DNA of 64,000 nt from the IMG/VR virus record IMGVR_UViG_3300043436_001797, positions 17,818-81,817 of that record. One strand, written 5' to 3'. This document shows positions 1 to 64,000 of this stretch, one piece after another. Each line of letters begins with the position of its first letter. The stretch's first letter is position 1. The position numbers and the translations under genes are program-made. The notes below the pieces were generated by a model that saw only the letters and a program-made list of their open reading frames with translations, had not been told where the DNA came from and searched no databases. The DNA is from a virus.

Positions 1-2
1 AC

Positions 3-2183
3 AGCAATGGAGAATGGAGCTACACAGATTTTGAAAGTAGAAAAGATTTCTATGAATTCTGCTTCTCAATCTTTAAAGAACCTGGGCAATATGAATTTGA
101 TGAAGTATCTCAACTGTTTAACGAACAAGCACGTCTGTTTAATAAAAACGGAATTTATTGCACAGCACCATCTGGAACTAAAGACTTTATAAAATACTGG
201 GATACTGAAAAAGAAAAGTGTAGAAAGGGTGTGATATATAAATCAGGTACCAAATCTTGGTATATCACCCGTGACTACTACATGTGGTTGAACTTTCTTC
301 CTATCTTCAATAAAGAAACACAGAAGTACGGATTTGCTGATGTACGTGATGCACAGTATCACATGGCTCTTTATGAGATACTTGCAGAACTAGATTATAA
401 GCACTGTGCTATTCTAAAGAAACGTCAGATTGCTAGCTCTTATTTCCATTGTGGCAAACTCATAAATCAAATATGGTTTGAGGAAGGGGTTACCCTAAAG
501 ATGGGAGCTAGTCTCAAGGATTATATCAATGAGAAAGGTAGCTGGAAGTTTTTAAATGAATATGAATCATTCTTAAATAAACATACAGCTTGGTATAGAC
601 CTATGAACCCCAACAAAACAATGTTCTGGCAACAGAAGATTGAGATATCAAACTTTGTTGGTGGACAGAAGAGAAAGACTGAGATAGGTCTAAAGGGTGT
701 AATCCAAGCAATGTCTTTTGAGAAAAGCCCTACTACGGGTGTCGGTGGTCCTACTAAATACTTCTTTCACGAAGAAGCTGGTATTGCACCAAAGATGAAT
801 CAGACCTACGAATACTTACGACCTGCACTTAGATCTGGTATGATTACCACAGGTACATTTATAGCAGCAGGTTCTGTCGGTGACTTGAGTCAGTGTGACC
901 CGCTTAAAAAGCTGATCCTACACCCGGAAGCGAATGATATATATGCTGTCTTTTCTGATCTTATAGATAATAAAGGAACAATAGGAACAACAGGTTTATT
1001 TATACCTGAACAGTGGTCTATGCCACCATATGTAGATAAGTATGGTAATTCACAGGTTCCTGAAGCACTTAAAGCGCTTGACGATTTATTTGCTAAATGG
1101 AAGAAAGAACTGGATCCTCAGGAATACCAACTCCGTATATCTCAGCACCCTAGAAATGTAAAAGAGGCATTTGACTTTAGAACCTTGTCTCTATTTCCTG
1201 CACATTTGGTCACAGGTCAAATGCATAGAATAGATGATAAAGAATATCCCTATGAGTTTCTAGATATTTACAGAAACATACAAGGTGGTGTTGAGGTGCA
1301 GACTACTAATAAGATGCCTATCATGGAGTTCCCGGTTACTAAAAATACCGAGGATAAAACAGGTACACTAGTAGTATGGGAAAGACCTGTAAAGGATCCC
1401 GAGTTTGGTATGTACTACGCTTCTATTGACCCCGTGTCAGAAGGTAAGACAACTACCTCAGAATCACTGTGTTCCATTTATATTTATAAAACTCCTGTAG
1501 AAGTAACTAAAAATAATGGTTCCGAGATACAGACATATATCGAAAGAGACAAGATTGTAGCTGCTTGGTGTGGTCGTTTTGACGATATTAAAAAGACTCA
1601 TGAGAGACTTGAATTAATTATAGAGTGGTATAACGCGTGGACAATAGTGGAAAATAACATCCCGCAGTTTATTACTTATATGATTGATAGGAAAAAGCAG
1701 CGTTATCTGGTACCCAGAAGTCAGATATTATTCTTAAAAGATATTGGTGCAAACGCTAACGTTTATCAAGAATATGGGTGGAGAAATACAGGCACTCTAT
1801 TTAAGAGTCACATGATTAGCTACGCTATTGATTTTTTAACTGAGGAACTAGATCAAGAAGTTACATCAGAAGGTAAAGTTGTAAAGACTACTTACGGTAT
1901 AGAAAGGATACCAGACCCTATGCTTTTAAAAGAAATGATGGAGTATAGGGATGGAGTAAACGTCGATAGATTAGTATCATTTGCTGCATTAATAGCTTTT
2001 GCTAAAGTCCAACAAGCAAACAGAGGATATAAAAAGAGATACGAGGAGACGGAGAATGTAAAAAAGTTGGATAATAATGATAAATTCAGTAAATTAATTA
2101 GGAGCCCGTTTCGTCATATTGGCGGATCTGGTAATACTTTTGGCATGAGGGTTCCTAAACAACCGTTCAGAAATTTAAGATAA
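3..2183 (+). CDS. terL: Terminase large subunit (5' end outside window)
   Basis: The frame of the 231..2183 ORF is open from base 3 (SNGEWSYTDFESRKDF...). Walker A-like LKKRQIASS, Walker B YFFHEEAG, RNase H-like nuclease motif YYASIDPVSEG and late Asp in NVDRL. Directly upstream of the portal, as in crAss-like phages. Confidence 0.93.
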   Translation, partial: SNGEWSYTDFESRKDFYEFCFSIFKEPGQYEFDEVSQLFNEQARLFNKNGIYCTAPSGTKDFIKYWDTEKEKCRKGVIYKSGTKSWYITRDYYMWLNFLPIFNKETQKYGFADVRDAQYHMALYEILAELDYKHCAILKKRQIASSYFHCGKLINQIWFEEGVTLKMGASLKDYINEKGSWKFLNEYESFLNKHTAWYRPMNPNKTMFWQQKIEISNFVGGQKRKTEIGLKGVIQAMSFEKSPTTGVGGPTKYFFHEEAGIAPKMNQTYEYLRPALRSGMITTGTFIAAGSVGDLSQCDPLKKLILHPEANDIYAVFSDLIDNKGTIGTTGLFIPEQWSMPPYVDKYGNSQVPEALKALDDLFAKWKKELDPQEYQLRISQHPRNVKEAFDFRTLSLFPAHLVTGQMHRIDDKEYPYEFLDIYRNIQGGVEVQTTNKMPIMEFPVTKNTEDKTGTLVVWERPVKDPEFGMYYASIDPVSEGKTTTSESLCSIYIYKTPVEVTKNNGSEIQTYIERDKIVAAWCGRFDDIKKTHERLELIIEWYNAWTIVENNIPQFITYMIDRKKQRYLVPRSQILFLKDIGANANVYQEYGWRNTGTLFKSHMISYAIDFLTEELDQEVTSEGKVVKTTYGIERIPDPMLLKEMMEYRDGVNVDRLVSFAALIAFAKVQQANRGYKKRYEETENVKKLDNNDKFSKLIRSPFRHIGGSGNTFGMRVPKQPFRNLR

Positions 2184-2184
2184 T

Positions 2185-4947
2185 ATGCAAGTATATAACG
2201 CCCTACAAGTTAAAGCAGGTGCTAAGACAGAGTACAACAAAATGGGTACTCTCAATCAGCCTATACAATTTTTACCTAGATCTAAAAAAGATGAAGATTG
2301 GGCAGCATGGTGTCTAGATTGGTTGGAGTGGCAAGGATTAAAGATGGTGCGCAGAAATGCACGTCGTCTTATGAAGAACTACAAACTTGCAAAAGGACTT
2401 ATTGATAGAACTGACTATGTAATTGAAGAGGATAACGAGTACGCAGATTTAATTGATACTCTAACTAAAGAGGATGCATCTGCACTAGAATTAAAATTCT
2501 ATCCTATTATCCCCAATGTAATTAATACCCTTACTGCTGAATTTTCTAAAAGAGTTACTAGAGTAACTTATGGTGCTGTAGATGAATACTCCTACAATGA
2601 AATGTTGGAGCAAAAGAAAGCAGAAGTAGAACAGTTATTGGTTAGCGATGCTAAGCGTAAAATAACTGAAAGAATGCTGATGATGGGTGCAGATCCAGAG
2701 AGTCCTGAGTTTAAAGAACAAACATCTCCAGAAGCATTAAGAAGTTTACCTGAAATTGAAGCATTCTATCAGAAGGATTACCGCTCAATGATTGAACAGT
2801 GGGCGGAACATCAGCACCGTGTAGATAATGAGCGTTTTCATATAGATGAATTAGAAGAGCGTGGTTTCCGTGATCTTCTCATTGCAGACAGAGAATTCTG
2901 GCACTTTAAGATGATGGAGGATGACTATGATGTAGAGTTGTGGAATCCAGTACTTACATTCTATCAAAAAGCTCCTGAGACTAGATATATTTCTGACGGT
3001 AACTGGGTTGGTAAGTATGATATGATGACTGTTGCTGATGTCATTGACAAGTATGGTTGGTTGATGACAGATAAGCAAATGGAAGCAATAGAACTTATCT
3101 ACCCGGTAAGATCTGCCGGTTATCCTATTCAGGGTTATCAGAATGATGGTGCTTATTACGATGGTACAAAGTCACATGAGTGGAATACTAACATGCCATC
3201 ACTTGGTTACAGACAGTTTACTTCTATGTGGGATAGTGCTGTCTATGGCGGTGATATTGTAAACTGGATCATGATGGAGAACGAAGACTACCTAGACATG
3301 GGTATGTCTAACCTTCTTCGTGTTACTACAGTATATTGGAAGTCGCAAAGACGTGTAGGACATCTTACTAAGATTACATTATCCGGTGATGTCATTACAG
3401 AGATTGTTGATGAAGATTATAAAGTTACAGATAAACCTGAGTACAACACTTCACTTATAAAGAATAAAACCAAACACACTCTTGTATTTGGTGAGCATAT
3501 AGACTGGATCTGGATTAACCAGGTTTGGGGTGGTGTAAAGATTGGTCCGAACAGACCTACATTCTGGGGTACAAATAACCCTGGTGGTATTACCCCTATT
3601 TATTTAGGTATAAATCAGAATCACATTGGACCACTTAAGTTCCAATTTAAAGGTGATAATTCACTCTATGGATGTAAACTTCCTGTAGAAGGTTCAGTAT
3701 TCTCTGATAGAAATACTTACTCAAGGTCTCTTGTTGACCTTATGAAACCTTTCCAGATTGCTTACAACATTGTAAATAATCAGATTGCTGATATCCTAGT
3801 AGATGAATTAGGTACAGTGATTATGCTTGACCAGAACTCTTTACCAAGACACTCACTGGGAGAAGATTGGGGAAAGGGTAACTTTGCTAAAGCATATGTA
3901 GCAATGAAGAACTTCCAGATGTTACCTCTGGATACGTCTATTACTAATACTGAGAATGCTCTAAACTTTAACCATTTCCAGAAACTGGATATGTCACAGA
4001 CTGAGCGTCTGATGTCTAGGATTCAATTAGCTCAGTACTTTAAACAGCAAGCATTTGAGGTAATTGGTATTACCCCGCAGCGCTTAGGTCAAGAGATATC
4101 AAGACAAACTGCTACCGGTATAGAGCAATCTATCAACGCTAGTTATGCACAGACTGAATCTTACTTTATTCAGCACTGTGACTACTTGATGCCTAGAGTA
4201 CACCAGATGCGTACAGACTTGTCTCAGTACTACCATTCTACAAAACCTTCAGCAAGACTGAATTATATAACTTCTCTTGATGAGAGAAAAAACTTTGAGA
4301 TAAATGGTACTGATTTCTTGCTCCGCGATATTAATGTGTTTGCTACTACTAAAGCCAACCAGAGAGCTATTCTTGAACAGCTTAAGCAGCTTGCTCTTAA
4401 CAATAATACTGCTGGTGCTAGTATCTATGATCTGGGTAATATTCTTAAGTCTGATTCTATTTCTGAAGTTACGCACATTCTCAAACAAACGGAGAAGAAA
4501 GCAGACCAAGTAAGACAACAGGATATGCAGCAACAGCAACAGATGCAGGAACAAATGATTCAAGCTAAGCAGCAAGAAGAGCAGCTTAAGAGACAGTTTG
4601 AAGCATCTGAGAAAGATAAAGACAGACAAGCTGAAATTATAGTAGCTCAAATAAGATCTGCAGGATACGGAGCTATGATGGATATTAATGAGAATAAGCA
4701 GTCTGACTACATGGATGCAATGGATCAAATTCAGAAGTCTGAAAACTACCAGAACACTATGGATCTTAATCGTGAGAAGGAAGCTAACAAGATGATGCAG
4801 TCTAGAGAGAAGTTGAATATTGAAAGAGAGAAAATAAATGCTCAGAGAGAAATAGCAAATACTCAGTTACGGATAGCTCAAGAGAATAAAAACAGGTTTG
4901 ATGCACCCAACAAAACTGAACAAAAGGACAAAAAGAAGAAGAACTAG
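2185..4947 (+). CDS. Portal protein (crAss-like, 920 aa)
   Basis: Follows TerL. Size and motifs (YPIIPNVIN, SLVDLMKPFQIAYN, GITPQRLGQ, Q-rich coiled-coil C-terminal barrel) match large crAss-type portals. Confidence 0.88.
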   Translation: MQVYNALQVKAGAKTEYNKMGTLNQPIQFLPRSKKDEDWAAWCLDWLEWQGLKMVRRNARRLMKNYKLAKGLIDRTDYVIEEDNEYADLIDTLTKEDASALELKFYPIIPNVINTLTAEFSKRVTRVTYGAVDEYSYNEMLEQKKAEVEQLLVSDAKRKITERMLMMGADPESPEFKEQTSPEALRSLPEIEAFYQKDYRSMIEQWAEHQHRVDNERFHIDELEERGFRDLLIADREFWHFKMMEDDYDVELWNPVLTFYQKAPETRYISDGNWVGKYDMMTVADVIDKYGWLMTDKQMEAIELIYPVRSAGYPIQGYQNDGAYYDGTKSHEWNTNMPSLGYRQFTSMWDSAVYGGDIVNWIMMENEDYLDMGMSNLLRVTTVYWKSQRRVGHLTKITLSGDVITEIVDEDYKVTDKPEYNTSLIKNKTKHTLVFGEHIDWIWINQVWGGVKIGPNRPTFWGTNNPGGITPIYLGINQNHIGPLKFQFKGDNSLYGCKLPVEGSVFSDRNTYSRSLVDLMKPFQIAYNIVNNQIADILVDELGTVIMLDQNSLPRHSLGEDWGKGNFAKAYVAMKNFQMLPLDTSITNTENALNFNHFQKLDMSQTERLMSRIQLAQYFKQQAFEVIGITPQRLGQEISRQTATGIEQSINASYAQTESYFIQHCDYLMPRVHQMRTDLSQYYHSTKPSARLNYITSLDERKNFEINGTDFLLRDINVFATTKANQRAILEQLKQLALNNNTAGASIYDLGNILKSDSISEVTHILKQTEKKADQVRQQDMQQQQQMQEQMIQAKQQEEQLKRQFEASEKDKDRQAEIIVAQIRSAGYGAMMDINENKQSDYMDAMDQIQKSENYQNTMDLNREKEANKMMQSREKLNIEREKINAQREIANTQLRIAQENKNRFDAPNKTEQKDKKKKN

Positions 4948-4979
4948 CTATATTCTCCGTTTTATTTACATAAAGCAAA

Positions 4980-5018
4980 AAATTTTTAAAGTTTAGGTGT
5001 ATATATTTGTCTATATTA
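4980..5018 (+). promoter_or_regulatory. Candidate promoter region upstream of the scaffold/MCP genes
   Basis: TATATTTG at 5002-5009 fits the Bacteroidota -7 consensus TAnnTTTG. Also TATATTA at 5012 and an imperfect inverted repeat AAATTTTTAAAGTTT at 4980-4994. Intergenic. Confidence 0.45.
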
Positions 5019-5052
5019 TTAGTGTGCATTTTAATTAAACCAACAAAAAAAC

Positions 5053-6276
5053 ATGAGTAAAACAGAAGATAATACCGTTGTTGAGCAGGTCGATATCGAC
5101 TTGGACAACATACTTGGTATGCCCGGAGCTGAAAGCATAATGCTTCCTGAAGAAAAGAAACCTAATGTATTTTCTGCAGGTAAACCCGATCTTTCTTTTA
5201 TGGAAAAATCAGAAGACAAAGATGATTCTGGTGAAAGTAAAGAAGAGGGTGCTGAAAAGTTTACAGATGTACTCAAAGATTTAGATCCTGAAGATGCTTC
5301 TTTAGGAAAGCAATTTGACGAAGAGGATACCAAAAAAGCTCCTGGACGTGCAAAAATTGCTAAAGATGGTACAGTAGAGTTAGTAAAGAAGTTAATTGAC
5401 GCGGGTCAATTAATTCCTTTTGATGACGAAAAGTCTATCGAAGACTACTCTATAAATGATTTTGAAGAACTGCTTCAAGCAAATTTTGAAGAAAGAGAAA
5501 ACAAAATTCGTCAAAGTACGCCAGCAGAGTTTTTTGAATCTCTTCCTGAAGAGCTCCAGGTAGCTGCTAAATATGTAGCTGACGGAGGTCAAGATCTAAA
5601 AGGATTGTTCAGAGTTCTTTCTCATGTAGAAGAAACATTTGAGCTGAATCCTGCGGAACCTAATCACCAAGAAAGAATTGTAAGAGAGTATCTTACAGCT
5701 ACAAACTTTGGTACCGCTGAAGAAATCGAAGAAGAAATCGACAGTTGGAAAGATAGAGATGAACTAGAAGCTAAAGCTAATAAGTTCAAACCAAAGTTGG
5801 ATGCTATGCAAGCTAAAGTGGTTCAACAAAAGCTTGCACAACAAGAGCAAATGAAAAGACAACAAGCTGCACAAGCACAAGCTTATATGCAGAATGTATA
5901 TAATACAATTGCTCCTGGTGAACTTAATGGTTTGAAACTAGATCGCAAAACACAAGAAATGTTATATGGCGGTTTGGTTCAACCATCTTATCCTAGTATT
6001 AGTGGCAGACCTACTAATTTGCTGGGACACCTTCTAGAGAAATATCAATATGTAGAACCAAATCATGCTCTTATTGCAGAAGCTCTTTGGTTACTAGCTG
6101 ATCCTCAGTCTTATAAAACTAAGATTATGGATCAAGCTCAGAAAGTGCAGGTTGAAAAAACAGCACGTATGCTAAAGACAGAAGAAGCAAGAAGAAGTAC
6201 AGGTTCACCTATTGTAGAGAAAGAAGAAGTGAAGCAAAGAACGATTAAACGTAATAATAACTTTTTTAAACGCTAA
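5053..6276 (+). CDS. Putative capsid scaffolding/assembly protein
   Basis: Acidic N-terminal half, helical Q/A-rich C-terminal half, located between portal and MCP as in crAss-like capsid modules. Confidence 0.6.
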   Translation: MSKTEDNTVVEQVDIDLDNILGMPGAESIMLPEEKKPNVFSAGKPDLSFMEKSEDKDDSGESKEEGAEKFTDVLKDLDPEDASLGKQFDEEDTKKAPGRAKIAKDGTVELVKKLIDAGQLIPFDDEKSIEDYSINDFEELLQANFEERENKIRQSTPAEFFESLPEELQVAAKYVADGGQDLKGLFRVLSHVEETFELNPAEPNHQERIVREYLTATNFGTAEEIEEEIDSWKDRDELEAKANKFKPKLDAMQAKVVQQKLAQQEQMKRQQAAQAQAYMQNVYNTIAPGELNGLKLDRKTQEMLYGGLVQPSYPSISGRPTNLLGHLLEKYQYVEPNHALIAEALWLLADPQSYKTKIMDQAQKVQVEKTARMLKTEEARRSTGSPIVEKEEVKQRTIKRNNNFFKR

Positions 6277-6305
6277 TTAATTAACCTTTTATAATTTAAG
6301 TTAAA

Positions 6306-7934
6306 ATGGCAACTCCAGTTTTAAATAATGGTATATTTCTACGAGATACCAACTACGCAGCTAGTTCACACGTAGATTCATACCACTTAGTTAACATGTT
6401 AAAGAATGCAGAACCAATGGACATGGGTCCAGTGGATCTGTGGGCAATGGCACAAAAAGTCGAAATGCCTCTTTACCAAATGTCTAGCTTTGGTGGTAAG
6501 AATGTGATCATGGTTGACAACGCAAGAGGTGAGTACAAGTGGCAGACTCCAGTTGTACAAGATCTTCCTTACGTTATTGAAGATATTGAACCAAGCAATA
6601 CTGTTAAAGGTATTGATGGCAGTACCTTTAAAATTAAACTTTCACGTCGTGAGTTCGGTCATGGTGATATTATCACTTATGACAAGTACAACGGTGTGGA
6701 AATGTACATTGTTCCTGATCAGGATATTCTTCCAATGGGTGATGGTTTTATTTACACAGTACAACTTGTAAATAACGACAACACTAAGTTCTTGGAAAAC
6801 AAGTATCTTGCATCTGGTACTAAAGTATTCCGCAAAGGTTCTGCTCGTGGTGAGTACGGAGAGCGTTTCTCTGATATTCAAATCCAGTCAGGTTTCCGCG
6901 AATTCTACAACTTTGTAGGTGGTGCTGAAGCTCACGTACACTACTCTATTTCATCTCGCGCTGATCTTATGATCAAAGGTGGTATGAATGCAGATGGTAC
7001 TGTACCTGTAACTGAAATCTGGAGAAACTTCGACCAGAACATGGATCCTTCTATCACTAACCTTGAGAACATGGTTAGCCGTATGGGTAAGGAGTATGTT
7101 AAAAAGGCGATGTCAAACGGTAACCTTTCTCGTACTTTCTTGACTACAATGGAAGCTGCTCACTTGACTAAAGTAGCAAGCGACATTGAAACCTACTTGA
7201 TGTGGGGACAAGGTGGTAGAGTTCGTCAAGACGGTCCAGATGATGTAAGATTGTCTGTGGGTCTTTGGAGACAGCTTGACAACTCATTCAAGCGTGTATA
7301 CAACAAGTCAGGTTTCAACCTTGATTTGTTCCGCTCTGAAATCTACAACTTCTATGCTGGTAAGGTTGAATTTAAGGGTCCAGATCCTAAGCGTCAACTG
7401 ATCGTACAAACCGGTATGGGTGGTATGAGAATGGTTAACGAAGCTATCAAGAAAGAGGCAGTTAACTCAGGTTTGGTTATCCAAGCTGCTGATAACGCTG
7501 GTATCGGTGCTATCACTGGTAAGGGTATGGATCTCGGATTTGGTTTTGCATACACTTCTTACGTTATCCCATTCTTGGCAAACGTGAAGTTTGTATTGAA
7601 CCCTGCTTTCGATAACATCCACACTAATGACATTGAAAACCCAATCATTGACGGTTTCCCATTGTCTTCTTACAACTTCATCATCTTCGATATCACTGAC
7701 AACACTAACGACAATATCTTCTTGTTGAAGTTGTCTTGGGATAACCAATTGAAGTGGTGGTACCAAAACGGTACAATGGACTACATGGGTCGTACCCAAG
7801 GATTCCAGTCTTCTGGACAGTTCAATGGATACCGTGTATATATGACACAAACAATGCCTGCAATTTGGGTAAAAGACCCAACCAAGGTGTTGAAGATCGT
7901 TATGAGAAACCCTGTAACCGGCGGATCATTCTAA
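6306..7934 (+). CDS. Major capsid protein (crAss-like)
   Basis: 542 aa with strong codon bias (many C-ending codons, typical of high expression). Motifs EYKW, LMWG, GLWRQL, TGMGG and C-terminal IWVKDPT resemble crAss-type MCPs. Followed by a terminator. Confidence 0.88.
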   Translation: MATPVLNNGIFLRDTNYAASSHVDSYHLVNMLKNAEPMDMGPVDLWAMAQKVEMPLYQMSSFGGKNVIMVDNARGEYKWQTPVVQDLPYVIEDIEPSNTVKGIDGSTFKIKLSRREFGHGDIITYDKYNGVEMYIVPDQDILPMGDGFIYTVQLVNNDNTKFLENKYLASGTKVFRKGSARGEYGERFSDIQIQSGFREFYNFVGGAEAHVHYSISSRADLMIKGGMNADGTVPVTEIWRNFDQNMDPSITNLENMVSRMGKEYVKKAMSNGNLSRTFLTTMEAAHLTKVASDIETYLMWGQGGRVRQDGPDDVRLSVGLWRQLDNSFKRVYNKSGFNLDLFRSEIYNFYAGKVEFKGPDPKRQLIVQTGMGGMRMVNEAIKKEAVNSGLVIQAADNAGIGAITGKGMDLGFGFAYTSYVIPFLANVKFVLNPAFDNIHTNDIENPIIDGFPLSSYNFIIFDITDNTNDNIFLLKLSWDNQLKWWYQNGTMDYMGRTQGFQSSGQFNGYRVYMTQTMPAIWVKDPTKVLKIVMRNPVTGGSF

Positions 7935-7945
7935 TGATTTTAACT

Positions 7946-7978
7946 ATAAAAGGGGGAGGGAAACCTCCCCTCTTTTAT
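7946..7978 (+). terminator. Rho-independent terminator after MCP
   Basis: GGGGGAGG-GAAA-CCTCCCCT stem with GNRA loop followed by CTTTT. Confidence 0.85.
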
Positions 7979-8006
7979 ATTTGTAAACCTTTTAATTTTT
8001 AAAACA

Positions 8007-8222
8007 ATGAACGAGTATAAAAATCCAATTAAAAAAATGTGGCAGCAAGCTAACCAACCCATTGTGGATGGTAACAATGTACAGCTTGCACACACAGTAG
8101 GTACAGCAGCACCTACTACAACTCCTGCTAAAGTAGGTTTGTTGTTTATTGACACTACTAACGCTGCAGTATATATTTCTACAGGAACTACTGATTCTGG
8201 TGACTGGACAGCTTTAACATAA
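8007..8222 (+). CDS. Small putative head decoration/fibre protein (71 aa)
   Basis: GTAAPTTTPAKVGLLFIDTTNAAVYISTG...W resembles the short beta-rich module of phage fibres. Its leader is nearly identical to that of the 12602 gene. Confidence 0.5.
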   Translation: MNEYKNPIKKMWQQANQPIVDGNNVQLAHTVGTAAPTTTPAKVGLLFIDTTNAAVYISTGTTDSGDWTALT

Positions 8223-8244
8223 TAACTTTTATAAACCAACAAAA

Positions 8245-9264
8245 ATGAGTGATACTTTTACAATTGTGCAAACTCCAGGTATTAAATCTGGACCTATTGC
8301 AATCCGTCCATTCTTTAATCAAAATGTCTCTAACATGGGACTTGAAAAGTATGGATTATCTTTATTTGAGGGAGTTTTTCATGAAGAACAACTTGCATGT
8401 ATTGAGCAGAACGGTGTGAAGCGATACATTACAGGTCTGAATGAATTTGCTCCTGAAGTTAAAATGATTAGAGACGAAGATCAGAAGAAAGCTAAAATTA
8501 ATGAGATTCGTGCTGCTGTATCTGAACTAGAAAAAGAGATGGCAGCAAATCCGATTGAAGTGTCTGATCCACATTTCTGGAGCAAAGTAAAATTATTACG
8601 CCCTGAGAATGATGATTTCTGGACCAAGATTACATTGAGGTGTGGAAACACCCCAATGTTTCTTGATCCGGTAAAAGATCCTTTTGATAGAATTAGACTT
8701 TATGCTATTGAAGCAGGTGGGTTTAGCATCGTCGCAAAGAGCTATGAGGAGGCTAAAAACAAACCTACTCCAGTTAAATTTTATTTAGATAAATACGAAG
8801 AAACCGCTGGAACTAAAACTGAAGTTAAAAAACTTCGTAACAAAGCTCTTGCTGAGCTTCAGAAGTTGTTTGATAAGAATCCAGTTAAGATGATGTACGT
8901 AGCAAAGATTGTAGACATTAATAGTGTTCAGTATAAGAAGTCTACACCAAATGATGTTATCTACGATAATATGGATATTTATATCAATGGTGAAGGTTCT
9001 GAGACGAGTCCTACAAGAGCGGCTCAAACTTTCTTAGATACCGTAAACCTTGATATGGAAACACTAAAACTAAAGTCAGTTATTAGAGATGCTAACTACT
9101 TAAGGTATATTGTTACCAAACCGGATGGATTTATTTACCATGCTTCGTCATCAACAATGCTTGGTAGAAATCCATCAGATGTTTTAGAATATCTGAAGAA
9201 TCCTTTGAATGAAGAGATCCTGAAAGATCTATTAAAGTCAACCGAAAAATACTGGAATCAATAA
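8245..9264 (+). CDS. Conserved crAss-like protein downstream of MCP, function unknown
   Basis: 339-aa ORF in the post-MCP position with a TAAACCAACAAAA leader. Confidence 0.6.
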   Translation: MSDTFTIVQTPGIKSGPIAIRPFFNQNVSNMGLEKYGLSLFEGVFHEEQLACIEQNGVKRYITGLNEFAPEVKMIRDEDQKKAKINEIRAAVSELEKEMAANPIEVSDPHFWSKVKLLRPENDDFWTKITLRCGNTPMFLDPVKDPFDRIRLYAIEAGGFSIVAKSYEEAKNKPTPVKFYLDKYEETAGTKTEVKKLRNKALAELQKLFDKNPVKMMYVAKIVDINSVQYKKSTPNDVIYDNMDIYINGEGSETSPTRAAQTFLDTVNLDMETLKLKSVIRDANYLRYIVTKPDGFIYHASSSTMLGRNPSDVLEYLKNPLNEEILKDLLKSTEKYWNQ

Positions 9265-9428
9265 TGGGAAACATGCTATATCAAGCTTCTGACAATATGA
9301 GTACTGTCAAAGGCGATAAGACTGCTAAGTACAGCAATGCTGCTACAAATCTTTCTTTAACAAATTCTCCAGACCTAACCAAATCTTTACTAAATTATAG
9401 TAAAGCAAGTAATTATGGCGGCAAGTAA
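9264..9428 (+). CDS. Small hypothetical protein (54 aa, not in ORF track)
   Basis: TAATG overlap with the upstream stop. Translates MGNMLYQASDNMSTVKGDK...NYGGK. Confidence 0.45.
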   Translation: MGNMLYQASDNMSTVKGDKTAKYSNAATNLSLTNSPDLTKSLLNYSKASNYGGK

Positions 9429-9573
9429 AAAACAAATGATTAAGCGCAAAGATGGATCCTACAGTCAACGAGGACTGTGGGATAATATCCGCGCTAACAA
9501 AGGTTCTGGTAAGAAACCTACCAAGCAAATGCTAGAACAAGAAAAGAAAATTAAATCAAAAACCAAAAAGTAA
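9415..9573 (+). CDS. Small basic protein (52 aa, not in ORF track)
   Basis: MAASKKQMIKRKDGSYSQRGLWDNIRANKGSGKKPTKQMLEQEKKIKSKTKK. Its stop overlaps the next ATG (TAATG). GLWDNI..KGSG resembles a motif of small basic phage proteins. Confidence 0.75.
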   Translation: MAASKKQMIKRKDGSYSQRGLWDNIRANKGSGKKPTKQMLEQEKKIKSKTKK

Positions 9574-9785
9574 TGGCTGCTAAAAAGTCAACCAGTAAAA
9601 AGTCTTCCCCTGTGGTATCTATGTCATCTAAAGCAGAGATGCGTAAGTGGGAGGTAGAATCTGCTATGAATACACTTCGTAGAGCAGATGAAATCCGTAA
9701 GGATGCTAAGATGATGGGTGATGTAAAGAAACTTGCACAAGAGCAAATTAAAATGTTAGGTGGTATTGCTAACCCTAAAAAGTAA
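9573..9785 (+). CDS. Small basic protein (70 aa)
   Basis: ORF track; TAATG coupling at both ends; Lys-rich. Confidence 0.75.
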   Translation: MAAKKSTSKKSSPVVSMSSKAEMRKWEVESAMNTLRRADEIRKDAKMMGDVKKLAQEQIKMLGGIANPKK

Positions 9786-10030
9786 TGGCAAAGAAAGTTA
9801 AAGTAACAGCGGGTGGTGAGAAGCATGTAGTCTATAAGAAGACTACTAAACGCGGTAAAGGAGAACCCGGTGATATTATGGTGAACCACCCTACCAAAGA
9901 TAAAGGTAAGTGGGATACCATAAACCTAACTAAGATTGGTAGAGCAAAGACAGTAGCAGAAGGTGTAGCATCCACTAAAAAGTGGCACAAGGATAACCCT
10001 GATTACAAGTACAAAAAGAAGAAAAAGTAA
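9785..10030 (+). CDS. Small basic protein (81 aa)
   Basis: ORF track; TAATG coupling; poly-Lys C-terminus. Confidence 0.75.
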   Translation: MAKKVKVTAGGEKHVVYKKTTKRGKGEPGDIMVNHPTKDKGKWDTINLTKIGRAKTVAEGVASTKKWHKDNPDYKYKKKKK

Positions 10031-10031
10031 T

Positions 10032-10280
10032 ATGGCAAAGTCACCTGCATGGCAAAGAAAAGAGGGTAAGTCACCAAGTGGTGGACTTAACGCTAAGGGT
10101 AGAGCTTCCTACAATAAGGAAACAGGAGGTAACCTTAAAGCACCACAACCTGAAGGTGGTTCTAGAAAGAAGTCATTTTGTGCAAGAATGTCCGGGATGA
10201 AAAAGAAGCTTACTTCTAGCAAAACAGCTAATGATCCAGATAGCAGGATTAATAAAGCTTTGCGTAAGTGGAAATGTTAA
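10032..10280 (+). CDS. Small basic protein, DUF6321-like
   Basis: AWQRKEGK..SGGLNAKGRASY...NLKAP...RKKSFCARM...DPDSRINKALRKWKC matches the phage DUF6321 pattern as I recall it. Confidence 0.75.
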   Translation: MAKSPAWQRKEGKSPSGGLNAKGRASYNKETGGNLKAPQPEGGSRKKSFCARMSGMKKKLTSSKTANDPDSRINKALRKWKC

Positions 10281-10297
10281 TGTAAATTAGTAATACT

Positions 10298-10513
10298 ATG
10301 GCAAAGAAATCAAAGTCTCCATTACCAAAAAAACTACTTGGTGGAGGTGGTAAAGAAGACAAGTATAGCGGATTAGGATTTAATCCTGCTGCTCCTGGAA
10401 TGTTTAATATGGGTAAAAGGACAGCAGCTCTTGGAGCTTATGTGAGTAAGAACGGTATACCCGGAATGAAAAAAGGTGGTTCTACTAAATCTAAAAAAAG
10501 AAATGAAAAGTAA
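10298..10513 (+). CDS. Small basic protein with KKGG motifs (71 aa)
   Basis: ORF track; LPKKLLGG and MKKGG motifs. Confidence 0.65.
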   Translation: MAKKSKSPLPKKLLGGGGKEDKYSGLGFNPAAPGMFNMGKRTAALGAYVSKNGIPGMKKGGSTKSKKRNEK

Positions 10514-10682
10514 ATGCATGCAGTGCGGTGGCGCTAAAAAAATGAAAGCAGGTGGTGCTAGTGAATCCTTTAAAAAACTTGCACCTCCTTATGATAAAGC
10601 TACCTATGCTGATAAAATTGCTGGCGCTAAAAAGAATGCCGGTACAATGAAAAAAGGTGGTGCTGTAAAAAAGAAGAAGTAA
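10503..10682 (+). CDS. Small basic protein with KKGG motifs
   Basis: The track starts it at GTG 10476; ATG 10503 (MKSKCMQCGGAKKMKAGG...MKKGGAVKKKK) overlapping the previous stop is more plausible. Confidence 0.6.
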   Translation: MKSKCMQCGGAKKMKAGGASESFKKLAPPYDKATYADKIAGAKKNAGTMKKGGAVKKKK

Positions 10683-10993
10683 TGAAAAAGAAGCTTAAAA
10701 AATATCAGTCACAGGGTGAAGTTAAACGCAAGGGGTACATGACTCCTGTTGCTCCAAAAGATACCACTGGCTACGGAAGTGCAGCTGACAGAATAAGAAA
10801 AGCGCTTGAAAAAAGAGACCCAGGTTTTTATAAAACTCCTGAAAGTGTAGGAGGAAAATCAGGAAATATTGATCCTAAGTTTGCGATAGATCCTAAAAAA
10901 GTAGGTGCTAAGTCTGGTGATATTGATCCAGGATTTAACAAGAGTGTGCCTAAGAAAAAGTTAGGTGGCACAAATAAAAAGAAAAAGAAGTAA
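10682..10993 (+). CDS. Small basic protein (103 aa) with KKYQ and KKLGG motifs
   Basis: TAATG coupling; internal duplication KSGNIDPKF / KSGDIDPGF. Confidence 0.7.
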   Translation: MKKKLKKYQSQGEVKRKGYMTPVAPKDTTGYGSAADRIRKALEKRDPGFYKTPESVGGKSGNIDPKFAIDPKKVGAKSGDIDPGFNKSVPKKKLGGTNKKKKK

Positions 10994-11157
10994 TGGCAAA
11001 AGATAAAAAGTGGATTCAAAGCGCTACTGCTAGCATCAAGCGTAGAGGTACAGAGGGAGTCTGCACCGGATCTAAATTTGGTAGCTCATCTTGTCCCGCT
11101 GGTAGCAAGAGATACAATCTTGCTAAGACTTTTAGAAAGATGGCTAAGAAAAAGTAA
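10993..11157 (+). CDS. Small basic protein (54 aa, not in ORF track)
   Basis: TAATG overlap. MAKDKKWIQSATASIKRRGTEGVCTGSKFGSSSCPAGSKRYNLAKTFRKMAKKK; KWIQ...LAKT.RK resembles small basic phage proteins. Confidence 0.75.
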   Translation: MAKDKKWIQSATASIKRRGTEGVCTGSKFGSSSCPAGSKRYNLAKTFRKMAKKK

Positions 11158-11178
11158 TCTATAAATTCTATATATAAA

Positions 11179-11373
11179 ATGAAAAAGTATATGACAGGTG
11201 GTGTAGCTAATCCTAATACAAAAGCTACAGTTCAGAAAGTAGCTGGTTCAAAAGGTGCAGGTACTACTAAATCTACCAAAGCTACTGTAGATAAAAAAGC
11301 AACTGGTAGAACAGGTGGTGGTAACAAACCCGCTTCTGTTGAGCCTAAGAGCAAGAAGAAAAACGTTAAGTAA
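11179..11373 (+). CDS. Small basic protein (64 aa)
   Basis: MKKYMTGG start; repeated TKATV; TAATG coupling to the next gene. Confidence 0.7.
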   Translation: MKKYMTGGVANPNTKATVQKVAGSKGAGTTKSTKATVDKKATGRTGGGNKPASVEPKSKKKNVK

Positions 11374-12077
11374 TGTTAAACAGTACCCTTAGATTAAAGA
11401 TTCAACAGCGGTTAAACAAACTCGCTAGTCAGGACTACGATAATATCGAGTGCTGGCAAATTGTTGAAGCTTTTAATAAAGCTCAAATCGAATGGGTACG
11501 TAGACAAATCATGGGTCGTAATGCTGCGCAAGCAGGTGCAGAACAAACTGTACGAAAGATTGATGATTTGCAAAACTTGCTTACACCACTTTCCCTTACT
11601 TCATTAAACGCGGGAGACTACTATTTAACCAATCCTCTACCAAATAACTATCTAGAGTATCACAAGCTAGACATAACAGCTACAAAAGACTGCTGTACAG
11701 ATCCAAAAGATCTTATAGTTTATTTGGTTGAGGAGGTTAATAGCAGCGTTCTTCTTAGAGATGAGTTACGCAAACCAAATTTTGAGTGGGCGGAGACTTT
11801 TTGCACAGTTGTAAATAATGCCATCAGAGTATATACAAACGGTGAGTTTGAAATAAGAGATGTTACTCTGATGTATTATAGACAACCTCGTCGTATAGCA
11901 ATTGCTAACTGCGGTGATCCATATACCGGTGCAATAACTACGACAGATGTAGAATGCGAGTTTCGAGATGATATTGCTGAAGTATTGGTTGACGCTGCTG
12001 CATCTATATTAGCAGCTGACATAGAATCATTTAGTCAGTATACTCGTACTTCACAACAATCAGAAACTAATACATAA
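11373..12077 (+). CDS. Putative tail ring protein (crAss-like)
   Basis: 234 aa with FNKAQ near the N-terminus, YYRQP, and C-terminal CEF..EVLVD.A, the pattern of crAss ring/tubular proteins. Synteny agrees. Confidence 0.65.
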   Translation: MLNSTLRLKIQQRLNKLASQDYDNIECWQIVEAFNKAQIEWVRRQIMGRNAAQAGAEQTVRKIDDLQNLLTPLSLTSLNAGDYYLTNPLPNNYLEYHKLDITATKDCCTDPKDLIVYLVEEVNSSVLLRDELRKPNFEWAETFCTVVNNAIRVYTNGEFEIRDVTLMYYRQPRRIAIANCGDPYTGAITTTDVECEFRDDIAEVLVDAAASILAADIESFSQYTRTSQQSETNT

Positions 12078-12079
12078 TT

Positions 12080-12529
12080 ATGGAAAATAATGTTTTAAGA
12101 AGATCCCTTAAGACTGGATCACAACAATCACAGAGCGCGTCTTCTAGCAGCAAAGGTGCTGACATGGGGAAACTTGTTTCAGAATTTTTGGAAGCAGTAA
12201 CTTCTGTGCATAAAGCTCATCTTAAAATTACAGGTCCTGGTTCATATGCTGCACATACAGCAATGGGTGCATTTTATGATGAAATCGGAGATCTTGCTGA
12301 CTCTATTGCTGAGTCATACCAGGGAGTAACCGAGACGCTGTTAAATATTCCAGCTACTCAACAAGCTTCCTTTACTAGTGCGGGAGACTGCGTAAACTTC
12401 TTGAATGACCTCTACCAAAAGGTGGATGCTGCTCAAAAAGCTTGTGCTTATTCTGAGATTATTAATGACTTAGACAATGTCAAGTCACTGATTAACGGCA
12501 CTAAGTATAAACTAATTTTCTTGAAATAA
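12080..12529 (+). CDS. Dps/ferritin-like protein (DUF5856-like)
   Basis: HKAHL...GSYAAHTAMGAFYDEIGDLADSIAESYQG matches the Dps H-x-G-x-H...D-x-x-A-E ferroxidase pattern; C-terminal KYKLIFL. Confidence 0.75.
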   Translation: MENNVLRRSLKTGSQQSQSASSSSKGADMGKLVSEFLEAVTSVHKAHLKITGPGSYAAHTAMGAFYDEIGDLADSIAESYQGVTETLLNIPATQQASFTSAGDCVNFLNDLYQKVDAAQKACAYSEIINDLDNVKSLINGTKYKLIFLK

Positions 12530-12574
12530 TTTGGAAGTTCTAAAAGGATTTCCTATATTAACTATATATTTTTG
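12530..12574 (+). promoter_or_regulatory. Candidate promoter upstream of the 12602 gene
   Basis: TTTG-N20-TATATTA (12530-12560) and TATTTTTG (12567-12574, TAnnTTTG) in an intergenic gap. Confidence 0.5.
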
Positions 12575-12601
12575 TTTGTAACCCTTTAATTTTTTAAAAC
12601 A

Positions 12602-13954
12602 ATGGCTTATTTTAATCATGCCTTTCACAAAGTGTTTTTAGCAACAAATGCTACTGACGCTTATGTTACTACAGGTAATGCTCGTGCTCTTTTACCTGCT
12701 CAAGTTGGTTTTTATGCTGCTCCAAACAAAGGAGTAACTAATAACAACACTCCAGATGCTTTGGTTGTCCCTGGTACTAACGACTGTCCACTTGTTTTGG
12801 CGCAAGGTTCTATTTACGCTAGCGACAAAATTGGTCCTTTCCACGGAGGATACAAAGAAACTTCAAAATCAAAAATCATCAATCCTAAGTATGTAACAGG
12901 ATTTTGGAGAGTTAATGCTTGTGGTATTCGTCAAGAGTCTATTTCTGTTGGAACAACCTTTGACACTACTACTGCGACAACTATTTCTCCTTGCACTGAG
13001 GGTGCTGATTTTGAATTTAAATGTGGGGAGACTTACTACCTTCGCGTAGATATCAAAGGTTCTCCAGCACTTCGCTACCTTTCTAGAAATGACTATTTTA
13101 CAGCTAGTGCTTATACTGGTTGCTGCGATGAAAATAATACTCCAGCTAATCCTTTGCTTGTTTATATTAACTGGGCATATCAGTTGTTGAATTCTCCTTT
13201 GACGAATCCTTTCATCAGAATTAGAATTCAATACGGTGCTGCTGGTGCTAATACTTTGAATCCTGCAGGATTGGTAACAGCTAACTGGTTTACATCTGCT
13301 GCTGCTGACTTGCAAATTTTGAATAACTACATTACTGGAGCACTTGCTATTCCTAGCGCAACTATTGCTGGATTTATCATTCAGGGTGCTTATGTAGACA
13401 CTCAGTTCGGTGACTGTACTTTCTACCCAAATGATGCTTTGCAAGCTTACTTGGAGCCAGTTAAGTTGTATGCATCTATGGTTGACTACAATGGTGATCC
13501 ATGTGCATTTACAGGTATTTGCGTAAGAAATAGCTGTCTTGGTCGTCAAGGTATGGGTTATGGTGAAAGCATTGTTCGTCGCTTGATTTTGTCAGAAGGA
13601 TATGCTCAGTCTCCTTTCTATACTGGACGTGATCTTCGTATTCGTGAGATTACCCAAGGTTACAATGTTACTGATGCAATTGACCGCGGACTTGCTACAA
13701 CTGCTCAATACGACAGCGTATTTATTCAGCATAGTGTTCCACGTTTCAACAATCCTACTGGTACATTTGACAATGATCAGTATTTGTTGGAAATTGTATT
13801 CCCAACAGGTAGTGCAGATGCTACAACATTCTGTACTAACGTAGGAACTTGGTTGACTGATAACGGTAGCGCTTGTATCCTTGAAGCAGGTTCTGCAGAG
13901 CTTTATGCTTGTGCAGATAACAGTGCTATATGCGATAACGCAGCTTTGGATTAA
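12602..13954 (+). CDS. Putative auxiliary capsid / abundant structural protein
   Basis: 450 aa, high-expression codon usage, own promoter-like and terminator signals, position after the ring gene as for crAss auxiliary capsid proteins. Confidence 0.55.
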   Translation: MAYFNHAFHKVFLATNATDAYVTTGNARALLPAQVGFYAAPNKGVTNNNTPDALVVPGTNDCPLVLAQGSIYASDKIGPFHGGYKETSKSKIINPKYVTGFWRVNACGIRQESISVGTTFDTTTATTISPCTEGADFEFKCGETYYLRVDIKGSPALRYLSRNDYFTASAYTGCCDENNTPANPLLVYINWAYQLLNSPLTNPFIRIRIQYGAAGANTLNPAGLVTANWFTSAAADLQILNNYITGALAIPSATIAGFIIQGAYVDTQFGDCTFYPNDALQAYLEPVKLYASMVDYNGDPCAFTGICVRNSCLGRQGMGYGESIVRRLILSEGYAQSPFYTGRDLRIREITQGYNVTDAIDRGLATTAQYDSVFIQHSVPRFNNPTGTFDNDQYLLEIVFPTGSADATTFCTNVGTWLTDNGSACILEAGSAELYACADNSAICDNAALD

Positions 13955-13969
13955 TATTTGACTAATAAT

Positions 13970-14006
13970 AAAAAGGGAGAGGGAGTTATACTCTCCTCTC
14001 CTTTTT
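13970..14006 (+). terminator. Rho-independent terminator
   Basis: AAAAAGGGAGAGGGAGT-TAT-ACTCTCCTCTCCTTTTT hairpin with one bulge and a U tract. Confidence 0.85.
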
Positions 14007-14019
14007 AATTTATATACAC

Positions 14020-14580
14020 ATGGATAAACATCAGTTAGCTTTAGATATCCCCGATACACTATCAGGTTGTATATTTCGCGTAGTTGACGCTAGTATTTAT
14101 AGCTCAGCTGGAGTAGTAGATTGTACTAGATTGGATATAACTCCTCCCGGATTTACATCTCCATTCTATATGTCTAACTTAGAGACTGGTTTTATTGCAA
14201 ACCTTACCGCTTGCAATATTGGTCTGCAGACGGCTAACTGTGGGAATACCTACAATGACTTTGCAGATGGTGTCTACAATGTCAAGTATAGTATTAATGA
14301 TAGTCCTGATGTATATGTTGAATACAATCATTTAAGAATTACTTCTGCATTAAATCAGATAAATGATTTACTTTGTTGTTTAAATTTGCAAGCATGTGAC
14401 CCACAAGGTCCTGTAAAAGATAAACTAAAAGAAGTTCAATTGCTTGACACTTTTTTAAAAGCAGCTAAAGCAAAAGTAGAATACTGCAATAGTATAGATC
14501 AAGGTATGGATATGTACAGATATGTAGTAAAGAAATTAAACAAACTTGCTTGCGGCTGCGGTTGTTCATCATGTAACTAA
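14020..14580 (+). CDS. Putative tail hub/fibre-docking protein (Cys-rich)
   Basis: 186 aa; DGVYNVKYSI beta region then a helical C-terminus; precedes the fibre genes. Function inferred from synteny only. Confidence 0.45.
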   Translation: MDKHQLALDIPDTLSGCIFRVVDASIYSSAGVVDCTRLDITPPGFTSPFYMSNLETGFIANLTACNIGLQTANCGNTYNDFADGVYNVKYSINDSPDVYVEYNHLRITSALNQINDLLCCLNLQACDPQGPVKDKLKEVQLLDTFLKAAKAKVEYCNSIDQGMDMYRYVVKKLNKLACGCGCSSCN

Positions 14581-14595
14581 TTAAACCAATATATT

Positions 14596-14739
14596 ATGTC
14601 ACAGTGTCCAAATTGCGGAGCAGCTATGAGCTGCGGATGTCAAAAGAAAGTACTTTCTAATGGTAAAATAGGATGTACTAAATGTGTTAATCAAACTTCT
14701 ACAGCAGAGGCAAAAGAAACTGAAACTAAGAAAGAATAA
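14596..14739 (+). CDS. Small Cys-rich, probably Zn-binding protein (47 aa, not in ORF track)
   Basis: MSQCPNCGAAMSCGCQKKVLSNGKIGCTKCVNQ...; TTAAACCAAT leader; stop overlaps the next ATG (TAATG). Confidence 0.7.
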   Translation: MSQCPNCGAAMSCGCQKKVLSNGKIGCTKCVNQTSTAEAKETETKKE

Positions 14740-17537
14740 TGGCAACAAGATCGTATGTTTTAGCAACAGGGGCTAATTATTTAAAAGTATCTGATGATCA
14801 GGGGTTGACATGGGAAACCATTACCCCCTCAGGTTATCCGTCAAATCTTGCAAATATTACCTCTATTGCAGCTAGTACTTTTGATCCTTACAAAGCTCTT
14901 ATAACATCATCTAGTGAAGGACTATGGTCTACAACAGATGGTGGTGTTTCTTTTACCCAAGTTCCTGGAACCGGAGGTGTTTCACTTTACTCAGTAAATT
15001 ATCTTGATGGTGTTAGAATTGTAGCAGTTGGTTCAGAAGTATACCGATCTTTTAATGGAGGTACATCATTTACATTAACTGGCGTAACTCCTGCATCTTT
15101 ATATGGATCCTCAGGACCAAACATATATTTTAGAAATGTACATTTTGGTTCAAACTTTATAGGGTTTGCCTCTATTTTTGATAAAATCTATAAGACCTAT
15201 AACACAGGTCTTACTTGGGAATCCACTAATAGTAATGCAGCTATTGTAGCCGGAAAGTTTGTTGTTGGAATTATACATCTGAATGATACTAATGTTGTTA
15301 TTGCTCTTGTTGAGGATAGCGGTGTGTATGTTTCATTAGATGGGGGTATTAGCTTCTCTCTTTCAACAGCAACACCAGTAATAGATCTTAATACTAGTTT
15401 TATATCAACAGCGGGTCAAAGTGCAGGTACATGGATAATTGATTCTAATCAAGATATTTACTACAGTTCTGGTAGTGGTCTTGGATATACTTTAGTAGGT
15501 AATTATCCTTTTGGCGCTCCTTTAGAACAAGCTGTATTTGGTTTCAGTGGTTCAAATGCTATATTTATTGGTGCTGGTATTACTAGCGCATCTACTACTA
15601 TTCACACAACACAAAATGGTGGTGCAACTTTAAATGAAGAAGCAAATTACACAGGTATTGCAAAAGCATTATCATCCACACTTGACTATGAGTGTGGTGA
15701 ATGTCCTGGTAAATCTGATTTTAACCCTCAAACAGGGTTTTGTGAAGACACTGAATTAGCAGGACCTATATGTCCTCCTGGTTATATATATGACCCTGTT
15801 GCTAATACTTGTACTGGACAAGGAGCTGAAGGATCAATTGATATAGTAGTTTCTAGAGATAATTCTGGATCTGTATTAAGTAATAGCAATTATTGTTCTT
15901 ATACAAATGGTTCAGAATGGGGTCAAATGAACGCCATGCTGAGCGATGTTGTAGTTGGTTTGTCTGCAGGATTATCTGCAGGAACTACTCAAATTGCTGT
16001 TGGTGACTGGTCTAGTTGCGGAGCTGCTGGTAACCAATCTACTATTGTTCTGGGATTAACAAGTAATGAGACAAGTATTAATAACGCTATTTGTGCAGCT
16101 CGTAGTTATAATGGAGGTACTTGTCAAACAATAGGTCTTTGCGCTGCCTATAATGAACTTATAAATGGTAGCACAGCAAATCCGTCAGCTGAAAAGATGT
16201 TAATTTTAGTCACTGACGGAAAACCGAGGATATCAGATCCGTGTTCAGTTCTACCATATCCCGCTAGCTCTGGTATAGGTGATTTTGCAGACGCAGAAAA
16301 TACAAGATCTTTAGCTGAGCAAATTAAACAACAAGGTGTAAGATTAGTACTTGTTGTTTTAGGTGAACCTGACGAAAGACAAGATGTCTATGACAGTTTG
16401 GTACAACCTATTGGGAACACCTATCTTAGTAGTCAGTTGACATATCCTCCCGTACCTAGTTTAGATGACAATGGTAATCTTCTTTATTTTGAATCTGATT
16501 TTACTAATTCCCAAGCACTTGTTCAAAATATTATAAATAGCCTTACTACTGAAGTAACTATACCTGCACCCACTTGTGAAAATTGCACTATATATGTTGA
16601 TCCTGGTGATGGTACAGCATATTTTCAGTCTAATGTGCAGTATGATTTTATCCCATGTTGCTATAAACTAAGTAGCTGTGATAGTGCTACTGAAATTTAT
16701 TCTAATACAGATCTTTCTCAGTATGATGGACAAGTTGTAAATATTGCTGGACAGGAAGGATGTTTTTCCATATCTCAACTTAGTTCAGTATGTATAGAAG
16801 ATGCTCAGGAGGTTACTGTTACAACAGTTTATGGAAGTTGTGAAACATGTCTTCCATCTTTTAAACTATATAACTGTAAGGATACTAATATATCAATTCA
16901 GACATCTAATACACAGTTTGAAGCACTTTTAGGAAAAACTGTAAAGCTTGTTGAATATCCTGGTGACTGCTGGCAAGTAGGACCAAATAGCGAAAAAACA
17001 TTACCACTAGAACCCTTAACACCTAGTGGTGAACCTTTCCAGACATGTATTGAGTGTGATCCAAAAGAGTATGGTTTGACAAATTGTGTTAATGGGGTAT
17101 CTGTTGCGTCCACTGTTGATCTTTCAGCATATGTGGGTAAGGTTATAAAAGCGGATAACTTTCCAGGACTTTGCTTTACAGTAGAGGAAAATCCTTGTGA
17201 TTGTTTAAAGATAACTATTAATGGACAGGTTTATAACATTGACAGAGAGCAGAACCTTTTCAATGGAAAACCTTACTTTCAGTTTATAACAGCAAGTCAG
17301 CTATCTATTGTTTTGGCATATGACAGCAATGAAACAAGATGGGAGGTTTATAATCCAGAAACACAAGCTATCTATTTTTATTCTAACTTGAATATAGAAT
17401 GCCCGATAACAAGTGTATGGGAAAGAGTAGATCCTAATTTTCCAGGAAATATTACCACTGAAGCGTGTCCATTGCCTATATTGAATATATCTGTAACAGA
17501 AGAATTTGCTAGTTGTGAGCCTTGTGTAAATTGTTAA
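14739..17537 (+). CDS. Putative fibre/adhesin: Asp-box (BNR) propeller + vWA domain + Cys-rich repeats
   Basis: Asp-boxes SDDQGLTW, TTDGGVSF, SFNGGTSF, TYNTGLTW, SLDGGISF. vWA MIDAS DNSGS ... GGT ... LILVTDG. C-terminal repeats DLSxYxGxV(V/I)...GxC. Confidence 0.75.
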   Translation: MATRSYVLATGANYLKVSDDQGLTWETITPSGYPSNLANITSIAASTFDPYKALITSSSEGLWSTTDGGVSFTQVPGTGGVSLYSVNYLDGVRIVAVGSEVYRSFNGGTSFTLTGVTPASLYGSSGPNIYFRNVHFGSNFIGFASIFDKIYKTYNTGLTWESTNSNAAIVAGKFVVGIIHLNDTNVVIALVEDSGVYVSLDGGISFSLSTATPVIDLNTSFISTAGQSAGTWIIDSNQDIYYSSGSGLGYTLVGNYPFGAPLEQAVFGFSGSNAIFIGAGITSASTTIHTTQNGGATLNEEANYTGIAKALSSTLDYECGECPGKSDFNPQTGFCEDTELAGPICPPGYIYDPVANTCTGQGAEGSIDIVVSRDNSGSVLSNSNYCSYTNGSEWGQMNAMLSDVVVGLSAGLSAGTTQIAVGDWSSCGAAGNQSTIVLGLTSNETSINNAICAARSYNGGTCQTIGLCAAYNELINGSTANPSAEKMLILVTDGKPRISDPCSVLPYPASSGIGDFADAENTRSLAEQIKQQGVRLVLVVLGEPDERQDVYDSLVQPIGNTYLSSQLTYPPVPSLDDNGNLLYFESDFTNSQALVQNIINSLTTEVTIPAPTCENCTIYVDPGDGTAYFQSNVQYDFIPCCYKLSSCDSATEIYSNTDLSQYDGQVVNIAGQEGCFSISQLSSVCIEDAQEVTVTTVYGSCETCLPSFKLYNCKDTNISIQTSNTQFEALLGKTVKLVEYPGDCWQVGPNSEKTLPLEPLTPSGEPFQTCIECDPKEYGLTNCVNGVSVASTVDLSAYVGKVIKADNFPGLCFTVEENPCDCLKITINGQVYNIDREQNLFNGKPYFQFITASQLSIVLAYDSNETRWEVYNPETQAIYFYSNLNIECPITSVWERVDPNFPGNITTEACPLPILNISVTEEFASCEPCVNC

Positions 17538-17547
17538 AATAAAAGAA

Positions 17548-18744
17548 ATGACCAGTTCCTGTATATGTGTAACTCTGAATAGTTGTCTAACCGGGCAACC
17601 TGTTTACTATTATACTTGTAAGCAGTCATCTGCGCAAACTGTTTTTATTACGGGATTAGCTCAGGGTCAGTTAATTGAGATTAATGATGCAGCTAACTTT
17701 CCTGAGACATATTACACTTTCCAAAGTTTTTGTTCAATTCCTGGTGCACCATCTCCAGAATGTACAACATGTACTAATGCATCTAATAGAATAACAGATG
17801 ACGCAGGACTCTCCATAAACTTTTGGATTAAGTCTAATCAAGCAACATGTCCTACAGACGATCCTTACAACGATGTATATGTACTAACAAACTGCTTAGC
17901 AAATGTTGTTGTATCTAATGTAGATACTATTGTAGACTCTCCGCAACTAGCTTTAGTTACTTCAAGCAATCTGTTTCTATATGTAAACATGATTGTGAAA
18001 ATAGAAGGTTATGATGACAACTGCTATGAGGTTTCTGGACCATTTACTCCTGGTGAAGGAGCATCACTTCGTCCTGCATATACAATAGTTGATGCATATA
18101 GCACTTGTGAGTGTTGTTTACCACCTCCACCGCCTCCCGGTTGCTGTGAAATACCTAAGTATACACAGAAACCTGCTAAAGATTTCTTTAGAATAACAGT
18201 ATCTGATGCTGAGATTAAAGCAAATACAAACTTTGCAAACAACTATTACAAGTTGTTTATGGGTATTAAGCATGGTGTGCATAGTTGCTGCACAGGTATA
18301 GATTATGATAAACTCTGGATAGACAAAGAAATTGCTGATCTAGAAAGTATAAACTATAGTACTTGTCAGGTAATTCTTCCTACTCTATGTGTATTTGTTA
18401 CTGGAAACGATATCTGTGGTTCTCAGGTTGCTACTTATAATGATTTCATTAACGGAAAGTGGTCATTTAAGTTTACTAGAGCTACTGGTATAAATGGTAT
18501 AATTTACTGGGATATTCAGAATAGTTACTGGGTGATTGAAAATGAAGATACAGGTGTGATAGCAGCTAAACTGTTGATTAACAGTGACTATCCTATTGGT
18601 ACAAATGACCAATGGGTACTTGTAAATAAGTCAGCGTGTCTATCACCTGACTGTGGTTTATCTACATGGACTGTAGACTGTTCTTACTATGATGCAGATC
18701 CATGTGACAATTGCAACGAACCACAAAATGTTGTAGCAGAATAG
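17548..18744 (+). CDS. Cys-rich structural/fibre protein
   Basis: Shares repeat units with the 14739 protein (NLFLYVNMIVKIEG..NCYEV; NGKW/NGKP unit); poly-Pro hinge. Confidence 0.6.
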   Translation: MTSSCICVTLNSCLTGQPVYYYTCKQSSAQTVFITGLAQGQLIEINDAANFPETYYTFQSFCSIPGAPSPECTTCTNASNRITDDAGLSINFWIKSNQATCPTDDPYNDVYVLTNCLANVVVSNVDTIVDSPQLALVTSSNLFLYVNMIVKIEGYDDNCYEVSGPFTPGEGASLRPAYTIVDAYSTCECCLPPPPPPGCCEIPKYTQKPAKDFFRITVSDAEIKANTNFANNYYKLFMGIKHGVHSCCTGIDYDKLWIDKEIADLESINYSTCQVILPTLCVFVTGNDICGSQVATYNDFINGKWSFKFTRATGINGIIYWDIQNSYWVIENEDTGVIAAKLLINSDYPIGTNDQWVLVNKSACLSPDCGLSTWTVDCSYYDADPCDNCNEPQNVVAE

Positions 18745-18768
18745 AAAAATAATTAGTATATTAAAGAT

Positions 18769-20424
18769 ATGGGCGTTCCTGTAAAATCAAACAATACACA
18801 ACAAGGGTGTAATCCAATATCATCTAACTGTGTAATCTGGCAAGGACCAGATATTCCATGCATCACCTTATGCACAGGAGATTCTGTTAGTGACGTTGTT
18901 GCTAAGATGGCAACAGAGTTATGCGAGATAACTGATCAATTAAACATTAGTCTTTTAGACTTATCTTGCTTTAATCCACTCTATCCTACTCCTCAGAATT
19001 TCCAGGATGTAATGCAGATTATTCTTAACAAAGTCTGCGCCTTAGAAAATGGAACCGCTGCTGATGGTACAAGTAGCGCAGGATGTCCTTCTGATTGTAT
19101 AGTAACCGTAGCACCTTGTCTTCAGACACAAGACTATTTGGGTAACACAATCACTACAATGTCTTTGCAGGATTATGTGATTCTTATAGGTAATAGAATT
19201 TGTACTATTCTTACCAGTATTGCTGGTTTGCAACTTCAGATTGATAATCTAAATGTAAGAGTTACAAATATTGAAAACAATACTGGTGGTGGTGGTAGTG
19301 GAAGTTCTTCTTTTAATGTTACCAGCGAGTGTGTTACTCAAGGAAGTGTACCTTTACAAGAGTATATAAATGCGCTAGATCTTGCTTTTTGCCTGTTGCA
19401 AGCTAATACAGGTACTACTGCACAATTTACTAGCGCAGATTCAGCTTCAGCATGTGTTAACCAAAACAGTGTGCAGATGGCTAACCCACCCCAAATTATG
19501 GGTGGTTATCAATCACCTCCGTGGATAGCTTCTCCCCAAACTGCATATCAGCATATACAAAATCTTTGGGTTGCTATTTGTGATATCAGAACAGGGTTGA
19601 CAAATCTTAGAGAGCAGCTGACTGCATGTTGTGCACCATCAGCACCATGCCCTACTAATTTACCTATACCTCAAATATATCTTAATAAAAGCACTGTTGA
19701 CGATTATCTCTATTTTAGGGTTTCAGGAAATACAACTGGTGCAACTACACCAAATGCTATTGTGCTTGGTGGAGAGGAATGGGTGCTTTCAAGATTTGAA
19801 GGTACTGTTGTTCCTTCTGCTACTGGTGTTGCATCACAAATAAATGTATCTATTCCTAATATTACATTTACCACTCAGATAAGTTATACTAATAGCGACG
19901 ATGGAAGTAACCCATTAGCTAGTGTTAGTGGTATAGGTGTTTCTATTCAAGTTCAAGCTCTAGGAACATTTTATTGGAAAAATGTTACAACTAATCAAGA
20001 ATGTGGTGTTTCAGCCGGAAATAATCCAACACTAGTTAATCAATATGCTGTATCAACTTATGGTTGTCCTTCATTTGGCGGACCATCGCCATCTCTTTCT
20101 GTAGTAGCTGGTTCCACTAGTGCATGTAGTCTCGCTACAGGTGGAAGCGTTACCGTATCTGTTATTAGTCCAATTGCATTCTTAAGTGGTCCTGGTGTAA
20201 CACAGTCTAGTATGCCTGTAAGTGTTACTTACACAAATACTTCAAATATATCTGTAACACAGCAAACAATATTTAACAGCGGCACTCAGAGCTTTACTAT
20301 TCCTAGTGGTATTAAATGCGGTACTACTGTTTCAGTTAGTGTTGGTAATATAAGTCAAGGTAATGCACAAAGGTTTCCCGAATGCAGCAACAGCGGTAGC
20401 GTAACTTTACCAGCAGGAACTTAA
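18769..20424 (+). CDS. Putative trimeric tail fibre
   Basis: N-terminal CNPISSNCVIWQGPDIPC..LCTGDSV segment, heptad coiled coil IAGLQLQIDNLNVRVTNIE, beta-rich C-terminus. Confidence 0.6.
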   Translation: MGVPVKSNNTQQGCNPISSNCVIWQGPDIPCITLCTGDSVSDVVAKMATELCEITDQLNISLLDLSCFNPLYPTPQNFQDVMQIILNKVCALENGTAADGTSSAGCPSDCIVTVAPCLQTQDYLGNTITTMSLQDYVILIGNRICTILTSIAGLQLQIDNLNVRVTNIENNTGGGGSGSSSFNVTSECVTQGSVPLQEYINALDLAFCLLQANTGTTAQFTSADSASACVNQNSVQMANPPQIMGGYQSPPWIASPQTAYQHIQNLWVAICDIRTGLTNLREQLTACCAPSAPCPTNLPIPQIYLNKSTVDDYLYFRVSGNTTGATTPNAIVLGGEEWVLSRFEGTVVPSATGVASQINVSIPNITFTTQISYTNSDDGSNPLASVSGIGVSIQVQALGTFYWKNVTTNQECGVSAGNNPTLVNQYAVSTYGCPSFGGPSPSLSVVAGSTSACSLATGGSVTVSVISPIAFLSGPGVTQSSMPVSVTYTNTSNISVTQQTIFNSGTQSFTIPSGIKCGTTVSVSVGNISQGNAQRFPECSNSGSVTLPAGT

Positions 20425-20451
20425 GTATAATAATAATTAAAAAGATAAATA

Positions 20452-21009
20452 ATGGCTTGCTCAAATAATACAAGTACTAGTACAAGTGGTGGATGCGGTT
20501 GTGGATGTACTCCCGCTAGCCAGGTAGCACCTCCATGCGCACCTCCTTGTGAGTCAAAGGTTGCCGGAAACTGCATGGAGTATATCAATGCTGCTTGTGC
20601 GGTAATGAATGATAGTATCCAGCAGTACAGTATTGAAAAAGGAGATACAGTAGAATCTGTGTTTCAAAGATTGATTCTTGCTATTACGAATCCGGGTTGT
20701 GTTACAGCAGCAGGTGTATCTTACTCACCAATTCCACTTCAAAGCACAAATGTTACTAACTCTACTATAAGTATTACTTGGGGAGCATCGGATCCTAATC
20801 CTAGTGGAGATCCTGCATATGAAGTTCAGTATAAAATAAATGATCCAGCTATAGGTACATGGACATCACTTCCATTGCAAAGTACTACCACAGCTACAAT
20901 AACAGGTCTTCTAGCAATGAACTCTTATTTGATAAGAGTAAGACCTACTTATTCTGACGGAAATAATAACACTTGTTATTCAGTAAGTATAATTGTAACT
21001 ACAGCATAA
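20452..21009 (+). CDS. Fibre-associated protein with fibronectin type III domain
   Basis: VTNSTISITW...YEVQYK...W...TITGLLAMNSYLIRVRP is a canonical FN3 pattern. The N-terminal C..I...C.V...GD.V segment resembles that of the 18769 protein. Confidence 0.75.
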   Translation: MACSNNTSTSTSGGCGCGCTPASQVAPPCAPPCESKVAGNCMEYINAACAVMNDSIQQYSIEKGDTVESVFQRLILAITNPGCVTAAGVSYSPIPLQSTNVTNSTISITWGASDPNPSGDPAYEVQYKINDPAIGTWTSLPLQSTTTATITGLLAMNSYLIRVRPTYSDGNNNTCYSVSIIVTTA

Positions 21010-21010
21010 T

Positions 21011-24000
21011 ATGCCAATTTGTAATAATCAATATCCTACTGGAGGAACACCTGCTCCAAATCCTAGTGTTGGTACTTCAGGACCTAACGTATCTATTACA
21101 TCCGCAAATGTAGAAATAATTTATCCTACTATTATAATAAATAATAGTACTACTGGTACGCAAAAACAATGGTTTGCTGCTAATCTAGTTGGTGCAGAAG
21201 TTTTTACTCTTAATTTTTTACCAAGTGATATAAACTGGTTTGGAACACTAAGAGCAGCTAGCCCTGCAGACAATGGTATTGGTAATACCGAAGCTGCTGT
21301 TCTTAATAACACTGCATCTGCTAAATTATGTGAGTCAGGTTTTTTGTATAAACCTGATTGTATTCAAAATATTAACAATTGGTTAGCTAGTACAGCAGGG
21401 GTGGCAGCAGTGGGTGCAGGTTGGAGGGTTGCTACACAAGCAGATTTTGAGCATTTGCTTGAGGCATTAGATCCGTTATCTGATGCAAATTCTACATTTA
21501 AACTTAGAAATACATCTACATCGGGTAATGCCACTATTAATACACAATGGCTTTCTACTTCTACTGCACCACCAGCAGGTGTAACTTTAAACTACTCAGG
21601 TTTTAATGCTTTTGCTGCTGGTGCAAGAGTAATAACAACAGCAACGCCTCAAAGCGGAGGTTCGATTAATTTTAATGGAAGATTTGTAGCCTGGTGGTTA
21701 GGTCCATCAACACCTGGTGGAACAGATAATCAGTATAATGTAACTGGTTTTGCTAAAGCTTTTTATAAATCGGTATCTATCTGGAATAGAGGAGATCAAC
21801 CACAAGGTGCAACAAATCCAGCTAACTCATTAAAATTTAATATAGCAGGTAGTAGTACTAACCCAGGTTTAACCTCTGGGACTTATATTTCTAATGACCC
21901 TAATGTAGGTAACTCAATACGTTTAGTAAGAGATTGGGTTAATCCGGATTGTCCTGATCTAACAACATCAGATGCTTTAAATCCCACTCTTGTAGCTGCA
22001 GGAGCGTATGAGCCTGTTACATTTGACCAGACAGTATATCCATCTATTTGGATAGGTGCTCAAAAATGGGTAGCATCAAACCTTGTAGAAACTCTTGCAC
22101 CAGGTTTAACTCTTGTTGATGATGGTACCTGGAAAACATTAGGCGATAATTATGTACCAGCATATACTTATTGTAATATAAATACTGAGTTGTTAGATTG
22201 CAAACAAGGGTATTTATTTAATTATTCCGCAGGTGTTGCAATAAACAATTATTTAGTAGGCCAAGGTATTAATCAGAAATATAGAGTTCCTTCTAATGAT
22301 GACTTTAATGAATTAGTAGATTATTTAGGAGGTGCATCTGTAGCAGGAGGTAAACTAAAATCAAATACCCCTACTCCGACAACTTATTGGGATGCACCTA
22401 ATACTGGAGCAGATAACAGTTCTGGATTTTCAGCAATTCATAATGGGGTAGCATCAGTTAATAATACTCCTCCAATAGAGCTGGAGTTTACAAATTGTGG
22501 ACCAATTAATAGAGTTGGCGCTACTTATAGAAGTCGTGATGAAAATAGTACATTTCCAGGAAGTTCTGCACTCATAGAGTTGACTAACTCTAGCGATAAT
22601 TCTTCAATTTATGAGGTCCAGAACTATTTAGGTCATGCAATAAGATTAGTTATACCTAGTATACCAGTTACAATAGTATTTGCTGGACCGGGTACTGGTT
22701 CGGCTACAGTAACAGGTGTAGATAGCACTATAACTGATACAGGTACATCTGGATTTGTAATAAGACTTAGAAATGGGGAAGACTTAACTGTTATTGCTAC
22801 ACCAGATTCTCCATATGTAACAGGCTCTATTAATGTAACAGATGGGGTTCCTTCAGGGGTTCCTCAAACAACCCCTATTGCCGGTGGACTACAGGTTAAT
22901 GGTTTATCAGAAGCAATAACTGTAACTATTACATTTACCAATCCTCCTGCACCAGCATCATGCAATCCTTGCACTTTTAGTCAATTAAATTCGGGATTGA
23001 CATATGGTAGTGTCACAGTAAATAGTGTATGCTACCCAACTTTACAAATTGGTTCTCTTGAGGTTACTACATACAACCTTACGGTAAGAGATCTTAGTAC
23101 TTTTCTTTTTCCGGGCGTACCTTTTATTACTAATGCTGCAGGATGGGTAAGTGCGGGTTCTAGTAGTTCTGCTGCCTGTACTTTTACAAACTTTGCAAAT
23201 AATTCACTGTCTAATAGTACAAATGAAAATACTTGTGCTACAGGACTACTTTTTAATCACCATGCTATAGCTCTTATTAATGCTTATCTAAGCGCTAATA
23301 ATCCGGGATGGCGTGTACTTACAGAGTGTGATGCTAAGCATATAAAAAATAGGGTTTCAATTGATCTTTCAGTAGGATGTCCTGCAAATGGTTTAGGTGT
23401 AGGAGCTATTAACGTAGGTGGAAATGGTTTAGCAGGTAATGCATCAGATGAATGTCTTCAGAATGATGATTTCAACCCTTCTGGTTTAGGTGCTACTTTA
23501 ATGTCTGCTGGTGGCACTACTGATAATGCTGCTGCTAATAATGATTCCGGCTATACTTTAGTTAAAACAGGATATATAAATGACACCGGTAGTTTTAGTG
23601 GTCCTGTTAATTCAAATATTTGGACTAGTACTTCAGCAGATAAACAATACGCTAATGGTAGTTCTACTGTTTATGATGGTTATGCTTGGAGAGGTTTTGC
23701 AGCAGATTTAGGGAGTGGTGGAGAAACTTATATAGATCATATTCCAAATTTACCATCTTGGGGTTTTGCTCTTAGACTGTGCCAAACTATAGATACCCCC
23801 TACGATTTTACTGGTACTCATAATGTTAGTTTAGATACAGGTGTTTTGGTAGCTGGCGTACCTATATCAGGCGCTACAAGTACAATTGATTATAACAATA
23901 GTTACGGAACTTGGAGAATCAATAAGTGTAGAGATATAGTTAATAACGTTACTGCTACAGCTGGTATAAACGATGTTGCTCCAGGTTGGGATAAACTTAA

Positions 24001-27000
24001 TGGTACAACAGCTAATCCTGATACAGGTCAAATTGTTGTTAGATTTTCTGGGATACCTGCAGCACCAGGAACATATACTTGGTATCTTCCTATAGGTTGT
24101 GATATAATTCCGATCACAAGGGAAATAATTCCTGATCCTGGTTCAATAACAGATTTAATTTGTGGTGCTGCTGCATCTAGTCTTACTGGTGTTTTATTTG
24201 AAGGTGACGATGCTTCAGGTATAACCTTTACTGTAAGTTATACTGGAGGCAATGGTGGGGATTATGCTGCACAAAGTATTTTATCTACTGGAGTAGCTGG
24301 TCTTACGGCAACTCTTGCTGCAGGAAGCTTTGCTAGTGGTTCGGGAACTTTAACGTACACACTTTCAGGTACTCCTGCTGATGGCGGTACAGCATCTTTT
24401 GCTTTAAGTTTTCCTGGTCCAAATAGTACTACTGTATCCTGCACTGTTATTTTAGATGTTGAAGAAGTAATCCTAATTACATTTTTAGGATGTAACAGCG
24501 CTACATATACTCCTAATACTCCTCCTTTTTATGTCAGTACACCACTAAATGAAAACATTTCTATAGCGTATGCTGCGTCTAATAGTGGAGAATATGCAGG
24601 AGATACATTTGCATCAACAGGTCTTACAGGATTAACCCTTACTCTAAATCCAACTACTGTAACTAGTTCTGGTTCATTTACAGGAACAATAACAGGTATA
24701 GCGGGTCAAACAGGTACAGCAATTTTTACTATATGTATAGGTGGGTATAACGGACAAGGTCAGTTCTGTTGCACTTTATCAGTACCTATTGTAGAAATTC
24801 CTTCAGGAGTAGAGCAATTAGATTGTGCAAATGCTGTATTTACCGGAACTGTTTCATTTCCTGGAAGTTACGCTGCCGGAAATAATATTACTATTACTAT
24901 ACCTTACATTGGTGGAAATGGTGGTGGATATCCTTATACAGCATTTTCATCCACAGGTATAACCGGTCTTACAATGTCAGCACCTGCAGGGAACTTTGCA
25001 GGTAGTCAAACTACTCCACAAAATGGTACTATTCTTTTTACAGTAATAGGTACTCCGAGTGGAATAGGTAATGCTGTATTTGATATTGAAATTGGAGGTC
25101 AAACTTGTCAGATAGAACTACCTGTAGTAGAATTACCCGGGGATGCCAATCTAAATTGCGGAGCTGCTACTACAAGTTCTCAAGTACTTTCCGGACAATC
25201 TGTTAATGGTATAACATTGTCCATACCATATACAGGAGGTAATGGAGGAACATATGACTCTCAAATCATACAATCTACACCAGCAGGAGTTACTGCATCA
25301 TTAGCTCCTGGAACTCTTGCTGTAGGTTCTGGTGTTTTAGTACTATCTCTTACTGGTACAATGCCTGCTGGATTTATACCGATTACATTTCAGTTTGCAT
25401 TTCCAGTAGGTTCACCTGCTTGTACTATTACACTAACTCCTCCGATTGAAGATGGTACAGCAGACTTAGACTGTAACAGTTTAAGTGTTGTTGGTACAAT
25501 TACGTATCCTGATCCAATACCTGTAAACAACCCCATTATACTTTATATAAACTATACTAACAGTAATGGTGGATCATACCCTGCAGCAACATTTACTTCA
25601 GCTTTAGGTGGAGTACTTGGTTTAACTGCAACTCTTGAAGCTGGTCAGTTTGCATTAGGATTTGGACAATTACAATTAACAGTAACTGGTACTCCGCAAA
25701 GTTCCGGTACAGCATATTTTGATATTACAATAGGAGGAACAACTTGTACTTTTGATATACCTGTTGAACCACCTATCGGTGATATAGATCAGTTAAATTG
25801 TAATCCTAGTTCCATTGCTGTTACCGGAACTTTGGTAAATGGACAAGTTGCTTCAGGAGTAACATTTACAGTTCCTTATGCAGGATCTAACGGGGGCACT
25901 TATCCTGCAAATACTGCTAACTCTTTAAGTATAGTTACAGGACTTACTGCAACTTTAGCTTCAGGTATATTTAACGAACCTAATGGAACAGTTACTTACA
26001 CGGTAACAGGAACACCACTGGGTTCAGGTCCTGCTACATTTCCTATTACTGTTGCAAACCAGTCATGTACAATATTACTTACAGTAGATCCTATACCAGG
26101 GACAGCAGATTTAGACTGTGCTAATGCTACATTTAGTGCTACTCCTGTACAAGGTTTTTCTACTTCTGTAACAGGAAATATTCCTTATACCAATGGTAAC
26201 GGAGGATATTATGATACTTATACCGATACTGTAGATGGATTAACATTAACTATTAACGATGGGTATTTTAATAATGGTTCAGGATCTGTTCCATTTACTA
26301 TTCAAGGTATACCCACTGTATCAGGAACAATCACATTTACTAATATTCAGGTAGGTGACCAAACCTGTAATTTAACCATTACTGTTTCAGAACCGCCTCC
26401 TATTATTGACGATCTACTCTGTGATCAAGCGGTTATAACCGGATCATTAGTAATAAATGAAGTTGCTTCTGGTGTAACTATTACAATCCCTTACGAGGGA
26501 AGCAATGGGCAACCTTATCCTGAAGATAGTAGTAACTCTACTGGAATTACAGGATTAACTGCTACTACCCCTGCTGGTGTATTAACTGATCCTACAGGTG
26601 AATTAATATACACAGTTACAGGTACTCCGACTACTAGCGGTGTAGCAACGTTTACTATAACCATAGGCACACAGACCTGTGTTATTAGTATACCTGTAAG
26701 TCCTCCTAACTTCTTTGGTCCTGAAGAGCCCTCTCCTTGTGAAGAAGTTACTTACACGGATCCTGGTTGTGAAGTATTAACTGATACCTGTACAATTCTT
26801 TTCAATGGTACTGAAGTAGTATACACTACAATAAGTACTACTGATCCTTGTCAGGTATCTTTTCAGGTTCCTTGCGATGCTCCACCTAATGAGGTTGCTA
26901 TTGTAACTTTCTTAGATTGTGAGGATAATATAATTACAACTGAAGAATTACCTATTGGTGATAAGTTACCATCTTATCTTTCACAAACTGCAGGATGTCC

Positions 27001-28720
27001 TGGTGATGAAGTTACTTTATTAGACACAGGTTGCACATTTGCAACTAGCGTCACAAACATTCAAGTTTGCTACCCTGGATCAACAGGTTGTATTTCTATA
27101 GGTCCCGGTACACTTTTAAACTCAAGTCTTCCTTTACCTTGTTCTATTGCATTCACAATACCTGTACCTTCACCAGCACCGTTTTATCCGGTTGATGTTC
27201 AAATTGTATTTGAAGGTTCGTCAGGAGTTTTAGAACAATTTGACTTTACAGTTGAAAATTGCGCTGACACAGAAAACAGTTTTGAACCTATTGGTTGTGC
27301 ACTTCCTGGTGACGAAGTTACTTTTACTAATCCTAACTGCAACTTAGTAAGTCCAGATTTTAGTGAGCTGCTTGTAGGAGGAATTAGTGCTGCAATAGTA
27401 AGTGTTAATAATACTCCTCCATGTTCTGTAACGTTCTTGATTCCTGATGAGACAAGTTCAGGTTTACAGGAAATACAGTTTATAGACGATCTTGGTAACT
27501 TATTAGGTACTGAAGAATACTCTGTTGCCGCAGAAGGTGTTGGTTCTAATTACACTGTTACGTTTACTCCTCAAATTGACACTTGTCATAGAATATACTT
27601 CCGTACAACTCAAGAAGAGTATTGTTACTATCAAGCAGATGGACCTTTTGAAGTCGGTGTACCTGTAACAGTTACTATTGATTTGCAGGATTATGCTGAG
27701 TGTTTGGTTACTGTTCCACCGACTAGTTGTGATGATAATATAATAGTTACAGGTTACATACAACCATGCTGTACTAATGAAGATGCTCTAGATAATAGAG
27801 TAGAAATGAACTGTGTACAGTATGCTGCAACAGATTGTGGACTATACTCTGTAGTATGTAACTCATCTAATTGCGGTACGTTTACTAAATCAAACTGTTT
27901 TGCATCAGGTTGTACTGGAATAAACGATCTCACTGAATATGCATTTAGAGGTAATGCAGGGATACCTAGCAATACAGTATATGTATGTTCTGAAGGAAAT
28001 GGTGTTCAAAACACTACTAATTCCACGTACACTATAACTAAGTTGTCCTCTGTTGTAGCTAAAGCTTATGGACTAAATATACTACAAGCTTATCCTTTTC
28101 AACCTTCTACTATTTACTGGACAAATAATGCAAGTGTTGAATGGAATCCTGCCGGAACATGTTCTTTTGTCGGTGATCATGTATATGTTCCAGAAAATAC
28201 TACTACAGGTACTGTCTTAAGCGCAGTTATTTTAACAGTAGGGACTACATACGAGTTTACTTTTAGTATGTTTTCTAACTTAGCTAACATTATTAGTTTT
28301 ACTTCCGGGCTAGGTAACACCGTTTCTGTATCAAGTCCTGGTGGATCTTATCCTCCTGTTGGAACAACTTATCAAATCACAGCAGGATCTACAGGAAGAC
28401 TTTCGATTAGTATCCCTTCTGTAGGAAAAGGTACTTGTTTTCAGCTAACTGGATTAAGAGTAGTTCAAACAGGAATAAGAGCAACATGCTGCACATGTTT
28501 CGGTGCTGAGGTTATCTTAGATTTACCTGAAGATGGACCTACTTCTATAGAAGTATACTATACTCAGTGTACTGATGATGGTCCCCAGATTGCAACAACT
28601 ACACTAACAAATTCTGTAAATGTAATAAACTGCTGTACTTATGGTAGTGTGTTTCCTGTAAATAGGTTTGATGTAGATTATATAACATCACTTGTCTACT
28701 TGATTAATTCAGGTTGTTGA
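21011..28720 (+). CDS. Giant adhesin/fibre (2569 aa): three Fib_succ_major-like domains, about 8 Ig-like repeats, three IPT-like repeats
   Basis: W.A.NL / G.L(Y/F) / (W/Y)RV / N.SGF / IRLV motifs three times (about 21130-23790). About 105-aa repeats with L.C...PY.G.NGG.Y...GLTATL...GTP...G.A.F...GQTC (about 24135-26700). PGDEVT repeats downstream. Confidence 0.8.
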   Translation: MPICNNQYPTGGTPAPNPSVGTSGPNVSITSANVEIIYPTIIINNSTTGTQKQWFAANLVGAEVFTLNFLPSDINWFGTLRAASPADNGIGNTEAAVLNNTASAKLCESGFLYKPDCIQNINNWLASTAGVAAVGAGWRVATQADFEHLLEALDPLSDANSTFKLRNTSTSGNATINTQWLSTSTAPPAGVTLNYSGFNAFAAGARVITTATPQSGGSINFNGRFVAWWLGPSTPGGTDNQYNVTGFAKAFYKSVSIWNRGDQPQGATNPANSLKFNIAGSSTNPGLTSGTYISNDPNVGNSIRLVRDWVNPDCPDLTTSDALNPTLVAAGAYEPVTFDQTVYPSIWIGAQKWVASNLVETLAPGLTLVDDGTWKTLGDNYVPAYTYCNINTELLDCKQGYLFNYSAGVAINNYLVGQGINQKYRVPSNDDFNELVDYLGGASVAGGKLKSNTPTPTTYWDAPNTGADNSSGFSAIHNGVASVNNTPPIELEFTNCGPINRVGATYRSRDENSTFPGSSALIELTNSSDNSSIYEVQNYLGHAIRLVIPSIPVTIVFAGPGTGSATVTGVDSTITDTGTSGFVIRLRNGEDLTVIATPDSPYVTGSINVTDGVPSGVPQTTPIAGGLQVNGLSEAITVTITFTNPPAPASCNPCTFSQLNSGLTYGSVTVNSVCYPTLQIGSLEVTTYNLTVRDLSTFLFPGVPFITNAAGWVSAGSSSSAACTFTNFANNSLSNSTNENTCATGLLFNHHAIALINAYLSANNPGWRVLTECDAKHIKNRVSIDLSVGCPANGLGVGAINVGGNGLAGNASDECLQNDDFNPSGLGATLMSAGGTTDNAAANNDSGYTLVKTGYINDTGSFSGPVNSNIWTSTSADKQYANGSSTVYDGYAWRGFAADLGSGGETYIDHIPNLPSWGFALRLCQTIDTPYDFTGTHNVSLDTGVLVAGVPISGATSTIDYNNSYGTWRINKCRDIVNNVTATAGINDVAPGWDKLNGTTANPDTGQIVVRFSGIPAAPGTYTWYLPIGCDIIPITREIIPDPGSITDLICGAAASSLTGVLFEGDDASGITFTVSYTGGNGGDYAAQSILSTGVAGLTATLAAGSFASGSGTLTYTLSGTPADGGTASFALSFPGPNSTTVSCTVILDVEEVILITFLGCNSATYTPNTPPFYVSTPLNENISIAYAASNSGEYAGDTFASTGLTGLTLTLNPTTVTSSGSFTGTITGIAGQTGTAIFTICIGGYNGQGQFCCTLSVPIVEIPSGVEQLDCANAVFTGTVSFPGSYAAGNNITITIPYIGGNGGGYPYTAFSSTGITGLTMSAPAGNFAGSQTTPQNGTILFTVIGTPSGIGNAVFDIEIGGQTCQIELPVVELPGDANLNCGAATTSSQVLSGQSVNGITLSIPYTGGNGGTYDSQIIQSTPAGVTASLAPGTLAVGSGVLVLSLTGTMPAGFIPITFQFAFPVGSPACTITLTPPIEDGTADLDCNSLSVVGTITYPDPIPVNNPIILYINYTNSNGGSYPAATFTSALGGVLGLTATLEAGQFALGFGQLQLTVTGTPQSSGTAYFDITIGGTTCTFDIPVEPPIGDIDQLNCNPSSIAVTGTLVNGQVASGVTFTVPYAGSNGGTYPANTANSLSIVTGLTATLASGIFNEPNGTVTYTVTGTPLGSGPATFPITVANQSCTILLTVDPIPGTADLDCANATFSATPVQGFSTSVTGNIPYTNGNGGYYDTYTDTVDGLTLTINDGYFNNGSGSVPFTIQGIPTVSGTITFTNIQVGDQTCNLTITVSEPPPIIDDLLCDQAVITGSLVINEVASGVTITIPYEGSNGQPYPEDSSNSTGITGLTATTPAGVLTDPTGELIYTVTGTPTTSGVATFTITIGTQTCVISIPVSPPNFFGPEEPSPCEEVTYTDPGCEVLTDTCTILFNGTEVVYTTISTTDPCQVSFQVPCDAPPNEVAIVTFLDCEDNIITTEELPIGDKLPSYLSQTAGCPGDEVTLLDTGCTFATSVTNIQVCYPGSTGCISIGPGTLLNSSLPLPCSIAFTIPVPSPAPFYPVDVQIVFEGSSGVLEQFDFTVENCADTENSFEPIGCALPGDEVTFTNPNCNLVSPDFSELLVGGISAAIVSVNNTPPCSVTFLIPDETSSGLQEIQFIDDLGNLLGTEEYSVAAEGVGSNYTVTFTPQIDTCHRIYFRTTQEEYCYYQADGPFEVGVPVTVTIDLQDYAECLVTVPPTSCDDNIIVTGYIQPCCTNEDALDNRVEMNCVQYAATDCGLYSVVCNSSNCGTFTKSNCFASGCTGINDLTEYAFRGNAGIPSNTVYVCSEGNGVQNTTNSTYTITKLSSVVAKAYGLNILQAYPFQPSTIYWTNNASVEWNPAGTCSFVGDHVYVPENTTTGTVLSAVILTVGTTYEFTFSMFSNLANIISFTSGLGNTVSVSSPGGSYPPVGTTYQITAGSTGRLSISIPSVGKGTCFQLTGLRVVQTGIRATCCTCFGAEVILDLPEDGPTSIEVYYTQCTDDGPQIATTTLTNSVNVINCCTYGSVFPVNRFDVDYITSLVYLINSGC
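24135..26700 (+). repeat. About eight tandem ~105-aa Ig-like repeats within the giant adhesin
   Basis: Recurring cores YTGGNGGDY, YAASNSGEY, YIGGNGGGY, YTGGNGGTY, YTNSNGGSY, YAGSNGGTY, YTNGNGGYY, YEGSNGQPY, each bracketed by two Cys. Diverged at DNA level. Confidence 0.85.
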
Positions 28721-28728
28721 TAATACTG

Positions 28729-28794
28729 AGTCTAGCTTTTGTTGGTTTAAGCAAGACTGCTACAAAGAGCCTTGGGTAAAACCGAGGCTTTTTG
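28729..28794 (+). ncRNA. Candidate small structured RNA (hairpin with TTGTTGGTTT loop plus terminator)
   Basis: Stem AGTCTAGCTT/AAGCAAGACT (9 of 10 pairs). 28737-28750 is the exact reverse complement of the leader at 5035-5048, and 28737-28749 of the leader at 8232-8244. Transcription not demonstrated. Confidence 0.4.
28763..28794 (+). terminator. Rho-independent terminator after the fibre genes
   Basis: CAAAGAGCCTTGG-GTAAAA-CCGAGGCTTTTTG hairpin with U tract. Confidence 0.85.
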
Positions 28795-28795
28795 G

Positions 28796-28834
28796 TATAT
28801 TTGTTTTTATAATCGACTAAAATTTACTAAATTA
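28796..28834 (+). promoter_or_regulatory. Candidate promoter for the tail/cargo genes
   Basis: TATATTTG (TAnnTTTG) at 28796-28803 directly after the terminator, plus TTTACTAAATTATA, which also occurs near 9386-9399. Confidence 0.4.
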
Positions 28835-28838
28835 TATT

Positions 28839-29432
28839 ATGATGAGGAACTTTAGAAAACCGGATCTTGCTGCTCCCCGATTCAGACCAAAAGCTTTCAA
28901 TGTTCTAAATAAAGAACTCTGGAAAGAATTTAAGGAGAAGTACCCGAAGTATAAAGATCTTACTTACATGGACTTCAAGAAGATTATAAAGCTAAGTAAC
29001 CAGAAGTTCTGGGAAAAGGTAATCTCTTATAGAGATGGTGTTGAGTTACCTGAGAGTCTAGGTTTTATTTTTATAGGTACGTGTACATCTCAGAACCCTA
29101 AAAGAAAAAACATAAACTATGGTAAATCAATCAAGTACGGGTTTGAGGTAAGCAACAACAATCTTATTTCTGACGGAAAGCTAGCTAAGATTTTTTATAC
29201 AAACTACGCGGTTAAGTATAAAGTTAGAGATAGAGAGATCTGGACGTTTACTCCTTGTAGATCTTTTAAGAGACAGGTTGCTAAGACATATCCAGAAAAC
29301 TGGGAAAAGTATATTGAGGTTCCGGATAATCTTAAGATATCCAGATTGTATAATGAACTGATTTCTAAAGACGTAGAAAAGAAAGAAGTCTCATCAGCAA
29401 TTATAAACTATAACGAATTTGATTTAAGCTAA
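28839..29432 (+). CDS. IHF/HU-like basic protein (crAss tail module)
   Basis: Basic 197-aa protein with a helical start then GVELPESLGFIFI, like the HU/IHF beta strand. crAss-like phages carry IHF-like genes next to the tail tubular genes. Confidence 0.6.
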   Translation: MMRNFRKPDLAAPRFRPKAFNVLNKELWKEFKEKYPKYKDLTYMDFKKIIKLSNQKFWEKVISYRDGVELPESLGFIFIGTCTSQNPKRKNINYGKSIKYGFEVSNNNLISDGKLAKIFYTNYAVKYKVRDREIWTFTPCRSFKRQVAKTYPENWEKYIEVPDNLKISRLYNELISKDVEKKEVSSAIINYNEFDLS

Positions 29433-30106
29433 TGACTACAATAGGAGAGAGCATATCAAGGGTTAGAAACTTGGTAAAAGCAGCAAAGCAGGATGCTTTT
29501 ATGACTGATAGATTTATCTACAGTCTTATTGTAAAGTATGCTAAGTTGTTGATTAAGAGACAAGACGCTCTTAATGTAAGACTTAAGTTCGCAAGTCTTT
29601 TTAGAACTCTCCCTTGTGTAGAGTTAATTGAGACCGACAGAGTTGAAGCTTGTTGCGGAAGCTTACCTGACACTTGTAAGGTAATGCGCACTAAGGAAAA
29701 GATTCCAGTACCTTTTGAGGGAGCTTATGGTGCTTTTATTAGAACGGTCTCATCTATAGACGGATCAGTTGAGGTTTACAGAACTCAACCCGCTCAATTT
29801 ACATCTATGACTAAGACTACTGCTTTTAAGTACAACAAGCAGAAGTACTACTGGTATATGAATGGTTATTTATATCTACCGAACATTGAGTGGGAAAGCA
29901 TTTTGCTAGAAGGGATATTTGAACAAGACATTGCAATATTTACATGTGCTGCTGACGGTATTTGTAAAATACGCCAGAATGATATCTTAGGTATTCCTGA
30001 TGACTTGTTTGCTGAGATTGAGCAACAGGTTATGTCGCAGTTGTTGGGTACTGCACAACTTCCAACGGATATTAATATTTCTGATAAACAAAACGTTCTA
30101 AGATAA
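29432..30106 (+). CDS. Putative tail ring protein
   Basis: 224 aa; motifs LPCVELI, RTKEKIP, YYWYMNGYLY, EGIFE; synteny before the muzzle. Confidence 0.6.
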   Translation: MTTIGESISRVRNLVKAAKQDAFMTDRFIYSLIVKYAKLLIKRQDALNVRLKFASLFRTLPCVELIETDRVEACCGSLPDTCKVMRTKEKIPVPFEGAYGAFIRTVSSIDGSVEVYRTQPAQFTSMTKTTAFKYNKQKYYWYMNGYLYLPNIEWESILLEGIFEQDIAIFTCAADGICKIRQNDILGIPDDLFAEIEQQVMSQLLGTAQLPTDINISDKQNVLR

Positions 30107-31020
30107 TGGATTACAACTACACCCTGAAATACAGGACCTTTGATTCTCTTCTTGAGGATGTTAAGATGGATCTTAGAAACTTGTCAGCTGATACAAGTAT
30201 TGAACCCGGACAACTTATCAAAGTAGCGCGTAAGTGTAACTACGATTTGGGTCTTCGTATTCAAAGAAGTAGAGAGACTGTTCTTGAGATAGAAAAAGGT
30301 AAAGCTCGTCTACCTGAAGATTTTCAGGTAATGAACTTTGCTCTTATGTGCGGTAACTATGTTGTAGTAGAAGTTCCCCCACAGGGAACTAACGTTCAAG
30401 AAGTCACTCCAGGATATAGACCTTGGATAGATGCTAACCTTTGTTCTGATGTAAATGGAACGTGTCCGGAAACAACTTGTATGACTGAATGCAATCAGTC
30501 GTATAAGCTTATCCAGATGGTAAACTCAGTACGTAGAGAATATACTACTTTCTCTCCTATCACTTTTAGAAGCTCTCAGTTTATAGATGTTGATTGTCCA
30601 AACACCTGTTCACCTCGTTGGCAGAACAGAGATGAAGCGTACATCAAAGATGGTTGGGTGTTTACAAACTTTACTGACGGACATGTGTACATTAACTATC
30701 AAGCAGATATGGTTGATGATGAAGGTAATCTTATAGTACCAGATCATCCCATGTTGAATGAATACTATGAATATTCTTTGAAGAAGAGAATACTAGAAAA
30801 CCTTGTAATGGATAATGTAAACGTTACAGGTCAATATCAACTTGTATCTGCTGAACATAGAGTTGCTAGAAACGCAGCGTTTAGTATTGTGAATACTCCT
30901 AACTTCTCTGAGATGATGAAGGTGTGGGCGATGAACAGAAAAGCAATGTACTCTAAGTACTACAATATGTTTAAGAGCTACTACTACCCTCTTAATTTAC
31001 GAGTTAATAACGCTATTTAA
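30106..31020 (+). CDS. Putative tail ring/tubular protein (P22 gp4-like position)
   Basis: 304 aa; GKARLPEDF, TNFTDGHVYINY, DEGNLIVPD motifs typical of crAss tail tubular proteins; immediately before the muzzle. Confidence 0.65.
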   Translation: MDYNYTLKYRTFDSLLEDVKMDLRNLSADTSIEPGQLIKVARKCNYDLGLRIQRSRETVLEIEKGKARLPEDFQVMNFALMCGNYVVVEVPPQGTNVQEVTPGYRPWIDANLCSDVNGTCPETTCMTECNQSYKLIQMVNSVRREYTTFSPITFRSSQFIDVDCPNTCSPRWQNRDEAYIKDGWVFTNFTDGHVYINYQADMVDDEGNLIVPDHPMLNEYYEYSLKKRILENLVMDNVNVTGQYQLVSAEHRVARNAAFSIVNTPNFSEMMKVWAMNRKAMYSKYYNMFKSYYYPLNLRVNNAI

Positions 31021-31022
31021 TT

Positions 31023-34000
31023 ATGGCAAAGAAACAAGGTAATACTCCAGAATCTGGAATCAGTTCTAACTCAGGATCTTTTACCAAAGGTCTTGTAAGA
31101 GACTTTGATGAAAACTTTGATCCCGAAAGTTCATGGCCATACGCACGTAACGCTTCAAACAATTCTAAAGAAGGTGATGTTGGTGTCTTAGGTAATGAAC
31201 CATCAAACTCTGCATGCGGAGTTGCTCCCTACACAGTTATTGGTAGAATATTTTTATTCAATGCTTACTGGGCAATATTTTCTACCGATGATAGCAACTC
31301 TGAAATAGGTGTGTATGATGAGTCCCTCTGTCAATATAGAACTGTAGTTAACCAAAAATGTCTAAACTTTAGGAAACTAAATCTAGTAACAGGGGTAGCT
31401 AAAGAAAACTTTGATTGTCAGTGGGCGGTTTATTTTGCTGATGGTAGAAATCCAGACAGATATATAAACATAGGTAACCCCGCACTGTGGCCAGATACAC
31501 CATACCTTGGTAATAACTATTATCAAAATAATGTACTGTGGCCAGGTGTACAGTGGATACAAGACTGTCAAATTATAAACAGTTGTACAATATGTGAAAA
31601 TACCAACAGTTTAGATTGTGAAGAAATCAGAATCAATAAACTTGTTAATACCCCTTGTGTTAAAGTTAGCGCTAAAGAAGGTGGCGGTAACCTAGCTAAT
31701 GGTTCTTATGTTGCTTTTATAGCATACTTAGAAAATGGTCAGAAGTATGGAGACTATACATCACCCTCTAACGTACAACCTATATTTGATCACGACAATC
31801 TTGGTGGTTCAATTACTGTAGAAGTATCTAATCTTGAAAATAAGTCTTTTACTGAGTTTGAACTAGTTATTGCTGCGACAGTAAATGGGCAAACTGTAGC
31901 AAGAAGAATAGGTCAATATGCTTGTTCCGATGGACCTGTATTGGTATATCTTGATAGTATAAACGACTCGTTACCTACGGTACCTCTTGAGTTACTTCCT
32001 ATAAGATCACCATTGTATGAAACATCAGATTCTATTTTTGAAACTGGAAGCTACCTTCTTAAAATAGGTCCTCGTACAACTTTTGATTTTAACTATCAAC
32101 CACTGGCAAATCAAATTGAAGCTAAGTGGGCAATTGTAAGATATCCGTCAGATTATTACAAGAGTGTAGGTAGCAACACAGGTTATATGCGTGATGAGGT
32201 ATATTCATTTTTTATAAGATGGATTTACGCAACAGGAGAAAAATCTAAGTCATATCATATTCCTGGAAAGATTGGAGATAGTAAGGATACTACACAATCT
32301 ATAGGTATATACTCAGCAGAACTAGAATACGGTTTTGAAAAAGAAAATACAGCTACTATAACTAGTACGACTACATATTCTTTATCAGATGGTGGTGTTG
32401 TAATAGCTGAAGGTACAATGGGTTACTGGCAATCTTCTGAAAAGTATCCAGATAGAAATCCTGAGGTTTGGAATTCTAGTTATGATCCTAGAATATCAGG
32501 TACAAGTCAAACTACATGGGATCTTTGTAACCAACCTATCCGACATCATAAGATGCCGGAAGATGTTATTTCTAATGATTTAAAATATACAAGAGCTGTT
32601 ATTTTAGATTCTGCTGGTAATATTGTTCCATCACCTAAGTACACTGGAGCTACTCACATTCAGATAGTTGGTGTAAAGTTTTCAAACATTAAACCTCCTG
32701 TTTATATAGACGATGATGGAAATACTAAGGTTATTCCTGGTATTGTTGGTTATGAGATTCTTCGTGGATCACGAACAGGAAACAAGTCCATTATAGCAAA
32801 GGGTATTATAAACAATATGCGGAGCTATACTGATATTGATGATACAGAAGGTCTTTATGCAAACTATCCGTTTAATCCTGTAAAGGATATAAGTGGAACA
32901 ATTGATCCTACACTATCAATTACTCCGGTTAATGGTAATGGTAGTAATTACACCCCTGTAACAGAATCACATGTAAAGAAAAACTTTTTAACCTTTCATT
33001 CTCCGGACACTAGTTTCTATAAACCTTTCTTAGCTGTAAAAGAATTAAAACTTTATACAGAGTTAGGAAATCCTGGTAATGCAAAAGGAACATTTGAACC
33101 AGTACCCGGACATCCCAAGGAAAAACTTTTAAGCAATGTTTCATCTACAACAGCAATGATACTTGGTATAGCTGAAGCAATCTTTGCAATGAAAGGTGAA
33201 GAAGGATGGGAAGGAGAAGAATCAAGATCACTTAATATAGGTCTTGGTGGTACGATGGTTATGCCAACCCCAGGAGGAGTCTTTGGTGCACCTAGTTTGA
33301 TGTATCCAACTTTCGGTGTACCTGGTGGTAATGTGTATGAAGGACTTAAACAAGCACAGGTGCTTGGACAAACAGGTCTCAGTGCATCAGCTCAAGGATT
33401 GACAGGTGGTTTAATGTCATTAGGTGGAGCGGGTATGGTGACAGGTAATAATGCTCAGTTATTTTACATGGGCGATAAACTTGCATCAAATGGGTACGCA
33501 CTTGCAGGGGGATATATGGGACCTACAAGAAGAAGAATGCACAAAGAAGGTGTTATGTCAGGTCTTCCACTTATAGCAAATATTTTTGCGGTTGTTCCTA
33601 CATTGTATACACTAGCTACAAACGCAGCATCTAAAACAATTGACCTAATATATGCTTTTGTAAAAGCTCGTAGTTATGTCTATAGATTTATTTCCCACGG
33701 GTTTTTACATAAAGACAATTTACCGCCAGCATCCAGAAGGCATTATATAAATGATGTCGCATATTTAAATGAAGGTTTTAATATGTTTGGTGGGTATAAG
33801 ATCAATAATATTAACAGATTTAAAACTACAGTATTAACTACCGCAAATGATGTGGCGTTACCTAACATTGTAGATAATACAGGTGTAAGCATTAGCAGAA
33901 ATGTAAGTTCTAATGTTACAGCTGCTACAATGGATCCATCGCTTACAGGGAAACCGGCTAGTGCTCCTGTAGCAGAACTTATAAAAACTATATCTATAAC

Positions 34001-36284
34001 AGCATCTTGTTTTTATGCTGGTTTAAAAATTAGATTTAGAAACCAATACGGACAATTAGATCAGATTAGACAAATACCTTTACCATGTCCGCATATTGTT
34101 AATAACAATAAACCTATTCCGGATTCTGCTATTGATGCTCCAGTAGGGTCCACTGTTACTATATTTAATGCTAATTACTCAACTGATGTTTTATTTGGAG
34201 GTGACACATATATAGGCAGATACACAGAAAAGAATACTTTCTTTTATTTCTATGATTGGTTATATGGTCAACCTGATGAAACCCCATTTAATTATAGGGC
34301 TAAGTACTTGGGTTTATATCCTCGTTACTTTGCAGACTTTAGTAGATATGATATAGATGGGTTAATACCCACAATGCTGCAAAAGTTTAATCAACCTAAT
34401 ACATGGGATACACCCGCTAATCAAGTTAACTTAGAACAGGAATCTACACCCGTAGGTTTACTAGGATTAGTACGTATGGCTTTTAATAATGTATTACCTA
34501 ATTTAATTGGTAATGCAGATGATAATAGTTATAGCAGCGGCGATAATAAATTTTCATTTTCTATAAGAAGAGGTTTCATGTATCTCTTTAGCTCAGGTGT
34601 AAGGGATTTCTTTGTAGAATCTGATATTAACGTAGACCAAAGAGACTGGGGTGAACTTGATGAACAAAAACACTTTGAGGTTCTTTCTGACCTTAAAACA
34701 TTGTTTGATACTAGAATTATTAGATTTGGTAACTACTACAAGATTGACCCATCTATTTCAGTATCAAAGCTTTACTACAGTGTAGTATCTTGGGGTAACA
34801 TGCAAGATAGAGACTATAATCCTATGGTATCTGCTCTATGTTATAAGTACTTACCTAACAGAGTTATCTACTCGTTACCTACAGTTCTTGAAGGAAAGAA
34901 AGATGGTTGGAGAATATTCTTACCAAACAACTATAGAGACTTTAAGTCTAAGGTTACTGCTATTAGACCTATAGGTAAGAACGGAGCATTGATGCTCTTT
35001 GATAGAGATAGTCCCGTACAGATTCAGGGTACCGAAACTCTTGAGTCTGATATGGGAACTAAGATTACAGTAGGTGATGGTGCACTGTTTAATAAACCGT
35101 TACAAGCACTTACAAACACAGACCAATCTTATGAGTATGGATCTTGTCAAGATAAGTTTTCAATTCTAAATACACCAGCAGGTATCTACTGGGTATCTCA
35201 GTCTCTCGGAAAAATATTTTCAATAGGAAGCGGACTAGAAGAGATATCTGCTTCTGGTATGCGTTGGTGGTTTAGTAAGTTTTTACCTTACAGAATACTA
35301 GAGGATTTTCCAAACTTTGAAGCTACAGATAATCCGGTAATTGGTGTAGGTTGTCAAGCTGTTTATGATAACGACTTCTTGATGATTTACTTTACTAAGA
35401 AGGACTATGAGCTTAGAAAAGATTTACCTGCGGGAATCAGTCTTACATATGTTGGTGGTGTAGATTTTATCTTGAACACAGGTGGTTCTTCGGGATCTTC
35501 TGGAGATAAAAATAATACAAGACCTAATGCTGCTAAAATTAAGTTAGGAGATCCTAATTACTTTAACGATGTATCATGGACAATATCATATGACCCTAAG
35601 TCAAAAGCTTGGATCTCTTTCCACGATTGGCATCCGACAATGATGATCCCTAGTAACCAGAACTTTATAACTATTAATGATAATACTTTCTGGAGACATA
35701 ATAGTCGCACTGATAGTTTCTGTAACTATTATGGGGTTGATTATCCATTCCAGGTAGAGTATGTGGTAGATACAGGACAGACAGTAAATACTTTAAAGAG
35801 TATAGAATACTTACTTGAGTCATATGTATACGATATAGATGGTATTGATAGATTCCAGCTTTTAGACTTTAACTTTGATGAACTTATTGTATATAACTCT
35901 GAACAAGTTTCTGGACAACTTAATCTCAATATGGCACCTAAGGATAATCCTTTTGCTAGATTGAATTATCCTGCTGTAACTGGTGCGGGGATAAATATTA
36001 TGTACGAGAAAGTAGAGCAGAAGTTTAGAGTAAATCAGTTCTGGGACGTTACTGCAAATAGAGGCGAGTATGATGTAAATATTCAAAGACCGATTTGGTT
36101 AACTGGATGGGATGGATATAAGCGATCTTTGAATCCTGCTAACTTGAATTATGCTAAGTCAGTATTTGAAAGAAAGAAGTTTAGACATTACTACAACAAC
36201 GTTCTGTTTACCAGAAAGGTTTCGGGTAATGCTAAAATGCTAATGAAGATATCTAACAACAAAAACTTGCTGTCACCGCGATGA
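31023..36284 (+). CDS. Tail stabilization/muzzle protein
   Basis: 1753 aa; N-terminal F.KGL..D...ARNA, GYMRDEVYSF, FGGDTYI, C-terminal WTISY...WISFHDW.P; position before the cargo genes. Confidence 0.75.
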   Translation: MAKKQGNTPESGISSNSGSFTKGLVRDFDENFDPESSWPYARNASNNSKEGDVGVLGNEPSNSACGVAPYTVIGRIFLFNAYWAIFSTDDSNSEIGVYDESLCQYRTVVNQKCLNFRKLNLVTGVAKENFDCQWAVYFADGRNPDRYINIGNPALWPDTPYLGNNYYQNNVLWPGVQWIQDCQIINSCTICENTNSLDCEEIRINKLVNTPCVKVSAKEGGGNLANGSYVAFIAYLENGQKYGDYTSPSNVQPIFDHDNLGGSITVEVSNLENKSFTEFELVIAATVNGQTVARRIGQYACSDGPVLVYLDSINDSLPTVPLELLPIRSPLYETSDSIFETGSYLLKIGPRTTFDFNYQPLANQIEAKWAIVRYPSDYYKSVGSNTGYMRDEVYSFFIRWIYATGEKSKSYHIPGKIGDSKDTTQSIGIYSAELEYGFEKENTATITSTTTYSLSDGGVVIAEGTMGYWQSSEKYPDRNPEVWNSSYDPRISGTSQTTWDLCNQPIRHHKMPEDVISNDLKYTRAVILDSAGNIVPSPKYTGATHIQIVGVKFSNIKPPVYIDDDGNTKVIPGIVGYEILRGSRTGNKSIIAKGIINNMRSYTDIDDTEGLYANYPFNPVKDISGTIDPTLSITPVNGNGSNYTPVTESHVKKNFLTFHSPDTSFYKPFLAVKELKLYTELGNPGNAKGTFEPVPGHPKEKLLSNVSSTTAMILGIAEAIFAMKGEEGWEGEESRSLNIGLGGTMVMPTPGGVFGAPSLMYPTFGVPGGNVYEGLKQAQVLGQTGLSASAQGLTGGLMSLGGAGMVTGNNAQLFYMGDKLASNGYALAGGYMGPTRRRMHKEGVMSGLPLIANIFAVVPTLYTLATNAASKTIDLIYAFVKARSYVYRFISHGFLHKDNLPPASRRHYINDVAYLNEGFNMFGGYKINNINRFKTTVLTTANDVALPNIVDNTGVSISRNVSSNVTAATMDPSLTGKPASAPVAELIKTISITASCFYAGLKIRFRNQYGQLDQIRQIPLPCPHIVNNNKPIPDSAIDAPVGSTVTIFNANYSTDVLFGGDTYIGRYTEKNTFFYFYDWLYGQPDETPFNYRAKYLGLYPRYFADFSRYDIDGLIPTMLQKFNQPNTWDTPANQVNLEQESTPVGLLGLVRMAFNNVLPNLIGNADDNSYSSGDNKFSFSIRRGFMYLFSSGVRDFFVESDINVDQRDWGELDEQKHFEVLSDLKTLFDTRIIRFGNYYKIDPSISVSKLYYSVVSWGNMQDRDYNPMVSALCYKYLPNRVIYSLPTVLEGKKDGWRIFLPNNYRDFKSKVTAIRPIGKNGALMLFDRDSPVQIQGTETLESDMGTKITVGDGALFNKPLQALTNTDQSYEYGSCQDKFSILNTPAGIYWVSQSLGKIFSIGSGLEEISASGMRWWFSKFLPYRILEDFPNFEATDNPVIGVGCQAVYDNDFLMIYFTKKDYELRKDLPAGISLTYVGGVDFILNTGGSSGSSGDKNNTRPNAAKIKLGDPNYFNDVSWTISYDPKSKAWISFHDWHPTMMIPSNQNFITINDNTFWRHNSRTDSFCNYYGVDYPFQVEYVVDTGQTVNTLKSIEYLLESYVYDIDGIDRFQLLDFNFDELIVYNSEQVSGQLNLNMAPKDNPFARLNYPAVTGAGINIMYEKVEQKFRVNQFWDVTANRGEYDVNIQRPIWLTGWDGYKRSLNPANLNYAKSVFERKKFRHYYNNVLFTRKVSGNAKMLMKISNNKNLLSPR

Positions 36285-39200
36285 AAGTTTCTAAGACAGG
36301 TTATAAGAAAAACTCTAAGGATAAGAACGAACCATCATTGCTTATCCCCTCTAATAGAATTACTATGAAGGGTGTAGAGTTTCCCGTGTACGGAATAGAT
36401 GATACAGGATACTCTCAAATGATGTATCCTGGTTTAGATTACTCGTTTCCAGGTAGTTATGTTTATGAACTTCCTATGGCAAAAGAAGGTGGATACATAC
36501 TTCCGGGTAGATATAAAAATCCAGAAGGTAACTGGTTGAATAAATATCAGTCAGATAAAAAATCAGGTCAGGTAAAAAATTACTGGACATGGAATCCTAA
36601 AGCTACTTCCGAAAGAGATAGTATTCAAAATATTGCCGGCAATATATTAAACTATGAAATTCTAAGAGGTGGTCCAGGGGGTAGCCCGCTCACTTACTAC
36701 AGTGATCCTGAGTATATGAATACCTTGATGAATGATATATATCCGCAAGTTAAAAAAATGATGCCTAATGCTACTCCCGTAGAAATGGGGGAAGCTATGG
36801 ATCTTATTTTTAATAGTGGTTGGGATAAGAGCAATAAAAAAATATTAGTAGATCCTAGAGCATATGCTATACAAGAATACTATAGAGTACATGATAAATC
36901 CAAACTAGATAAAGAAGGAAACTGGGCAGGTAGAAAAGCTACCCCCGGTACATTTGATAGTGAGTATGCTAACACTGTTGGTAAACTTTCTGAAAATGAA
37001 AGAAGGATTATGATGAATAAAGGGAGAGACTGGTTTTATCAACATAGAGCTCCTAAAGGATCAACCTGGGATTTAAAAACGCAAGGTGCTTATCCAGACT
37101 ATGGAGCTACCTGGTATGGAAGAATATGGAATACTAATGATTACGCTCCATTTAATCCGAATAATCCTAAATTTATTTATCCGTATAAAACAGGCGGTGA
37201 AAAATGGTTAGATAAGTATCAAGGTAAAACTAGCGCTAGTGAGGTAAGTTCTTTAAAAGAAGAATCATATAGAACACCTTGGTGGAATCCTGAAAATTCA
37301 TCTGAATGGAATCCAGCATGGACATCAGATCCAATTAGACAGAATGCACAAGCAGAGTTTCCGGGTACATATGTATTACCTACTGTAGAGATTACAGATG
37401 AAAAACCGCAAAGGTTTAAAGATCAAGAAACTGCTGCCGTAGTTAGACAAGTTCTTCCAGATAGAACTATCTTATCAGCATCAGATGATCCAGAGAAAAC
37501 ATATGAGGATTTTATAAATAGTTCTCGTAACTATCGCAATGCAAAATTAAATGATACTCTAATAGATATAACTGATAAACCAATGGGATGGTTTACTTTT
37601 AATACAATCCCAGGAGAGAAATACACAGATATATTAGGAAATAACTATATAGAAGTAAATAGGGGTGGAACAGGTAAACCAGAAGACTATGCTAAAAACT
37701 GGAAAACCAGAATGCAGGATCCTAAAGATACTTTTAGAAATAGTGATTATGCTGAAGACGCTGGAAGTTATTACCATAGTAAAGATATTCCAGCATTCTA
37801 TGGTATAGAAAATAATAAGTTTAAAGTTGGAAACCCTGGAGATTTTAAAGATGATACAGTAATTGTTCCAGTAAGAAATAGCACAACTCCATATAGTAAA
37901 GTCGAAGTTGAAAAAGGACTGTTTAAAGATAATTTATATACATATGATAAAGACGGAAATAAAATATGGAACTTACGGAATAAACAAAAGTTTTTAGTAC
38001 ATTCTCCGGTAACAAATAGAACAATCTTTATATCTAAGGACAGTTACGAAAATCAAAATTCCAAAGAAAGTTATGCCACAACAAAAAAATCACTAGATGA
38101 TTTTTCAAAAAATAATCCAGATGCTTATATCATATCTCTAGATGAAGGTAGATTTCGTGCCTACATGAATTCACCAGAAGGTTTAGATGATGAAAGTTTT
38201 AAGACCTGGAATGCATTTTCTGGTACAGTACTACATAATTATTTAGAAGGACTCGGTAAGGAAGCAGTAGATCATGGTCCCGGTACATCGGGTTCTCCTT
38301 TATATTCTCCTGTAGGTGATGAAAGATATGGATATAATCTAGGTATTCTAAAACAAAAACATGGAGGATGGCTAGATAAATATCAATCTAAGACTACATC
38401 TGGTTCTGTTTCTAAATCTGGTCCAAGAATTGAAAACTTACCGCTTCAGAAGGTTGATAACAAACTAGAAATAGCATACGATGGAAGCACGGTATACCTA
38501 CGTAAAATAGGTGAAGATAAGTTTACTACACTTAGTCCAGAAAAGTCTAAAGCTTTTATTCAGAAGTATCAAGAGCATATACCACCTAGTTATTCTAAGG
38601 TTGAAGAACAGAAGAAAAAGCAAGCAGCTTATAATGCAAAGGTAGCTGCTGAAAAGAAAGAGATGGATGAGCTTCTTAAGTACACTCCATTAAAACTTAC
38701 TAAAGAAGAAAAGGATAGAGTTCTAAAAGAGTCTAAAGATGCGCGAGCTGAACTAGCTGAGAAGAGTTGGTTAGACACAGCATGGGATGCTACTAAAAGT
38801 GCATATGAATCTTTACCAGATGTTTCAGATTTTACTAACGCGGTTAAAGGTGCATATGAGTCTTTGCCTGATGCAGAAAATGTAATTAAGTTGATGAATT
38901 TATCAAACGAGGCAACAAAACTAGCAGCAGCTTATGCTTGGAATTATAAGATACCTGAAAATGATATACCTGGTTTAAGAAGTTTCGGTGAGCTTTCACC
39001 AAAAGAAATATATCAAAGTTTTGAAAATAGATTTATAGAAAAAAACTTTGGTGAGGATACACCAACAGGTGAGTCAAATATTGAAGAGCTTAATCTGATG
39101 TCAGAAGAAGATGTAACTTCTGGAACTTCAGATATGGAACAGTTAAATAAAAGTAGAGCTAAGTACGGACCACAGCGATTACCCGCAAGAAGAGATTCTA

Positions 39201-42200
39201 GAGGTAATATGTTACCATCATATCAACCTATTGGTGGAAATGATTCACTAGCTAGATTTAGCTACACATTTAACAATGATATTCTAGGTGCTGATACTTT
39301 ACCTCCTACTCACTTTGTTACACCTAAAGTAAAAGAACTTACAGGAAATCCATCTAGACCAAGAAAATGGGAGAACGCATTTGCTGTAGGTGATTTCTTG
39401 AGAGATGCTGATATAACTGAAAATCAGTTTTATCACCCAGATAAATATTATGTGGGTACTTCTCTTAGCGCACTTCGTAATAGTGACCTAGGTATAAAAA
39501 GCAATAAACTCATAAGCGCTAGTAATCAACTACTTAATGATCCTGAAAAATACTGGGCGGTGTATAAATGGGATCCTGAAAATCCTGCAGCAGCATGGGT
39601 TAGGTATATGAAAACTAATGAGATTAAGTCTAAGAAAGATCAGTTAGAAAAACAAGGATGGCATCTTGATATGCCTGTATCAGGTCAACATAGATTTGAT
39701 GATGTTGATTGGGAAGGCAAAGGTTCAGACACAGGTTATAAAGCAGATTCAGAATGGGTACCGCTTAAAAAAGGTGCTAAAAACATAAAGAGTCAAAAAG
39801 ACGTAAATCATACTTATATACCACAGGGAACTAAAAAAGGTCAAGATAAAACATCCTATAATTTATTCTCTGGTGGATCTATAACTTTTGTATGGACTGA
39901 TCCTGAGACTAATGAAAAACTTGCGTCAACAGTAGCCGGTTCAGTTTCTGACATGAAACAGTATGGTGAAAAACTTAAAAAAGATTATGGATTAAAAGAA
40001 GGTGATCTTGATATCATATACCATGATACAGGATCCTACTCCGCTAAACCAGCAGCTAAAAATGGTACATTATACTACGATCAATGGAAAGACTTTAACG
40101 CATATAACAAAGGCTATTCCGGCGCAGCACTGATAGTACCTACACAAAATTGGTTAGAGAACTGGACACCTAATAAAAAAGAAGGAGGACAATTAGATAA
40201 GTACCAATCTGAGAATACAGGTGCTATAAAAAAAGGATGGCATCAAAAAGTTTATAATGATCCTATTGCATTTGCAAAAGCTAATAAAGCTTTTAACGAT
40301 AGTCTTAATCTTAGCAAAAGAAGTTACGAGCTTCTTAAGGATATAGCTCCTAACAGCTCATATAAAAGTAATATTCCCTATGAAGATGTACATTGGACAG
40401 CTGATGGACCAGGTGGTTATTTTATAGATAATGTTGACTTTGGTAGGCAGTTTTTAGGTTTAAATTACTTAACCGATACTAATTTTAGAATACCTGGTAC
40501 AAAAGAGCAACTTATCTTAGAAGAAGCTTTTTCAAAAAGAATAAAACCAATAGGTTTTAATACAACTGACGTTCCAGTACCTATTTATAAACTACCAACT
40601 GAAGAACCTGTGTATGAAGAACTTAAAAACTTACCTTATCTAGATGCAAAATTGGAGCGTCCTGATTTTAACTTAGATATAGGTAAACCACCGGTAAAGT
40701 CTCAGGGTATTAGAATTAGACCTATGATGACTGCTGATCAAGCTACTAGTACTGGTCAGTATCAATCCGGTAAGTATATGTGGGATCCAGAAACAAAATC
40801 CTGGAAAGTCAAAATGCTAAGTCCTGAAACTCAACAAGAAAACAGAAAAGAGGTTAGAATAGGGATTAAAAAAAATGGTGGATGGCTAGATAAATACCAA
40901 GATGGTAAAGAAGTAAATAAACCTGTTAGCGCAACATGGTCGGATGAGTTTGGTACTTACATGCTTCCCGAAGTAACTGTAAAACCATCCATTAGTCCTG
41001 AAGCAACTCGAGCAATACTGAATAGAGAAGCGGGTATGTCTATTTCGCCTGCTCCGTCTGCGGTTGATAGAAGAGTAGCACAAACTCAGTACATGTTATC
41101 TAACCCACTTGATGCGCTTGGTCATTACTCTAGATATGGTTATGTTCCGCAAGGAAACCTGGGTAACTATGGTATGAGAGAAAAATCAAGTCCTGTTGGT
41201 CAATTACTAATGGACTTCAATCCATACAACTGGGCAAACGCTGCATACAGAGCTGCTATAAGAGGTGGGGATCCTGATACGTATACAACAGTTCCTGGTG
41301 CTATTAATATGGGTGCAGATTTAGCTGAAGCACTTCCTGTTATTTCTGAACTAGGTCCTTTGCTTAAAGGTGCTAAATCTGCGACAGGTGAAGCAGGTAA
41401 ATATCTTACAGCAAAAACTCCTTTAAAGTATACATACAGATTAAATCCCGAGGCTAGAGGTAGTGTATTCAAACCCTGGGATAACAGCATGGGATACCGT
41501 GTGGTTAATCAAGAAGGTTATGATGATGCCGTAAAAAGTTTTCTGGTAAGATCAAATCCAAAAGGAGATAATACATTATTTTCAAGACCTACAGGTTTTC
41601 CTTCTTTTGCTAAAGGAAAACCTAGCAAGAACTTTTTTAAGACGGATAATACACCTCATTATATAATGGAAACAGATATTCCACTGTATGCAAGAGGGGA
41701 AGCAAATCCAGTTACAGGGATACCGATTAAAAGTAGTCATGGAGCAGCAAGACCTATTGATCCTATAACCGGTGAAACCCTAACTTCATTTCCAATAGAG
41801 GATCTAAACGCTATATATAGCGCACAACCCCATTGGTTAAAAGGTTATCAGCGTGTTTGGCAATCACCTAAAAATATTCAAGAATTAGGTAATTTAACAT
41901 TAGGAAAAAACATTGCTACATCGGGAGCCTTTAATAGAGGTGTCTATGAGTTGCCAGATTATCCTGGATATTTGTTAAAATATGAAGATACGGATTTAGT
42001 TAGAAATATGGCTTTGCGTGATATTGATGATCTAAATTTTGCCGATCTTCAAATGAATCTAAACTCTTCAAATGTAGGAAAAGTAATCAAACACTTTAAA
42101 AAACAAACTCATCCTATTGATCCAATGCTTGCAGGTAGAGATATGGAAGGATATCTGCTGCGCAGGATGCAAGGTAAACCACTAGCTACACTACAATTAG

Positions 42201-43216
42201 ATAGATTAAAAGATATTCCAGAAAGTGCTTTTATTCAGTATGCAAAAGATTATGATAATTTAGTTCAACAGAAACTAGCAATGGATAATTACGGGCATAA
42301 TGTACTTTATGATCCAGAAGATGAAGTGTTTAAATTTATAGATTTATCTCCGGAGGCTAACTCTAATATGAGTGATTTTTGGAGTGAACATGTGATTGAT
42401 AATATAAACTCTAAAATGCCTAGAGAAAAACAACTAACAGGTATTAAAGGAGCTATTCTTAACCAAATAGATAATAATGTAAACATTAATATTGAAAAAG
42501 CTATGAAGGATCTTCCTGAAGATGCTGATTTGGAATATGCTGACAAATTAAGAATTGGGATGGAGTTATTGGGTCAAGCTAAAAAGAATAGAGTAAAAAG
42601 AGAATTAGAAAAAGCAGGTTATAAAAAACTAGGTGGGTGGCTTGATAAATATCAAATAAAAGGTGAAGTAACTCCTCCTGCTAATCTCCCTTGGATTAAT
42701 GGTGCAAGCATACCTCAAAAGCAATCGGTAGAGCAACAAGTTAATGCTTGGTTAGGTGAACCAATGAAAAGAGCTGCAGAGGAAGCGGAGAGAAGAGCTG
42801 AACAAGGGGAAGATGCAGGTGACTCTTTTAGACACTCTAATGCAGGTAGATTAACTCGTGAAGAGCTAGAAAAAAAGTTTCCTGAACTTATGTTGTATAC
42901 AGGTATTCCACAAGTTGCATCATTCTTAGGAGCTACAGCTTTAGGTATTGGTCATGAGGTAGTAGCACCTAATAGATCTCCGGATTATTCTTGGTGGGAT
43001 ACAGCTAGAGAAGCAGGAGAAGACATTATCAACAATACCATAGGAGCAACGGGTTTATTTTCAGAAGAAGATCTTTATAACATGTATCTGAACAACCAAT
43101 TACCTGATGGATATGGTAAAGGAAATATGTACTTCAAACAGAAAAAAGGAGGAGAAATGTCCCCAAGTATGGGATATTTTAACTATATTGGTGGATATAG
43201 GGGTATGTTGCCTTAA
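36281..43216 (+). CDS. Modular virion cargo polyprotein (2311 aa) with effector-like domains separated by GGWLDKYQ linkers
   Basis: ATGA overlap with the muzzle gene. Six linker copies. Lysozyme-like, ART-like, kinase-like and DUF6973-like motifs in separate modules. Cargo role inferred from position. Confidence 0.7.
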   Translation: MKVSKTGYKKNSKDKNEPSLLIPSNRITMKGVEFPVYGIDDTGYSQMMYPGLDYSFPGSYVYELPMAKEGGYILPGRYKNPEGNWLNKYQSDKKSGQVKNYWTWNPKATSERDSIQNIAGNILNYEILRGGPGGSPLTYYSDPEYMNTLMNDIYPQVKKMMPNATPVEMGEAMDLIFNSGWDKSNKKILVDPRAYAIQEYYRVHDKSKLDKEGNWAGRKATPGTFDSEYANTVGKLSENERRIMMNKGRDWFYQHRAPKGSTWDLKTQGAYPDYGATWYGRIWNTNDYAPFNPNNPKFIYPYKTGGEKWLDKYQGKTSASEVSSLKEESYRTPWWNPENSSEWNPAWTSDPIRQNAQAEFPGTYVLPTVEITDEKPQRFKDQETAAVVRQVLPDRTILSASDDPEKTYEDFINSSRNYRNAKLNDTLIDITDKPMGWFTFNTIPGEKYTDILGNNYIEVNRGGTGKPEDYAKNWKTRMQDPKDTFRNSDYAEDAGSYYHSKDIPAFYGIENNKFKVGNPGDFKDDTVIVPVRNSTTPYSKVEVEKGLFKDNLYTYDKDGNKIWNLRNKQKFLVHSPVTNRTIFISKDSYENQNSKESYATTKKSLDDFSKNNPDAYIISLDEGRFRAYMNSPEGLDDESFKTWNAFSGTVLHNYLEGLGKEAVDHGPGTSGSPLYSPVGDERYGYNLGILKQKHGGWLDKYQSKTTSGSVSKSGPRIENLPLQKVDNKLEIAYDGSTVYLRKIGEDKFTTLSPEKSKAFIQKYQEHIPPSYSKVEEQKKKQAAYNAKVAAEKKEMDELLKYTPLKLTKEEKDRVLKESKDARAELAEKSWLDTAWDATKSAYESLPDVSDFTNAVKGAYESLPDAENVIKLMNLSNEATKLAAAYAWNYKIPENDIPGLRSFGELSPKEIYQSFENRFIEKNFGEDTPTGESNIEELNLMSEEDVTSGTSDMEQLNKSRAKYGPQRLPARRDSRGNMLPSYQPIGGNDSLARFSYTFNNDILGADTLPPTHFVTPKVKELTGNPSRPRKWENAFAVGDFLRDADITENQFYHPDKYYVGTSLSALRNSDLGIKSNKLISASNQLLNDPEKYWAVYKWDPENPAAAWVRYMKTNEIKSKKDQLEKQGWHLDMPVSGQHRFDDVDWEGKGSDTGYKADSEWVPLKKGAKNIKSQKDVNHTYIPQGTKKGQDKTSYNLFSGGSITFVWTDPETNEKLASTVAGSVSDMKQYGEKLKKDYGLKEGDLDIIYHDTGSYSAKPAAKNGTLYYDQWKDFNAYNKGYSGAALIVPTQNWLENWTPNKKEGGQLDKYQSENTGAIKKGWHQKVYNDPIAFAKANKAFNDSLNLSKRSYELLKDIAPNSSYKSNIPYEDVHWTADGPGGYFIDNVDFGRQFLGLNYLTDTNFRIPGTKEQLILEEAFSKRIKPIGFNTTDVPVPIYKLPTEEPVYEELKNLPYLDAKLERPDFNLDIGKPPVKSQGIRIRPMMTADQATSTGQYQSGKYMWDPETKSWKVKMLSPETQQENRKEVRIGIKKNGGWLDKYQDGKEVNKPVSATWSDEFGTYMLPEVTVKPSISPEATRAILNREAGMSISPAPSAVDRRVAQTQYMLSNPLDALGHYSRYGYVPQGNLGNYGMREKSSPVGQLLMDFNPYNWANAAYRAAIRGGDPDTYTTVPGAINMGADLAEALPVISELGPLLKGAKSATGEAGKYLTAKTPLKYTYRLNPEARGSVFKPWDNSMGYRVVNQEGYDDAVKSFLVRSNPKGDNTLFSRPTGFPSFAKGKPSKNFFKTDNTPHYIMETDIPLYARGEANPVTGIPIKSSHGAARPIDPITGETLTSFPIEDLNAIYSAQPHWLKGYQRVWQSPKNIQELGNLTLGKNIATSGAFNRGVYELPDYPGYLLKYEDTDLVRNMALRDIDDLNFADLQMNLNSSNVGKVIKHFKKQTHPIDPMLAGRDMEGYLLRRMQGKPLATLQLDRLKDIPESAFIQYAKDYDNLVQQKLAMDNYGHNVLYDPEDEVFKFIDLSPEANSNMSDFWSEHVIDNINSKMPREKQLTGIKGAILNQIDNNVNINIEKAMKDLPEDADLEYADKLRIGMELLGQAKKNRVKRELEKAGYKKLGGWLDKYQIKGEVTPPANLPWINGASIPQKQSVEQQVNAWLGEPMKRAAEEAERRAEQGEDAGDSFRHSNAGRLTREELEKKFPELMLYTGIPQVASFLGATALGIGHEVVAPNRSPDYSWWDTAREAGEDIINNTIGATGLFSEEDLYNMYLNNQLPDGYGKGNMYFKQKKGGEMSPSMGYFNYIGGYRGMLP
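36527..42655 (+). repeat. Six dispersed copies of the (K-x-GG)-W-L-D-K-Y-Q linker
   Basis: 36527 GNWLNKYQ; 37187 KTGGEKWLDKYQ; 38357 KHGGWLDKYQ; 40178 KEGGQLDKYQ; 40871 KNGGWLDKYQ; 42626 KLGGWLDKYQ. Confidence 0.92.
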
Positions 43217-43220
43217 TGAT

Positions 43221-43228
43221 TATCTTTG
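43221..43228 (+). promoter_or_regulatory. Bacteroidota-type -7 element
   Basis: TATCTTTG (TAnnTTTG) in the 31-nt gap before the 43248 gene; no clear -33 TTTG at canonical spacing. Confidence 0.35.
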
Positions 43229-43247
43229 ACTTACAAATAATTCTAGT

Positions 43248-44897
43248 ATGAAAAAAGAATTTTTAAAAATGGCTGGTGTAAAAACAGAGCAAGAGTTCTA
43301 TCGTAAGTATCCTAATGAAAAGGATTTCTTTGAAGCTCATCCAGATGCTTTGAAAAAACTAGCTCGTGGTGGTGAGGCATATCCACAAACTGCTACTATG
43401 GATAACTTCTTTAGTTACGGGGTACCAGTTCCACCTACTTACTATGCACATGGTGGTGCATTCCCTATGGCACAATCAGAGGAACAGTTCTTCTCACCTT
43501 TCTATGGAAACGTACCTAACCCATACAACAAAGCTATGGGTGGAAGCTCTGAAGCGTATCCTCAGTCAATGTCTTTCCCATATGGAAACACTGGCAGAAG
43601 CACACACTTTATGATGGAAGACGGTGGGGATATGCCAGAAGAACAAACTCTACCAAAGATGGGAGTCAATGGTAAACTCCTAGAGTTTGTAGGTACTGTT
43701 AAAAATACAGCTGCTAATAAACTAAACAGCAATCTTGCTAAATACGGTAAGGTAAAGAACCCAGAGCAGTATGAGTTTGAGAAAGCTAAATGGGGAGGTA
43801 ATCTAAAAGAATATCAGACTAAGGAAACTGCAGGTGGTATTGACGATGTTGAATTGGTTGCTAAAAAAGGTCCAATTTTTGAACCGCTGAATCTTCCTAA
43901 AGTTGATACTAATTCTGATGTGCCAGGAACCGCTAATTACTATGGAGAATATTCTCAAGGATATGGATCACCCTCTTTTACAAATTGTTTTCCTGGAAAT
44001 CCTAACTGCAATCAAGTATACGGTCAACTTCCTCCAGAATACTATAATGATATAGACTACCTGCGCGGTAGAAGAAGACCGTATAGGGACTTTGATATCC
44101 GCGGTAAAGGTATGTTTGGTAAATATAGATCGACTGGTTGGTTGAAAGATGAGTATGGTTTAGAAGGACTGAGACAAATGGGGATGACAGACATGCAGGA
44201 AAGTAATCCTAAATGGTGGCAGTTGTTAAAGCGTCCTACTAAAACATACATTTTTGACAGACAATATCAGCAACAGGGTCCTAACGGGGAGTACAAATAC
44301 AATCCAGTAAAAATTTACGATAAAGATGGAATGCCTGATCATAAAGCTCAAAACGCTTATGAGAATATGCTTAAACCAGGAAATGAAAAGGATATGGGAT
44401 TCTTTGCTAGGATGTTTCATAAATCAGGTAATGTAACTGGTCAAGGAAGAGATGTAATGCCAGGAACACCTTCAGATCCTAATGCTGAGATGTCTCCTCA
44501 AATGACAAGTGCATTTGATTATAAAGGATATAATCCAAATTACTCTGAAGCAAGAAATCAGATTTTCCAAAATAAAAGACAAAAAATAGGAAAGCAGCTA
44601 GATAAACTTTATCAAAAAAGAGCCGATATGGAGGATATGGGTCTTACTATTTCTGATAAAGATGAGCGTAAAATGAAAAGACTAGGTAATAGATTTAACC
44701 GCAAAGGAACTGGTAAAGGAGTAAACTATAGTTTTGATACTTATGAAGAACCTACACCTGCTCCTGGATTTGCTTATGGTGGATATACAACATATGCAAA
44801 AGGTGGCTCATACAACGCAGGAGATGTCGTAGATATGACTCCTGAAGAGTTGCAGAGATTTATTGAAATGGGCGGTCAAGTAGAATTCTTAGACTAA
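43248..44897 (+). CDS. Putative virion cargo protein with multiple xxGG motifs
   Basis: LARGG, YAHGG, KAMGG, MEDGG, AKWGGNLKEYQ, FAYGG, YAKGG, EMGG; internal repeats GG(x)EAYPQ. Confidence 0.65.
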   Translation: MKKEFLKMAGVKTEQEFYRKYPNEKDFFEAHPDALKKLARGGEAYPQTATMDNFFSYGVPVPPTYYAHGGAFPMAQSEEQFFSPFYGNVPNPYNKAMGGSSEAYPQSMSFPYGNTGRSTHFMMEDGGDMPEEQTLPKMGVNGKLLEFVGTVKNTAANKLNSNLAKYGKVKNPEQYEFEKAKWGGNLKEYQTKETAGGIDDVELVAKKGPIFEPLNLPKVDTNSDVPGTANYYGEYSQGYGSPSFTNCFPGNPNCNQVYGQLPPEYYNDIDYLRGRRRPYRDFDIRGKGMFGKYRSTGWLKDEYGLEGLRQMGMTDMQESNPKWWQLLKRPTKTYIFDRQYQQQGPNGEYKYNPVKIYDKDGMPDHKAQNAYENMLKPGNEKDMGFFARMFHKSGNVTGQGRDVMPGTPSDPNAEMSPQMTSAFDYKGYNPNYSEARNQIFQNKRQKIGKQLDKLYQKRADMEDMGLTISDKDERKMKRLGNRFNRKGTGKGVNYSFDTYEEPTPAPGFAYGGYTTYAKGGSYNAGDVVDMTPEELQRFIEMGGQVEFLD

Positions 44898-44902
44898 TTA
44901 CA

Positions 44903-47900
44903 ATGAAAGTTAGAATCACAAAAGCTCCTAAACTTAGAAAGTATCAAACGGATGTTACACCTGGTCAAGTTATGCCTGCTGCAACACCGTCAGACTATAA
45001 CAACTATAGAGATGCCAGCTGGTTTCAACCATGGGAAGGAGTAGATATGAGTCAGTTTCCCAATGGCATAGATCCAATGGGAGGAGAGTTTACTACGGGT
45101 AAACAGAGATCTCTATATTATACCATAAGAGATGGGAAACAAGAACTCTACCCACCACATCAGAAAGTTGCTCATGCAATGGATCACAGGGGAATCTCAG
45201 GTATACGTTTTTATCAACGTCCTGGTGATGATGGAGCTGGCAGCAATGGTGGTGATGCAGGATATGGTGACGATGCTGAAATGGGAGATTCTTATATGGC
45301 AGATCCTTATGCAGAAAAGAATGCGTATAGGGCTAAAATGCGGGATGAGTACAATCAATTAAGTACAGAACCGCAAGAAGGTTTTGAGACATGGTTGCAT
45401 AATAAGGGAGATTATCTAAATTATTCGGGGTTATCCGGTGATTCAAATCAAACAAGTTTAGAGCAGAAAGATCAAGGTCTTACTGATTATAGAACTGGTA
45501 TGCCGGATTTTAAGTCTGGAAATGGTAGTGGTGCTGGTAGTGGTTTTGGTAATTCTGGTGGCACCGGTTCTACTGGTGGTGCTGGTTCTGGTCCTGCTGG
45601 TCCTACTGGTACTGGTTCTAGTAGCGGTGGTGGTGGTGATTCAGGATCTGTTAATACTATTGGTGGAGGAGGAGGGGGAGGTGATTTGAAATCTGCTGGT
45701 ATGCCGCAAGATCAAGGTTTTCACGGAGTTGTAAAAGAAAAAGGTCGGTCAAAGCTCGGTAAGTTCATTAGAGGTTTAGGACCTCAAAAGGGAATGGATG
45801 CTTACATAAACAGACAAAATGCTAAAGACTTTGTTACGGGATTTGCTGAGTATAAAGGTAAGGTTGATATGGATAAGGAAGCTGTCAAAGGTTTCCATAT
45901 GTCGCAACCTATTGCCGCATCTACCCAGGGTACCTTTGATCCCAACAGCATGAACAACTTTACTCCTGGTATGCTAAATACAGTACCGTCTACAGGAGAT
46001 TTTGCAATGGCACCTAATATGCCTATGGGTGCATATGGTGGTCAGTTTATGGCATATGGTGGTAGAGTGTTTAATCAGGTAGCACCAAATGCTTTACCCG
46101 ATAGAACATCTGAACCTAGAATAGCAGTATCAAACACACTGCAACCAGTACCTAGAGAGCTTGCTAATATCGAAGCAGAGAAAGATGAGACTATCTACTT
46201 CTTAAACAATGGTGGTCTTCCTGCTCATTATAAAATTGGTGGTCAACCTCACAGCAAGGGAGGAACTCCTTTGAATGTTCCCGAAGATAGTTTTGTATTT
46301 AGTAAAGCGCTGAAGATTAAGGATAAAAGACTGTTTCCTTATTTCGATGTAACTAAACCTACCAGCTTCTCAGACATTGCTAAGAAGTATGACATAAATA
46401 AATTTAGAAAGATACTAGCTGACCCGGATACAGACAAGCTGCAAAGAGAAACTGCAGAGAAAATGATTGCTAACTACAACCTTAAGTTGGGTATGTTAGC
46501 TTTAGCACAAGAATCTACAAAAGGATTTCCACAAGGTTTACCTATGATAGCTGCACCGTTTACTGCGGTTAATGCTATTGATCCGGAAATGATTTTACCT
46601 ACGCCACCTCAGTCTGCTGAGATGCCGGAAGAACAATTTATGGAACAAGAGATGCCCGCTTATAAATTCGGAGGAGCTATGAGAGTTAGAATTAAATCTT
46701 TACCTAGATATCAGTCAGATCTTGCTGGTGCTAGTGTTGCTGATGATATGATGTCAGATGCTGGTTTATCTGACCAGACTTACGTACAAACCCCACCAGC
46801 AAATATACCCCCACCTCCACCTGTTGCTGTTGTTACACCTGCTACACCAGCAGCACCTCCTGCAGCAGCAACTGCAGCTACTCCTCCACCTACTATTGTG
46901 GTGAATGGTGTTACGATAGATACAAAGACTAATAAACCTGTAGCTAAGTCTGCTCCCGCTGCTAGTGGTAAGAAAGCAGCTAAAAGTGCTGCGGGTACAT
47001 TTAATTTTGATGTAGATGTTATGGAAGGTAATCCTGACTTTTGGCAGGGTTATAATGATTTGGTCGCAGCTGGTACTATTAAACCAGAACTAGCTATAGG
47101 TTTTGAAGATGCTAGTGTTCGTCAGCGAGAGAGTAAGCAAGGTCGTAGACCAGGTACTGCAAATATATATGGTGATAGAGATATTCATAAAGGTTCTCTT
47201 TATGAGGACTTTAAGAAAAGACAGGCGTGGTATTTTCAAAATAAGAAAAACTGGGATCCTGAAAATAAAGCAGATGTAGAAGATTTTCAAAGAGAGTATT
47301 GTAAAAAAGCTGCAGAGTATGGTATGAAGGGTTGTTACTTTAATACCAAGGATGTAAAAGACTCTAAAGGTAGAATTATACAAGGGACTACGTTTGACGG
47401 TCTGTTTGGTGAGCACACTTTTAATGCTCCAGGATTTAATAAAGCTGAAGCAAAACCAGAACCTCAACCACAACCCCAACCAGAACCAGAAAAAAAACCA
47501 GAACCTATCAAGGTTAATCCTTTAGATATACCAGAGGATTATTCTCGTAGAAGCGGTTATTTCCCTCAGGATCTTATAAACCTTTCTGCAGCTTTAGCTC
47601 AAAGAATTACTGTACCTGATACATGGTATGCTCCTTTACAGTTTAAAGGTGTAGATCCTGCGTATTTGGTACCAGACTATAGTCCAATTATGGAAGCTGC
47701 TAATATTAGCACTCAGGGTGTTAATGCTTATGGTTCTCGTCAAAGTGCAGATGCTTCACTTGCTCTTATTCAAGGTAAATCAGCAAGACCTGCAGCTGAA
47801 CATAATCTAGCAGTTGCTAATGCTAATGCTGGTATTTACAACAATGCTCAGCAGATTAACGCACAGATAGCAAATCAAAATGCTATGTACAATAATCAGT

Positions 47901-48313
47901 TAGCTCAAACAGACTTTGATGCTAAAGCGCTTTATGAGCAAAACAGAATCCAAGCTCAGAATAAGAAGAGAGCGGATCTTGCTAGACTTGTAAACACCGC
48001 GATTACCAATAGAGCTACTGCAGAAACTCTTAGCGATGCATACTCTGCATACTTCCATATAGATCCTACTCGTGGTGGACACGTTGAATTCTTCAAAGGG
48101 GCTGATCAGATTGTACCTAATGAAAATGCAGATATGGGTGATCTTGCAATACTTGATAAGCAGCTTACAGATCTTGGTTACAGCAATGAGGACAAGAAAG
48201 AAATTCTTAAATCTGCACTAGCTAGTAAGTATGCTACAAAGAGTACTAGGAATTCGTATCTGCCTGATTATTCGCAACTTATGTATCCGTTTAACATGCA
48301 GCAGGGTTCTTAA
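44903..48313 (+). CDS. Putative virion cargo/ejection protein (1136 aa)
   Basis: NIEAEKDE...GGQPHSKGGTP...FVFS motif seen in crAss-type cargo proteins; Gly/Ser and Pro/Ala low-complexity tracts; PG-binding-like V..FQ...DG.FG..T; N/Q/A-rich helical C-terminus. Confidence 0.65.
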   Translation: MKVRITKAPKLRKYQTDVTPGQVMPAATPSDYNNYRDASWFQPWEGVDMSQFPNGIDPMGGEFTTGKQRSLYYTIRDGKQELYPPHQKVAHAMDHRGISGIRFYQRPGDDGAGSNGGDAGYGDDAEMGDSYMADPYAEKNAYRAKMRDEYNQLSTEPQEGFETWLHNKGDYLNYSGLSGDSNQTSLEQKDQGLTDYRTGMPDFKSGNGSGAGSGFGNSGGTGSTGGAGSGPAGPTGTGSSSGGGGDSGSVNTIGGGGGGGDLKSAGMPQDQGFHGVVKEKGRSKLGKFIRGLGPQKGMDAYINRQNAKDFVTGFAEYKGKVDMDKEAVKGFHMSQPIAASTQGTFDPNSMNNFTPGMLNTVPSTGDFAMAPNMPMGAYGGQFMAYGGRVFNQVAPNALPDRTSEPRIAVSNTLQPVPRELANIEAEKDETIYFLNNGGLPAHYKIGGQPHSKGGTPLNVPEDSFVFSKALKIKDKRLFPYFDVTKPTSFSDIAKKYDINKFRKILADPDTDKLQRETAEKMIANYNLKLGMLALAQESTKGFPQGLPMIAAPFTAVNAIDPEMILPTPPQSAEMPEEQFMEQEMPAYKFGGAMRVRIKSLPRYQSDLAGASVADDMMSDAGLSDQTYVQTPPANIPPPPPVAVVTPATPAAPPAAATAATPPPTIVVNGVTIDTKTNKPVAKSAPAASGKKAAKSAAGTFNFDVDVMEGNPDFWQGYNDLVAAGTIKPELAIGFEDASVRQRESKQGRRPGTANIYGDRDIHKGSLYEDFKKRQAWYFQNKKNWDPENKADVEDFQREYCKKAAEYGMKGCYFNTKDVKDSKGRIIQGTTFDGLFGEHTFNAPGFNKAEAKPEPQPQPQPEPEKKPEPIKVNPLDIPEDYSRRSGYFPQDLINLSAALAQRITVPDTWYAPLQFKGVDPAYLVPDYSPIMEAANISTQGVNAYGSRQSADASLALIQGKSARPAAEHNLAVANANAGIYNNAQQINAQIANQNAMYNNQLAQTDFDAKALYEQNRIQAQNKKRADLARLVNTAITNRATAETLSDAYSAYFHIDPTRGGHVEFFKGADQIVPNENADMGDLAILDKQLTDLGYSNEDKKEILKSALASKYATKSTRNSYLPDYSQLMYPFNMQQGS

Positions 48314-48357
48314 ACTTTAAAAGTTTTTTAAACTTACTAGATTTTTATTGTATATTT
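48312..48357 (+). promoter_or_regulatory. Inverted repeat and candidate promoter before the ejection/RNAP genes
   Basis: AAACTTT-A-AAAGTTT (48312-48326) and TTGTATATTT (48348-48357) at the gene junction. Confidence 0.4.
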
Positions 48358-48366
48358 ATATTAATT

Positions 48367-51300
48367 ATGAGCCAGTATATACAAGGTGTTGTTGATTATA
48401 TTCCGATGATTCAACCGTTTCAGCCGGACTTTAATCTTTTTCAGAATGTTCTACAAACTAAAGATGCTCAATACAAAGCTGGTTATAATAAACTGAGTGC
48501 TTTATACGGTACTTTGCTAAACTCTCCCATGTCTAGGGAGGATAATATTGAGCTAAGGAATAAGTTTTTTAATGATATCTCAGCTCAGATTCAAAAGATA
48601 TCATCGTTAGATCTTTCTAAATCACAGAACGTTGAAGCAGCTTATAAAGTATTTCAACCTTTGATTGATAATGACTATATCCTAAAGGATATGAGTTATA
48701 CCAAAACTGCATACAATCAAATGCAGTACGGTGAATCTCTTAAAAACTGTACGGATCCTAAGAAATGTCCTGGTCAATACTGGGATGGTGGTATTAAACT
48801 GATACAGTATGGTATAGAGAACTTTAAAAACGCTCCTAGAGAAAAGACTTTGAATATGCGAAACCCGCGTTTCGTACCCAAAGTAAACTTAACCAAGCAA
48901 GCTTTAGACTACGCTAAGGAGATGAATTTTAAAATTACGCTCCCCAAACATAGTCCTGACGGTAGATATATAATTCACACAACCAATGGTCCTAATATGA
49001 TCCCTGGTTTGAGTGAAACATTTATGTCAGTATTTGGTAACGATCCTGCAGCTGCTGATTATTATTCAGCACTAAGCGAGTTGAATAGAAATGAATTCAT
49101 TAATGATGAAGCAAATATTCAAGAGTATGGATCTAAGGACGCTGCAGAAATGTACTACCTTGATGATGCACATAGGAAGATAGTTGAGATGACCCGATCT
49201 CAGTTAGCGGAAGCTAGAAAACAAGAAGCGCTAGCATCTGGTAGAAAAGCTGTTACAGATAATATTATTATCAATAAGGGTGTAGATCCAAACGATCCTG
49301 AGGACCGAGATGTAATTAAAGATAGATACCAGAGTATGGTTGACAAGATGATCTCTGGTTCAAATGCTGAGGTTCATGAGACTGATTTAAACAACATTAC
49401 CGGTGACGGTTATGAAACACTTGATATAGACTCTAAGCGCTACAGAATAGATAACGTTGCTGCAAGAGGTTTGATGCAAAATGATTTGTATCAAGCTGCG
49501 TCTGCGTATGCTATGCAGACAATGGACGTTAAGACAGAAGTAGATCAATATGCTTTAAAACAATTTGATCATTCTTTGAGTGTAGCTCGTATGGGACTGG
49601 AGCATGAGTATGCTAAAAAGTTAGATGACTATAAAACAGAAAATCAAAAAGAATTATTAGCTGTACAGTTTTTAAAAGAGCTTTTTCCTAATAACAAAAA
49701 GAACGGAGCTTTACCAGACGGTTCTAATCCTTTTAATCCGGGATATAGAACCGCAGGTTCCTCACCAGGTGGTAGTCTTGAAAATCCTGATGTAAAAGGT
49801 TCTGATGAAAAACAAATTGTTTCAGCTACTGAAAAAGCAAAAGCAGCAGCGGAACAAGTTATTGTAAAAGGATACGAAGAGCTAACTGCCATTATAAATA
49901 CAGATCTTGGTAAAAAAACTCCAGGTGGTCTTGTAATGACTCAAGGCGTTAAAAATTATTACATTGCAAAAAGAGATGAGATTTTTGGTAAATCTGTAAC
50001 AACTACTGGTACTTATGATAAAAATGATTTCCCGTCTATGACAGATACTGCAAGAGCAGTTGGAAAAGAACCTAGTCTTTTAGATAGAGGTTATTCTTAT
50101 GTAAGTGACTTGTGGAATGACTTTACTAGTTTATTTAGCAATAATGAGAAAGCGTATACAAAAACTTCCGGTGGTTATTTAAATGATAATAATCAATTAG
50201 AGCAAGACTTTGTAGGACGTTCTGAATACAGCGATCCTACATCTCCACACTATTGGCAGAACACTGCAGATAGAGTAATTAACTTTTTTAGCAATGACGT
50301 AACGGGAAAATATGCTATCAACAGAAATGTAGAACCTGGTAAAGAAGCAGGAGTATTAGCAGCAGAAGGTCAATATAACTTATCAAAACTTAACTATGAC
50401 AATTTTATAAAAGCTCAAGCAAATAACAATGCTATTGTTCATAATCTAGTTATGAATACAGCTGCTAAAGACGCTGTGTTTGGTGAAATGAGTTCTTACA
50501 ATGCTCCTACATCAGGTTCAGATTCTGGTTTGTGGGCACGTTTTGCTGGTGTTGATGCACCAGCTGCAATTAAAAATCATACAGAACAATCTCTTTCTAG
50601 GATGCACATAAATGGTCGCATAATGACTCTTCCTGAATTTAAACAAGTTTATGCAAATAGTCCGGAAGCTAAAAGAGTAGCGGAGAGAGTTATGCAAACA
50701 TACTATCAAACACGACCTGGTGACGAAGGTTCTTTTGGTAGATATAGTTATCAGGGTGGAGTTGAAAGATTGTTAGAGACAATGGAGGATGACGCAGAAG
50801 ATATCTATAAAGAATACATGGATCAGTTTAATATGATCTACAATCAGTCAAATGCTGCTGTTAATAAAGAAGCTGATAAAGCAGGGTTCAAACCTCTTTC
50901 TCAATTCTATCAAGTAAACGATGCTGGTGCTGGTGTTCAATCAGATCCTTTTGTTGCTACTGTTGATACTGCTTATCCTGGTGATATGCAAGCAGTTGAC
51001 TTTTTTGAGTTTAGTAACCTTATACAATCTACTATGGGTAAAGAAACCGATGGTATTAAAGTATATAAAGGACTAGGTGGAGATCTTACTGAAACAAGAT
51101 ATTTTACAGATGACCCTGATCCGGTTGATAACAAAGAAGGAGCGTTTACTGCTATTCAAGCACTTAGAATGCAATTACTTCAGGGTAAAGACGTAGATGA
51201 TAAAACTAGGGGAATGTTTGATTTTATTTTTCACCCTATTATTATGAATGACCAAAATAAAATGGCTTTTTCTATTTCTGTTAGTCCTGAGTTTACAGAT

Positions 51301-51747
51301 GCTCATCTAGGTAGCGGAAAAACTGCTAAGTTTATGGGAAAAACAGATAGAGAATTTACTATTGTTTTTGATACCAATAAAGTTCCAGATGTTAAAAAGT
51401 TAGAAATGGTCAAAAGATTAGAGCAAGGACCATATACGATAGCAATGAGAGCTGACAACGAAATAAATCTCAATGATTTTCCTAAAGGTGGTAGCCTTAC
51501 TATAAAACCAACAGCAGATGGTTCTTATGTAGCTAGTGGTTTTCTAAATTATATAGATGATGAGACTTTTCAAGAAAGTAAATATCCTTATGTAGATTTC
51601 ATGGGTCCTGATCAAAGTCTAGAAAACTTTGCTCAGCAAAAAAATAGCATGCTAGCAATTACACAAATGCAGATGGCAAATGCTCAAGAACAGCTTAAAG
51701 CTTTAAATCCGAACTTAATTCGTAATCCAGATGCTCTTAATAACTAA
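48367..51747 (+). CDS. Putative virion cargo/ejection protein (1126 aa)
   Basis: Large helical protein in the cargo cluster upstream of the RNAP; no catalytic motif recognised. Confidence 0.6.
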   Translation: MSQYIQGVVDYIPMIQPFQPDFNLFQNVLQTKDAQYKAGYNKLSALYGTLLNSPMSREDNIELRNKFFNDISAQIQKISSLDLSKSQNVEAAYKVFQPLIDNDYILKDMSYTKTAYNQMQYGESLKNCTDPKKCPGQYWDGGIKLIQYGIENFKNAPREKTLNMRNPRFVPKVNLTKQALDYAKEMNFKITLPKHSPDGRYIIHTTNGPNMIPGLSETFMSVFGNDPAAADYYSALSELNRNEFINDEANIQEYGSKDAAEMYYLDDAHRKIVEMTRSQLAEARKQEALASGRKAVTDNIIINKGVDPNDPEDRDVIKDRYQSMVDKMISGSNAEVHETDLNNITGDGYETLDIDSKRYRIDNVAARGLMQNDLYQAASAYAMQTMDVKTEVDQYALKQFDHSLSVARMGLEHEYAKKLDDYKTENQKELLAVQFLKELFPNNKKNGALPDGSNPFNPGYRTAGSSPGGSLENPDVKGSDEKQIVSATEKAKAAAEQVIVKGYEELTAIINTDLGKKTPGGLVMTQGVKNYYIAKRDEIFGKSVTTTGTYDKNDFPSMTDTARAVGKEPSLLDRGYSYVSDLWNDFTSLFSNNEKAYTKTSGGYLNDNNQLEQDFVGRSEYSDPTSPHYWQNTADRVINFFSNDVTGKYAINRNVEPGKEAGVLAAEGQYNLSKLNYDNFIKAQANNNAIVHNLVMNTAAKDAVFGEMSSYNAPTSGSDSGLWARFAGVDAPAAIKNHTEQSLSRMHINGRIMTLPEFKQVYANSPEAKRVAERVMQTYYQTRPGDEGSFGRYSYQGGVERLLETMEDDAEDIYKEYMDQFNMIYNQSNAAVNKEADKAGFKPLSQFYQVNDAGAGVQSDPFVATVDTAYPGDMQAVDFFEFSNLIQSTMGKETDGIKVYKGLGGDLTETRYFTDDPDPVDNKEGAFTAIQALRMQLLQGKDVDDKTRGMFDFIFHPIIMNDQNKMAFSISVSPEFTDAHLGSGKTAKFMGKTDREFTIVFDTNKVPDVKKLEMVKRLEQGPYTIAMRADNEINLNDFPKGGSLTIKPTADGSYVASGFLNYIDDETFQESKYPYVDFMGPDQSLENFAQQKNSMLAITQMQMANAQEQLKALNPNLIRNPDALNN

Positions 51748-51752
51748 AAGTT

Positions 51753-54700
51753 ATGGCGGAACCCTTACCAAGACCTACAATACCGTTTACAAAAGAGTTT
51801 TCTCCATATGAGAATGCTAGTAAACCTGTAATATCTTCAGAAGATATACGCTCTAAGCTGCATCAGATCAACGATTACTTTGATAAAAACTTACCTTCTG
51901 TAATAGAGGGTATTAATAAATATGAAGAAGATCTTTTAGATAAAGCTATTCTTGCTAAGAAACCTTCTAGTTTTGATCAATACGCTAAGTTACCTGAAAT
52001 TCAAAATGAGTCATCTGGTAATATTCTTACCGGACCCAGATCAGCAAAAGGTTTTTTAGACTTACCTACTTTTGATAAGATTAATCAGTTTGCTTCTCAA
52101 TCAAGATTTGAAGCTGAAACATCAAGGGATCCTTTTAAGTTTGCTAAACCCACATCTTTTAATGCTAGTATCTACGGTCACAACTATGACCGCTACTATA
52201 GTCATCCTAAATTTAAACAATTAGGTTTTGACTTTCGTAGAGATAATGAATCTATATATAACGCCTCTTCTACATGGTTTGATGATTTTAGAAGAATGTC
52301 TTCCAAGTTTGTTTCAAATTTTTATTTAGCGGGACACGATCAAGCTGGTAACTGGGGGAACTGGTTTTCATTAGGTAGTCCAAACAGTTCAGCGTTAATG
52401 GAGCACAATATAGCATCAGGTTCAACTAGCAAAGAAGGTGCAGGTGCTTGGGTAACAAATTTTACTGGCAATCTTGCTTATACTATAGGTACTATAGGTG
52501 AGATTTGGTTAGAAAACGCAGTAGCTTACGCAGCAGCGGGTATTACAAGAAACCCTACATTGATAGCAGCTGCAGGAACAAAAACTGCTTTAGGTTTAGG
52601 TAAGCTAGCTAAGTCAATGAGTGTGATGGCTAAAACACTAAACAATGTAAATAAAGCTAGACAGTTTAGAACAGCTGCATGGGGTGGTGTTAAAGGTGCT
52701 GCTCAAACTCTAAACCCATTTAGAGAACTTACCGAGTTAGGTATTAAAGCAGCAAACCCTAACAGTGCTTTTAATAGACTTAATGGTATGGCGAAAGCAT
52801 CAAAAAGTTTTGGTGCTTTCTATAGAGGTTTGCGTGAGATAAATGCTGTAACAGCTGAATCTAGATTAGAAGCTGCTTTTGTTCAGAATAAGGTAGCTAA
52901 CCAAGCTATAAGCGGTTATTACAAAAAGAACGGTAAACTTCCCGAAGGTGCTGCAGCAAATGATATTACAGAAAGATCTAAGCTAGCGGGTGAGAAAACT
53001 TTTATAGCTAACGTTCCTGTCATCTATGCTAGTAACCAATTAACTTTAGGTACCTCCCTTAGAGGTTTTAGACCTGCGTCTAGACTGATTTCAGCTAGTA
53101 ATTTAAAAGGTACTTTCTTTAAAACAGTAAGGAACTTTGACTGGAAGAAAACAGGAAAGTCACCTATGGAAGTAGTAGCCAACACGGGTGCTATTGCAAA
53201 TACTTTTAAGTTTTTAGGTAACACTGTAAAGAAAGATTTCTGGAAAACAGTACCATCTAGGTTAAAAGGAACCTGGGCAGCTAAACCTTTTAGTCAAGCG
53301 TTAGGTAGCGGTATTAGATTCTTTAGTCAAAATCTTGCAGAAGGTTTACAAGAATCATATCAAGAAGCTGTACAGTCTGCGGTAAGTGATTACTACTTAA
53401 CTAATTACTTTGCAGACCTTTACAAAGATCCTATTCTATCAGCTCAAAATAGTTGGGCTGCATCTATTCATAAAGGAGTAGGTGAGCAAATGACCGCTCA
53501 AGGTTTAGATACTTTTCTTCAAGGATTTTTAACAGGCGGTGTTATAGGTCCTGTACAGACTAACATAGCAAAATGGTTCCAGTCTGTAAACTTAAGAATG
53601 AAAGATTATAAAAATCCTGGTGAGAGAGAGAAGTTTATAAATGATGAGAAAAAACGACTTCAGCAATATGCTGATGCTGTAAACTCATACACTCAAGATC
53701 CAATTCTATGGTCTAGATGGTTAAGTGAAAATGCTATACAGCAAAGAGACTTATCTGAAAAAATAAACTTAGCAGAAGAAATAGGAAACAGAGCTGACGC
53801 TGAAACCGCTAAGGATGATTCTTTGTTTATGCACGTTGATACATTACTCAGAGCTGGTAAGTTTGATGACTTTATAGATCATATGGAAGGTCTTACCGAT
53901 CTTACCGATGAGGAACTTAAGGACGCTTTTGAAAACTATAATCTAGAAAGCACTGATCAAAACGAAAAGTCTTATAGAGAAAGATTAAATATTGCCATTG
54001 ATAAAGCAAAAGAGATAAAGGCTAGAATAGATGAAACAAATAAGATTGAGAATATTTTCAATCCTGATTTGTTTGATCCTGCAGTAGATCCGGAAGCGTA
54101 TCTAATGGAGTACATGGCGTATGATACTTTTGAGATAGCTAAACGTGCTATAGCATTTAATGAATACACTTACAAGCGTACCGCTGAAAGAATAGAAAGT
54201 GTATTAAATAAGTCAGTTACTTCTGGACCATTGGGTTCTGCGCTAGCTTCTGACTTCGCAGTATTATTTTCTCCTATAGGATTAAGCGCTGAGACTTCAA
54301 AGGGTAAACTCTATCAGTTTGAGCAATTGCTACAAACTGAAATAAAATCTCTAAAAGCAGGTACACCTCAAGAGAAAAAGCTAGCTGAGTATAAAACACA
54401 ACAGCTTGAAAAACTTAGAACATTAAAAGCTTTTATAGTAAACTACAGAAAGAGTCGCATACTTGTAAATAAAGCTAAAGCAGCTGCACAAGATTACGCA
54501 TCCGCTCCTAAAGAAAGTCAAGAAGCATACGATTCTTTAAAAAAGATGGCTAATGCTCTTAGTAAGAATTCTAAGTCTGGAACGATTGACGCTAATCTAG
54601 ATGATCCCAACACAGCTATTGATGTTATTGTAGATGCATTTATAAAAAATGAGTTATATGATGCCTATAATGACTATGTAAAAGTCATTGCAAAATCTAA

Positions 54701-57311
54701 TAATGCTACCCAGATAAAGAGTACAGTAGATAAATCATTTAATGAGTTCCTTGATTACTTGCAACTTACTAGTGATCACCAACTTATGGGTGAGTTTATG
54801 ACTGTGTTAGCTGATCCGATGTCTGTGTATTCTATGGCATCTAGATTGTTTAATGCTCAAAAACTTATATCTGAAAGATCAGGTGAACTTCATAAGATGG
54901 GTCTTGAGGAATACATCTCAAAGATTGCTGCTCCTGATGCTTTGATGCAAGGTCTGTTTGATATTGGAGTATACTTTGATCCTGACTTTATAGATGATTT
55001 CTTAAGTAAGAATGAGATTCCACCATACTTTATAAGTGCAGCGGACGGGTCTATTATAGAAATGACTGACCCTAAGTACAATGAGATTGTAGACCTTATT
55101 CAGAAGTATGCTGTACAAACAGGTAAGCAGTTCTCTGGTATGCCTGAGAAGTATGTTCCACCTGTAGCTAAAGAGACAGAAACAGCACCGGTATCTAACG
55201 TTCCGCCGGAAGATGATGAGAAAGAAACTGATGAAGAAGCTTCAGTAACAGACGCATTAAAAGACTTAGCTCCTGAGTTAAGAGTACTATTGATAACTGC
55301 AGCTAAAGCTAAAGGTATGGATGCAGAAGAGTTTCTTCTAAATGATCCTGAAGCAGCTTTAATTATTGATAACTACAATAAGACTAAGTCTAGTTCTGTG
55401 GATATATCTTCTGTAACCGGAACTGTTACTGTTGAAAACCCGATGTCTATCACACCTCAGATGATGCCGGGTATAGAGAATATACTACAAGCAAGTGCTG
55501 CAGAAGAATGGGTTGTAGACGAGTCGGATAAGAGATACTATATAAGCAAAGACGGTACTAAGAGAGTACGCAGAGCTACATCACTGATAGACAAAGAGTT
55601 TACAGAGTCTGCAAGATTAACAGCGTATCAGAACAGAGGTAATGCTTTGGACGAACTGTTACGTTTGTTCTTTGAGCCTAAAGTAAAAGATGGTGTAATA
55701 ACAGAGCTTGCCTTTAGAGATGTTATGATTAACATGTTTCAAGGTAAGAAAGCTGGTATATATACTGAAGCTGCTATTAAGAACACTATTAAAAAATGGG
55801 TTAAGGAAAATCTTAGCGAACAGAAGATGTTTGATGAGTTTGGTCTTAAACCTACAGAAGGTTTCTATACCGGTGTTGTAAATACTTTGTATGAAATGTC
55901 TTACAAGCTTGCAGATTTCAAGATTGTATCATCGTTGCCAACAATGTTTGGTATGTCTTCTACAGGTGAACTCGTAGGTGGTACTCTTGACCTTTTAGCT
56001 GAGTACAAAGATGGTACTCTGCACATTATAGATATAAAAACATACGCTAACGACAGGTTAGCTGATGAAACTAGAAACTCCGATATGGTTCAGCAGAACG
56101 TCTATAGAGAAATCATAGAGGGTAACACTGATAGAAAGATCTCTACTATGAACACGATTCAGATTAGAATTAACTTACAATCTGATGATCAGACGGTTAC
56201 ATCTGCAGAGCTTAGAAAAAATAAAAAGAACGGTATACTTCACGACGTTAAAAAAGGAGAAGTCAAAGCTATACTTGAAAGAATAGAATCAGGTAAACCT
56301 GCTGAGACTGGAGAAGGTAAAAGTGCTCCTGAAGAGAAAGACATCAAGATGTTTGTACCTGGTAGGTTTGCGGGTAAACTTGTTTACATGACACCCGGTG
56401 CAGGTAAAACAACAGCTGTACAGAAAGCCATGAAAAAAGGTTTGAAGCTTGCTGATATGGATGACCTATTGGTAGAAGCTGTAAAAGCATCTGGTGTATC
56501 ACTCAAGTCTTTAGGGTTTGATGAAGTAAATAACTCTAACGTAGGTAAAGTTATCTACGAAATGTATAATAAAGGAATGTCTCAAGAAGCTGATGGTGTC
56601 TATGATGCTGCATTTGCAAAGACTCAGGATCTTCTTAAGTCAGGATACACAGTACTTACTGGTAGTCAACGCTTTATAAATAAAGCTGATGTTGTAGTTA
56701 GAACTGAAGATAAAGGGAGACTTGCCGCTCAAATTGCTGCAAAATCTGGTGAAACAGGTAGAGATGCAATTACAAAGATTCTTTCTGAGGAAGAAAGAGC
56801 GTTTGAAAAAACTCCTGAAAAAGTAGAAGTTCTTGGGGAGACTCAGACTGCTGCTGATTTACTTTTGTCTGAAGTAGAAAAACAGGGAGAAGCACCTTTC
56901 TCTGAGACTGCTGAGGTTACAAAAATGAAAGAAGCTAAATCTAAAATGGAACTTGATGCTACTCTTCAGTCTTATATGCTCAGAAAAGAACGTTACGCAT
57001 ATACTGGAAAAGACGGTGCCCGTAGAATTTACACACCGATGGAGATAGCAGCAATTGCAAAAGAACGCGCAAGTACATTAAAGTTAGGCTCAGATTTCTT
57101 AGATTATATAGACGACATTCTAGATTTGAAAAAAGGTCCTATATCTAAAGCTGAAGAGACTGCGATTAAAGAAAACATCGACTCAGCTGCAGAAGACACT
57201 CTAGACTCTAGTAAAGTTGACGATATAGCCAACGATGTTGCTAAAGGCAACAGTGACATAACTGATGATGATATTGACGGTTTAAATAATTGTGAAACTC
57301 CAGGGACATGA
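51753..57311 (+). CDS. Large ejection-type protein with PD-(D/E)xK nuclease-like and P-loop domains
   Basis: Hydrophobic Ala/Gly segments and EGLQESYQE in the N-terminal half. RGN...GGTLDLL...IIDIKT...QQNVY (RecB/Cas4-type nuclease pattern). MTPGAGKTT Walker A followed by DMDD. Confidence 0.7.
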   Translation: MAEPLPRPTIPFTKEFSPYENASKPVISSEDIRSKLHQINDYFDKNLPSVIEGINKYEEDLLDKAILAKKPSSFDQYAKLPEIQNESSGNILTGPRSAKGFLDLPTFDKINQFASQSRFEAETSRDPFKFAKPTSFNASIYGHNYDRYYSHPKFKQLGFDFRRDNESIYNASSTWFDDFRRMSSKFVSNFYLAGHDQAGNWGNWFSLGSPNSSALMEHNIASGSTSKEGAGAWVTNFTGNLAYTIGTIGEIWLENAVAYAAAGITRNPTLIAAAGTKTALGLGKLAKSMSVMAKTLNNVNKARQFRTAAWGGVKGAAQTLNPFRELTELGIKAANPNSAFNRLNGMAKASKSFGAFYRGLREINAVTAESRLEAAFVQNKVANQAISGYYKKNGKLPEGAAANDITERSKLAGEKTFIANVPVIYASNQLTLGTSLRGFRPASRLISASNLKGTFFKTVRNFDWKKTGKSPMEVVANTGAIANTFKFLGNTVKKDFWKTVPSRLKGTWAAKPFSQALGSGIRFFSQNLAEGLQESYQEAVQSAVSDYYLTNYFADLYKDPILSAQNSWAASIHKGVGEQMTAQGLDTFLQGFLTGGVIGPVQTNIAKWFQSVNLRMKDYKNPGEREKFINDEKKRLQQYADAVNSYTQDPILWSRWLSENAIQQRDLSEKINLAEEIGNRADAETAKDDSLFMHVDTLLRAGKFDDFIDHMEGLTDLTDEELKDAFENYNLESTDQNEKSYRERLNIAIDKAKEIKARIDETNKIENIFNPDLFDPAVDPEAYLMEYMAYDTFEIAKRAIAFNEYTYKRTAERIESVLNKSVTSGPLGSALASDFAVLFSPIGLSAETSKGKLYQFEQLLQTEIKSLKAGTPQEKKLAEYKTQQLEKLRTLKAFIVNYRKSRILVNKAKAAAQDYASAPKESQEAYDSLKKMANALSKNSKSGTIDANLDDPNTAIDVIVDAFIKNELYDAYNDYVKVIAKSNNATQIKSTVDKSFNEFLDYLQLTSDHQLMGEFMTVLADPMSVYSMASRLFNAQKLISERSGELHKMGLEEYISKIAAPDALMQGLFDIGVYFDPDFIDDFLSKNEIPPYFISAADGSIIEMTDPKYNEIVDLIQKYAVQTGKQFSGMPEKYVPPVAKETETAPVSNVPPEDDEKETDEEASVTDALKDLAPELRVLLITAAKAKGMDAEEFLLNDPEAALIIDNYNKTKSSSVDISSVTGTVTVENPMSITPQMMPGIENILQASAAEEWVVDESDKRYYISKDGTKRVRRATSLIDKEFTESARLTAYQNRGNALDELLRLFFEPKVKDGVITELAFRDVMINMFQGKKAGIYTEAAIKNTIKKWVKENLSEQKMFDEFGLKPTEGFYTGVVNTLYEMSYKLADFKIVSSLPTMFGMSSTGELVGGTLDLLAEYKDGTLHIIDIKTYANDRLADETRNSDMVQQNVYREIIEGNTDRKISTMNTIQIRINLQSDDQTVTSAELRKNKKNGILHDVKKGEVKAILERIESGKPAETGEGKSAPEEKDIKMFVPGRFAGKLVYMTPGAGKTTAVQKAMKKGLKLADMDDLLVEAVKASGVSLKSLGFDEVNNSNVGKVIYEMYNKGMSQEADGVYDAAFAKTQDLLKSGYTVLTGSQRFINKADVVVRTEDKGRLAAQIAAKSGETGRDAITKILSEEERAFEKTPEKVEVLGETQTAADLLLSEVEKQGEAPFSETAEVTKMKEAKSKMELDATLQSYMLRKERYAYTGKDGARRIYTPMEIAAIAKERASTLKLGSDFLDYIDDILDLKKGPISKAEETAIKENIDSAAEDTLDSSKVDDIANDVAKGNSDITDDDIDGLNNCETPGT

Positions 57312-60300
57312 GAATTTGTAATATAACTAGCAACCAGCAAGAGATACTACTTAAAATTATTGCGAAGAGACTTATAGATCTTGATGCTAAAAAACAACCT
57401 TTTGTTCTTAAGGACTACATGACTTCTTTGTACAAATACCTTGATACTAAGGTAGGTGACAAAGATATGCTGATTGGTTATACGGCTTTTTCTCCGACAC
57501 TGTTGTATCAACTGGTTACCCAAAAACAATATGAATCTATTCTAGGTCCGTCTGCTGCTGAGATCTTTGATCTAAAGAAAACTTTTGCGTCTAGTCCGTC
57601 TAAAGTATTTGAATACTTTGGATTAAGCTTATCTCCGCAACAGTATATAACTCAACAACTTAGGGACAATGAGATAATCAAACAGCAAGAAGCTTTAGAG
57701 GAAGCTCGTATGAAAGAGCTTACCGCGTTGTCTCTTGTATATAGATTCTCTGCTCGTCCTGATACACTGAATAGTACTACACTGGGTAATGACCCTGATG
57801 CTACCACTCCTGGTAATGCTTTTGTAGTTTCTGTTCTGAATGATTACATTTCTAGATATGGTGACTCAGGTATCGATGAGATATCTGATAGATATGCTCT
57901 TGTTCTAGTAAATGCTAAAGATTATCTGCGACCTCAAGATACTGTAGATGATTCTCTCAGAACCGGTCCAATTCTTATGGTCAGTGACCCAAAGGGTAAC
58001 ATACTGTATTTCAATCAAGAGAAGTTATTGGGTGAAGGTGTTATCGAAGAAGTATCTGCTAGTCAAGGTAGTCCTATAGTGTTTAGACAAAGAAGAAGTC
58101 TAGATAAAATTCAGTCGCCGGAAGAGATCGCTAAGTCTGCTAGTATAACCACTGTAGAAGCAAAAGCTATTATAGAAAGTCAGCTTGAAGAAGTTAATAA
58201 AAAGATTTACCATGTTTTAAGTAACAAGGATGCTAAGATTCTTCATAGAATTAAATGGGGAAGCACCGGTACTCTTATTAAAGATAACGCCAATAGAAAA
58301 CCTTTAAAGAACAGTAAGCTAAACCCTGATGTATTCAGAATACTACCAGTTCTTTCTGAGGACAAGAAGAAGCCTACTATCCATTTACAGAGCTCTCACT
58401 TTGATGAGATTATTCCTATAAGGGGTAACTACATCAATAATCCTAACAAACCCGACATAAATATTGACCCGGGTTTGAGAGACGCTATACTACAAGTTCT
58501 TCTTGGTAATAACCTTACAATAGAAGGTGCGACACTAGATGGTAGCAATCCTTCAGCTATTGCATTTAGATCTAGATTTATAAACACTTATCTGGGTAAT
58601 AATTATAATATTATAATTAAAGAAGATACCGGTGAATTATATATTACTAGACTAATTAACGATAAAAAGACAACGTTTAAGATAACTAGATATAATCCTT
58701 CTACAAAACAGTTTGAGTTTATAGGAGCTGCGTATAACAATAACAGTCTTCTATCTGATATATCTACATTTACTGTAAATGATAAAGAGGCGTTCCAGTC
58801 TCTTAACATTTTGGTTGACACTGAGAATACAAAACCTGTAGGTTATACTAGAAATTCTAAGGGTGTCGTGAATCTAAAAGAGCTTACTAATAGAGAATAC
58901 AAAACTCTTCTTATAAACAACGGTAATACTAGCGTACAGTATAATGACGAGACAGGGGAGTATGAAAGAATGCACCCCTATTTTAAGTTTGCAGTAGATG
59001 CAGAAGATGTAACTAAGTTTTCTGATCAAGAGGTTGCTGCTGTTCTAGATGTAGAAGCTCCGTCGATTGAGATGATCTATGGAGAAGATGTAGAAGATGA
59101 GCAGATAGAAGATATCCAGTTCCCGGATATAGATTCTTTCGATAAATTGCTTGGTCAGAAAGTAGCTCAAGCAACACCGGAGCAGATTAAAGCTGCTTAC
59201 GATTGGTGGAAGAATCATCCAATGAGCTCAAAGATTCCTTTTAAAGCGGTCTTTGAGATATTTAATCCAAACAATGGTCAGTCAATTGCTACATTTAATA
59301 AGTACGGTATTACGCTTTACAAAGGATCTGACTATTCAGATCTTTACCATGAAGCGTTTCACGCGTTTACTCAGATATTCCTAACGGATAATCAGAGACA
59401 AGATCTTTACAAGAGTGTAAGAAGTCTCAAAGGTTCTACTACAGATTACTTAGGTAACAAGGTAGCCTTTGAGGACATGGATAAAACGCAAGCTGAAGAA
59501 TTCCTTGCTGAGAAGTTTAGAGAGTATATGCTCTCCGACGGTAAGAAGTTTGGAGACAATACTCCTACTAAAGCTAAGTCAATCTTTAAGCTCATGTTCG
59601 ACATACTTAAAGACATCTTTGGTTTTGGTAACATGGACATAGAAGATGCTCTTGATAATTATCAAGCAAATGCTCTGATCAACGAGTACTTCTTTAATCT
59701 TAGAAAGGGTAACTTCTCTGATATAAATGCGGATCTATCTGAAGCTGAGGAGTTTAACAAACTTAGAGCAGTATCCGAAGACCAACAAGAGAAGGTAGAT
59801 AAGCTAAGCTATTCAGACTTGAAACTTTTGGTAGATACCATGAACAGCATGATGTCTACTATTATCAATAATAAAGATGCTACCGGGACAGACCTGCGTT
59901 ACAGCAGCATTGTAACCGATGTAAATAAAAGAGTAGAGCTGTACAACGAAGTCCTTGTAAAACTTGTAGAGAAAGCAAAAAGCATAGGTGAGCAGATTGA
60001 AGCAATAACAGACAAGACTGATATCAATAGAAAGAAGCTTATAAAGCTTTACAACATTCTTGCTATAGGTATAAATAACTACTCACCATCCCTAAAACAA
60101 AATAACAAGGTCACAGTATCTGATGTACTGAACGGAGCAAATGCTGAGTCTACCGGTCTTATTGCATACCACATTGCTAAGTCTAAAGACTTTTTGGTAA
60201 TTGATGATACATATAATGCTGAGGATGCATCTTCTACCGGAAAAGAGTATGTAAAGAATTCAGGAAATGAAATGTCAGCAAAAGACTTAGCGTCTGCAGA

Positions 60301-63300
60301 TATTCACTTCTTAGTAAATAGTATCCAAACAACTACCCCAAATGCTTTAGGAGAACCTAAGTTAGAGGATTCTACATTTGTTTGGAACCTATTGACCCGT
60401 TTAGGTAAGGGTGTAAAGAACGCCGATGAGTATTACCAAAAGCTCCAAAACTTTTTAGCTGTTACAGATACTCGTACTAGAAACCACAACGTAGTAAAAC
60501 AGATTGTAAGTAAGCTTGGTAACCCTAAGATTACTATGACTGACGGTAAGTTTGAAGATTATATACCACAACAGAATCTGTGGACTAATCTAATAAACAT
60601 CTTTACTCTACCTAGAATCAAACTGGTTCAGCTTAACTTATCTACGTCTGTTGATGATAATGGTGAGAGACAAGTTAGAATTCTTCCTGGTGTATCTAAG
60701 TCAGAAACGGATCCAATTAAGAGAGCATATGATAACACATTTGCTAAAAAGAGATCTAAGTATATAAATAGATATAAAGGTCAAGGTTTAGGTATGAGAG
60801 ATTCTCAAACCGGTTACTACCTTAATCTAGTAAAAGTCATTGAAGACTTTCCTGTTGTTAATGATGCTGCTGCTAAGATTAAGTTCTTAAAAGCTATAGG
60901 TATAGATATTACCGCAAACGATGCAATGGTTAAAAACTTTGCAGCTAGACCTAAGAATCTAGGTGCTTTTGCAACGTTGATGCATCAGAAAATAAAGAAC
61001 ATCTTAGAGCTAAATTATAGTCTTAAAAATCAGAATGCGCCGCAGATCTATATAACAACACCATCACAACTGGTTGAGTTAAATGTTCCCGGTACTGATC
61101 ATATAAGAAATCAGTCTACGCTTTATAGAAGTTTGCTCGAGACAGAACTAGAAACATCTGGTAAGTATACTGTGGGTATGGTTTCTAATGCTAACGGAGA
61201 TCCACAGTACGAGATATCTTTAAAGAGCACTATTAGTGAAAAGATTGCAATGTTCAACGGAGCAAAGAGTTACGCTGAGCTTATTGCTATTCCTGAGATG
61301 TCTTACATGGATGTTCGTAGAAATCCTTTTATAAAAAGTCTGCGGATAATGACCGAGACATTTGGTGAGGATTTTTGGAAACCTGGAAAAGGTGCTAGAC
61401 AATCAAAGTCTTTGTCAGTATCCGGAATAGAAAGATCTAATAGTATAGAGCTTTTAAATTCTGCAGGTGTTGCTGTAATAGAAAACGATATAAATCAGTT
61501 TGGTGTGTCGTCTTATCAAGCAGATGATACTACTCAGATTCTTCAGAACCTATTTACTTACATGTTGTACGGTGTATCTGAAGCAACACGCCACTCAGAT
61601 AAATCAACAACGCTGTATTACAGAACCCCTGTAAAAGGACAGTATGTAAGCTTTAACTCTTTCTTTGAAGATAAAGCTATACGTAATACAAAGATTGTTA
61701 GGTTGATGACTGGGTACCTCTACTCTGAGGTTTCCAGAATGGTAAGACTTGCTAATGACGATGACGCAGCAAATGTTACCGTTGGAGATAGCACGTATAA
61801 AGAAGTAGCATCTACCATTAAAAACTTTGAGGGTATCTTAGGAGAAGAAACCAGAAAGTCTATTGAGAAGTGGGTTAACGACTATAAGATTCTTGAAGGT
61901 AATACAGACAACATAGAAGAAGACTTTAAGCTACAGTGGATGAGTAAGAACTACTCTACAGTGTATGGTGAAATTGTAAATTACTTCGAGTCACAAATTG
62001 CTGAAGCTATTTCTGATATTACAAGCACCGGTATTCTAAATAAGAACAATCCGGCGTCTGCACAGATATGGGAGAATATTAAAAATAGTGTAGGAGTATC
62101 TCAGCAAGCTGATCCTAACTTTGATGACAATATCATTGCAGCTTATGTGGTTAACTCTTGGATGCATTCTTATGAAGCTACCATCATGTTTTACGGTGAC
62201 CCAGCTTTGTATAACCATCTAAAAGAAGACTTCCATAAGAGAAACCCGTTCATTGCTGCTACAGGTACCTTACCTAGAACCGATGCGTCGTTCATAGACT
62301 TTGTTTCTTTCTATAAGAGACAAGACAGATATGCATCTTCAAAATACTTTACAGGTACTCTTAGTGATAGAGCTAAGAATAAAACCTGGGGTAGGACTAT
62401 GGATTCTGCAGTTCTGGAAGACACTGCATATAATTCTGCAAACTATGGGATATATGTAGAGATTGCAGTAGAGAAAGAAAGAGCTAGACTTAAGAAACTA
62501 AATAAGGAACTTACAGCAGAACAAGAAGCTGATATTCGTAAGGAGTTTAAAGAGTATGCTGGTTCTAAAATTGGTGACGGTCAAGGTTGGATTAGTTTTG
62601 ATAGCTACAGGGATCTAATGCTATCAATGAGAAAGTGGAGTCCTTCACAAGAGAAATTGTACTGGGATATTATCAAAGGTAAAGACATCAGTGCTTTACA
62701 AGTAGCTCAGTTCTTCCCTGTTTTAAAAATGCAATATGGTGGTGAGCTTGCTACTAAAGGTTTACCTGTGCAGGGATACCACAAGTTCTCTTTGGCACCT
62801 CTTATTCCGAATGTAGTTCAAGGAACAAAACTTGAGATCCTACATAACAAGATGACAGAACAGGGTATTGACTATGCTTTGTTCCAAAGTGGTTCAAAGA
62901 TTAATACCATTACTAAAAACGGTACTGCAGATAAATTCTATGTAGATAAAGAGAATCTAGGTGATGTAGCTTTTGCTGATCCCGATTACCAGTTTACACT
63001 TAATACTATCTATACAAACTTCTTTAAACTTCAGGTTGAAACACCAGATAGTTACAAGGGTAAAGTCGTATTCTCTACACAGCTTCGTAAAATAATTGAA
63101 GAAGGTTTATATGAAGAAGGTCGTCCTAGAAGTTTTGATGGCACTAAAGAACAGTTTGAGGCTTTACCTGAGACTGAAAAGATTAAGTATAAGGAGTACG
63201 CTAAACTTACTAACTATGAGAGATTAGTTAGCACTCTTACTGAAATGAAGTATAAAGAGCTTCAGAAAGATGCCGGTCTTACTTTCGAGGATGGTAGGTT

Positions 63301-64000
63301 TGTATTGTCAGAAAAACTGATAACGTATCTGAATAAGCAGCTTACCGTACAAGACGTAGCTGAACACGAGATAGACTTTATCAAGTATGACACAAGAGCT
63401 AAAAGACTTGTGTTTGATTTGAGTATTCACCCTTCTGCAGCTATGTTGGATAAACTGCTTTCTGCACTTATCTACAAGAAGATTATCAATCAGAAGGTTA
63501 AAGGTGAGGCACTTATCCAAGTATCTGGTGCAGGTTTTGAACCAGCGGGAATAAGAAAAGCTACAGATGAAGAAAACAAGCTTTATGGTAATGGTACCCT
63601 TCCTTTCTATAAATATGACAGGAATGGAACCAAAGCTATGAAAGTAAAGATTGCTCTACAGGGTGACTTCAAAAAACTATTGGAACATGAGCATAAAGAC
63701 GGTAATAAGATTGAAACCTTAGAACGTCTTAATGAAATGCTTAAGGATGAGAAGTGGTTGAGTACCGGTAATAATCGTAAGATGGTTACCATAGCCGGTG
63801 TTCGTATTCCTGTGCAAGGTCTTAACTCCGTAGAATTTATGGAAGTGTATGAATTCTTACCAGAGAATGCTGGTAATATGATTATCCTTCCTGCAGATAT
63901 TGTAGCTAAGTCAGGATCAGACTTTGACATTGATAAACTGTCTTTGATGTTCCCTAACCTAAAAGTAATAGGTAAGAGTGTAAAACTTTTGACTCATGAT
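57308..64000 (+). CDS. Virion-packaged two-barrel RNA polymerase (crAss type), 3' end outside window, with zincin-like domain
   Basis: ATG 57308 overlaps the previous stop (ATGA). The same frame carries LYHEAFH (59342) + EEFLAEKF, GDGQGW (about 62574), RIPVQG (about 63803) and GSDFDIDKL (63914-63940). DFDID is the catalytic motif of crAss-like RNAPs such as phi14:2 gp66. No + strand ORF is called in the track, consistent with no stop before the window end. Confidence 0.92.
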   Translation, partial: MRICNITSNQQEILLKIIAKRLIDLDAKKQPFVLKDYMTSLYKYLDTKVGDKDMLIGYTAFSPTLLYQLVTQKQYESILGPSAAEIFDLKKTFASSPSKVFEYFGLSLSPQQYITQQLRDNEIIKQQEALEEARMKELTALSLVYRFSARPDTLNSTTLGNDPDATTPGNAFVVSVLNDYISRYGDSGIDEISDRYALVLVNAKDYLRPQDTVDDSLRTGPILMVSDPKGNILYFNQEKLLGEGVIEEVSASQGSPIVFRQRRSLDKIQSPEEIAKSASITTVEAKAIIESQLEEVNKKIYHVLSNKDAKILHRIKWGSTGTLIKDNANRKPLKNSKLNPDVFRILPVLSEDKKKPTIHLQSSHFDEIIPIRGNYINNPNKPDINIDPGLRDAILQVLLGNNLTIEGATLDGSNPSAIAFRSRFINTYLGNNYNIIIKEDTGELYITRLINDKKTTFKITRYNPSTKQFEFIGAAYNNNSLLSDISTFTVNDKEAFQSLNILVDTENTKPVGYTRNSKGVVNLKELTNREYKTLLINNGNTSVQYNDETGEYERMHPYFKFAVDAEDVTKFSDQEVAAVLDVEAPSIEMIYGEDVEDEQIEDIQFPDIDSFDKLLGQKVAQATPEQIKAAYDWWKNHPMSSKIPFKAVFEIFNPNNGQSIATFNKYGITLYKGSDYSDLYHEAFHAFTQIFLTDNQRQDLYKSVRSLKGSTTDYLGNKVAFEDMDKTQAEEFLAEKFREYMLSDGKKFGDNTPTKAKSIFKLMFDILKDIFGFGNMDIEDALDNYQANALINEYFFNLRKGNFSDINADLSEAEEFNKLRAVSEDQQEKVDKLSYSDLKLLVDTMNSMMSTIINNKDATGTDLRYSSIVTDVNKRVELYNEVLVKLVEKAKSIGEQIEAITDKTDINRKKLIKLYNILAIGINNYSPSLKQNNKVTVSDVLNGANAESTGLIAYHIAKSKDFLVIDDTYNAEDASSTGKEYVKNSGNEMSAKDLASADIHFLVNSIQTTTPNALGEPKLEDSTFVWNLLTRLGKGVKNADEYYQKLQNFLAVTDTRTRNHNVVKQIVSKLGNPKITMTDGKFEDYIPQQNLWTNLINIFTLPRIKLVQLNLSTSVDDNGERQVRILPGVSKSETDPIKRAYDNTFAKKRSKYINRYKGQGLGMRDSQTGYYLNLVKVIEDFPVVNDAAAKIKFLKAIGIDITANDAMVKNFAARPKNLGAFATLMHQKIKNILELNYSLKNQNAPQIYITTPSQLVELNVPGTDHIRNQSTLYRSLLETELETSGKYTVGMVSNANGDPQYEISLKSTISEKIAMFNGAKSYAELIAIPEMSYMDVRRNPFIKSLRIMTETFGEDFWKPGKGARQSKSLSVSGIERSNSIELLNSAGVAVIENDINQFGVSSYQADDTTQILQNLFTYMLYGVSEATRHSDKSTTLYYRTPVKGQYVSFNSFFEDKAIRNTKIVRLMTGYLYSEVSRMVRLANDDDAANVTVGDSTYKEVASTIKNFEGILGEETRKSIEKWVNDYKILEGNTDNIEEDFKLQWMSKNYSTVYGEIVNYFESQIAEAISDITSTGILNKNNPASAQIWENIKNSVGVSQQADPNFDDNIIAAYVVNSWMHSYEATIMFYGDPALYNHLKEDFHKRNPFIAATGTLPRTDASFIDFVSFYKRQDRYASSKYFTGTLSDRAKNKTWGRTMDSAVLEDTAYNSANYGIYVEIAVEKERARLKKLNKELTAEQEADIRKEFKEYAGSKIGDGQGWISFDSYRDLMLSMRKWSPSQEKLYWDIIKGKDISALQVAQFFPVLKMQYGGELATKGLPVQGYHKFSLAPLIPNVVQGTKLEILHNKMTEQGIDYALFQSGSKINTITKNGTADKFYVDKENLGDVAFADPDYQFTLNTIYTNFFKLQVETPDSYKGKVVFSTQLRKIIEEGLYEEGRPRSFDGTKEQFEALPETEKIKYKEYAKLTNYERLVSTLTEMKYKELQKDAGLTFEDGRFVLSEKLITYLNKQLTVQDVAEHEIDFIKYDTRAKRLVFDLSIHPSAAMLDKLLSALIYKKIINQKVKGEALIQVSGAGFEPAGIRKATDEENKLYGNGTLPFYKYDRNGTKAMKVKIALQGDFKKLLEHEHKDGNKIETLERLNEMLKDEKWLSTGNNRKMVTIAGVRIPVQGLNSVEFMEVYEFLPENAGNMIILPADIVAKSGSDFDIDKLSLMFPNLKVIGKSVKLLTHD

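What the first reader, a model, noticed from the sequence alone, without database searches (positions are those of the whole stretch)
9264..46740. Shared xxGG / L-x-KYQ...G(E/Q/S)V signal links cargo proteins and tiny basic proteins
Seen: the linker variant recurs outside the polyprotein: LKKYQSQGEV (10682 ORF; compare LDKYQIKGEV at 42641), AKWGGNLKEYQTK (about 43790), LRKYQTDVTPGQV (about 44933), YKFGG...LPRYQSDLAGASV (46661). Short (M/Y/F)-(K/A)-x-GG motifs are frequent in the 10298, 10503, 10682, 11179, 43248 and 44903 proteins, but I did not notice them in portal or ring proteins. Inference: one targeting or processing code marks proteins destined for the capsid interior, comparable in role to the T4 capsid targeting sequence or a head-protease site.
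Basis: partly seen in the sequence, partly recalled or inferred. Interest (0 to 1): 0.78.

Follow-up and report, generated by a model that had tools for sequence, protein, structure and literature searches.

The report
Shared junction tag in crAss-phage cargo
A short conserved peptide set between glycine pairs marks the ends and seams of swappable modules in proteins that an uncultured crAss-like phage probably packs and injects, and a lysine-rich version recurs in its tiny basic proteins; what reads the tag is still unknown.

Summary
The window is the structural half of an uncultured crAss-like phage. L-x-[KRE]-Y-Q occurs 9 times in the three genes behind the muzzle gene (0.11 expected) and once at the N-terminus of a 103-aa basic ORF. 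[MYF][KA]xGG is enriched in both sets and absent from the portal, capsid, ring, muzzle, fibre and giant ORFs.

It is a local form of a wider junction tag, KKK-N-GG-WLDKYQ-[DE]-GG-x-V. The tag is disordered and its codons vary freely. It stands at internal seams, right after the start Met and right before the stop of the post-muzzle protein family (3,871 clusters). Module exchange between two near-identical phages breaks exactly at the tag.

Basic-ORF arrays of 61 related loci carry MKKGG-x-VKKYQ-x-GG forms: 11 full tags against 0.01 expected.

The three giant cargo-type ORFs lack the tag, and neither packaging nor cutting is shown. I favour a tethered docking handle. A protease site and a bare hinge remain open.

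Other agents of this scan noted the same kind of seam on other genomes. My paper searches found no description.

The parts
36281..43216 (+). 2311-aa modular protein (P0001) directly behind the muzzle gene. Seven modules are separated by six junction tags.
   Evidence: Translation; module map; no Pfam or PHROG family for the whole protein or its modules. It stands where crAss001 has C1.
36536..36550 (+). Junction tag 1: (EGN)W-LNKYQ-SDKKSGQV, behind the N-terminal small beta domain.
   Evidence: domain alignment A1
37208..37222 (+). Junction tag 2: YKTGGEKW-LDKYQ-GKTSASEV
38372..38386 (+). Junction tag 3: KHGGW-LDKYQ-SKTTSGSV. This is the left crossover point against relative G001.
40193..40207 (+). 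Junction tag 4: KKEGGQ-LDKYQ-SENTGAI
40886..40900 (+). Junction tag 5: KKNGGW-LDKYQ-DGKEV. This is the right crossover point against relative G001.
42641..42655 (+). Junction tag 6: KKLGGW-LDKYQ-IKGEV
43248..44897 (+). 549-aa protein (P0002). Its N-terminus MKKEFLKMAGVK.. is shared with the gene that follows the tag-bearing gene in 29 of 36 related loci. It has three [MYF][KA]xGG sites.
43803..43817 (+). Tag variant AKWGGN-LKEYQ-TKETAGG. The G001 orthologue has LKKYQ at the same place.
44903..48313 (+). 1136-aa protein (P0003). Residues about 431-540 resemble the portal-binding domain of crAss001 gp45 only weakly.
   Evidence: hhalign probability 11%, inconclusive
44933..44947 (+). N-terminal tag MKVRITKAPK-LRKYQ-TDVTPGQV. 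G001 has VKKYQ here.
46661..46714 (+). Internal bipartite unit YKFGG-AMRVRIKS-LPRYQ-SDLAGASV. The place is kept in the G001, G002 and G003 orthologues (LPRYQ, MSTYQVGGQV, LPKYQDRGEL).
9264..11373 (+). Array of ten tightly packed tiny ORFs (52-103 aa; K+R 0.24-0.33 in nine of them, 0.11 in the first). GG and hydrophobic-x-x-GG are enriched. ORF 10032-10280 is DUF6321.
   Evidence: The arrays differ between close relatives.
10694..10708 (+). N-terminal tag MKKK-LKKYQ-SQGEV of the 103-aa basic ORF 10682-10993.
   Evidence: G001 has MAKKLKKFQPGG on a different tiny ORF.
10466..10661 (+). Three [MYF][KA]xGG sites of the tiny ORFs: GMKKGG-STKSKK, KMKAGG-ASESF and TMKKGG-AVKKKK.
31023..36284 (+). Muzzle gene (context). 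It fixes the 'cargo position' of the next genes and carries no tag.
   Evidence: Pfam crAss_MUZ 1.7e-27; a homologue lies upstream of the tag gene in 33 of 36 loci.
5053..6276 (+). 407-aa protein between portal and capsid genes, helical and partly disordered (scaffold-like). It holds an invariant GHLLEKYQ (LEKYQ at 6034-6048). This is a possible partner or mimic and is untested.
   Evidence: (invariant in 61 sequences)
59348..59362 (+). HEAFH in the giant ORF 57308-64000, the only HExxH in the window. It is a candidate metal-protease site of a packaged protein; the fold is not confirmed.
   Evidence: (HE..H kept in 112 of 112 homologues)

Best explanation
The motif is a short linear peptide held on glycine-glycine tethers. 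Its full form is basic residues, N-GG, the core W-L-D-K-Y-Q, then [DE]-GG-x-V. In this phage the form is GG-W-L-D-K-Y-Q...G-x-V or L-x-K/R-Y-Q. In the small basic proteins it is M-K-K-GG-x-V-K-K-Y-Q-x-GG. It marks every seam and both chain ends of exchangeable modules in the post-muzzle protein family, and it recurs in the tiny lysine-rich proteins encoded beside the capsid gene. Shown: the motif is real, it is selected as a peptide, it sits in disordered sequence, it is confined to these protein sets, and it is the point where modules are swapped. Inferred: the core is a docking handle. Each module or small protein uses it to bind one common partner of the assembling or loaded particle (scaffold-like protein, portal, tail barrel or capsid inner face). 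This would let unrelated modules be recruited or held whether they are encoded alone or fused. The GG pairs serve only as tethers to whatever is attached on that side. Later cutting beside the handle, as with the T4 capsid targeting sequence, is possible but not needed for this reading.
For: (1) Peptide-level selection: 31 distinct DNA contexts of GGWLDKYQ use 24 different 24-nt cores, with free synonymous choice at G, L, D, K and Y. (2) The core alone is kept at chain ends. Of the 150 best family representatives, 144 have the motif ending within the last 8 residues (mostly ...GGWLDKYQ/N then stop) and 56 also have it within the first 12 residues (M-x-WLDKY-x-GG). The left GG is missing after the start Met and the right GG is missing before the stop. 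That fits a displayed peptide with tethers only where something is attached. (3) Disorder: in the AF2 model of the minimal 147-aa family member, residues about 25-92 form a beta domain with pLDDT above 90, and the tail 97-147 with the tag is at about 50. The six tags of P0001 lie at the 76th-100th percentile for disorder-promoting residues. (4) Specificity: the tag is enriched in the cargo trio and the tiny ORFs and absent from the portal, capsid, ring, muzzle, fibre and giant ORFs. Across 36 loci there are 87 hits in the tag gene, 0 upstream and 3 downstream. (5) Same unit in basic proteins of relatives: 11 h-x-K-Y/F-Q-x-GG against 0.01 expected in 320 ORFs of 61 loci. Five of the 13 core hits lie within the first nine residues and the others follow (M)KKGG. 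(6) In cultured crAss001, C1 (gp45) has NAFGG-WLNTQ-GG at 425-435. This is the N-edge of the segment 425-552 that the cryo-EM paper resolves on the portal wing (PMC10172136, passages read) and of Pfam crAss_CARG1 (424-555). MFAYGG at 558-563 lies just past its C-edge. A degenerate tag is therefore ordered in a bound state there. (7) Precedent read in passages: the 10-residue T4 CTS loads diverse basic internal proteins (PMC9026906).
Against: No partner is identified, and no binding test could be run. The AF2 monomer does not dock the tail on its own domain. The three giant ORFs at the place of the packaged RNA-polymerase proteins lack the tag, so it cannot be the general entry ticket. In most relatives it is limited to a single gene, and only 16 of 61 basic-ORF arrays have the KYQ core. 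Several copies in one chain are not needed for mere recruitment. That the proteins are in the virion at all is inferred from gene order: Pfam C1 and C2 families were not found in this genome. I could not inspect the crAss001 coordinates, so contact of its GGWL stretch with the portal is not shown.
Confidence: 0.42

Rival explanations
1. Protease site. The tagged proteins are polyproteins, and the small basic proteins are precursors. A phage enzyme cuts beside the core, most simply after WLDKY-Q/N. The enzyme could be the conserved HExxH domain carried in the giant ORF 57308. Fused and separately encoded modules would then end up as the same products.
For: Natural gene ends coincide with the tag: 144 of 150 representatives stop right after the core, and a few start with M-GG... 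just behind it. N-terminal copies look like short removable leaders. Module number varies freely (147, 527, 1711 and 2311 aa in phages with 85-99% identical capsid proteins), as expected if linkage does not matter. HE..H is invariant in 112 of 112 homologues of the giant ORF, down to 26% identity. N4 vRNAP carries a conserved HExxH too (PMC13434306, passage read). Self-processing of phage polyvalent proteins by zincin-like domains has been proposed (PMC5512222, passages read). Many GG sites in tiny ORFs sit 5-10 residues from an end.
Against: No protease family was found by Pfam in 35 window ORFs or in 90 of 116 ORFs of relative G003. The HExxH region has no Pfam or PDB sequence match, and its fold was not tested. 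The gene at the usual protease/scaffold place is an all-helical, partly disordered protein. Terminal tags would release only 6-9 residues, so their strict conservation needs a function of the core itself. The 147-aa relative has tags with no module behind them. The crAss001 authors treat gp45 as one chain bridging tail and capsid and found peptides in between; this does not exclude cuts. [MYF][KA]xGG puts the bulky residue five positions before the bond after GG, which is not the register I recall for adenovirus protease sites.
Confidence: 0.28
2. Hinge and recombination seam only. The glycine pairs give flexible joints that let a string of modules thread through the tail. The conserved coding stretch serves as micro-homology for in-frame module exchange. 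Nothing binds or cuts the core.
For: Homology between the window and G001 (capsid protein 99% identical) switches on exactly at the TGG of WLDKYQ at window 38369. It switches off about 15 nt after the core at 40917. All seams of 31 family members carry the tag. The context is disordered and glycine-flanked. The crAss001 paper argues that cargo must partly unfold to pass the tail.
Against: Codons of the core vary (24 cores in 31 contexts), so the constraint is on the peptide, and 18-24 variable bases are poor homology arms (inference). A hinge needs no W-L-D-K-Y-Q, and it needs nothing right after the start Met or right before the stop. The same core with a different, basic left half recurs in unrelated tiny proteins.
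Confidence: 0.2
3. Chance or composition: lysine- and glycine-rich, low-complexity proteins throw up such strings without function.
For: The tiny ORFs are 24-33% K+R and up to 18% G. The single KYQ hit in this window's tiny ORFs reaches only 12 of 2000 shuffles.
Against: Composition-preserving shuffles never reach the observed counts in the cargo trio or in 320 ORFs of relatives. The motif is conserved at orthologous places. The family counts 3,871 clusters at E<=0.001.
Confidence: 0.01

Closest known systems
Cargo protein C1 (gp45) of Bacteroides phage crAss001 (Bayfield et al. 2023, PMC10172136; record MH675552)
   Same: It is the gene directly behind the large gene that follows ring protein R1. 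It is rich in GG (21 against 13.2) and in bulky-x-x-GG (4 against 0.78). It carries GG-WLNTQ-GG at the N-edge and MFAYGG just past the C-edge of its portal-bound domain (paper passages). gp46, gp47, gp49, gp50, the muzzle-position gene and R1 are not enriched, which is the same split as in the window.
   Different: The core is only W-L and lacks K-Y-Q. The protein has one fixed architecture with a membrane helix. I found no array of tiny basic ORFs beside its capsid gene. Pfam crAss_CARG1 and crAss_CARGO2 are not detected in the window's genome. The passages I read do not mention the motif.
Polyvalent proteins of phages and conjugative elements (Iyer, Burroughs, Anand, de Souza, Aravind 2017, PMC5512222)
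   Same: These are long chains of unrelated, exchangeable modules that are delivered with the DNA. Relatives of P0001 hold an SLT lysozyme-type domain and an ADP-ribosyltransferase domain. Processing by a zincin-like domain has been proposed. The HExxH region of the giant ORF scores nearest to LPD23, LPD1 and ART-PolyVal clusters in the protein atlas (0.82-0.91, a lead only).
   Different: In that paper the words 'linker', 'glycine' and 'crAss' occur 0 times and 'cleavage site' once. No conserved junction peptide is described in the passages I read. No Pfam domain of that set was found in P0001, P0002 or P0003.
T4 capsid targeting sequence on internal proteins IPI-III and Alt (review PMC9026906, passages read)
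   Same: A short shared peptide on otherwise unrelated, variable, often basic proteins loads them into the head. The review itself suggests this is a way to take up diverse proteins. N-terminal copies here (MKKKLKKYQ.., MKKYQ-x-GG) have the same placement.
   Different: The T4 CTS is N-terminal only, binds the scaffolding core and is removed by the gp21 head protease. Here most copies are internal or C-terminal, no head protease was found, and the phage is crAss-type, not T4-type.
Encapsulin cargo-loading peptides, and demarcation motifs of polymorphic toxins (VENN of CdiA, the DPxGL-type motif of Rhs). All are recalled from memory and were not checked with any call.
   Same: They work alike. 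The first are short terminal peptides on flexible linkers that dock cargo to the inner face of an HK97-fold shell. The second are conserved peptides at the border where variable modules are exchanged.
   Different: There is no sequence likeness and no shared family. The comparison is by mode of action only.

Membership tests
Crassvirales virion module | Crass-type major capsid protein, ring proteins 1 and 2, and muzzle protein in one co-linear block | tested here: met
   Pfam Crass_capsid 5.6e-31, CrAss_Ring_2 1.1e-20, CrAss_Ring_1 4.1e-13, crAss_MUZ 1.7e-27, all above the curated cut-offs. Terminase and portal by PHROGs.
crAss001 cargo protein 1 (Pfam PF25725 crAss_CARG1) | Match to the portal-binding domain model above 27 bits | tested here: not met
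   No match at E<=1 in the whole 81.8-kb record and none in the Pfam scans. The P0003 profile against gp45 424-555 gave hhalign probability 11%, E 0.0027. Distant kinship of P0003 therefore stays open.
crAss001 cargo protein 2 (Pfam PF25712 crAss_CARGO2) | Match to the family model above 27 bits | tested here: not met
   No match at E<=1. The tool warns that nothing rang in its control genomes either, so the test is weak.
Cargo proteins in the sense of the crAss001 paper | Physical presence inside the virion (mass spectrometry or density) | not testable with these tools
   Only the gene order behind the muzzle gene speaks for it.
Phage polyvalent proteins (PMC5512222) | Two or more unrelated effector or structural domains in one chain, varying between relatives | tested here: met
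   P0001 has seven tag-delimited modules. Only modules 4-5 are shared with G001, at about 81% identity. The family ranges from 147 to 2311 aa. SLT and ADP-ribosyltransferase domains occur in relatives.
Phage polyvalent proteins (PMC5512222) | Zincin-like processing peptidase domain in the chain or beside it | tested here: inconclusive
   An invariant HE..H is present in the giant ORF 57308 and in 112 of 112 homologues. There is no Pfam or PDB sequence match, no fold test was made, and the atlas result is only a lead.
T4-type CTS plus head-protease system | N-terminal propeptide of about 10 residues on internal proteins | tested here: inconclusive
   Two of 10 L.[KRE]YQ tags in the motif-bearing proteins of the window are N-terminal (ORFs 10682 and 44903). 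Five of 13 core hits in relatives' basic ORFs lie within the first nine residues. Removal was not tested.
T4-type CTS plus head-protease system | Prohead protease gene | tested here: not met
   No protease family in 35 window ORFs or in 90 of 116 ORFs of G003. The 407-aa protein at that position is helical and disordered.
Double-glycine sites of adenain-type (clan CE) virus proteases (consensus recalled, not checked) | A clan CE cysteine protease gene, and a bulky residue at P4 with G at P2 | tested here: not met
   No such Pfam family was found. In [MYF][KA]xGG the bulky residue lies five places before the bond after GG. The likeness is in mode only.

The most novel reading that the evidence does not exclude
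The tag is a scaffold-mimicking loading address. The scaffold-like 407-aa protein carries an invariant LLEKYQ in its most conserved stretch. Cargo modules (WLDKYQ) and lysine-rich DNA-counterion proteins (VKKYQ) would show the same K-Y-Q peptide to the same site of the growing procapsid. Any module that acquires the tag would then be loaded. After loading, the HExxH enzyme carried in the giant cargo protein would cut at the glycine flanks and free effectors and core proteins. This would be a phage counterpart of adenovirus core maturation, with a plug-in cassette system for injected effectors.
Probability: 0.08. Interest if true: 0.85.

Novelty: new variant of a known kind. Interest (0 to 1): 0.62.

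Why it matters
crAss-like phages are among the most abundant viruses known, and how they choose, store and inject their protein cargo is open. A single portable peptide marks every exchangeable module and also the small basic proteins. That gives a concrete, mutable handle for testing cargo loading and processing, and for loading foreign proteins into such particles. It also explains how near-identical phages can carry very different injected proteins. The tag-delimited family is large (3,871 clusters at 50% identity), and the ten representatives I looked up are unnamed or called hypothetical protein. The tag can therefore be used to find and split a big block of viral dark matter into modules.

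Tried and rejected
**Searches for relatives**
- Cultured relatives: tblastn of P0001 and P0002 against 50,697 phage records found nothing.
- A 303-aa family member hit only 64 residues of a Leptolyngbya phage.
- The search for related loci with P0001 alone found no relative.

**Domain and fold assignment**
- Pfam at E<=1 on the seven modules of P0001, on P0002, P0003 and on the 407-aa and 339-aa proteins gave only sub-threshold noise. PHROGs gave nothing for them.
- Fold of the conserved beta domain: Foldseek against PDB had no hit at E<=0.001. The best VIA-align Z was 7.3, within what the tool calls the common range. No fold is assigned.
- The 407-aa model had no Foldseek hit.
- The HExxH region had no Pfam or PDB sequence match.

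**Ideas I dropped**
- The muzzle protein might end in a half-tag. It does not; it ends ...SQFIxxPAQISYK.
- The conserved KFYLDK of the 339-aa protein might be a tag. Dropped, because the Y-Q part varies freely in 64 homologues.
- The [FY]xA[IL][TS]S seam reported by another agent for giant cargo proteins has 0 hits in eight large proteins here.
- K and Q as an isopeptide pair. Dropped, because Q is E, N or D in many copies and K is sometimes N or Q.

**Complex prediction**
- The job paired the scaffold-like protein with the 147-aa minimal tag protein, using alignments A5 and A1.
- It was never accepted because the queue was full (some searches were not sent on). No result of any kind exists.

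**Paper searches**
- The motif strings found 2 unrelated papers.
- 'crAss-like' with polyprotein, proteolytic and virion found 0 papers.
- 'crAss-like' with ejection proteins, linker, conserved motif and modular listed 4 papers, none of them on this.

Full report
**What the window is**

The window is the last 64 kb of an 81.8-kb IMG/VR virus record rated 68% complete. All large genes lie on the + strand. Pfam and PHROGs name these genes:
- terminase (3-2183) and portal (2185-4947);
- crass-type major capsid protein (6306-7934);
- ring protein 2 (29432-30106) and ring protein 1 (30106-31020);
- muzzle protein (31023-36284).

Behind the muzzle gene come P0001 (2311 aa), P0002 (549 aa) and P0003 (1136 aa), then three giant ORFs. 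None of these six has a Pfam hit above its curated cut-off (the ORF at 51753 has only a sub-threshold PD-(D/E)XK match) and none has a PHROG family. In crAss001 the genes at these places are cargo proteins C1 and C2 and the RNA-polymerase-related proteins found in virions. The 'cargo' label here therefore rests on gene order. Pfam crAss_CARG1 and crAss_CARGO2 were not found in this genome.

Between the capsid-side genes and a 234-aa structural gene lie ten tightly packed tiny ORFs (9264-11373, 52-103 aa). Nine of them are 24-33% K+R. One of the ten is DUF6321.

Shuffling residues within each protein gave these counts:

| Pattern | Cargo trio | Ten tiny ORFs | Three giant ORFs | Other 19 proteins |
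|---|---|---|---|---|
| L.[KRE]YQ | 9 against 0.11 (0 of 2000) | 1 against 0.01 (12 of 2000) | 0 against 0.13 | 1 against 0.22 |
| [MYF][KA].GG | 7 against 0.62 | 3 against 0.23 | 0 against 0.35 | 0 against 0.73 |

The single hit among the other 19 proteins is LEKYQ in the 407-aa gene. Because the patterns were picked on this sequence, I tested other DNA, described below.

**The motif is a local form of a widespread tag**

A degenerate DNA pattern for GGWLDKYQ hit 36 IMG/VR contigs.
- In 33 of the 36, a muzzle homologue lies just upstream of the tag-bearing gene.
- In 29 of the 36, the next gene starts like P0002.
- One hit (L026) lies in a head-completion protein and looks unrelated.

From 66 distinct instances in 31 proteins I derived the internal consensus K-K-K-N-G-G-W-L-D-K-Y-Q-[DE]-G-G-x-V. 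Of the 47 internal instances, G-G precedes the core in 40-41, L is present in 47, Y in 43, Q in 30 and E in 10, and G-G follows in 29-31.

Codons vary freely: 24 different 24-nt cores occur in 31 contexts. The constraint is therefore on the peptide.

**Where the tag stands**

Every seam between modules of the post-muzzle proteins carries the tag, with one to six copies (seven tag-like matches in the window's own protein, one of them not a seam) per chain. It also stands at the chain ends.
- 19 of the 36 proteins end in ...GGWLDKYQ(D) followed by stop.
- Many begin M-x(0-8)-WLDKY-x-GG.

I built a profile of the conserved end module, which is a small beta domain, then LDQLTNFTNYN, then the tag. 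Searched against 1.84 billion representatives, it found 3,871 clusters at E<=0.001, 2,560 at E<=1e-10 and 517 at E<=1e-30. Among the best 150:
- 144 have the motif ending within their last 8 residues, and 56 also have it within the first 12;
- there are 327 motifs in all, 260 of them preceded by GG.

The profile contains the C-terminal tag, so the figure of 144 is partly built in.

Other N-terminal pieces that precede the first tag are a roughly 45-residue MAKKLT...FGAIAGG segment and a small CxCG...CHxCG zinc-ribbon-like segment. Of the ten representatives I looked up, four are called 'hypothetical protein' and the other six have no name.

**The tag is a disordered peptide**

In the AF2 model of the minimal 147-aa member (relative G003), a beta domain spans about residues 25-92 with pLDDT above 90. 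The tail 97-147, which holds the tag, has pLDDT near 50. Fold searches did not place the domain. The six tags of P0001 lie at the 76th to 100th percentile for disorder-promoting residues.

**Modules are exchanged at the tag**

Three relatives have capsid proteins 99%, 88% and 85% identical to the window's. Their post-muzzle proteins are 1711, 527 and 147 aa long, against 2311 aa here. Against the 99% relative, DNA homology inside the gene is limited to window 38369-40917 at 82.7% identity. It starts exactly at the TGG of WLDKYQ and ends about 15 nt after another copy of the core.

**The link to the tiny basic proteins**

The arrays differ even between close relatives. G001 has a tiny ORF that starts MAKKLKKFQPGG. 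Many others hold M/Y-x-x-GG near an end.

Using the conserved 339-aa neighbour gene I fetched 80 of at least 530 related loci. In 61 of the 80 the array could be delimited; the other 19 lacked the downstream marker gene and were dropped. The 320 distinct ORF products gave these counts, none reached by any of 500 shuffles:
- [MYF][KA].GG: 191 against 8.98;
- MKKGG: 42 against 0.73;
- h.[KRE][YF]Q: 13 against 1.61;
- h.[KRE][YF]Q.GG: 11 against 0.01.

Instances read MKKGG-A-VKKYQ-DGG, MKKYQ-KGG at the N-terminus, and IKKYQSKTTSGQT. The last can be compared with WLDKYQSKTTSGSV in P0001.

The basic proteins thus use the same bipartite unit with a lysine-rich left half. The spread is uneven, though: 59 of 61 arrays have an xxGG site, but only 16 of 61 have a KYQ core.

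**What the tag is not**

- It is not in the portal, capsid, ring, muzzle or fibre proteins, nor in the three giant ORFs.
- Across the 36 loci there are 87 hits in the tag gene, 0 in about 48,000 residues of upstream genes and 3 in about 46,000 residues downstream.
- A single code for all internal proteins is therefore not supported.

**Is there a protease?**

Pfam found none in 35 window ORFs or in 90 of 116 ORFs of the 93%-complete relative.

The 407-aa gene between the portal and capsid genes models as a disordered N-terminal third followed by long helices. It has no structural match. It is scaffold-like by place and shape, which is an inference.

The only HExxH in the window is in ORF 57308. 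It is invariant in 112 of 112 homologues. It has no family or PDB sequence match. The protein atlas places it nearest to polyvalent-protein clusters, which is a lead only. N4's packaged polymerase also has a conserved HExxH (PMC13434306, one passage read).

**Comparison with crAss001**

gp45 (C1) is enriched in GG and in bulky-x-x-GG, whereas gp46, gp47, gp49, gp50, the gene before it and R1 are not. It has NAFGG-WLNTQ-GG at 425-435 and MFAYGG at 558-563. These two sites bracket the Pfam CARG1 domain (424-555). They also bracket the segment 425-552 that the paper resolves on the portal wing (passages read).

In that paper's text the words 'cleav', 'proteoly' and 'scaffold' do not occur. I did not see its extended data tables or figures.

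**Reading**

Three mechanisms fit.

I favour a tethered docking handle (0.42). The core is conserved as a peptide even at the two chain ends, where there is nothing to hinge and almost nothing to cut off. The glycine pairs appear only on the side where something is attached.

A cutting site (0.28) fits the match between natural gene ends and tag ends, and it fits the invariant HExxH. It lacks a recognised protease, and it does not by itself explain the terminal copies.

A bare hinge and recombination seam (0.20) fits the crossover points. It does not fit the free codon choice or the terminal copies.

The readings are not exclusive. The T4 capsid targeting sequence both docks and is removed (PMC9026906, passages read).

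**Earlier notes of this scan**

After I had formed this reading, look-ups showed that other agents had described the same kind of Gly-Gly seam in cargo proteins of other crAss-like genomes. One of those cases included a small basic protein. They likewise found no sign of cutting. Their claims concern other DNA. I tested the equivalent claims only on this window and its relatives.

**Novelty**

My searches of the paper library found no description of the motif. The two closest papers do not mention it in the passages I read. It is a new variant of known kinds: cargo or polyvalent proteins, and targeting or processing peptides.

Noticed in passing
window 5053-6276 (LEKYQ at 6034-6048): The 407-aa protein between the portal and capsid genes keeps GHLLEKYQ invariant in 61 homologues of 53-87% identity, inside its most conserved stretch. 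The AF2 model shows residues 1-103 disordered and the rest long helices. It is scaffold-like and stands at the same place as crAss001 gp31.
   Followed up: partly
window 57308-64000 (HEAFH at 59348-59362): The giant ORF is cut by the record end. Its homologues are about 3,400 aa long and some carry AlkB-like or DUF1768 domains. HE..H is invariant in 112 of 112 homologues. The atlas places the region nearest to 'large polyvalent protein' clusters.
   Followed up: partly
window 8245-9264: The 339-aa gene after the capsid gene stands where crAss001 has gp33. It has at least 530 relatives in IMG/VR and an invariant KFYLDK. The residues after that stretch vary, so it is probably not a tag.
   Followed up: yes
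window 10032-10280: This tiny basic ORF is DUF6321 (3.7e-23). It matches the C-terminal 80 residues of eight PHROG families whose profile lengths run from 99 to 928. In other phages it is therefore a terminal module of longer proteins.
   Followed up: no
L003, L019 and many of P0006-P0152 (N-termini): Many family members start with a roughly 35-residue CxCG...CHxCG zinc-ribbon-like piece, or with a roughly 45-residue MAKKLT..LTxKQxxFFGAIAGG piece. Each is followed directly by GGWLDKYQ-x-GG.
   Followed up: no
L025:5998-11658 (-) and L014:6001-7914 (-): One 1887-aa family member holds an ADP-ribosyltransferase domain (Pfam 1.7e-09, residues 329-493) that ends just before a tag. Another member holds an SLT lytic transglycosylase domain. 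The modules therefore include likely effectors and wall-cutting enzymes.
   Followed up: no
L005, L009, L014, L016, L017 and others, upstream of the tag gene: In the larger clade the muzzle region is two genes. The first is 900-1650 aa. The second is a 288-aa gene that ends ...SQFIxxPAQISYK and overlaps the start of the tag gene.
   Followed up: no
window 43248-43600; G002 orthologue: P0002 and its orthologues carry three to four repeats of bulky-x-GG-x(1-4)-A/V-Y/F-P-Q near the N-terminus (for example ARGGEAYPQ and AMGGSSEAYPQ). This is a second short motif of unknown role.
   Followed up: no
G004 (L015), about 3450-4307 of the locus: A different 38.7-kb phage fragment has no detectable homologue of this capsid protein. 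It nevertheless has two tiny basic ORFs, 76% and 59% identical to window ORFs 9415 and 10993, right beside a 1129-aa tag-bearing protein.
   Followed up: no
window 21011-28720: A 2569-aa ORF has a Fib_succ_major domain and only 2% K+R. It is probably a fibre or receptor-binding protein. It has many GG doublets (26) but no tag.
   Followed up: no

Follow-up and report, generated by a model that had tools for sequence, protein, structure and literature searches.

What is the hairpin that closes the fibre gene of this phage, and does its loop address the leaders of genes that lie many kilobases upstream? The window, by which we mean the whole stretch of 64,000 nucleotides analysed here, comprises bases 17818–81817 of the 81.8-kb IMG/VR record IMGVR_UViG_3300043436_001797, which is rated 68% complete. 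DNA matches to this sequence come from lake and freshwater metagenomes, and around the locus no match to cultured phages was found at the DNA level. Every long ORF in the window is encoded on the + strand, where the features described below also lie unless stated otherwise. PHROG and Pfam searches identify a portal (2185–4947), a major head protein (6306–7934), virion proteins (29432–31020) and the crAss 'muzzle' protein (31023–36284, PF25731), in addition to a 2569-aa fibre-like gene from the ORF list (21011–28720; Pfam Fib_succ_major, E = 1.7e-20). Given these matches, the source is a crAss-related phage. A host from the Bacteroidota is likely. The 407-aa gene that follows the portal (5053–6276), which the sequence-only reading of this DNA had called a scaffold gene, has no PHROG or Pfam match.

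The hairpin resides in the 3′ UTR of the fibre-like gene, at positions 28729–28758, and starts 9 nt past the stop codon (28720). Its arms, AGTCTAGCTT and AAGCAAGACT, form a stem of ten positions, nine of which are paired and one of which is an A·A mismatch, and they enclose the loop TTGTTGGTTT (28739–28748). It is followed after 4 nt by a terminator (28763–28794), recognized by both folding and a terminator scan, whose 13-pair stem contains six G–C pairs and runs into a T-run, as is typical of intrinsic (Rho-independent) terminators. When the 91 nt at 28715–28805 are folded as RNA, precisely these two structures emerge, the hairpin and the 13-pair terminator, with −30.5 kcal/mol and z = −4.2; none of 200 shuffled sequences equalled this (0/200). 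Coordinates and fold thus agree with the initial description of a 9/10-bp stem with a terminator directly behind it. The motif is apparently uncatalogued: a cmscan of positions 27500–30000 against Rfam 15, with E-values up to 10, returned no family match, the C4 antisense RNA (RF01695) included, and the sub-threshold matches to SpF25 (18.9 bits at a cut-off of 48) and sroH are chance matches. Likewise, we found no published description of this hairpin, of Leptolyngbya phage Lbo-JY46 (see below) or of small RNAs of crAss-like phages, and the parts of the phi14:2 preprint available to us (10.1101/2020.03.07.982082) report no such element.

Directly downstream of the hairpin-terminator unit lies a 197-aa gene from the ORF list (28839–29432), for which PHROG, Pfam and related searches yielded no assignable family. 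It is preceded by a promoter-like stretch (28796–28838), which is made up of TATATTTG at 28796–28803 and an AT-rich motif ahead of the ATG at 28839, has a similar counterpart ahead of the homologous gene in relatives, and probably restarts transcription of the ring/muzzle/cargo module. The AT-rich part, a conserved TTTTTGTAAATTATAATGTAG-like motif (28805–28838 in the window), is found 5–20 nt ahead of the ATG of the 197-aa homologues and also precedes the gene after the portal (5006–5030). It may represent the middle/late promoter type that is described, in the parts available to us, in the phi14:2 preprint (10.1101/2020.03.07.982082).

The original interest in the hairpin came from its complementarity to the leaders of head-module genes, and each of the reported matches is present in the sequence. 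Positions 28737–28750 are the exact reverse complement of TTAAACCAACAAAA (5035–5048), which ends 4 nt ahead of the ATG at 5053; TAAACCAACAAAA (8232–8244) matches at 13 of 13 positions and abuts the ATG at 8245, where a 339-aa gene starts; and the variant TTAAACCAAT (14581–14590) matches over 10 nt with one G:U pair, 5 nt ahead of the ATG of a 47-aa Cys-rich ORF (14596). A fourth box, GCTTAAACCAAC, is located outside the window, directly ahead of the ATG of the ORF G000:C1:14189–14560. Between the capsid gene and the gene at 8245, we further noticed a 71-codon ORF (8008–8222) that is absent from the ORF list. A strong terminator after the capsid gene (7952–7976) separates some of the box-bearing genes from the hairpin. 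As the small ORF precedes it, the box at 8232–8244 is intercistronic, and as the terminator intervenes, not all box-bearing genes would share a transcript with the hairpin.

Within this one genome, such matches are hardly above chance. If 66-nt segments of the 81.8-kb record are compared with the rest of it, 4.5% find a reverse-complement match of 14 nt or longer and 15.6% one of 13 nt or longer, and the box sequence AAACCAAC occurs six times in the window where 2.5 occurrences are expected, a number reached by 6 of 100 shuffles. The 14-nt match in this genome alone is therefore weak evidence, and the case rests on conservation in relatives.

We collected these relatives in two ways. The first set consists of 80 related loci fetched with the 197-aa protein (41–97% identity), and the second of 79 largely new loci, for which an alignment of the ring-like protein encoded downstream served as the query. 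By eye, a hairpin that combines the loop GTTTGTTGGTTT with a different stem can be seen ahead of the gene in about 20 loci of the first set, again with a terminator behind it. An alignment of 84-nt stretches with MAFFT and RNAalifold misaligned the 3′ arms and missed this first hairpin, so we used a model-based alignment in its place. The covariance model was built on four sequences and rebuilt on fifteen (R2); it gives + strand matches at 69 of the 80 loci of the first set, plus the window, and at 58 of the 79 loci of the second. Among the 11 loci of the first set that lack a match, five end less than 600 nt upstream, three (L030, L075 and L080) show the hairpin by eye, one gave a doubtful match (L083), and the remaining two are L065 and L069. 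In total, the hairpin thus persists in well over 100 stretches of related phage DNA. Several weak model matches and the one to cr10_1 were rejected as coding sequence or wrong-strand matches.

The stem varies freely in sequence while its pairing is preserved. In the alignments fitted to the model, one for each set, the paired cells amount to 92.8% and 94.7%. Covariation in related phages, which had been proposed as a check on the hairpin, is found throughout the stem: all seven pairs show compensatory changes with both sides altered, on both alignments. The covariation scores of 0.82 and 0.76 compare with 0.26 and 0.31 after shuffling, where none of 500 replicates reaches the observed value, and with 0.04–0.16 when the partners are slid against each other; model-fitted alignments lean towards the structure of the model, a bias that the slid controls share. 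After removal of five likely false rows from each alignment, the wobble cells of the stem number 75 G·U and 0 A·C, and it is therefore the sense strand that folds, as RNA. The loop, by contrast with the varying stem, reads UUUGUUGGUUU / TTTGTTGGTTT nearly invariantly over about 70 distinct sequences, across which the neighbouring protein drops to 41% identity. Judged by these sequence changes, the hairpin that closes the head-fibre block is certainly a conserved RNA element of the sense strand, and a functional one.

Its surroundings are equally constant. For the following counts, all '−' rows and three non-syntenic '+' rows (window 46751, L067 2608 and L083 443) were removed. A terminator-like hairpin follows within 0–15 nt in all 96 distinct contexts of relatives (96/96; two positives among control windows). 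The distance to the upstream stop codon could be determined for 72 loci; in 70 of them, the hairpin starts 2–13 nt past it, which places it in the 3′ UTR of the fibre gene. A promoter-like motif that could give the hairpin its own transcript is no commoner upstream of it, at the end of the fibre gene, than in control windows. Small RNAs derived from 3′ UTRs are characterized by that location, by a terminator shared with the mRNA and by the lack of a promoter of their own, and the hairpin agrees with them on these points. Complete genomes contain a single strong copy each.

Three further observations concern this neighbourhood. In many relatives (L016–L039, L043 and others), an extra gene of about 1.3 kb is inserted between the hairpin-terminator unit and the homologue of the 197-aa gene, and because of this insertion the hairpin lies about 1.4 kb upstream of that homologue in most matched loci; the constant company of the hairpin is the fibre gene, not the 197-aa gene. 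A candidate second copy on the + strand of the window (46751–46776, inside the ORF 44903–48313), with a GTCAGAT / ATCTGAC stem, the loop GCUGGUUU (GCTGGTTT) and 20 bits with the hairpin model, lies in coding sequence, yielded no counterpart in other genomes and is probably a chance match. Finally, a pseudoknot between the loop and a CAACAA linker after the stem is confined to an L006-like subgroup and not conserved.

We turn to the other side of the proposed interaction, the leaders. Across 12 related genomes, ACCAAC occurs in the 30 nt ahead of 50 of 1089 called ORFs, where 7.9 are expected, and most commonly starts at −11 to −9. In a set of 16 genomes, it ranks at the top of the 20 words of composition A3C3 (64 of 1655 upstream regions, versus 4–23 for the non-overlapping words), and AAACCAAC is found 49 times, versus at most 11 for non-overlapping words. 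Genes were called in a crude way, with ATG as the only start codon, a minimum of 45 aa and a greedy choice, so these counts carry some error. The box is borne by the same orthologues, namely the gene after the portal, whose leader carries it in relatives as at 5053, the gene after the capsid gene and the small Cys-rich gene. It is often tandem, with two or three copies; the leader of the 8245 orthologue has one to three. Ahead of the small Cys-rich ORF (14596–14739 in the window, with an MxxCxNC-type start), it is kept both in the main clade and in phi4:1. Box-bearing starts are concentrated 3–34 kb upstream of the hairpin on the same strand: they make up 48 of 598 starts upstream on its strand, versus 4 of 257 in the downstream part and 12 of 801 on the opposite strand. 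As the genomes are related, nominal p-values exaggerate this contrast. AAACCAAC is, in sum, an element specific to leaders, held at a fixed position ahead of a few structural genes.

This genome-wide count relative to start codons, which the sequence-only reading had put forward as a way to check its idea, therefore favours a true leader signal with a peak about 10 nt before the ATG. In line with its remark that Bacteroidota largely lack Shine-Dalgarno pairing, SD-like words are scarce in the leaders of this genome, with one among 61 upstream regions. In G015, G017 and G018 alone (loci L221–L239), we also observed AAAACCAACA at 2–8 nt before a strong terminator on the strand opposite the hairpin; this would give an RNA 3′ end with the sense box, for which pairing with the hairpin loop is conceivable.

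Is the box, then, the pairing partner of the loop? The loop core GUUGGUUU and the most specific of the leader words complement each other exactly, and a conserved seed facing a conserved target site, as looked for in base-pairing regulators, is found in GUUGGUUU and AAACCAAC. Complementary runs of at least 9 nt number 28 in the leaders, compared with 9.8 ± 3.9 for shuffled loops, none of which (0/300) reaches 28. For shorter words, the pooled counts are similar to those of shuffled loops, with 101 versus 119 for 7-mers and 45 versus 35 ± 8 for 8-mers, and much of the apparent targeting at 7–8 nt is therefore a matter of composition, U/G-rich against A-rich. With composition matched, we estimate the chance that the top leader word happens to complement the loop at about 1 in 56, which is not negligible. 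Ranking of targets by duplex energy at −8 kcal/mol did not discriminate, and exact-word counts were used in its place.

If loop and leaders interact, they might be expected to change together, and here the picture is mixed. Among loops with G before GUUGG, three of five cases have leaders with C after ACCAAC, versus 3 of 25 for U loops. On the other side, A-variant loops have matching leaders in none of four cases (0/4); the loop of G015 reads UUUAGUUGG, yet its leaders have ACCAACA; that of G028 reads UUUAUUGG, yet its leaders have AAAACCAAA and AAAACCAAC; and the loop variants of G012 and G009 are likewise not mirrored by their leaders. The co-variation of loop and leader on which the sequence-only reading had proposed to test itself is thus hinted at by the G variants and not seen in the A variants or in these four genomes. 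Relatives that keep the leaders and lose the hairpin, the case that it had named as speaking against it, do not occur among those compared; those that keep the leaders also keep the hairpin. Presence and absence of the two go together, and this may reflect a single event in which both were gained.

Cultured outgroups extend this comparison. Single-protein queries from phi4:1 and Lbo-JY46 returned only phi4:1 itself or nothing, and the alignment query with the ring protein returned members of the main clade only. In Cellulophaga phage phi4:1, whose capsid protein is 29% identical in its N-terminal part, the hairpin is syntenic: it has the loop UUUUUGGUUUUU / TTTTTGGTTTTT and a terminator, starts 2 nt past the stop codon and lies ahead of the homologue of the ring protein. 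Its top leader word of composition A4C2 is AACCAA (10/182), and the G/C pair is absent from both loop and leader. In phi14:2 and crAss001, there is no match to the hairpin model, and the leader word is found in 1 of 112 and 0 of 106 upstream regions, respectively.

The closest cultured phage by capsid protein (28% identity) is Leptolyngbya phage Lbo-JY46 (PP438436.1; loci L247, L248 and L252–L258), which has a cyanobacterial host and shares both gene order and hairpin with the lineage of the window. Its hairpin keeps UUUGUUGGUUG / TTTGTTGGTTG in a seven-pair A–U stem with a terminator. ACCAAC, on the other hand, lies within 45 nt upstream of none of its 158 called ORFs (0/158), and AACCAA is not enriched (4/157); its leaders read AAACAAC. 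As this hairpin exists without ACCAAC leaders, the GG of its loop must be conserved for some other reason. Uniquely, the Lbo-JY46 hairpin also contains GUUGUUUA / GTTGTTTA, the complement of its own leader word TAAACAAC, which is a single anecdote. In relatives of Lbo-JY46, the hairpin (e.g. with the loop TTTTGTTGGTTTTT) is accompanied by AAAACCAA in the leaders of the same two orthologues. Together, the G-variant loops, the GUUGUUUA/TAAACAAC pair of Lbo-JY46 and phi4:1 provide hints of matched changes in loop and leader. Since the cultured hairpin carriers are split between a Bacteroidota host (phi4:1) and a cyanobacterium (Lbo-JY46), the Bacteroidota host range assumed for this lineage may be too narrow.

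The best explanation for these findings, which we put forward tentatively and as quite possibly wrong, is that the hairpin is a putative 3′-UTR antisense element that pairs with the leaders of a few structural genes. It is a single-copy hairpin in the 3′ UTR that closes the head-to-fibre late block, with a terminator at once after it. The loop UUUGUUGGUUU, with its core GUUGGUUU, would pair with the AAACCAAC box about 5–12 nt ahead of the start codons of upstream genes on the same strand, i.e. the genes after the portal and after the capsid gene, the small Cys-rich gene and a few others. As the box occupies the place of a Shine-Dalgarno sequence, and with it the expected landing site of the ribosome, the simplest outcome of pairing would be repression: ribosome loading would be blocked, and with the build-up of late messages the box-bearing genes would be turned down. 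Such an effect could be exerted in cis, by the hairpin of a long transcript, or in trans, by a stable 3′ fragment made up of hairpin and terminator. That the RNAs meet, in which direction the effect goes and whether it is exerted in cis or in trans is what we infer from sequence. The earlier proposal of a small RNA that pairs with the leaders from a 3′ UTR thus stands in part: the conserved sense-strand RNA hairpin, its 3′-UTR position and the specific box support it, while the lack of a clear co-change of loop and leaders, the compositional nature of the 7–8-nt matches and a Lbo-JY46 hairpin without ACCAAC leaders speak against it.

The main rival, which we consider somewhat doubtful, is that the hairpin is the binding site of a protein that reads the loop, be it a regulator of the phage, a nuclease involved in processing or a factor of the host. 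Such a protein would govern how the message decays, is processed or is read through at the adjacent terminator, and the complementarity to the leaders would be incidental or secondary. The invariance of the loop over large distances, even in Lbo-JY46 with its 28% identical capsid protein and no ACCAAC leaders, is better accounted for by a slowly evolving protein partner than by RNA partners that drift together, and the failure of the leaders to track the loop variants of G015 and G028, the compositional explanation for short complementarities and the single copy at a module boundary beside a terminator all point the same way. However, no candidate RNA-binding protein emerged: the 197-aa neighbour could not be assigned to a family, and many relatives have a further gene between it and the hairpin. 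Moreover, a protein site leaves unexplained why the most specific leader word should be the exact complement of the loop core, and why hairpin and leader word are present or absent together.

A bolder form of the pairing idea, which we judge unlikely, is that the AAACCAAC box is a phage-specific ribosome-loading signal that replaces the Shine-Dalgarno sequence in a host with scarcely any use for one, with the 3′-terminal hairpin as its dedicated anti-box, which would titrate or circularize the messages of chosen assembly genes.

Two-hairpin 3′ ends are common, and the element could also be a passive second stem that protects the 3′ end from exonucleases or aids termination, with no sequence-specific partner. 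The terminator, always at a distance of 0–15 nt, and the position at the end of a long operon are in keeping with such a role, but it has no need of an invariant 11-nt loop on a stem whose sequence varies freely, and we regard it as decidedly unlikely.

Most improbable of all is that the element acts as DNA, either as a duplex site bound by a protein in both orientations, which the sequence-only reading had offered as its alternative, or as an extruded hairpin that starts a virion RNA polymerase or replication: a duplex site needs no covarying flanking stem, the 75 G·U against 0 A·C cells indicate one folded strand with RNA-like wobble, the element sits mid-genome in the late structural block, away from early genes and terminal repeats, and the leader boxes keep their distance to start codons, not to promoters, and are in part intercistronic. 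What favours action as DNA is the virion polymerase of the crAss-like phage phi14:2, which, according to the parts of the preprint available to us, transcribes single-stranded DNA efficiently (10.1101/2020.03.07.982082), the promoter-like box about 60 nt downstream of the motif, and a related repeat, TGTGTTGTTTAAT, which occurs five times in a divergent intergenic region of the same genome. This region (G000:C1:5700–6150, upstream of the window) contains five direct TGTGTTGTTTAAT-like copies, one CCTGTTGGTTTCG and G+C-rich runs; the repeat is one G apart from the hairpin loop, and the array may be an origin or an early-promoter array.

If the bolder reading of box and anti-box, judged unlikely above, were true, the anti-box would be made only once the late operon of 20–30 kb has been transcribed to its end, and would set the stoichiometry or timing of assembly genes in a widespread aquatic, crAss-related lineage. 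We know of no virulent phage that regulates its own late genes by base-pairing RNAs. The analysis also bears on how translation starts without Shine-Dalgarno sequences in Bacteroidota and their phages, and it supplies a strongly supported RNA motif, a defined leader box and two cultured phage-host pairs that carry the hairpin (phi4:1 and Lbo-JY46). Even without pairing, the invariant loop would mark the junction of the head-fibre and ring/muzzle/cargo modules as a site of conserved recognition, with a partner worth finding.

Among known systems, the closest in layout are CpxQ, SroC and DapZ of enterobacteria, base-pairing small RNAs that are derived from 3′ UTRs and share the terminator of their parental message. 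Like them, the hairpin comes directly after a stop codon, without a detectable promoter motif, and places a conserved seed, complementary to translation-initiation regions, before the terminator of the mRNA. Unlike in these RNAs, the putative seed is presented in a hairpin loop, where they have an unpaired stretch, and the element is carried by a phage, whose own late genes are its predicted targets. To our knowledge, the likely host group, the Bacteroidota, lacks Hfq. Loops that present an antisense to ribosome-binding regions are known from c4 of P1/P7 (RF01695) and from CopA/CopT. As with c4, a phage would regulate its own genes by a loop-borne antisense, which is a prediction in our case; the differences from c4 and CopA are the missing RF01695 match, one loop in place of two, and a 3′ UTR in place of a processed leader. 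In the boxB/nut sites of lambdoid phages, which lie close to promoters in more than one copy per genome and depend on an N-type protein, we find the same combination of a small hairpin with a fixed loop, a freely varying stem and nearby terminators; our element differs in being a single copy at the end of an operon, directly before the terminator, and in these respects it is not a nut/boxB site.

Pairing between a 3′ UTR and a ribosome-loading region has a precedent in the icaR mRNA of Staphylococcus aureus, whose 3′ UTR, in the parts of the report available to us, pairs with the region of that same mRNA where ribosomes bind (PMC3868564). Both cases involve a short 3′-UTR motif complementary to an upstream ribosome-loading region, with a block of initiation that is predicted here; in that account, icaR uses an anti-Shine-Dalgarno motif on a monocistronic message and is a substrate of RNase III, whereas our box is not a Shine-Dalgarno sequence, and its several bearers lie 3–34 kb upstream with an internal terminator in between. 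If the host belongs to the Bacteroidota, there is also a parallel to GibS and other small RNAs of Bacteroides thetaiotaomicron, in that base-pairing regulation would operate in a phylum with few Shine-Dalgarno sequences; compared by its description in the accessible parts of that report, GibS is a 145-nt host RNA with an intergenic gene of its own, whereas the element described here measures about 66 nt, is phage-borne and lies in a 3′ UTR (PMC7366714). Itself a member of no catalogued family, the hairpin would act by a mechanism that resembles known ones: that of small RNAs from 3′ UTRs, the pairing of icaR and the loop-seeded antisense RNAs of phages.

Follow-up and report, generated by a model that had tools for sequence, protein, structure and literature searches.

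What kind of protein does a crAss-like phage encode directly after its muzzle gene when that protein is assembled from unrelated parts joined by one recurring peptide, and what does the peptide do? The question is raised by a single ORF (P0001) in a window of 64,000 nucleotides, positions 17,818 to 81,817 of the IMG/VR record IMGVR_UViG_3300043436_001797; all coordinates below are positions in this window. The source record is 81.8 kb long and is estimated to be ~68% complete. P0001 and its immediate neighbours are as follows.

31023..36284, + strand: crAss muzzle gene, upstream of P0001 (Pfam PF25731 crAss_MUZ, E 1.7e-27, and synteny)
36281..43216, + strand: whole ORF P0001, 2311 aa without cysteine, a modular protein in cargo position
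43248..44897, + strand: next cargo gene, 549 aa, with a small N-terminal domain of ~41 residues

P0001 and the muzzle gene overlap by 4 nt, at the ATG of the former and the stop codon of the latter. Further upstream lie CrAss_Ring_1, CrAss_Ring_2 and then Crass_capsid (Pfam), the downstream side holds an RNAP-block gene resembling crAss001 gp47, and synteny with crAss001 extends over counterparts of gp40, gp43, gp44 and gp47. The next cargo protein begins with MKKEFLKMAGVKTEQEFYRKYPNEKDFF...KKLARGG, a domain that co-occurs with the recurring peptide (hereafter the tag), and its gene also carries GGNLKEYQ at nt 43803. Cysteine is absent from the 2311 residues of P0001 and occurs 8 times in the 9204 residues of the six ORFs after the muzzle gene, compared to a Cys content of 2.6-6.3% for ORFs lying between 12602 and 31020. 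Full-length P0001 had no match in Pfam or PHROGs searches and shows no transmembrane-like segment (maximum 19-residue hydropathy of 1.29, against 1.73 in crAss001 gp45). A homologue of its leader, gp040 of the Cellulophaga phage phi4:1, carries an MS/MS-based annotation as a virion structural protein. P0001 is most likely a cargo protein of a crAss-like phage, carried in the virion and injected into the host; we infer its packaging and ejection from sequence and gene position.

Six copies of the tag were located in P0001 by motif scan.

36527..36550, + strand: tag copy 1, degenerate, GNWLNKYQ
37193..37222, + strand: tag copy 2, GGEKWLDKYQ
38363..38386, + strand: tag copy 3, GGWLDKYQ
40184..40207, + strand: tag copy 4, GGQLDKYQ
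40877..40900, + strand: tag copy 5, GGWLDKYQ
42632..42655, + strand: tag copy 6, GGWLDKYQ

The six hexamer cores have their first residue at 85, 309, 697, 1304, 1535 and 2120, in the contexts NPEGN-WLNKYQ, KTGGEK-WLDKYQ, KHGG-WLDKYQ, KEGG-QLDKYQ, KNGG-WLDKYQ and KLGG-WLDKYQ, which give the consensus (K-x-GG)-[W/Q]-L-[D/N]-K-Y-Q. By our count the exact form K-x-GG-WLDKYQ is present in 4 copies; copy 1 is without the Gly-Gly and its D is replaced by N, copy 2 bears a two-residue insert, and in copy 4 the W is replaced by Q. The composition of P0001 predicts 0.00023 copies by chance, at least one copy arose in only 4 of 20,000 shuffles of the protein, and a six-frame scan of the window gave no further occurrence of the strict motif. 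Synonymous codons vary among the six tags (GGA/GGT/GGC/GGG, CTA/TTA/CTT/TTG, AAA/AAG, TAT/TAC, CAA/CAG), so conservation acts at the level of the peptide and not of the DNA. Two additional basic-x-GG seams, AKEGG (residues 70-71) and KQKKGG (2290-2291), stand without the hexamer. The hexamers divide the chain into core-to-core segments of 84, 224, 388, 607, 231, 585 and 192 aa, with the following content.

36281..36526, + strand: N-terminal leader, residues 1-82, ending in the AKEGG seam; conserved head of a very large family
36551..37192, + strand: module 1, about residues 91-304; 12 near-length relatives in varied positions, no known family
37223..38362, + strand: module 2, residues 315-694; rare, with homologues only in the relatives P0039 and P0043, after different modules
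38387..40183, + strand: module 3, residues 703-1301; composite, with added homology breakpoints near residues 896-942 and 1136
40208..40876, + strand: module 4, residues 1310-1532; inter-tag in relatives, no known family
40901..42631, + strand: module 5, residues 1541-2117; composite, with breakpoints near residues 1593-1605, 1686-1757 and 1860
41903..42505, + strand: minimal kinase-like sub-domain in module 5, about residues 1875-2075 (motifs and PDB profile)
42656..43213, + strand: module 6, residues 2126-2311; the KQKKGG seam (2286-2291) and a conserved tail, EMSPSMGYFNYIGGYRGMLP, close the chain

A search with the leader returned 3252 representative clusters at E<=0.001. It is N-terminal in most relatives and forms a stand-alone ORF of 78-87 aa in 25 of 49 IMG/VR loci. 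Homologues of module 1 end in KKxMGG and those of module 5 in YKKGG, in both cases with or without WLDKYQ after the glycines; the hexamer is thus separable from the basic-x-GG seam. Module 3 includes a stretch rich in Lys and Glu that looks helical, as well as a short internal repeat (nt 38794-38873), and module 4 has a homologue in residues 88-294 of the relative P0008, between the tags of that protein at 89 and 287. In many relatives the tail extends to ...GGxKGWLDNYK at the chain end, and P0001 itself terminates in ...GGYRGMLP with no terminal tag.

The one module that resembles a known enzyme is module 5. Its kinase-like sub-domain presents a Gly loop (GAFNRGVY), the Lys of LLKYE, a D-x4-N loop (MDNYGHNVLY) and the segment FKFIDLS, and residues G113/G118, K131, D233, N238 and D252 (alignment A2) are invariant and in the expected order in all five sequences. 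The profile of this sub-domain had only three matches in the PDB, NleH1, an OspG-type kinase and NleH2 (E 0.005, 0.047 and 0.048; PDB 4lrj, 4lrk, 4o96), with alignments spanning the catalytic loop and the DxS segment; no kinase family was matched in Pfam. The domain of P0001 sits in a phage cargo protein, whereas those of the NleH/OspG group belong to type III secreted bacterial proteins. A preliminary description of this DNA had read lysozyme-like, ART-like plus kinase-like, and DUF6973-like motifs into the modules and had called them effectors. The kinase-like label was retained at the E values above. The lysozyme-like reading of module 1 was dropped (profile of 13 sequences: best PDB E 0.52, a cytochrome oxidase 6C; Pfam noise only), as was the DUF6973-like reading of module 6 (profile of 5 sequences: best PDB E 1.6; no DUF6973 in Pfam), and the ART-like motif was not confirmed, Pfam and PHROGs being blank over the whole of P0001. 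The term effector is unsupported as a general label, a single module resembling an enzyme. Enzyme domains detected in relatives of P0001 comprise Phage_lysozyme2, Amidase_2, YkuD, NLPC_P60, PG_binding_1, SET and DUF2272.

The mosaic nature of the family was apparent from the homology blocks. BLASTP gave 95 HSPs to 60 relatives with 128 informative ends, 85 of which fall at most 20 residues from a tag (10.6% expected), and the seven tag-delimited segments of P0001 have unrelated sets of homologues. Among 72 tag-bearing relatives, 223 inter-tag segments formed 107 clusters; the leader cluster (38 members) precedes 26 different module clusters, and module order is permuted (leader-M3-M2 in P0039 against leader-M1-M2-M3 in P0001). 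Exchange of modules between relatives at the tags is strongly supported by these sequence comparisons. The proposal first made for this locus is supported in part: Pfam hits to muzzle, ring and capsid upstream and the gp47-like gene downstream place the ORF between muzzle and RNAP genes, a direct motif scan recovers ORF 36281-43216 with its six linkers, the module sizes originally given match the inter-core segments once the linker is subtracted, homology ends coincide with the linkers, and the modules behave as swappable units that recur in relatives in different orders and combinations.

The position of the tag in other proteins is informative about its role. In 61 family proteins holding 127 core motifs, 97 copies are internal, 22 are C-terminal and 8 come right after the start Met; the tag forms the exact last six residues of 22 of the 61. 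It also stands at the chain end in 18 of 142 further leader proteins, and the exact motif is the chain end in 20 of the 36 IMG/VR loci that carry it. Conservation is high (L 126/127, Y 122/127, and W 127/127, the latter forced by the search pattern), with Gly-Gly on one or both sides in the logo of the family motifs. Terminal copies differ from the rest in their last residue, which is Lys in 20 of 22 terminal copies and in 1 of the 105 others. Natural chain ends in the tag lineage fall after the hexamer and none at the Gly-Gly preceding it.

A second observation concerns the neighbouring gene. Of 25 occurrences of its N-terminal FLKxAGV..E.EFY..P.E domain (loci L001-L085), 22 come immediately after a chain-end tag, and in the three exceptions the leader is fused in frame to the FLKxAGV-domain protein. 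When loci were chosen by this domain alone, the upstream gene was tag-bearing in 8/8 and tag-ended in 7/8, these eight loci being close relatives (58-64% identity). In eight tagless leader loci with a muzzle-type gene upstream, the N-termini of the next gene are of other kinds. Shared ancestry confounds this co-occurrence, which could amount to no more than conservation of a gene border. As partner of the tag, the best candidate that we can infer is this small N-terminal domain; portal and scaffold are alternative candidates.

Together, the terminal copies and the co-occurrence with the next-gene domain favour an uncut docking or loading handle, and judged from sequence the tag looks more like such a handle than a cutting site. 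Taken as a whole, the account that we prefer, at about an even chance, is that P0001 is an injected cassette cargo protein in which WLDKYQ serves as an uncut docking or loading handle. The protein would be packed in the virion and injected into the host; its gene fills the slot that cargo protein C1 occupies after the muzzle in crAss001. It comprises three parts: a leader of ~80 residues, a zone of unrelated exchangeable modules and a short conserved tail. Each joint has a general basic-x-Gly-Gly seam, and in the tag lineage a presumably exposed W-L-D-K-Y-Q comes after it, often followed by x-Gly-Gly. The hexapeptide would stay on the protein uncut and may attach the module string, or modules encoded by separate genes, to a partner present in repeated copies within the virion. 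A more specific form is offered only tentatively, namely that W-L-D-K-Y-(Q/K) flanked by Gly-Gly might be a portable virion-loading signal for modules at the N-terminus, the C-terminus or a joint, clipping them to the portal or to the next cargo protein's N-terminal domain, with packing and injection to follow. The internal tags may, alternatively, be relics of once-separate tagged proteins that became fused. The handle reading is weakened in P0001 itself by the lack of a terminal copy and by the degenerate first copy.

Cleavage at the linker, suggested in the preliminary description, is an unlikely alternative, in which the protein would be packed whole and cut at the K-x-GG/WLDKYQ joints in the capsid or after ejection to free the modules. 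The sites recognised by several viral and bacterial proteases typically contain Gly-Gly, GG-X processing in ASFV or adenovirus being analogous; Gly-Gly precedes five of the six tag copies, and module borders fall at the joints. Iyer et al. (2017; PMC5512222) propose that embedded peptidases, zincins included, process polyvalent proteins, and the preprint of Drobysheva et al. describes fused crAss RNAP-block polyproteins as "likely cleaved" and reports a zincin domain in gp65. A zincin-like HEAFH is moreover co-encoded here, at residue 681 of the cargo ORF from 57308 onward, an ORF that had no match in Pfam. P0001 contains no HExxH, and the 81.8-kb record gave 0 matches each to the five families searched, MPTase-PolyVal (PF18818), C48 (PF02902, the ULP type of clan CE), C39 (PF03412, double-glycine peptidases), S78 and S77; since the record is only ~68% complete, a protease may be encoded in the part that is missing. 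The placement of the tag argues against cleavage, for which no evidence was found: cutting would be purposeless where the tag ends the chain or follows Met, and natural ends never occur at the pre-hexamer Gly-Gly. Cutting after the Gln of an internal copy would leave a terminus unlike the natural one of the tag lineage, in which chain-end copies finish in Lys. There is no obvious reason to keep a scissile site at both chain ends, whereas an exposed handle explains it.

Somewhat less probable still is a flexible hinge or cap with no partner, which would keep the modules from disturbing one another and allow the unfolded chain to pass through the tail; its conservation would then stem in part from repeated recombination at the joint as cassettes are shuffled. 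The Gly-Gly flanks, the cysteine-free chain, which fits threading, and module exchange exactly at the joints are all compatible with it. However, the near-invariant W, L and Y exceed what a hinge needs, basic-x-GG already joins modules in relatives without the hexamer, no hinge is needed at chain ends, and the codon differences between copies leave only ~75-91% DNA identity over 32 nt for recombination. The translocation domains of colicins contain short Trp-containing epitopes in Gly-rich disordered regions. A colicin-like tag that binds a host envelope or cytoplasmic protein after ejection is nonetheless improbable: the short aromatic epitope with Gly-rich flanks and the peptidoglycan-acting modules of relatives (Phage_lysozyme2 to PG_binding_1 above), which suggest that part of the family acts in the envelope, speak for it, but the tight co-occurrence with a phage-encoded domain and the ordered GGWL segment at the crAss001 portal point inside the particle.

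The docking handle, if correct, bears on the loading of megadaltons of protein cargo into crAss-like phages and on its ordered release. A six-residue tag at the joints and ends of a hyper-variable cargo family, with an obvious candidate partner encoded in the adjacent gene, would offer a concrete, mutable handle on loading and ejection; it could serve to pack foreign proteins into such phages, and would be the phage counterpart of encapsulin cargo-loading peptides. Injected enzymes would then be swapped like cassettes, among them a kinase, cell-wall hydrolases and many uncharacterised modules, and the 107 clusters in 72 proteins, nearly all without assigned function, may represent a reservoir of proteins injected at the start of infection.

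The preliminary description had considered this architecture undescribed, which holds in part: no published description of the junction peptide was found in the literature, whereas virion-delivered multidomain "polyvalent proteins" are already in print (Iyer, Burroughs, Anand, de Souza and Aravind, 2017; PMC5512222). As characterized in the portion of that paper considered here, which mentions neither crAss phages nor a conserved linker, these share with P0001 the union of disparate domains in one large polypeptide whose gene lies among late or virion genes, presumed delivery with the DNA and, as in P0001 relatives, peptidoglycan hydrolases and other enzymes. About 36% of them embed a zincin-like MPTase or another peptidase; no zincin MPTase hub domain was found in P0001, whose array is organised by the conserved leader and by a tag that recurs at junctions or chain ends.

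The closest positional equivalent is cargo protein C1 (gp45) of Bacteroides phage crAss001, whose gene is likewise the immediate downstream neighbour of the muzzle gene and precedes the RNAP block. In Bayfield et al. (2023; PMC10172136) only fragments of C1 are resolved by cryo-EM, among them the ordered, portal-bound segment 425-552. This segment opens with the tag-like AFGGWLNTQGG, where the Pfam model PF25725 (crAss_CARG1) also starts, and gp45 is punctuated by Gly-Gly as P0001 is (seams SAYGG, FAEGG, KAFGG, NAFGG and FAYGG). The two proteins differ in size and design (842 aa against 2311 aa with six repeated tags and exchangeable modules), P0001 has no gp45-type N-terminal transmembrane helix, and there is no significant similarity between them (best BLASTP E 0.088 over 24 residues); crAss_CARG1 had no match in P0001 at E<=1 nor in the 81.8-kb record at E<=10, while gp45, as a control, scored 2.3e-66. 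The P0001-type leader is found in phi4:1 gp040 and its phi17:2 homologue (NC_021788, NC_021798; a different genus, Lightbulbvirus) with 44% identity (E 3e-6); gp040 is likewise cysteine-free with many x-x-GG seams, but is 895 aa long and lacks the WLDKY hexamer, and the crAss-type muzzle context documented here is that of P0001.

The capsid targeting sequence of T4 internal proteins and encapsulin cargo-loading peptides are short conserved chain-end peptides that flexible linkers set apart and that unrelated cargo proteins have in common; the former is removed by the prohead protease. The comparison with the tag is one of working principle only, the tag being also internal and repeated. Polymorphic toxins, in turn, have a trafficking part that is conserved at the N-terminus, distal modules that vary, a C-terminal toxin tip and an adjacent cognate immunity gene. 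No toxin domain was identified in P0001, and its neighbours are cargo and RNAP-block genes. The trait that the P0001 family has in common with polymorphic toxins is the conserved leader followed by many different module clusters.

The coding sequence of P0001, the cassette protein considered here, directly follows the muzzle gene:

31023-36284, muzzle gene, family match to crAss_MUZ
36281-43216, + strand, ORF of P0001, 2311 residues, with its ATG overlapping the stop of the preceding gene

P0001 harbors six copies of the hexamer [W/Q]-L-[D/N]-K-Y-Q (hereafter the tag), starting at residues 85, 309, 697, 1304, 1535 and 2120, which set off an N-terminal leader (residues 1-82) and six modules. 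The repeats reported in the preliminary description are real, since only 0.00023 copies are expected from the composition of the protein and at least one copy arose in 4 of 20,000 shuffles. An exact K-x-G-G precedes four of the six copies, K-T-G-G-E-K precedes another one and the first copy follows only N-P-E-G-N; two more basic-x-GG seams (the Gly-Gly joints), at residues 70-71 and 2290-2291, carry no hexamer. Synonymous codons vary among the six copies and the DNA repeat family at these positions shows just 75-91% identity over 32 nt, therefore the tag is conserved as a peptide; an origin as a DNA-level repeat was ruled out by the same codon differences. A relaxed form of the tag (L-[DKRNE]-[KE]-Y-Q) is present ten times in the window, always within + strand ORFs: six times in P0001, once in ORF 43248 (GGNLKEYQ), once each in ORFs 10682 and 44903, both times N-terminally, and once (LLEKYQ at nt 6034) in ORF 5053-6276. 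The latter (407 aa) is flanked by the portal and capsid genes, is acidic, Gln/Lys-rich and helical-looking with a basic C-terminus, has no PHROG or Pfam match, and probably encodes the scaffolding protein. In both ORF 10682-10993 and ORF 44903-48313 a tag-like L-[KR]-K-Y-Q falls among the first 16 residues (MKKKLKKYQSQGEV and MKVRITKAPKLRKYQTDV, respectively), and judging from these starts the tag family may extend to other virion proteins.

A large protein index yielded 37 near-length and 24 shorter relatives of P0001, with a query coverage of 37% at most. In BLASTP blocks the leader (1-90) is present in most of them, usually at the N-terminus and internally in about nine; module 1 is found in a dozen, at locations ranging from residue 29 to residue 2088, module 2 is restricted to two relatives (P0039 and P0043), and modules 3, 4, 5 and 6 each have a separate set of relatives. 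Often a homology block extends exactly from one tag to the next in both proteins, as in P0008, where residues 88-294 are matched and the tags lie at 89 and 287. The exchange of modules at the linkers, as proposed earlier, is borne out by three results. Firstly, of the 128 HSP ends that were not dictated by the end of a chain, 85 fall within 20 residues of a tag (10.6% expected), although the HSPs are not mutually independent and a binomial P is merely indicative. Secondly, P0039 has the order leader-M3-M2 whereas P0001 has leader-M1-M2-M3. Thirdly, when 72 tag-bearing proteins, some possibly cut at contig ends, were split at their tags, 223 segments with a length of 60 aa or more fell into 107 clusters (79 of them singletons), and the 38 members of the leader cluster are followed in the chain by 26 different clusters. 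The other HSP ends concentrate within modules 3 and 5, so both are composites with tag-less internal borders. P0001 (tblastn) and 20 kb of sequence (megablast) had no match among GenBank phages, and a search for related loci with module 1 alone returned none.

The modules had also been credited with motifs of several enzyme classes, and most of these labels fail. Whole P0001 matched nothing in Pfam or PHROGs, nor in the PDB (phmmer, E<=10). Profiles of modules 1, 4 and 6 against the PDB, and alignment members of module 1, module 6 and a module 5 sub-domain against Pfam, gave only noise; the lysozyme-like and DUF6973-like labels were therefore dropped. The kinase-like part, on the other hand, retains some support. 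In the C-terminal half of module 5, GAFNxGVYEL, LLKYE, D-x4-N and FKFIDLS are invariant in five sequences, and the only three PDB matches of its profile were NleH1 (E 0.005), an OspG-type kinase (0.047) and NleH2 (0.048), with alignments spanning the catalytic loop. This half is plausibly a minimal, as yet unproven, kinase. As to the ART-like label, the stretch that precedes the kinase-like part was covered by the whole-protein searches and had no match, and a single fragment (P0044) was the only stand-alone relative of the kinase-like part. The domains recognized in relatives (Phage_lysozyme2, Amidase_2, YkuD, NLPC_P60, PG_binding_1, DUF2272, SET, DUF6321, DUF5754 and one weak crAss_CARG1) all lie outside the modules shared with P0001.

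Regarding the genomic setting, the window represents a crAss-type virion module: terminase and portal (2185-4947) were identified with PHROGs, and Crass_capsid (capsid gene at 6306-7934), CrAss_Ring_2 and CrAss_Ring_1 are also present. ORF 21011-28720 (2569 aa, 73 cysteines), with a Fib_succ_major domain (E 1.7e-20), probably encodes a tail fibre or receptor-binding protein. By BLASTP, gp40, gp43, gp44 and gp47 of crAss001 match ORFs 29432, 30106, 31023 and 51753 respectively, an order that places the P0001 ORF in the slot of gp45, the cargo protein C1. Indirectly, a low cysteine content fits cargo status: P0001 has none, the six ORFs after the muzzle (36281-64000) have 8 in 9204 residues, and the mean over sixty P0001 relatives is 0.10%, whereas most ORFs between 12602 and 31020 have 2.6-6.3%. 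The contrast fits internal cargo threaded unfolded as opposed to external, possibly disulfide-stabilized, tail parts. Cargo status is also consistent with the homology of the leader (44% identity, E 3e-6) to the N-terminus of gp040 of Cellulophaga phage phi4:1, which carries the annotation of a structural protein of the virion, 'based on experimental MS/MS proteomics analysis'.

The distribution of the tag points to a function other than cutting. In 61 family proteins, 127 core motifs were counted, of which 97 are internal, 22 occupy the last six residues and 8 immediately follow the start Met; Lys is the final residue in 20 of the 22 terminal copies (WLDNYK-COOH), compared with 1 of the other 105. 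The motif also closes the chain in 18 of 142 additional leader proteins. A second, leader-free phage lineage has tag proteins of 334-1887 aa that start with MKGWLDKYQEGG, MNNWLDKYENGG or MEKWLDKYDDGG and terminate in ...LDQLxNFTNYNxxxxGGWLDKYQ. Additionally, the same module end is found in relatives with or without the hexamer behind it (KKxMGG in module 1, YKKGG in module 5). Because it is kept at both chain ends as well as at joints, with W, L and Y nearly invariant and Gly-Gly on one or both flanks, the tag behaves as an exposed docking epitope would, and not as a scissile bond. The terminal tag has nine nucleotide versions, a variation not counted as selection because the pattern that selected the loci requires those amino acids.

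The linker had alternatively been taken for a cleavage site, and no sign of cutting was found. Five peptidase families were searched for in the record, which is about 68% complete, and none was found; P0001 has no HExxH. A possible protease is hinted at by the zincin-like HEAFH at residue 681 of the large, 3'-open cargo ORF 57308-64000 (…YSDLYHEAFHAFTQ…), possibly the counterpart of the zincin domain that Drobysheva et al. report for phi14:2 gp65 in a preprint, but this ORF has no Pfam match despite the motif. The same preprint proposes cutting of a crAss cargo polyprotein, but for the RNAP block, and as a conjecture. Processing at the tag is therefore improbable.

If the tag is instead a docking epitope, there are two leads as to its partner. 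ORF 43248-44897 (549 aa), directly after the P0001 gene, encodes a product that begins MKKEFLKMAGVKTEQEFYRKYPNEKDFF...KKLARGG with a small FLKxAGV domain. Among loci L001-L085, a chain-end tag directly precedes this domain in 22 of 25 occurrences; the other three have an in-frame fusion of the leader with the FLKxAGV protein, without a cassette zone. Of 8 loci found by the FLKxAGV domain alone, all carry a tag-bearing gene upstream (tag-terminated in 7), and in eight tag-less leader loci the N-terminus of the next gene product differs from the domain. The FLKxAGV domain is thus a lead as candidate partner, with a co-occurrence that is confounded by shared ancestry. The second lead comes from crAss001 gp45, whose portal-bound, ordered segment (425-552) starts at AFGGWLNTQGG (PMC10172136), where the Pfam CARG1 model also starts.

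The leader itself belongs to a very large family, with 3252 representative clusters at E<=0.001 (929 at E<=1e-10) and protein lengths, for the 150 best listed, between 112 and 3766 aa. In 25 of 49 IMG/VR loci it is a stand-alone ORF of 78-87 aa in another phage context; these loci (among L038-L063, e.g., L045:10001-10243) come from phages of a smaller type, in which a 520-aa chaperonin-like gene is found nearby and no neighbor is of muzzle size. In L069-L071 (about nt 9992-13624) the reading frame passes, some 110 residues on, from the leader into the FLKxAGV protein, for which the window has its own downstream gene; neither cassette zone nor tag separates the parts, and the ancestral 'NNM' start context can still be seen.

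The view that this architecture is undescribed holds only in part. In the literature searched, we found no precedent for a leader conserved in this way, for a zone of cassettes with more than 100 module types or for a tag of six residues placed both at joints and at chain ends; main texts gave no description of the tag (supplements could hold virion peptide maps relevant to cleavage) and 'WLDKY' returned only unrelated papers. On the other hand, crAss cargo proteins are already known, and virion-delivered multidomain 'polyvalent proteins' are in print (PMC5512222). C1 of crAss001 was located inside the particle by mass spectrometry and cryo-EM (PMC10172136). P0001 shares its gene slot but differs in that the CARG1 domain is found neither in P0001 nor anywhere in the 81.8-kb record (ORF 44903-48313 gave one CARG1-like alignment, at E 2.6 too weak to rely on), that gp45 has no significant BLASTP similarity to any of the three cargo ORFs of the window, P0001 included, and that no TM-like segment was detected in P0001. 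Compared with phi4:1 gp040, P0001 is likewise cysteine-free and has x-x-GG seams, which are many in gp040, but unlike gp040 it carries the hexamer.
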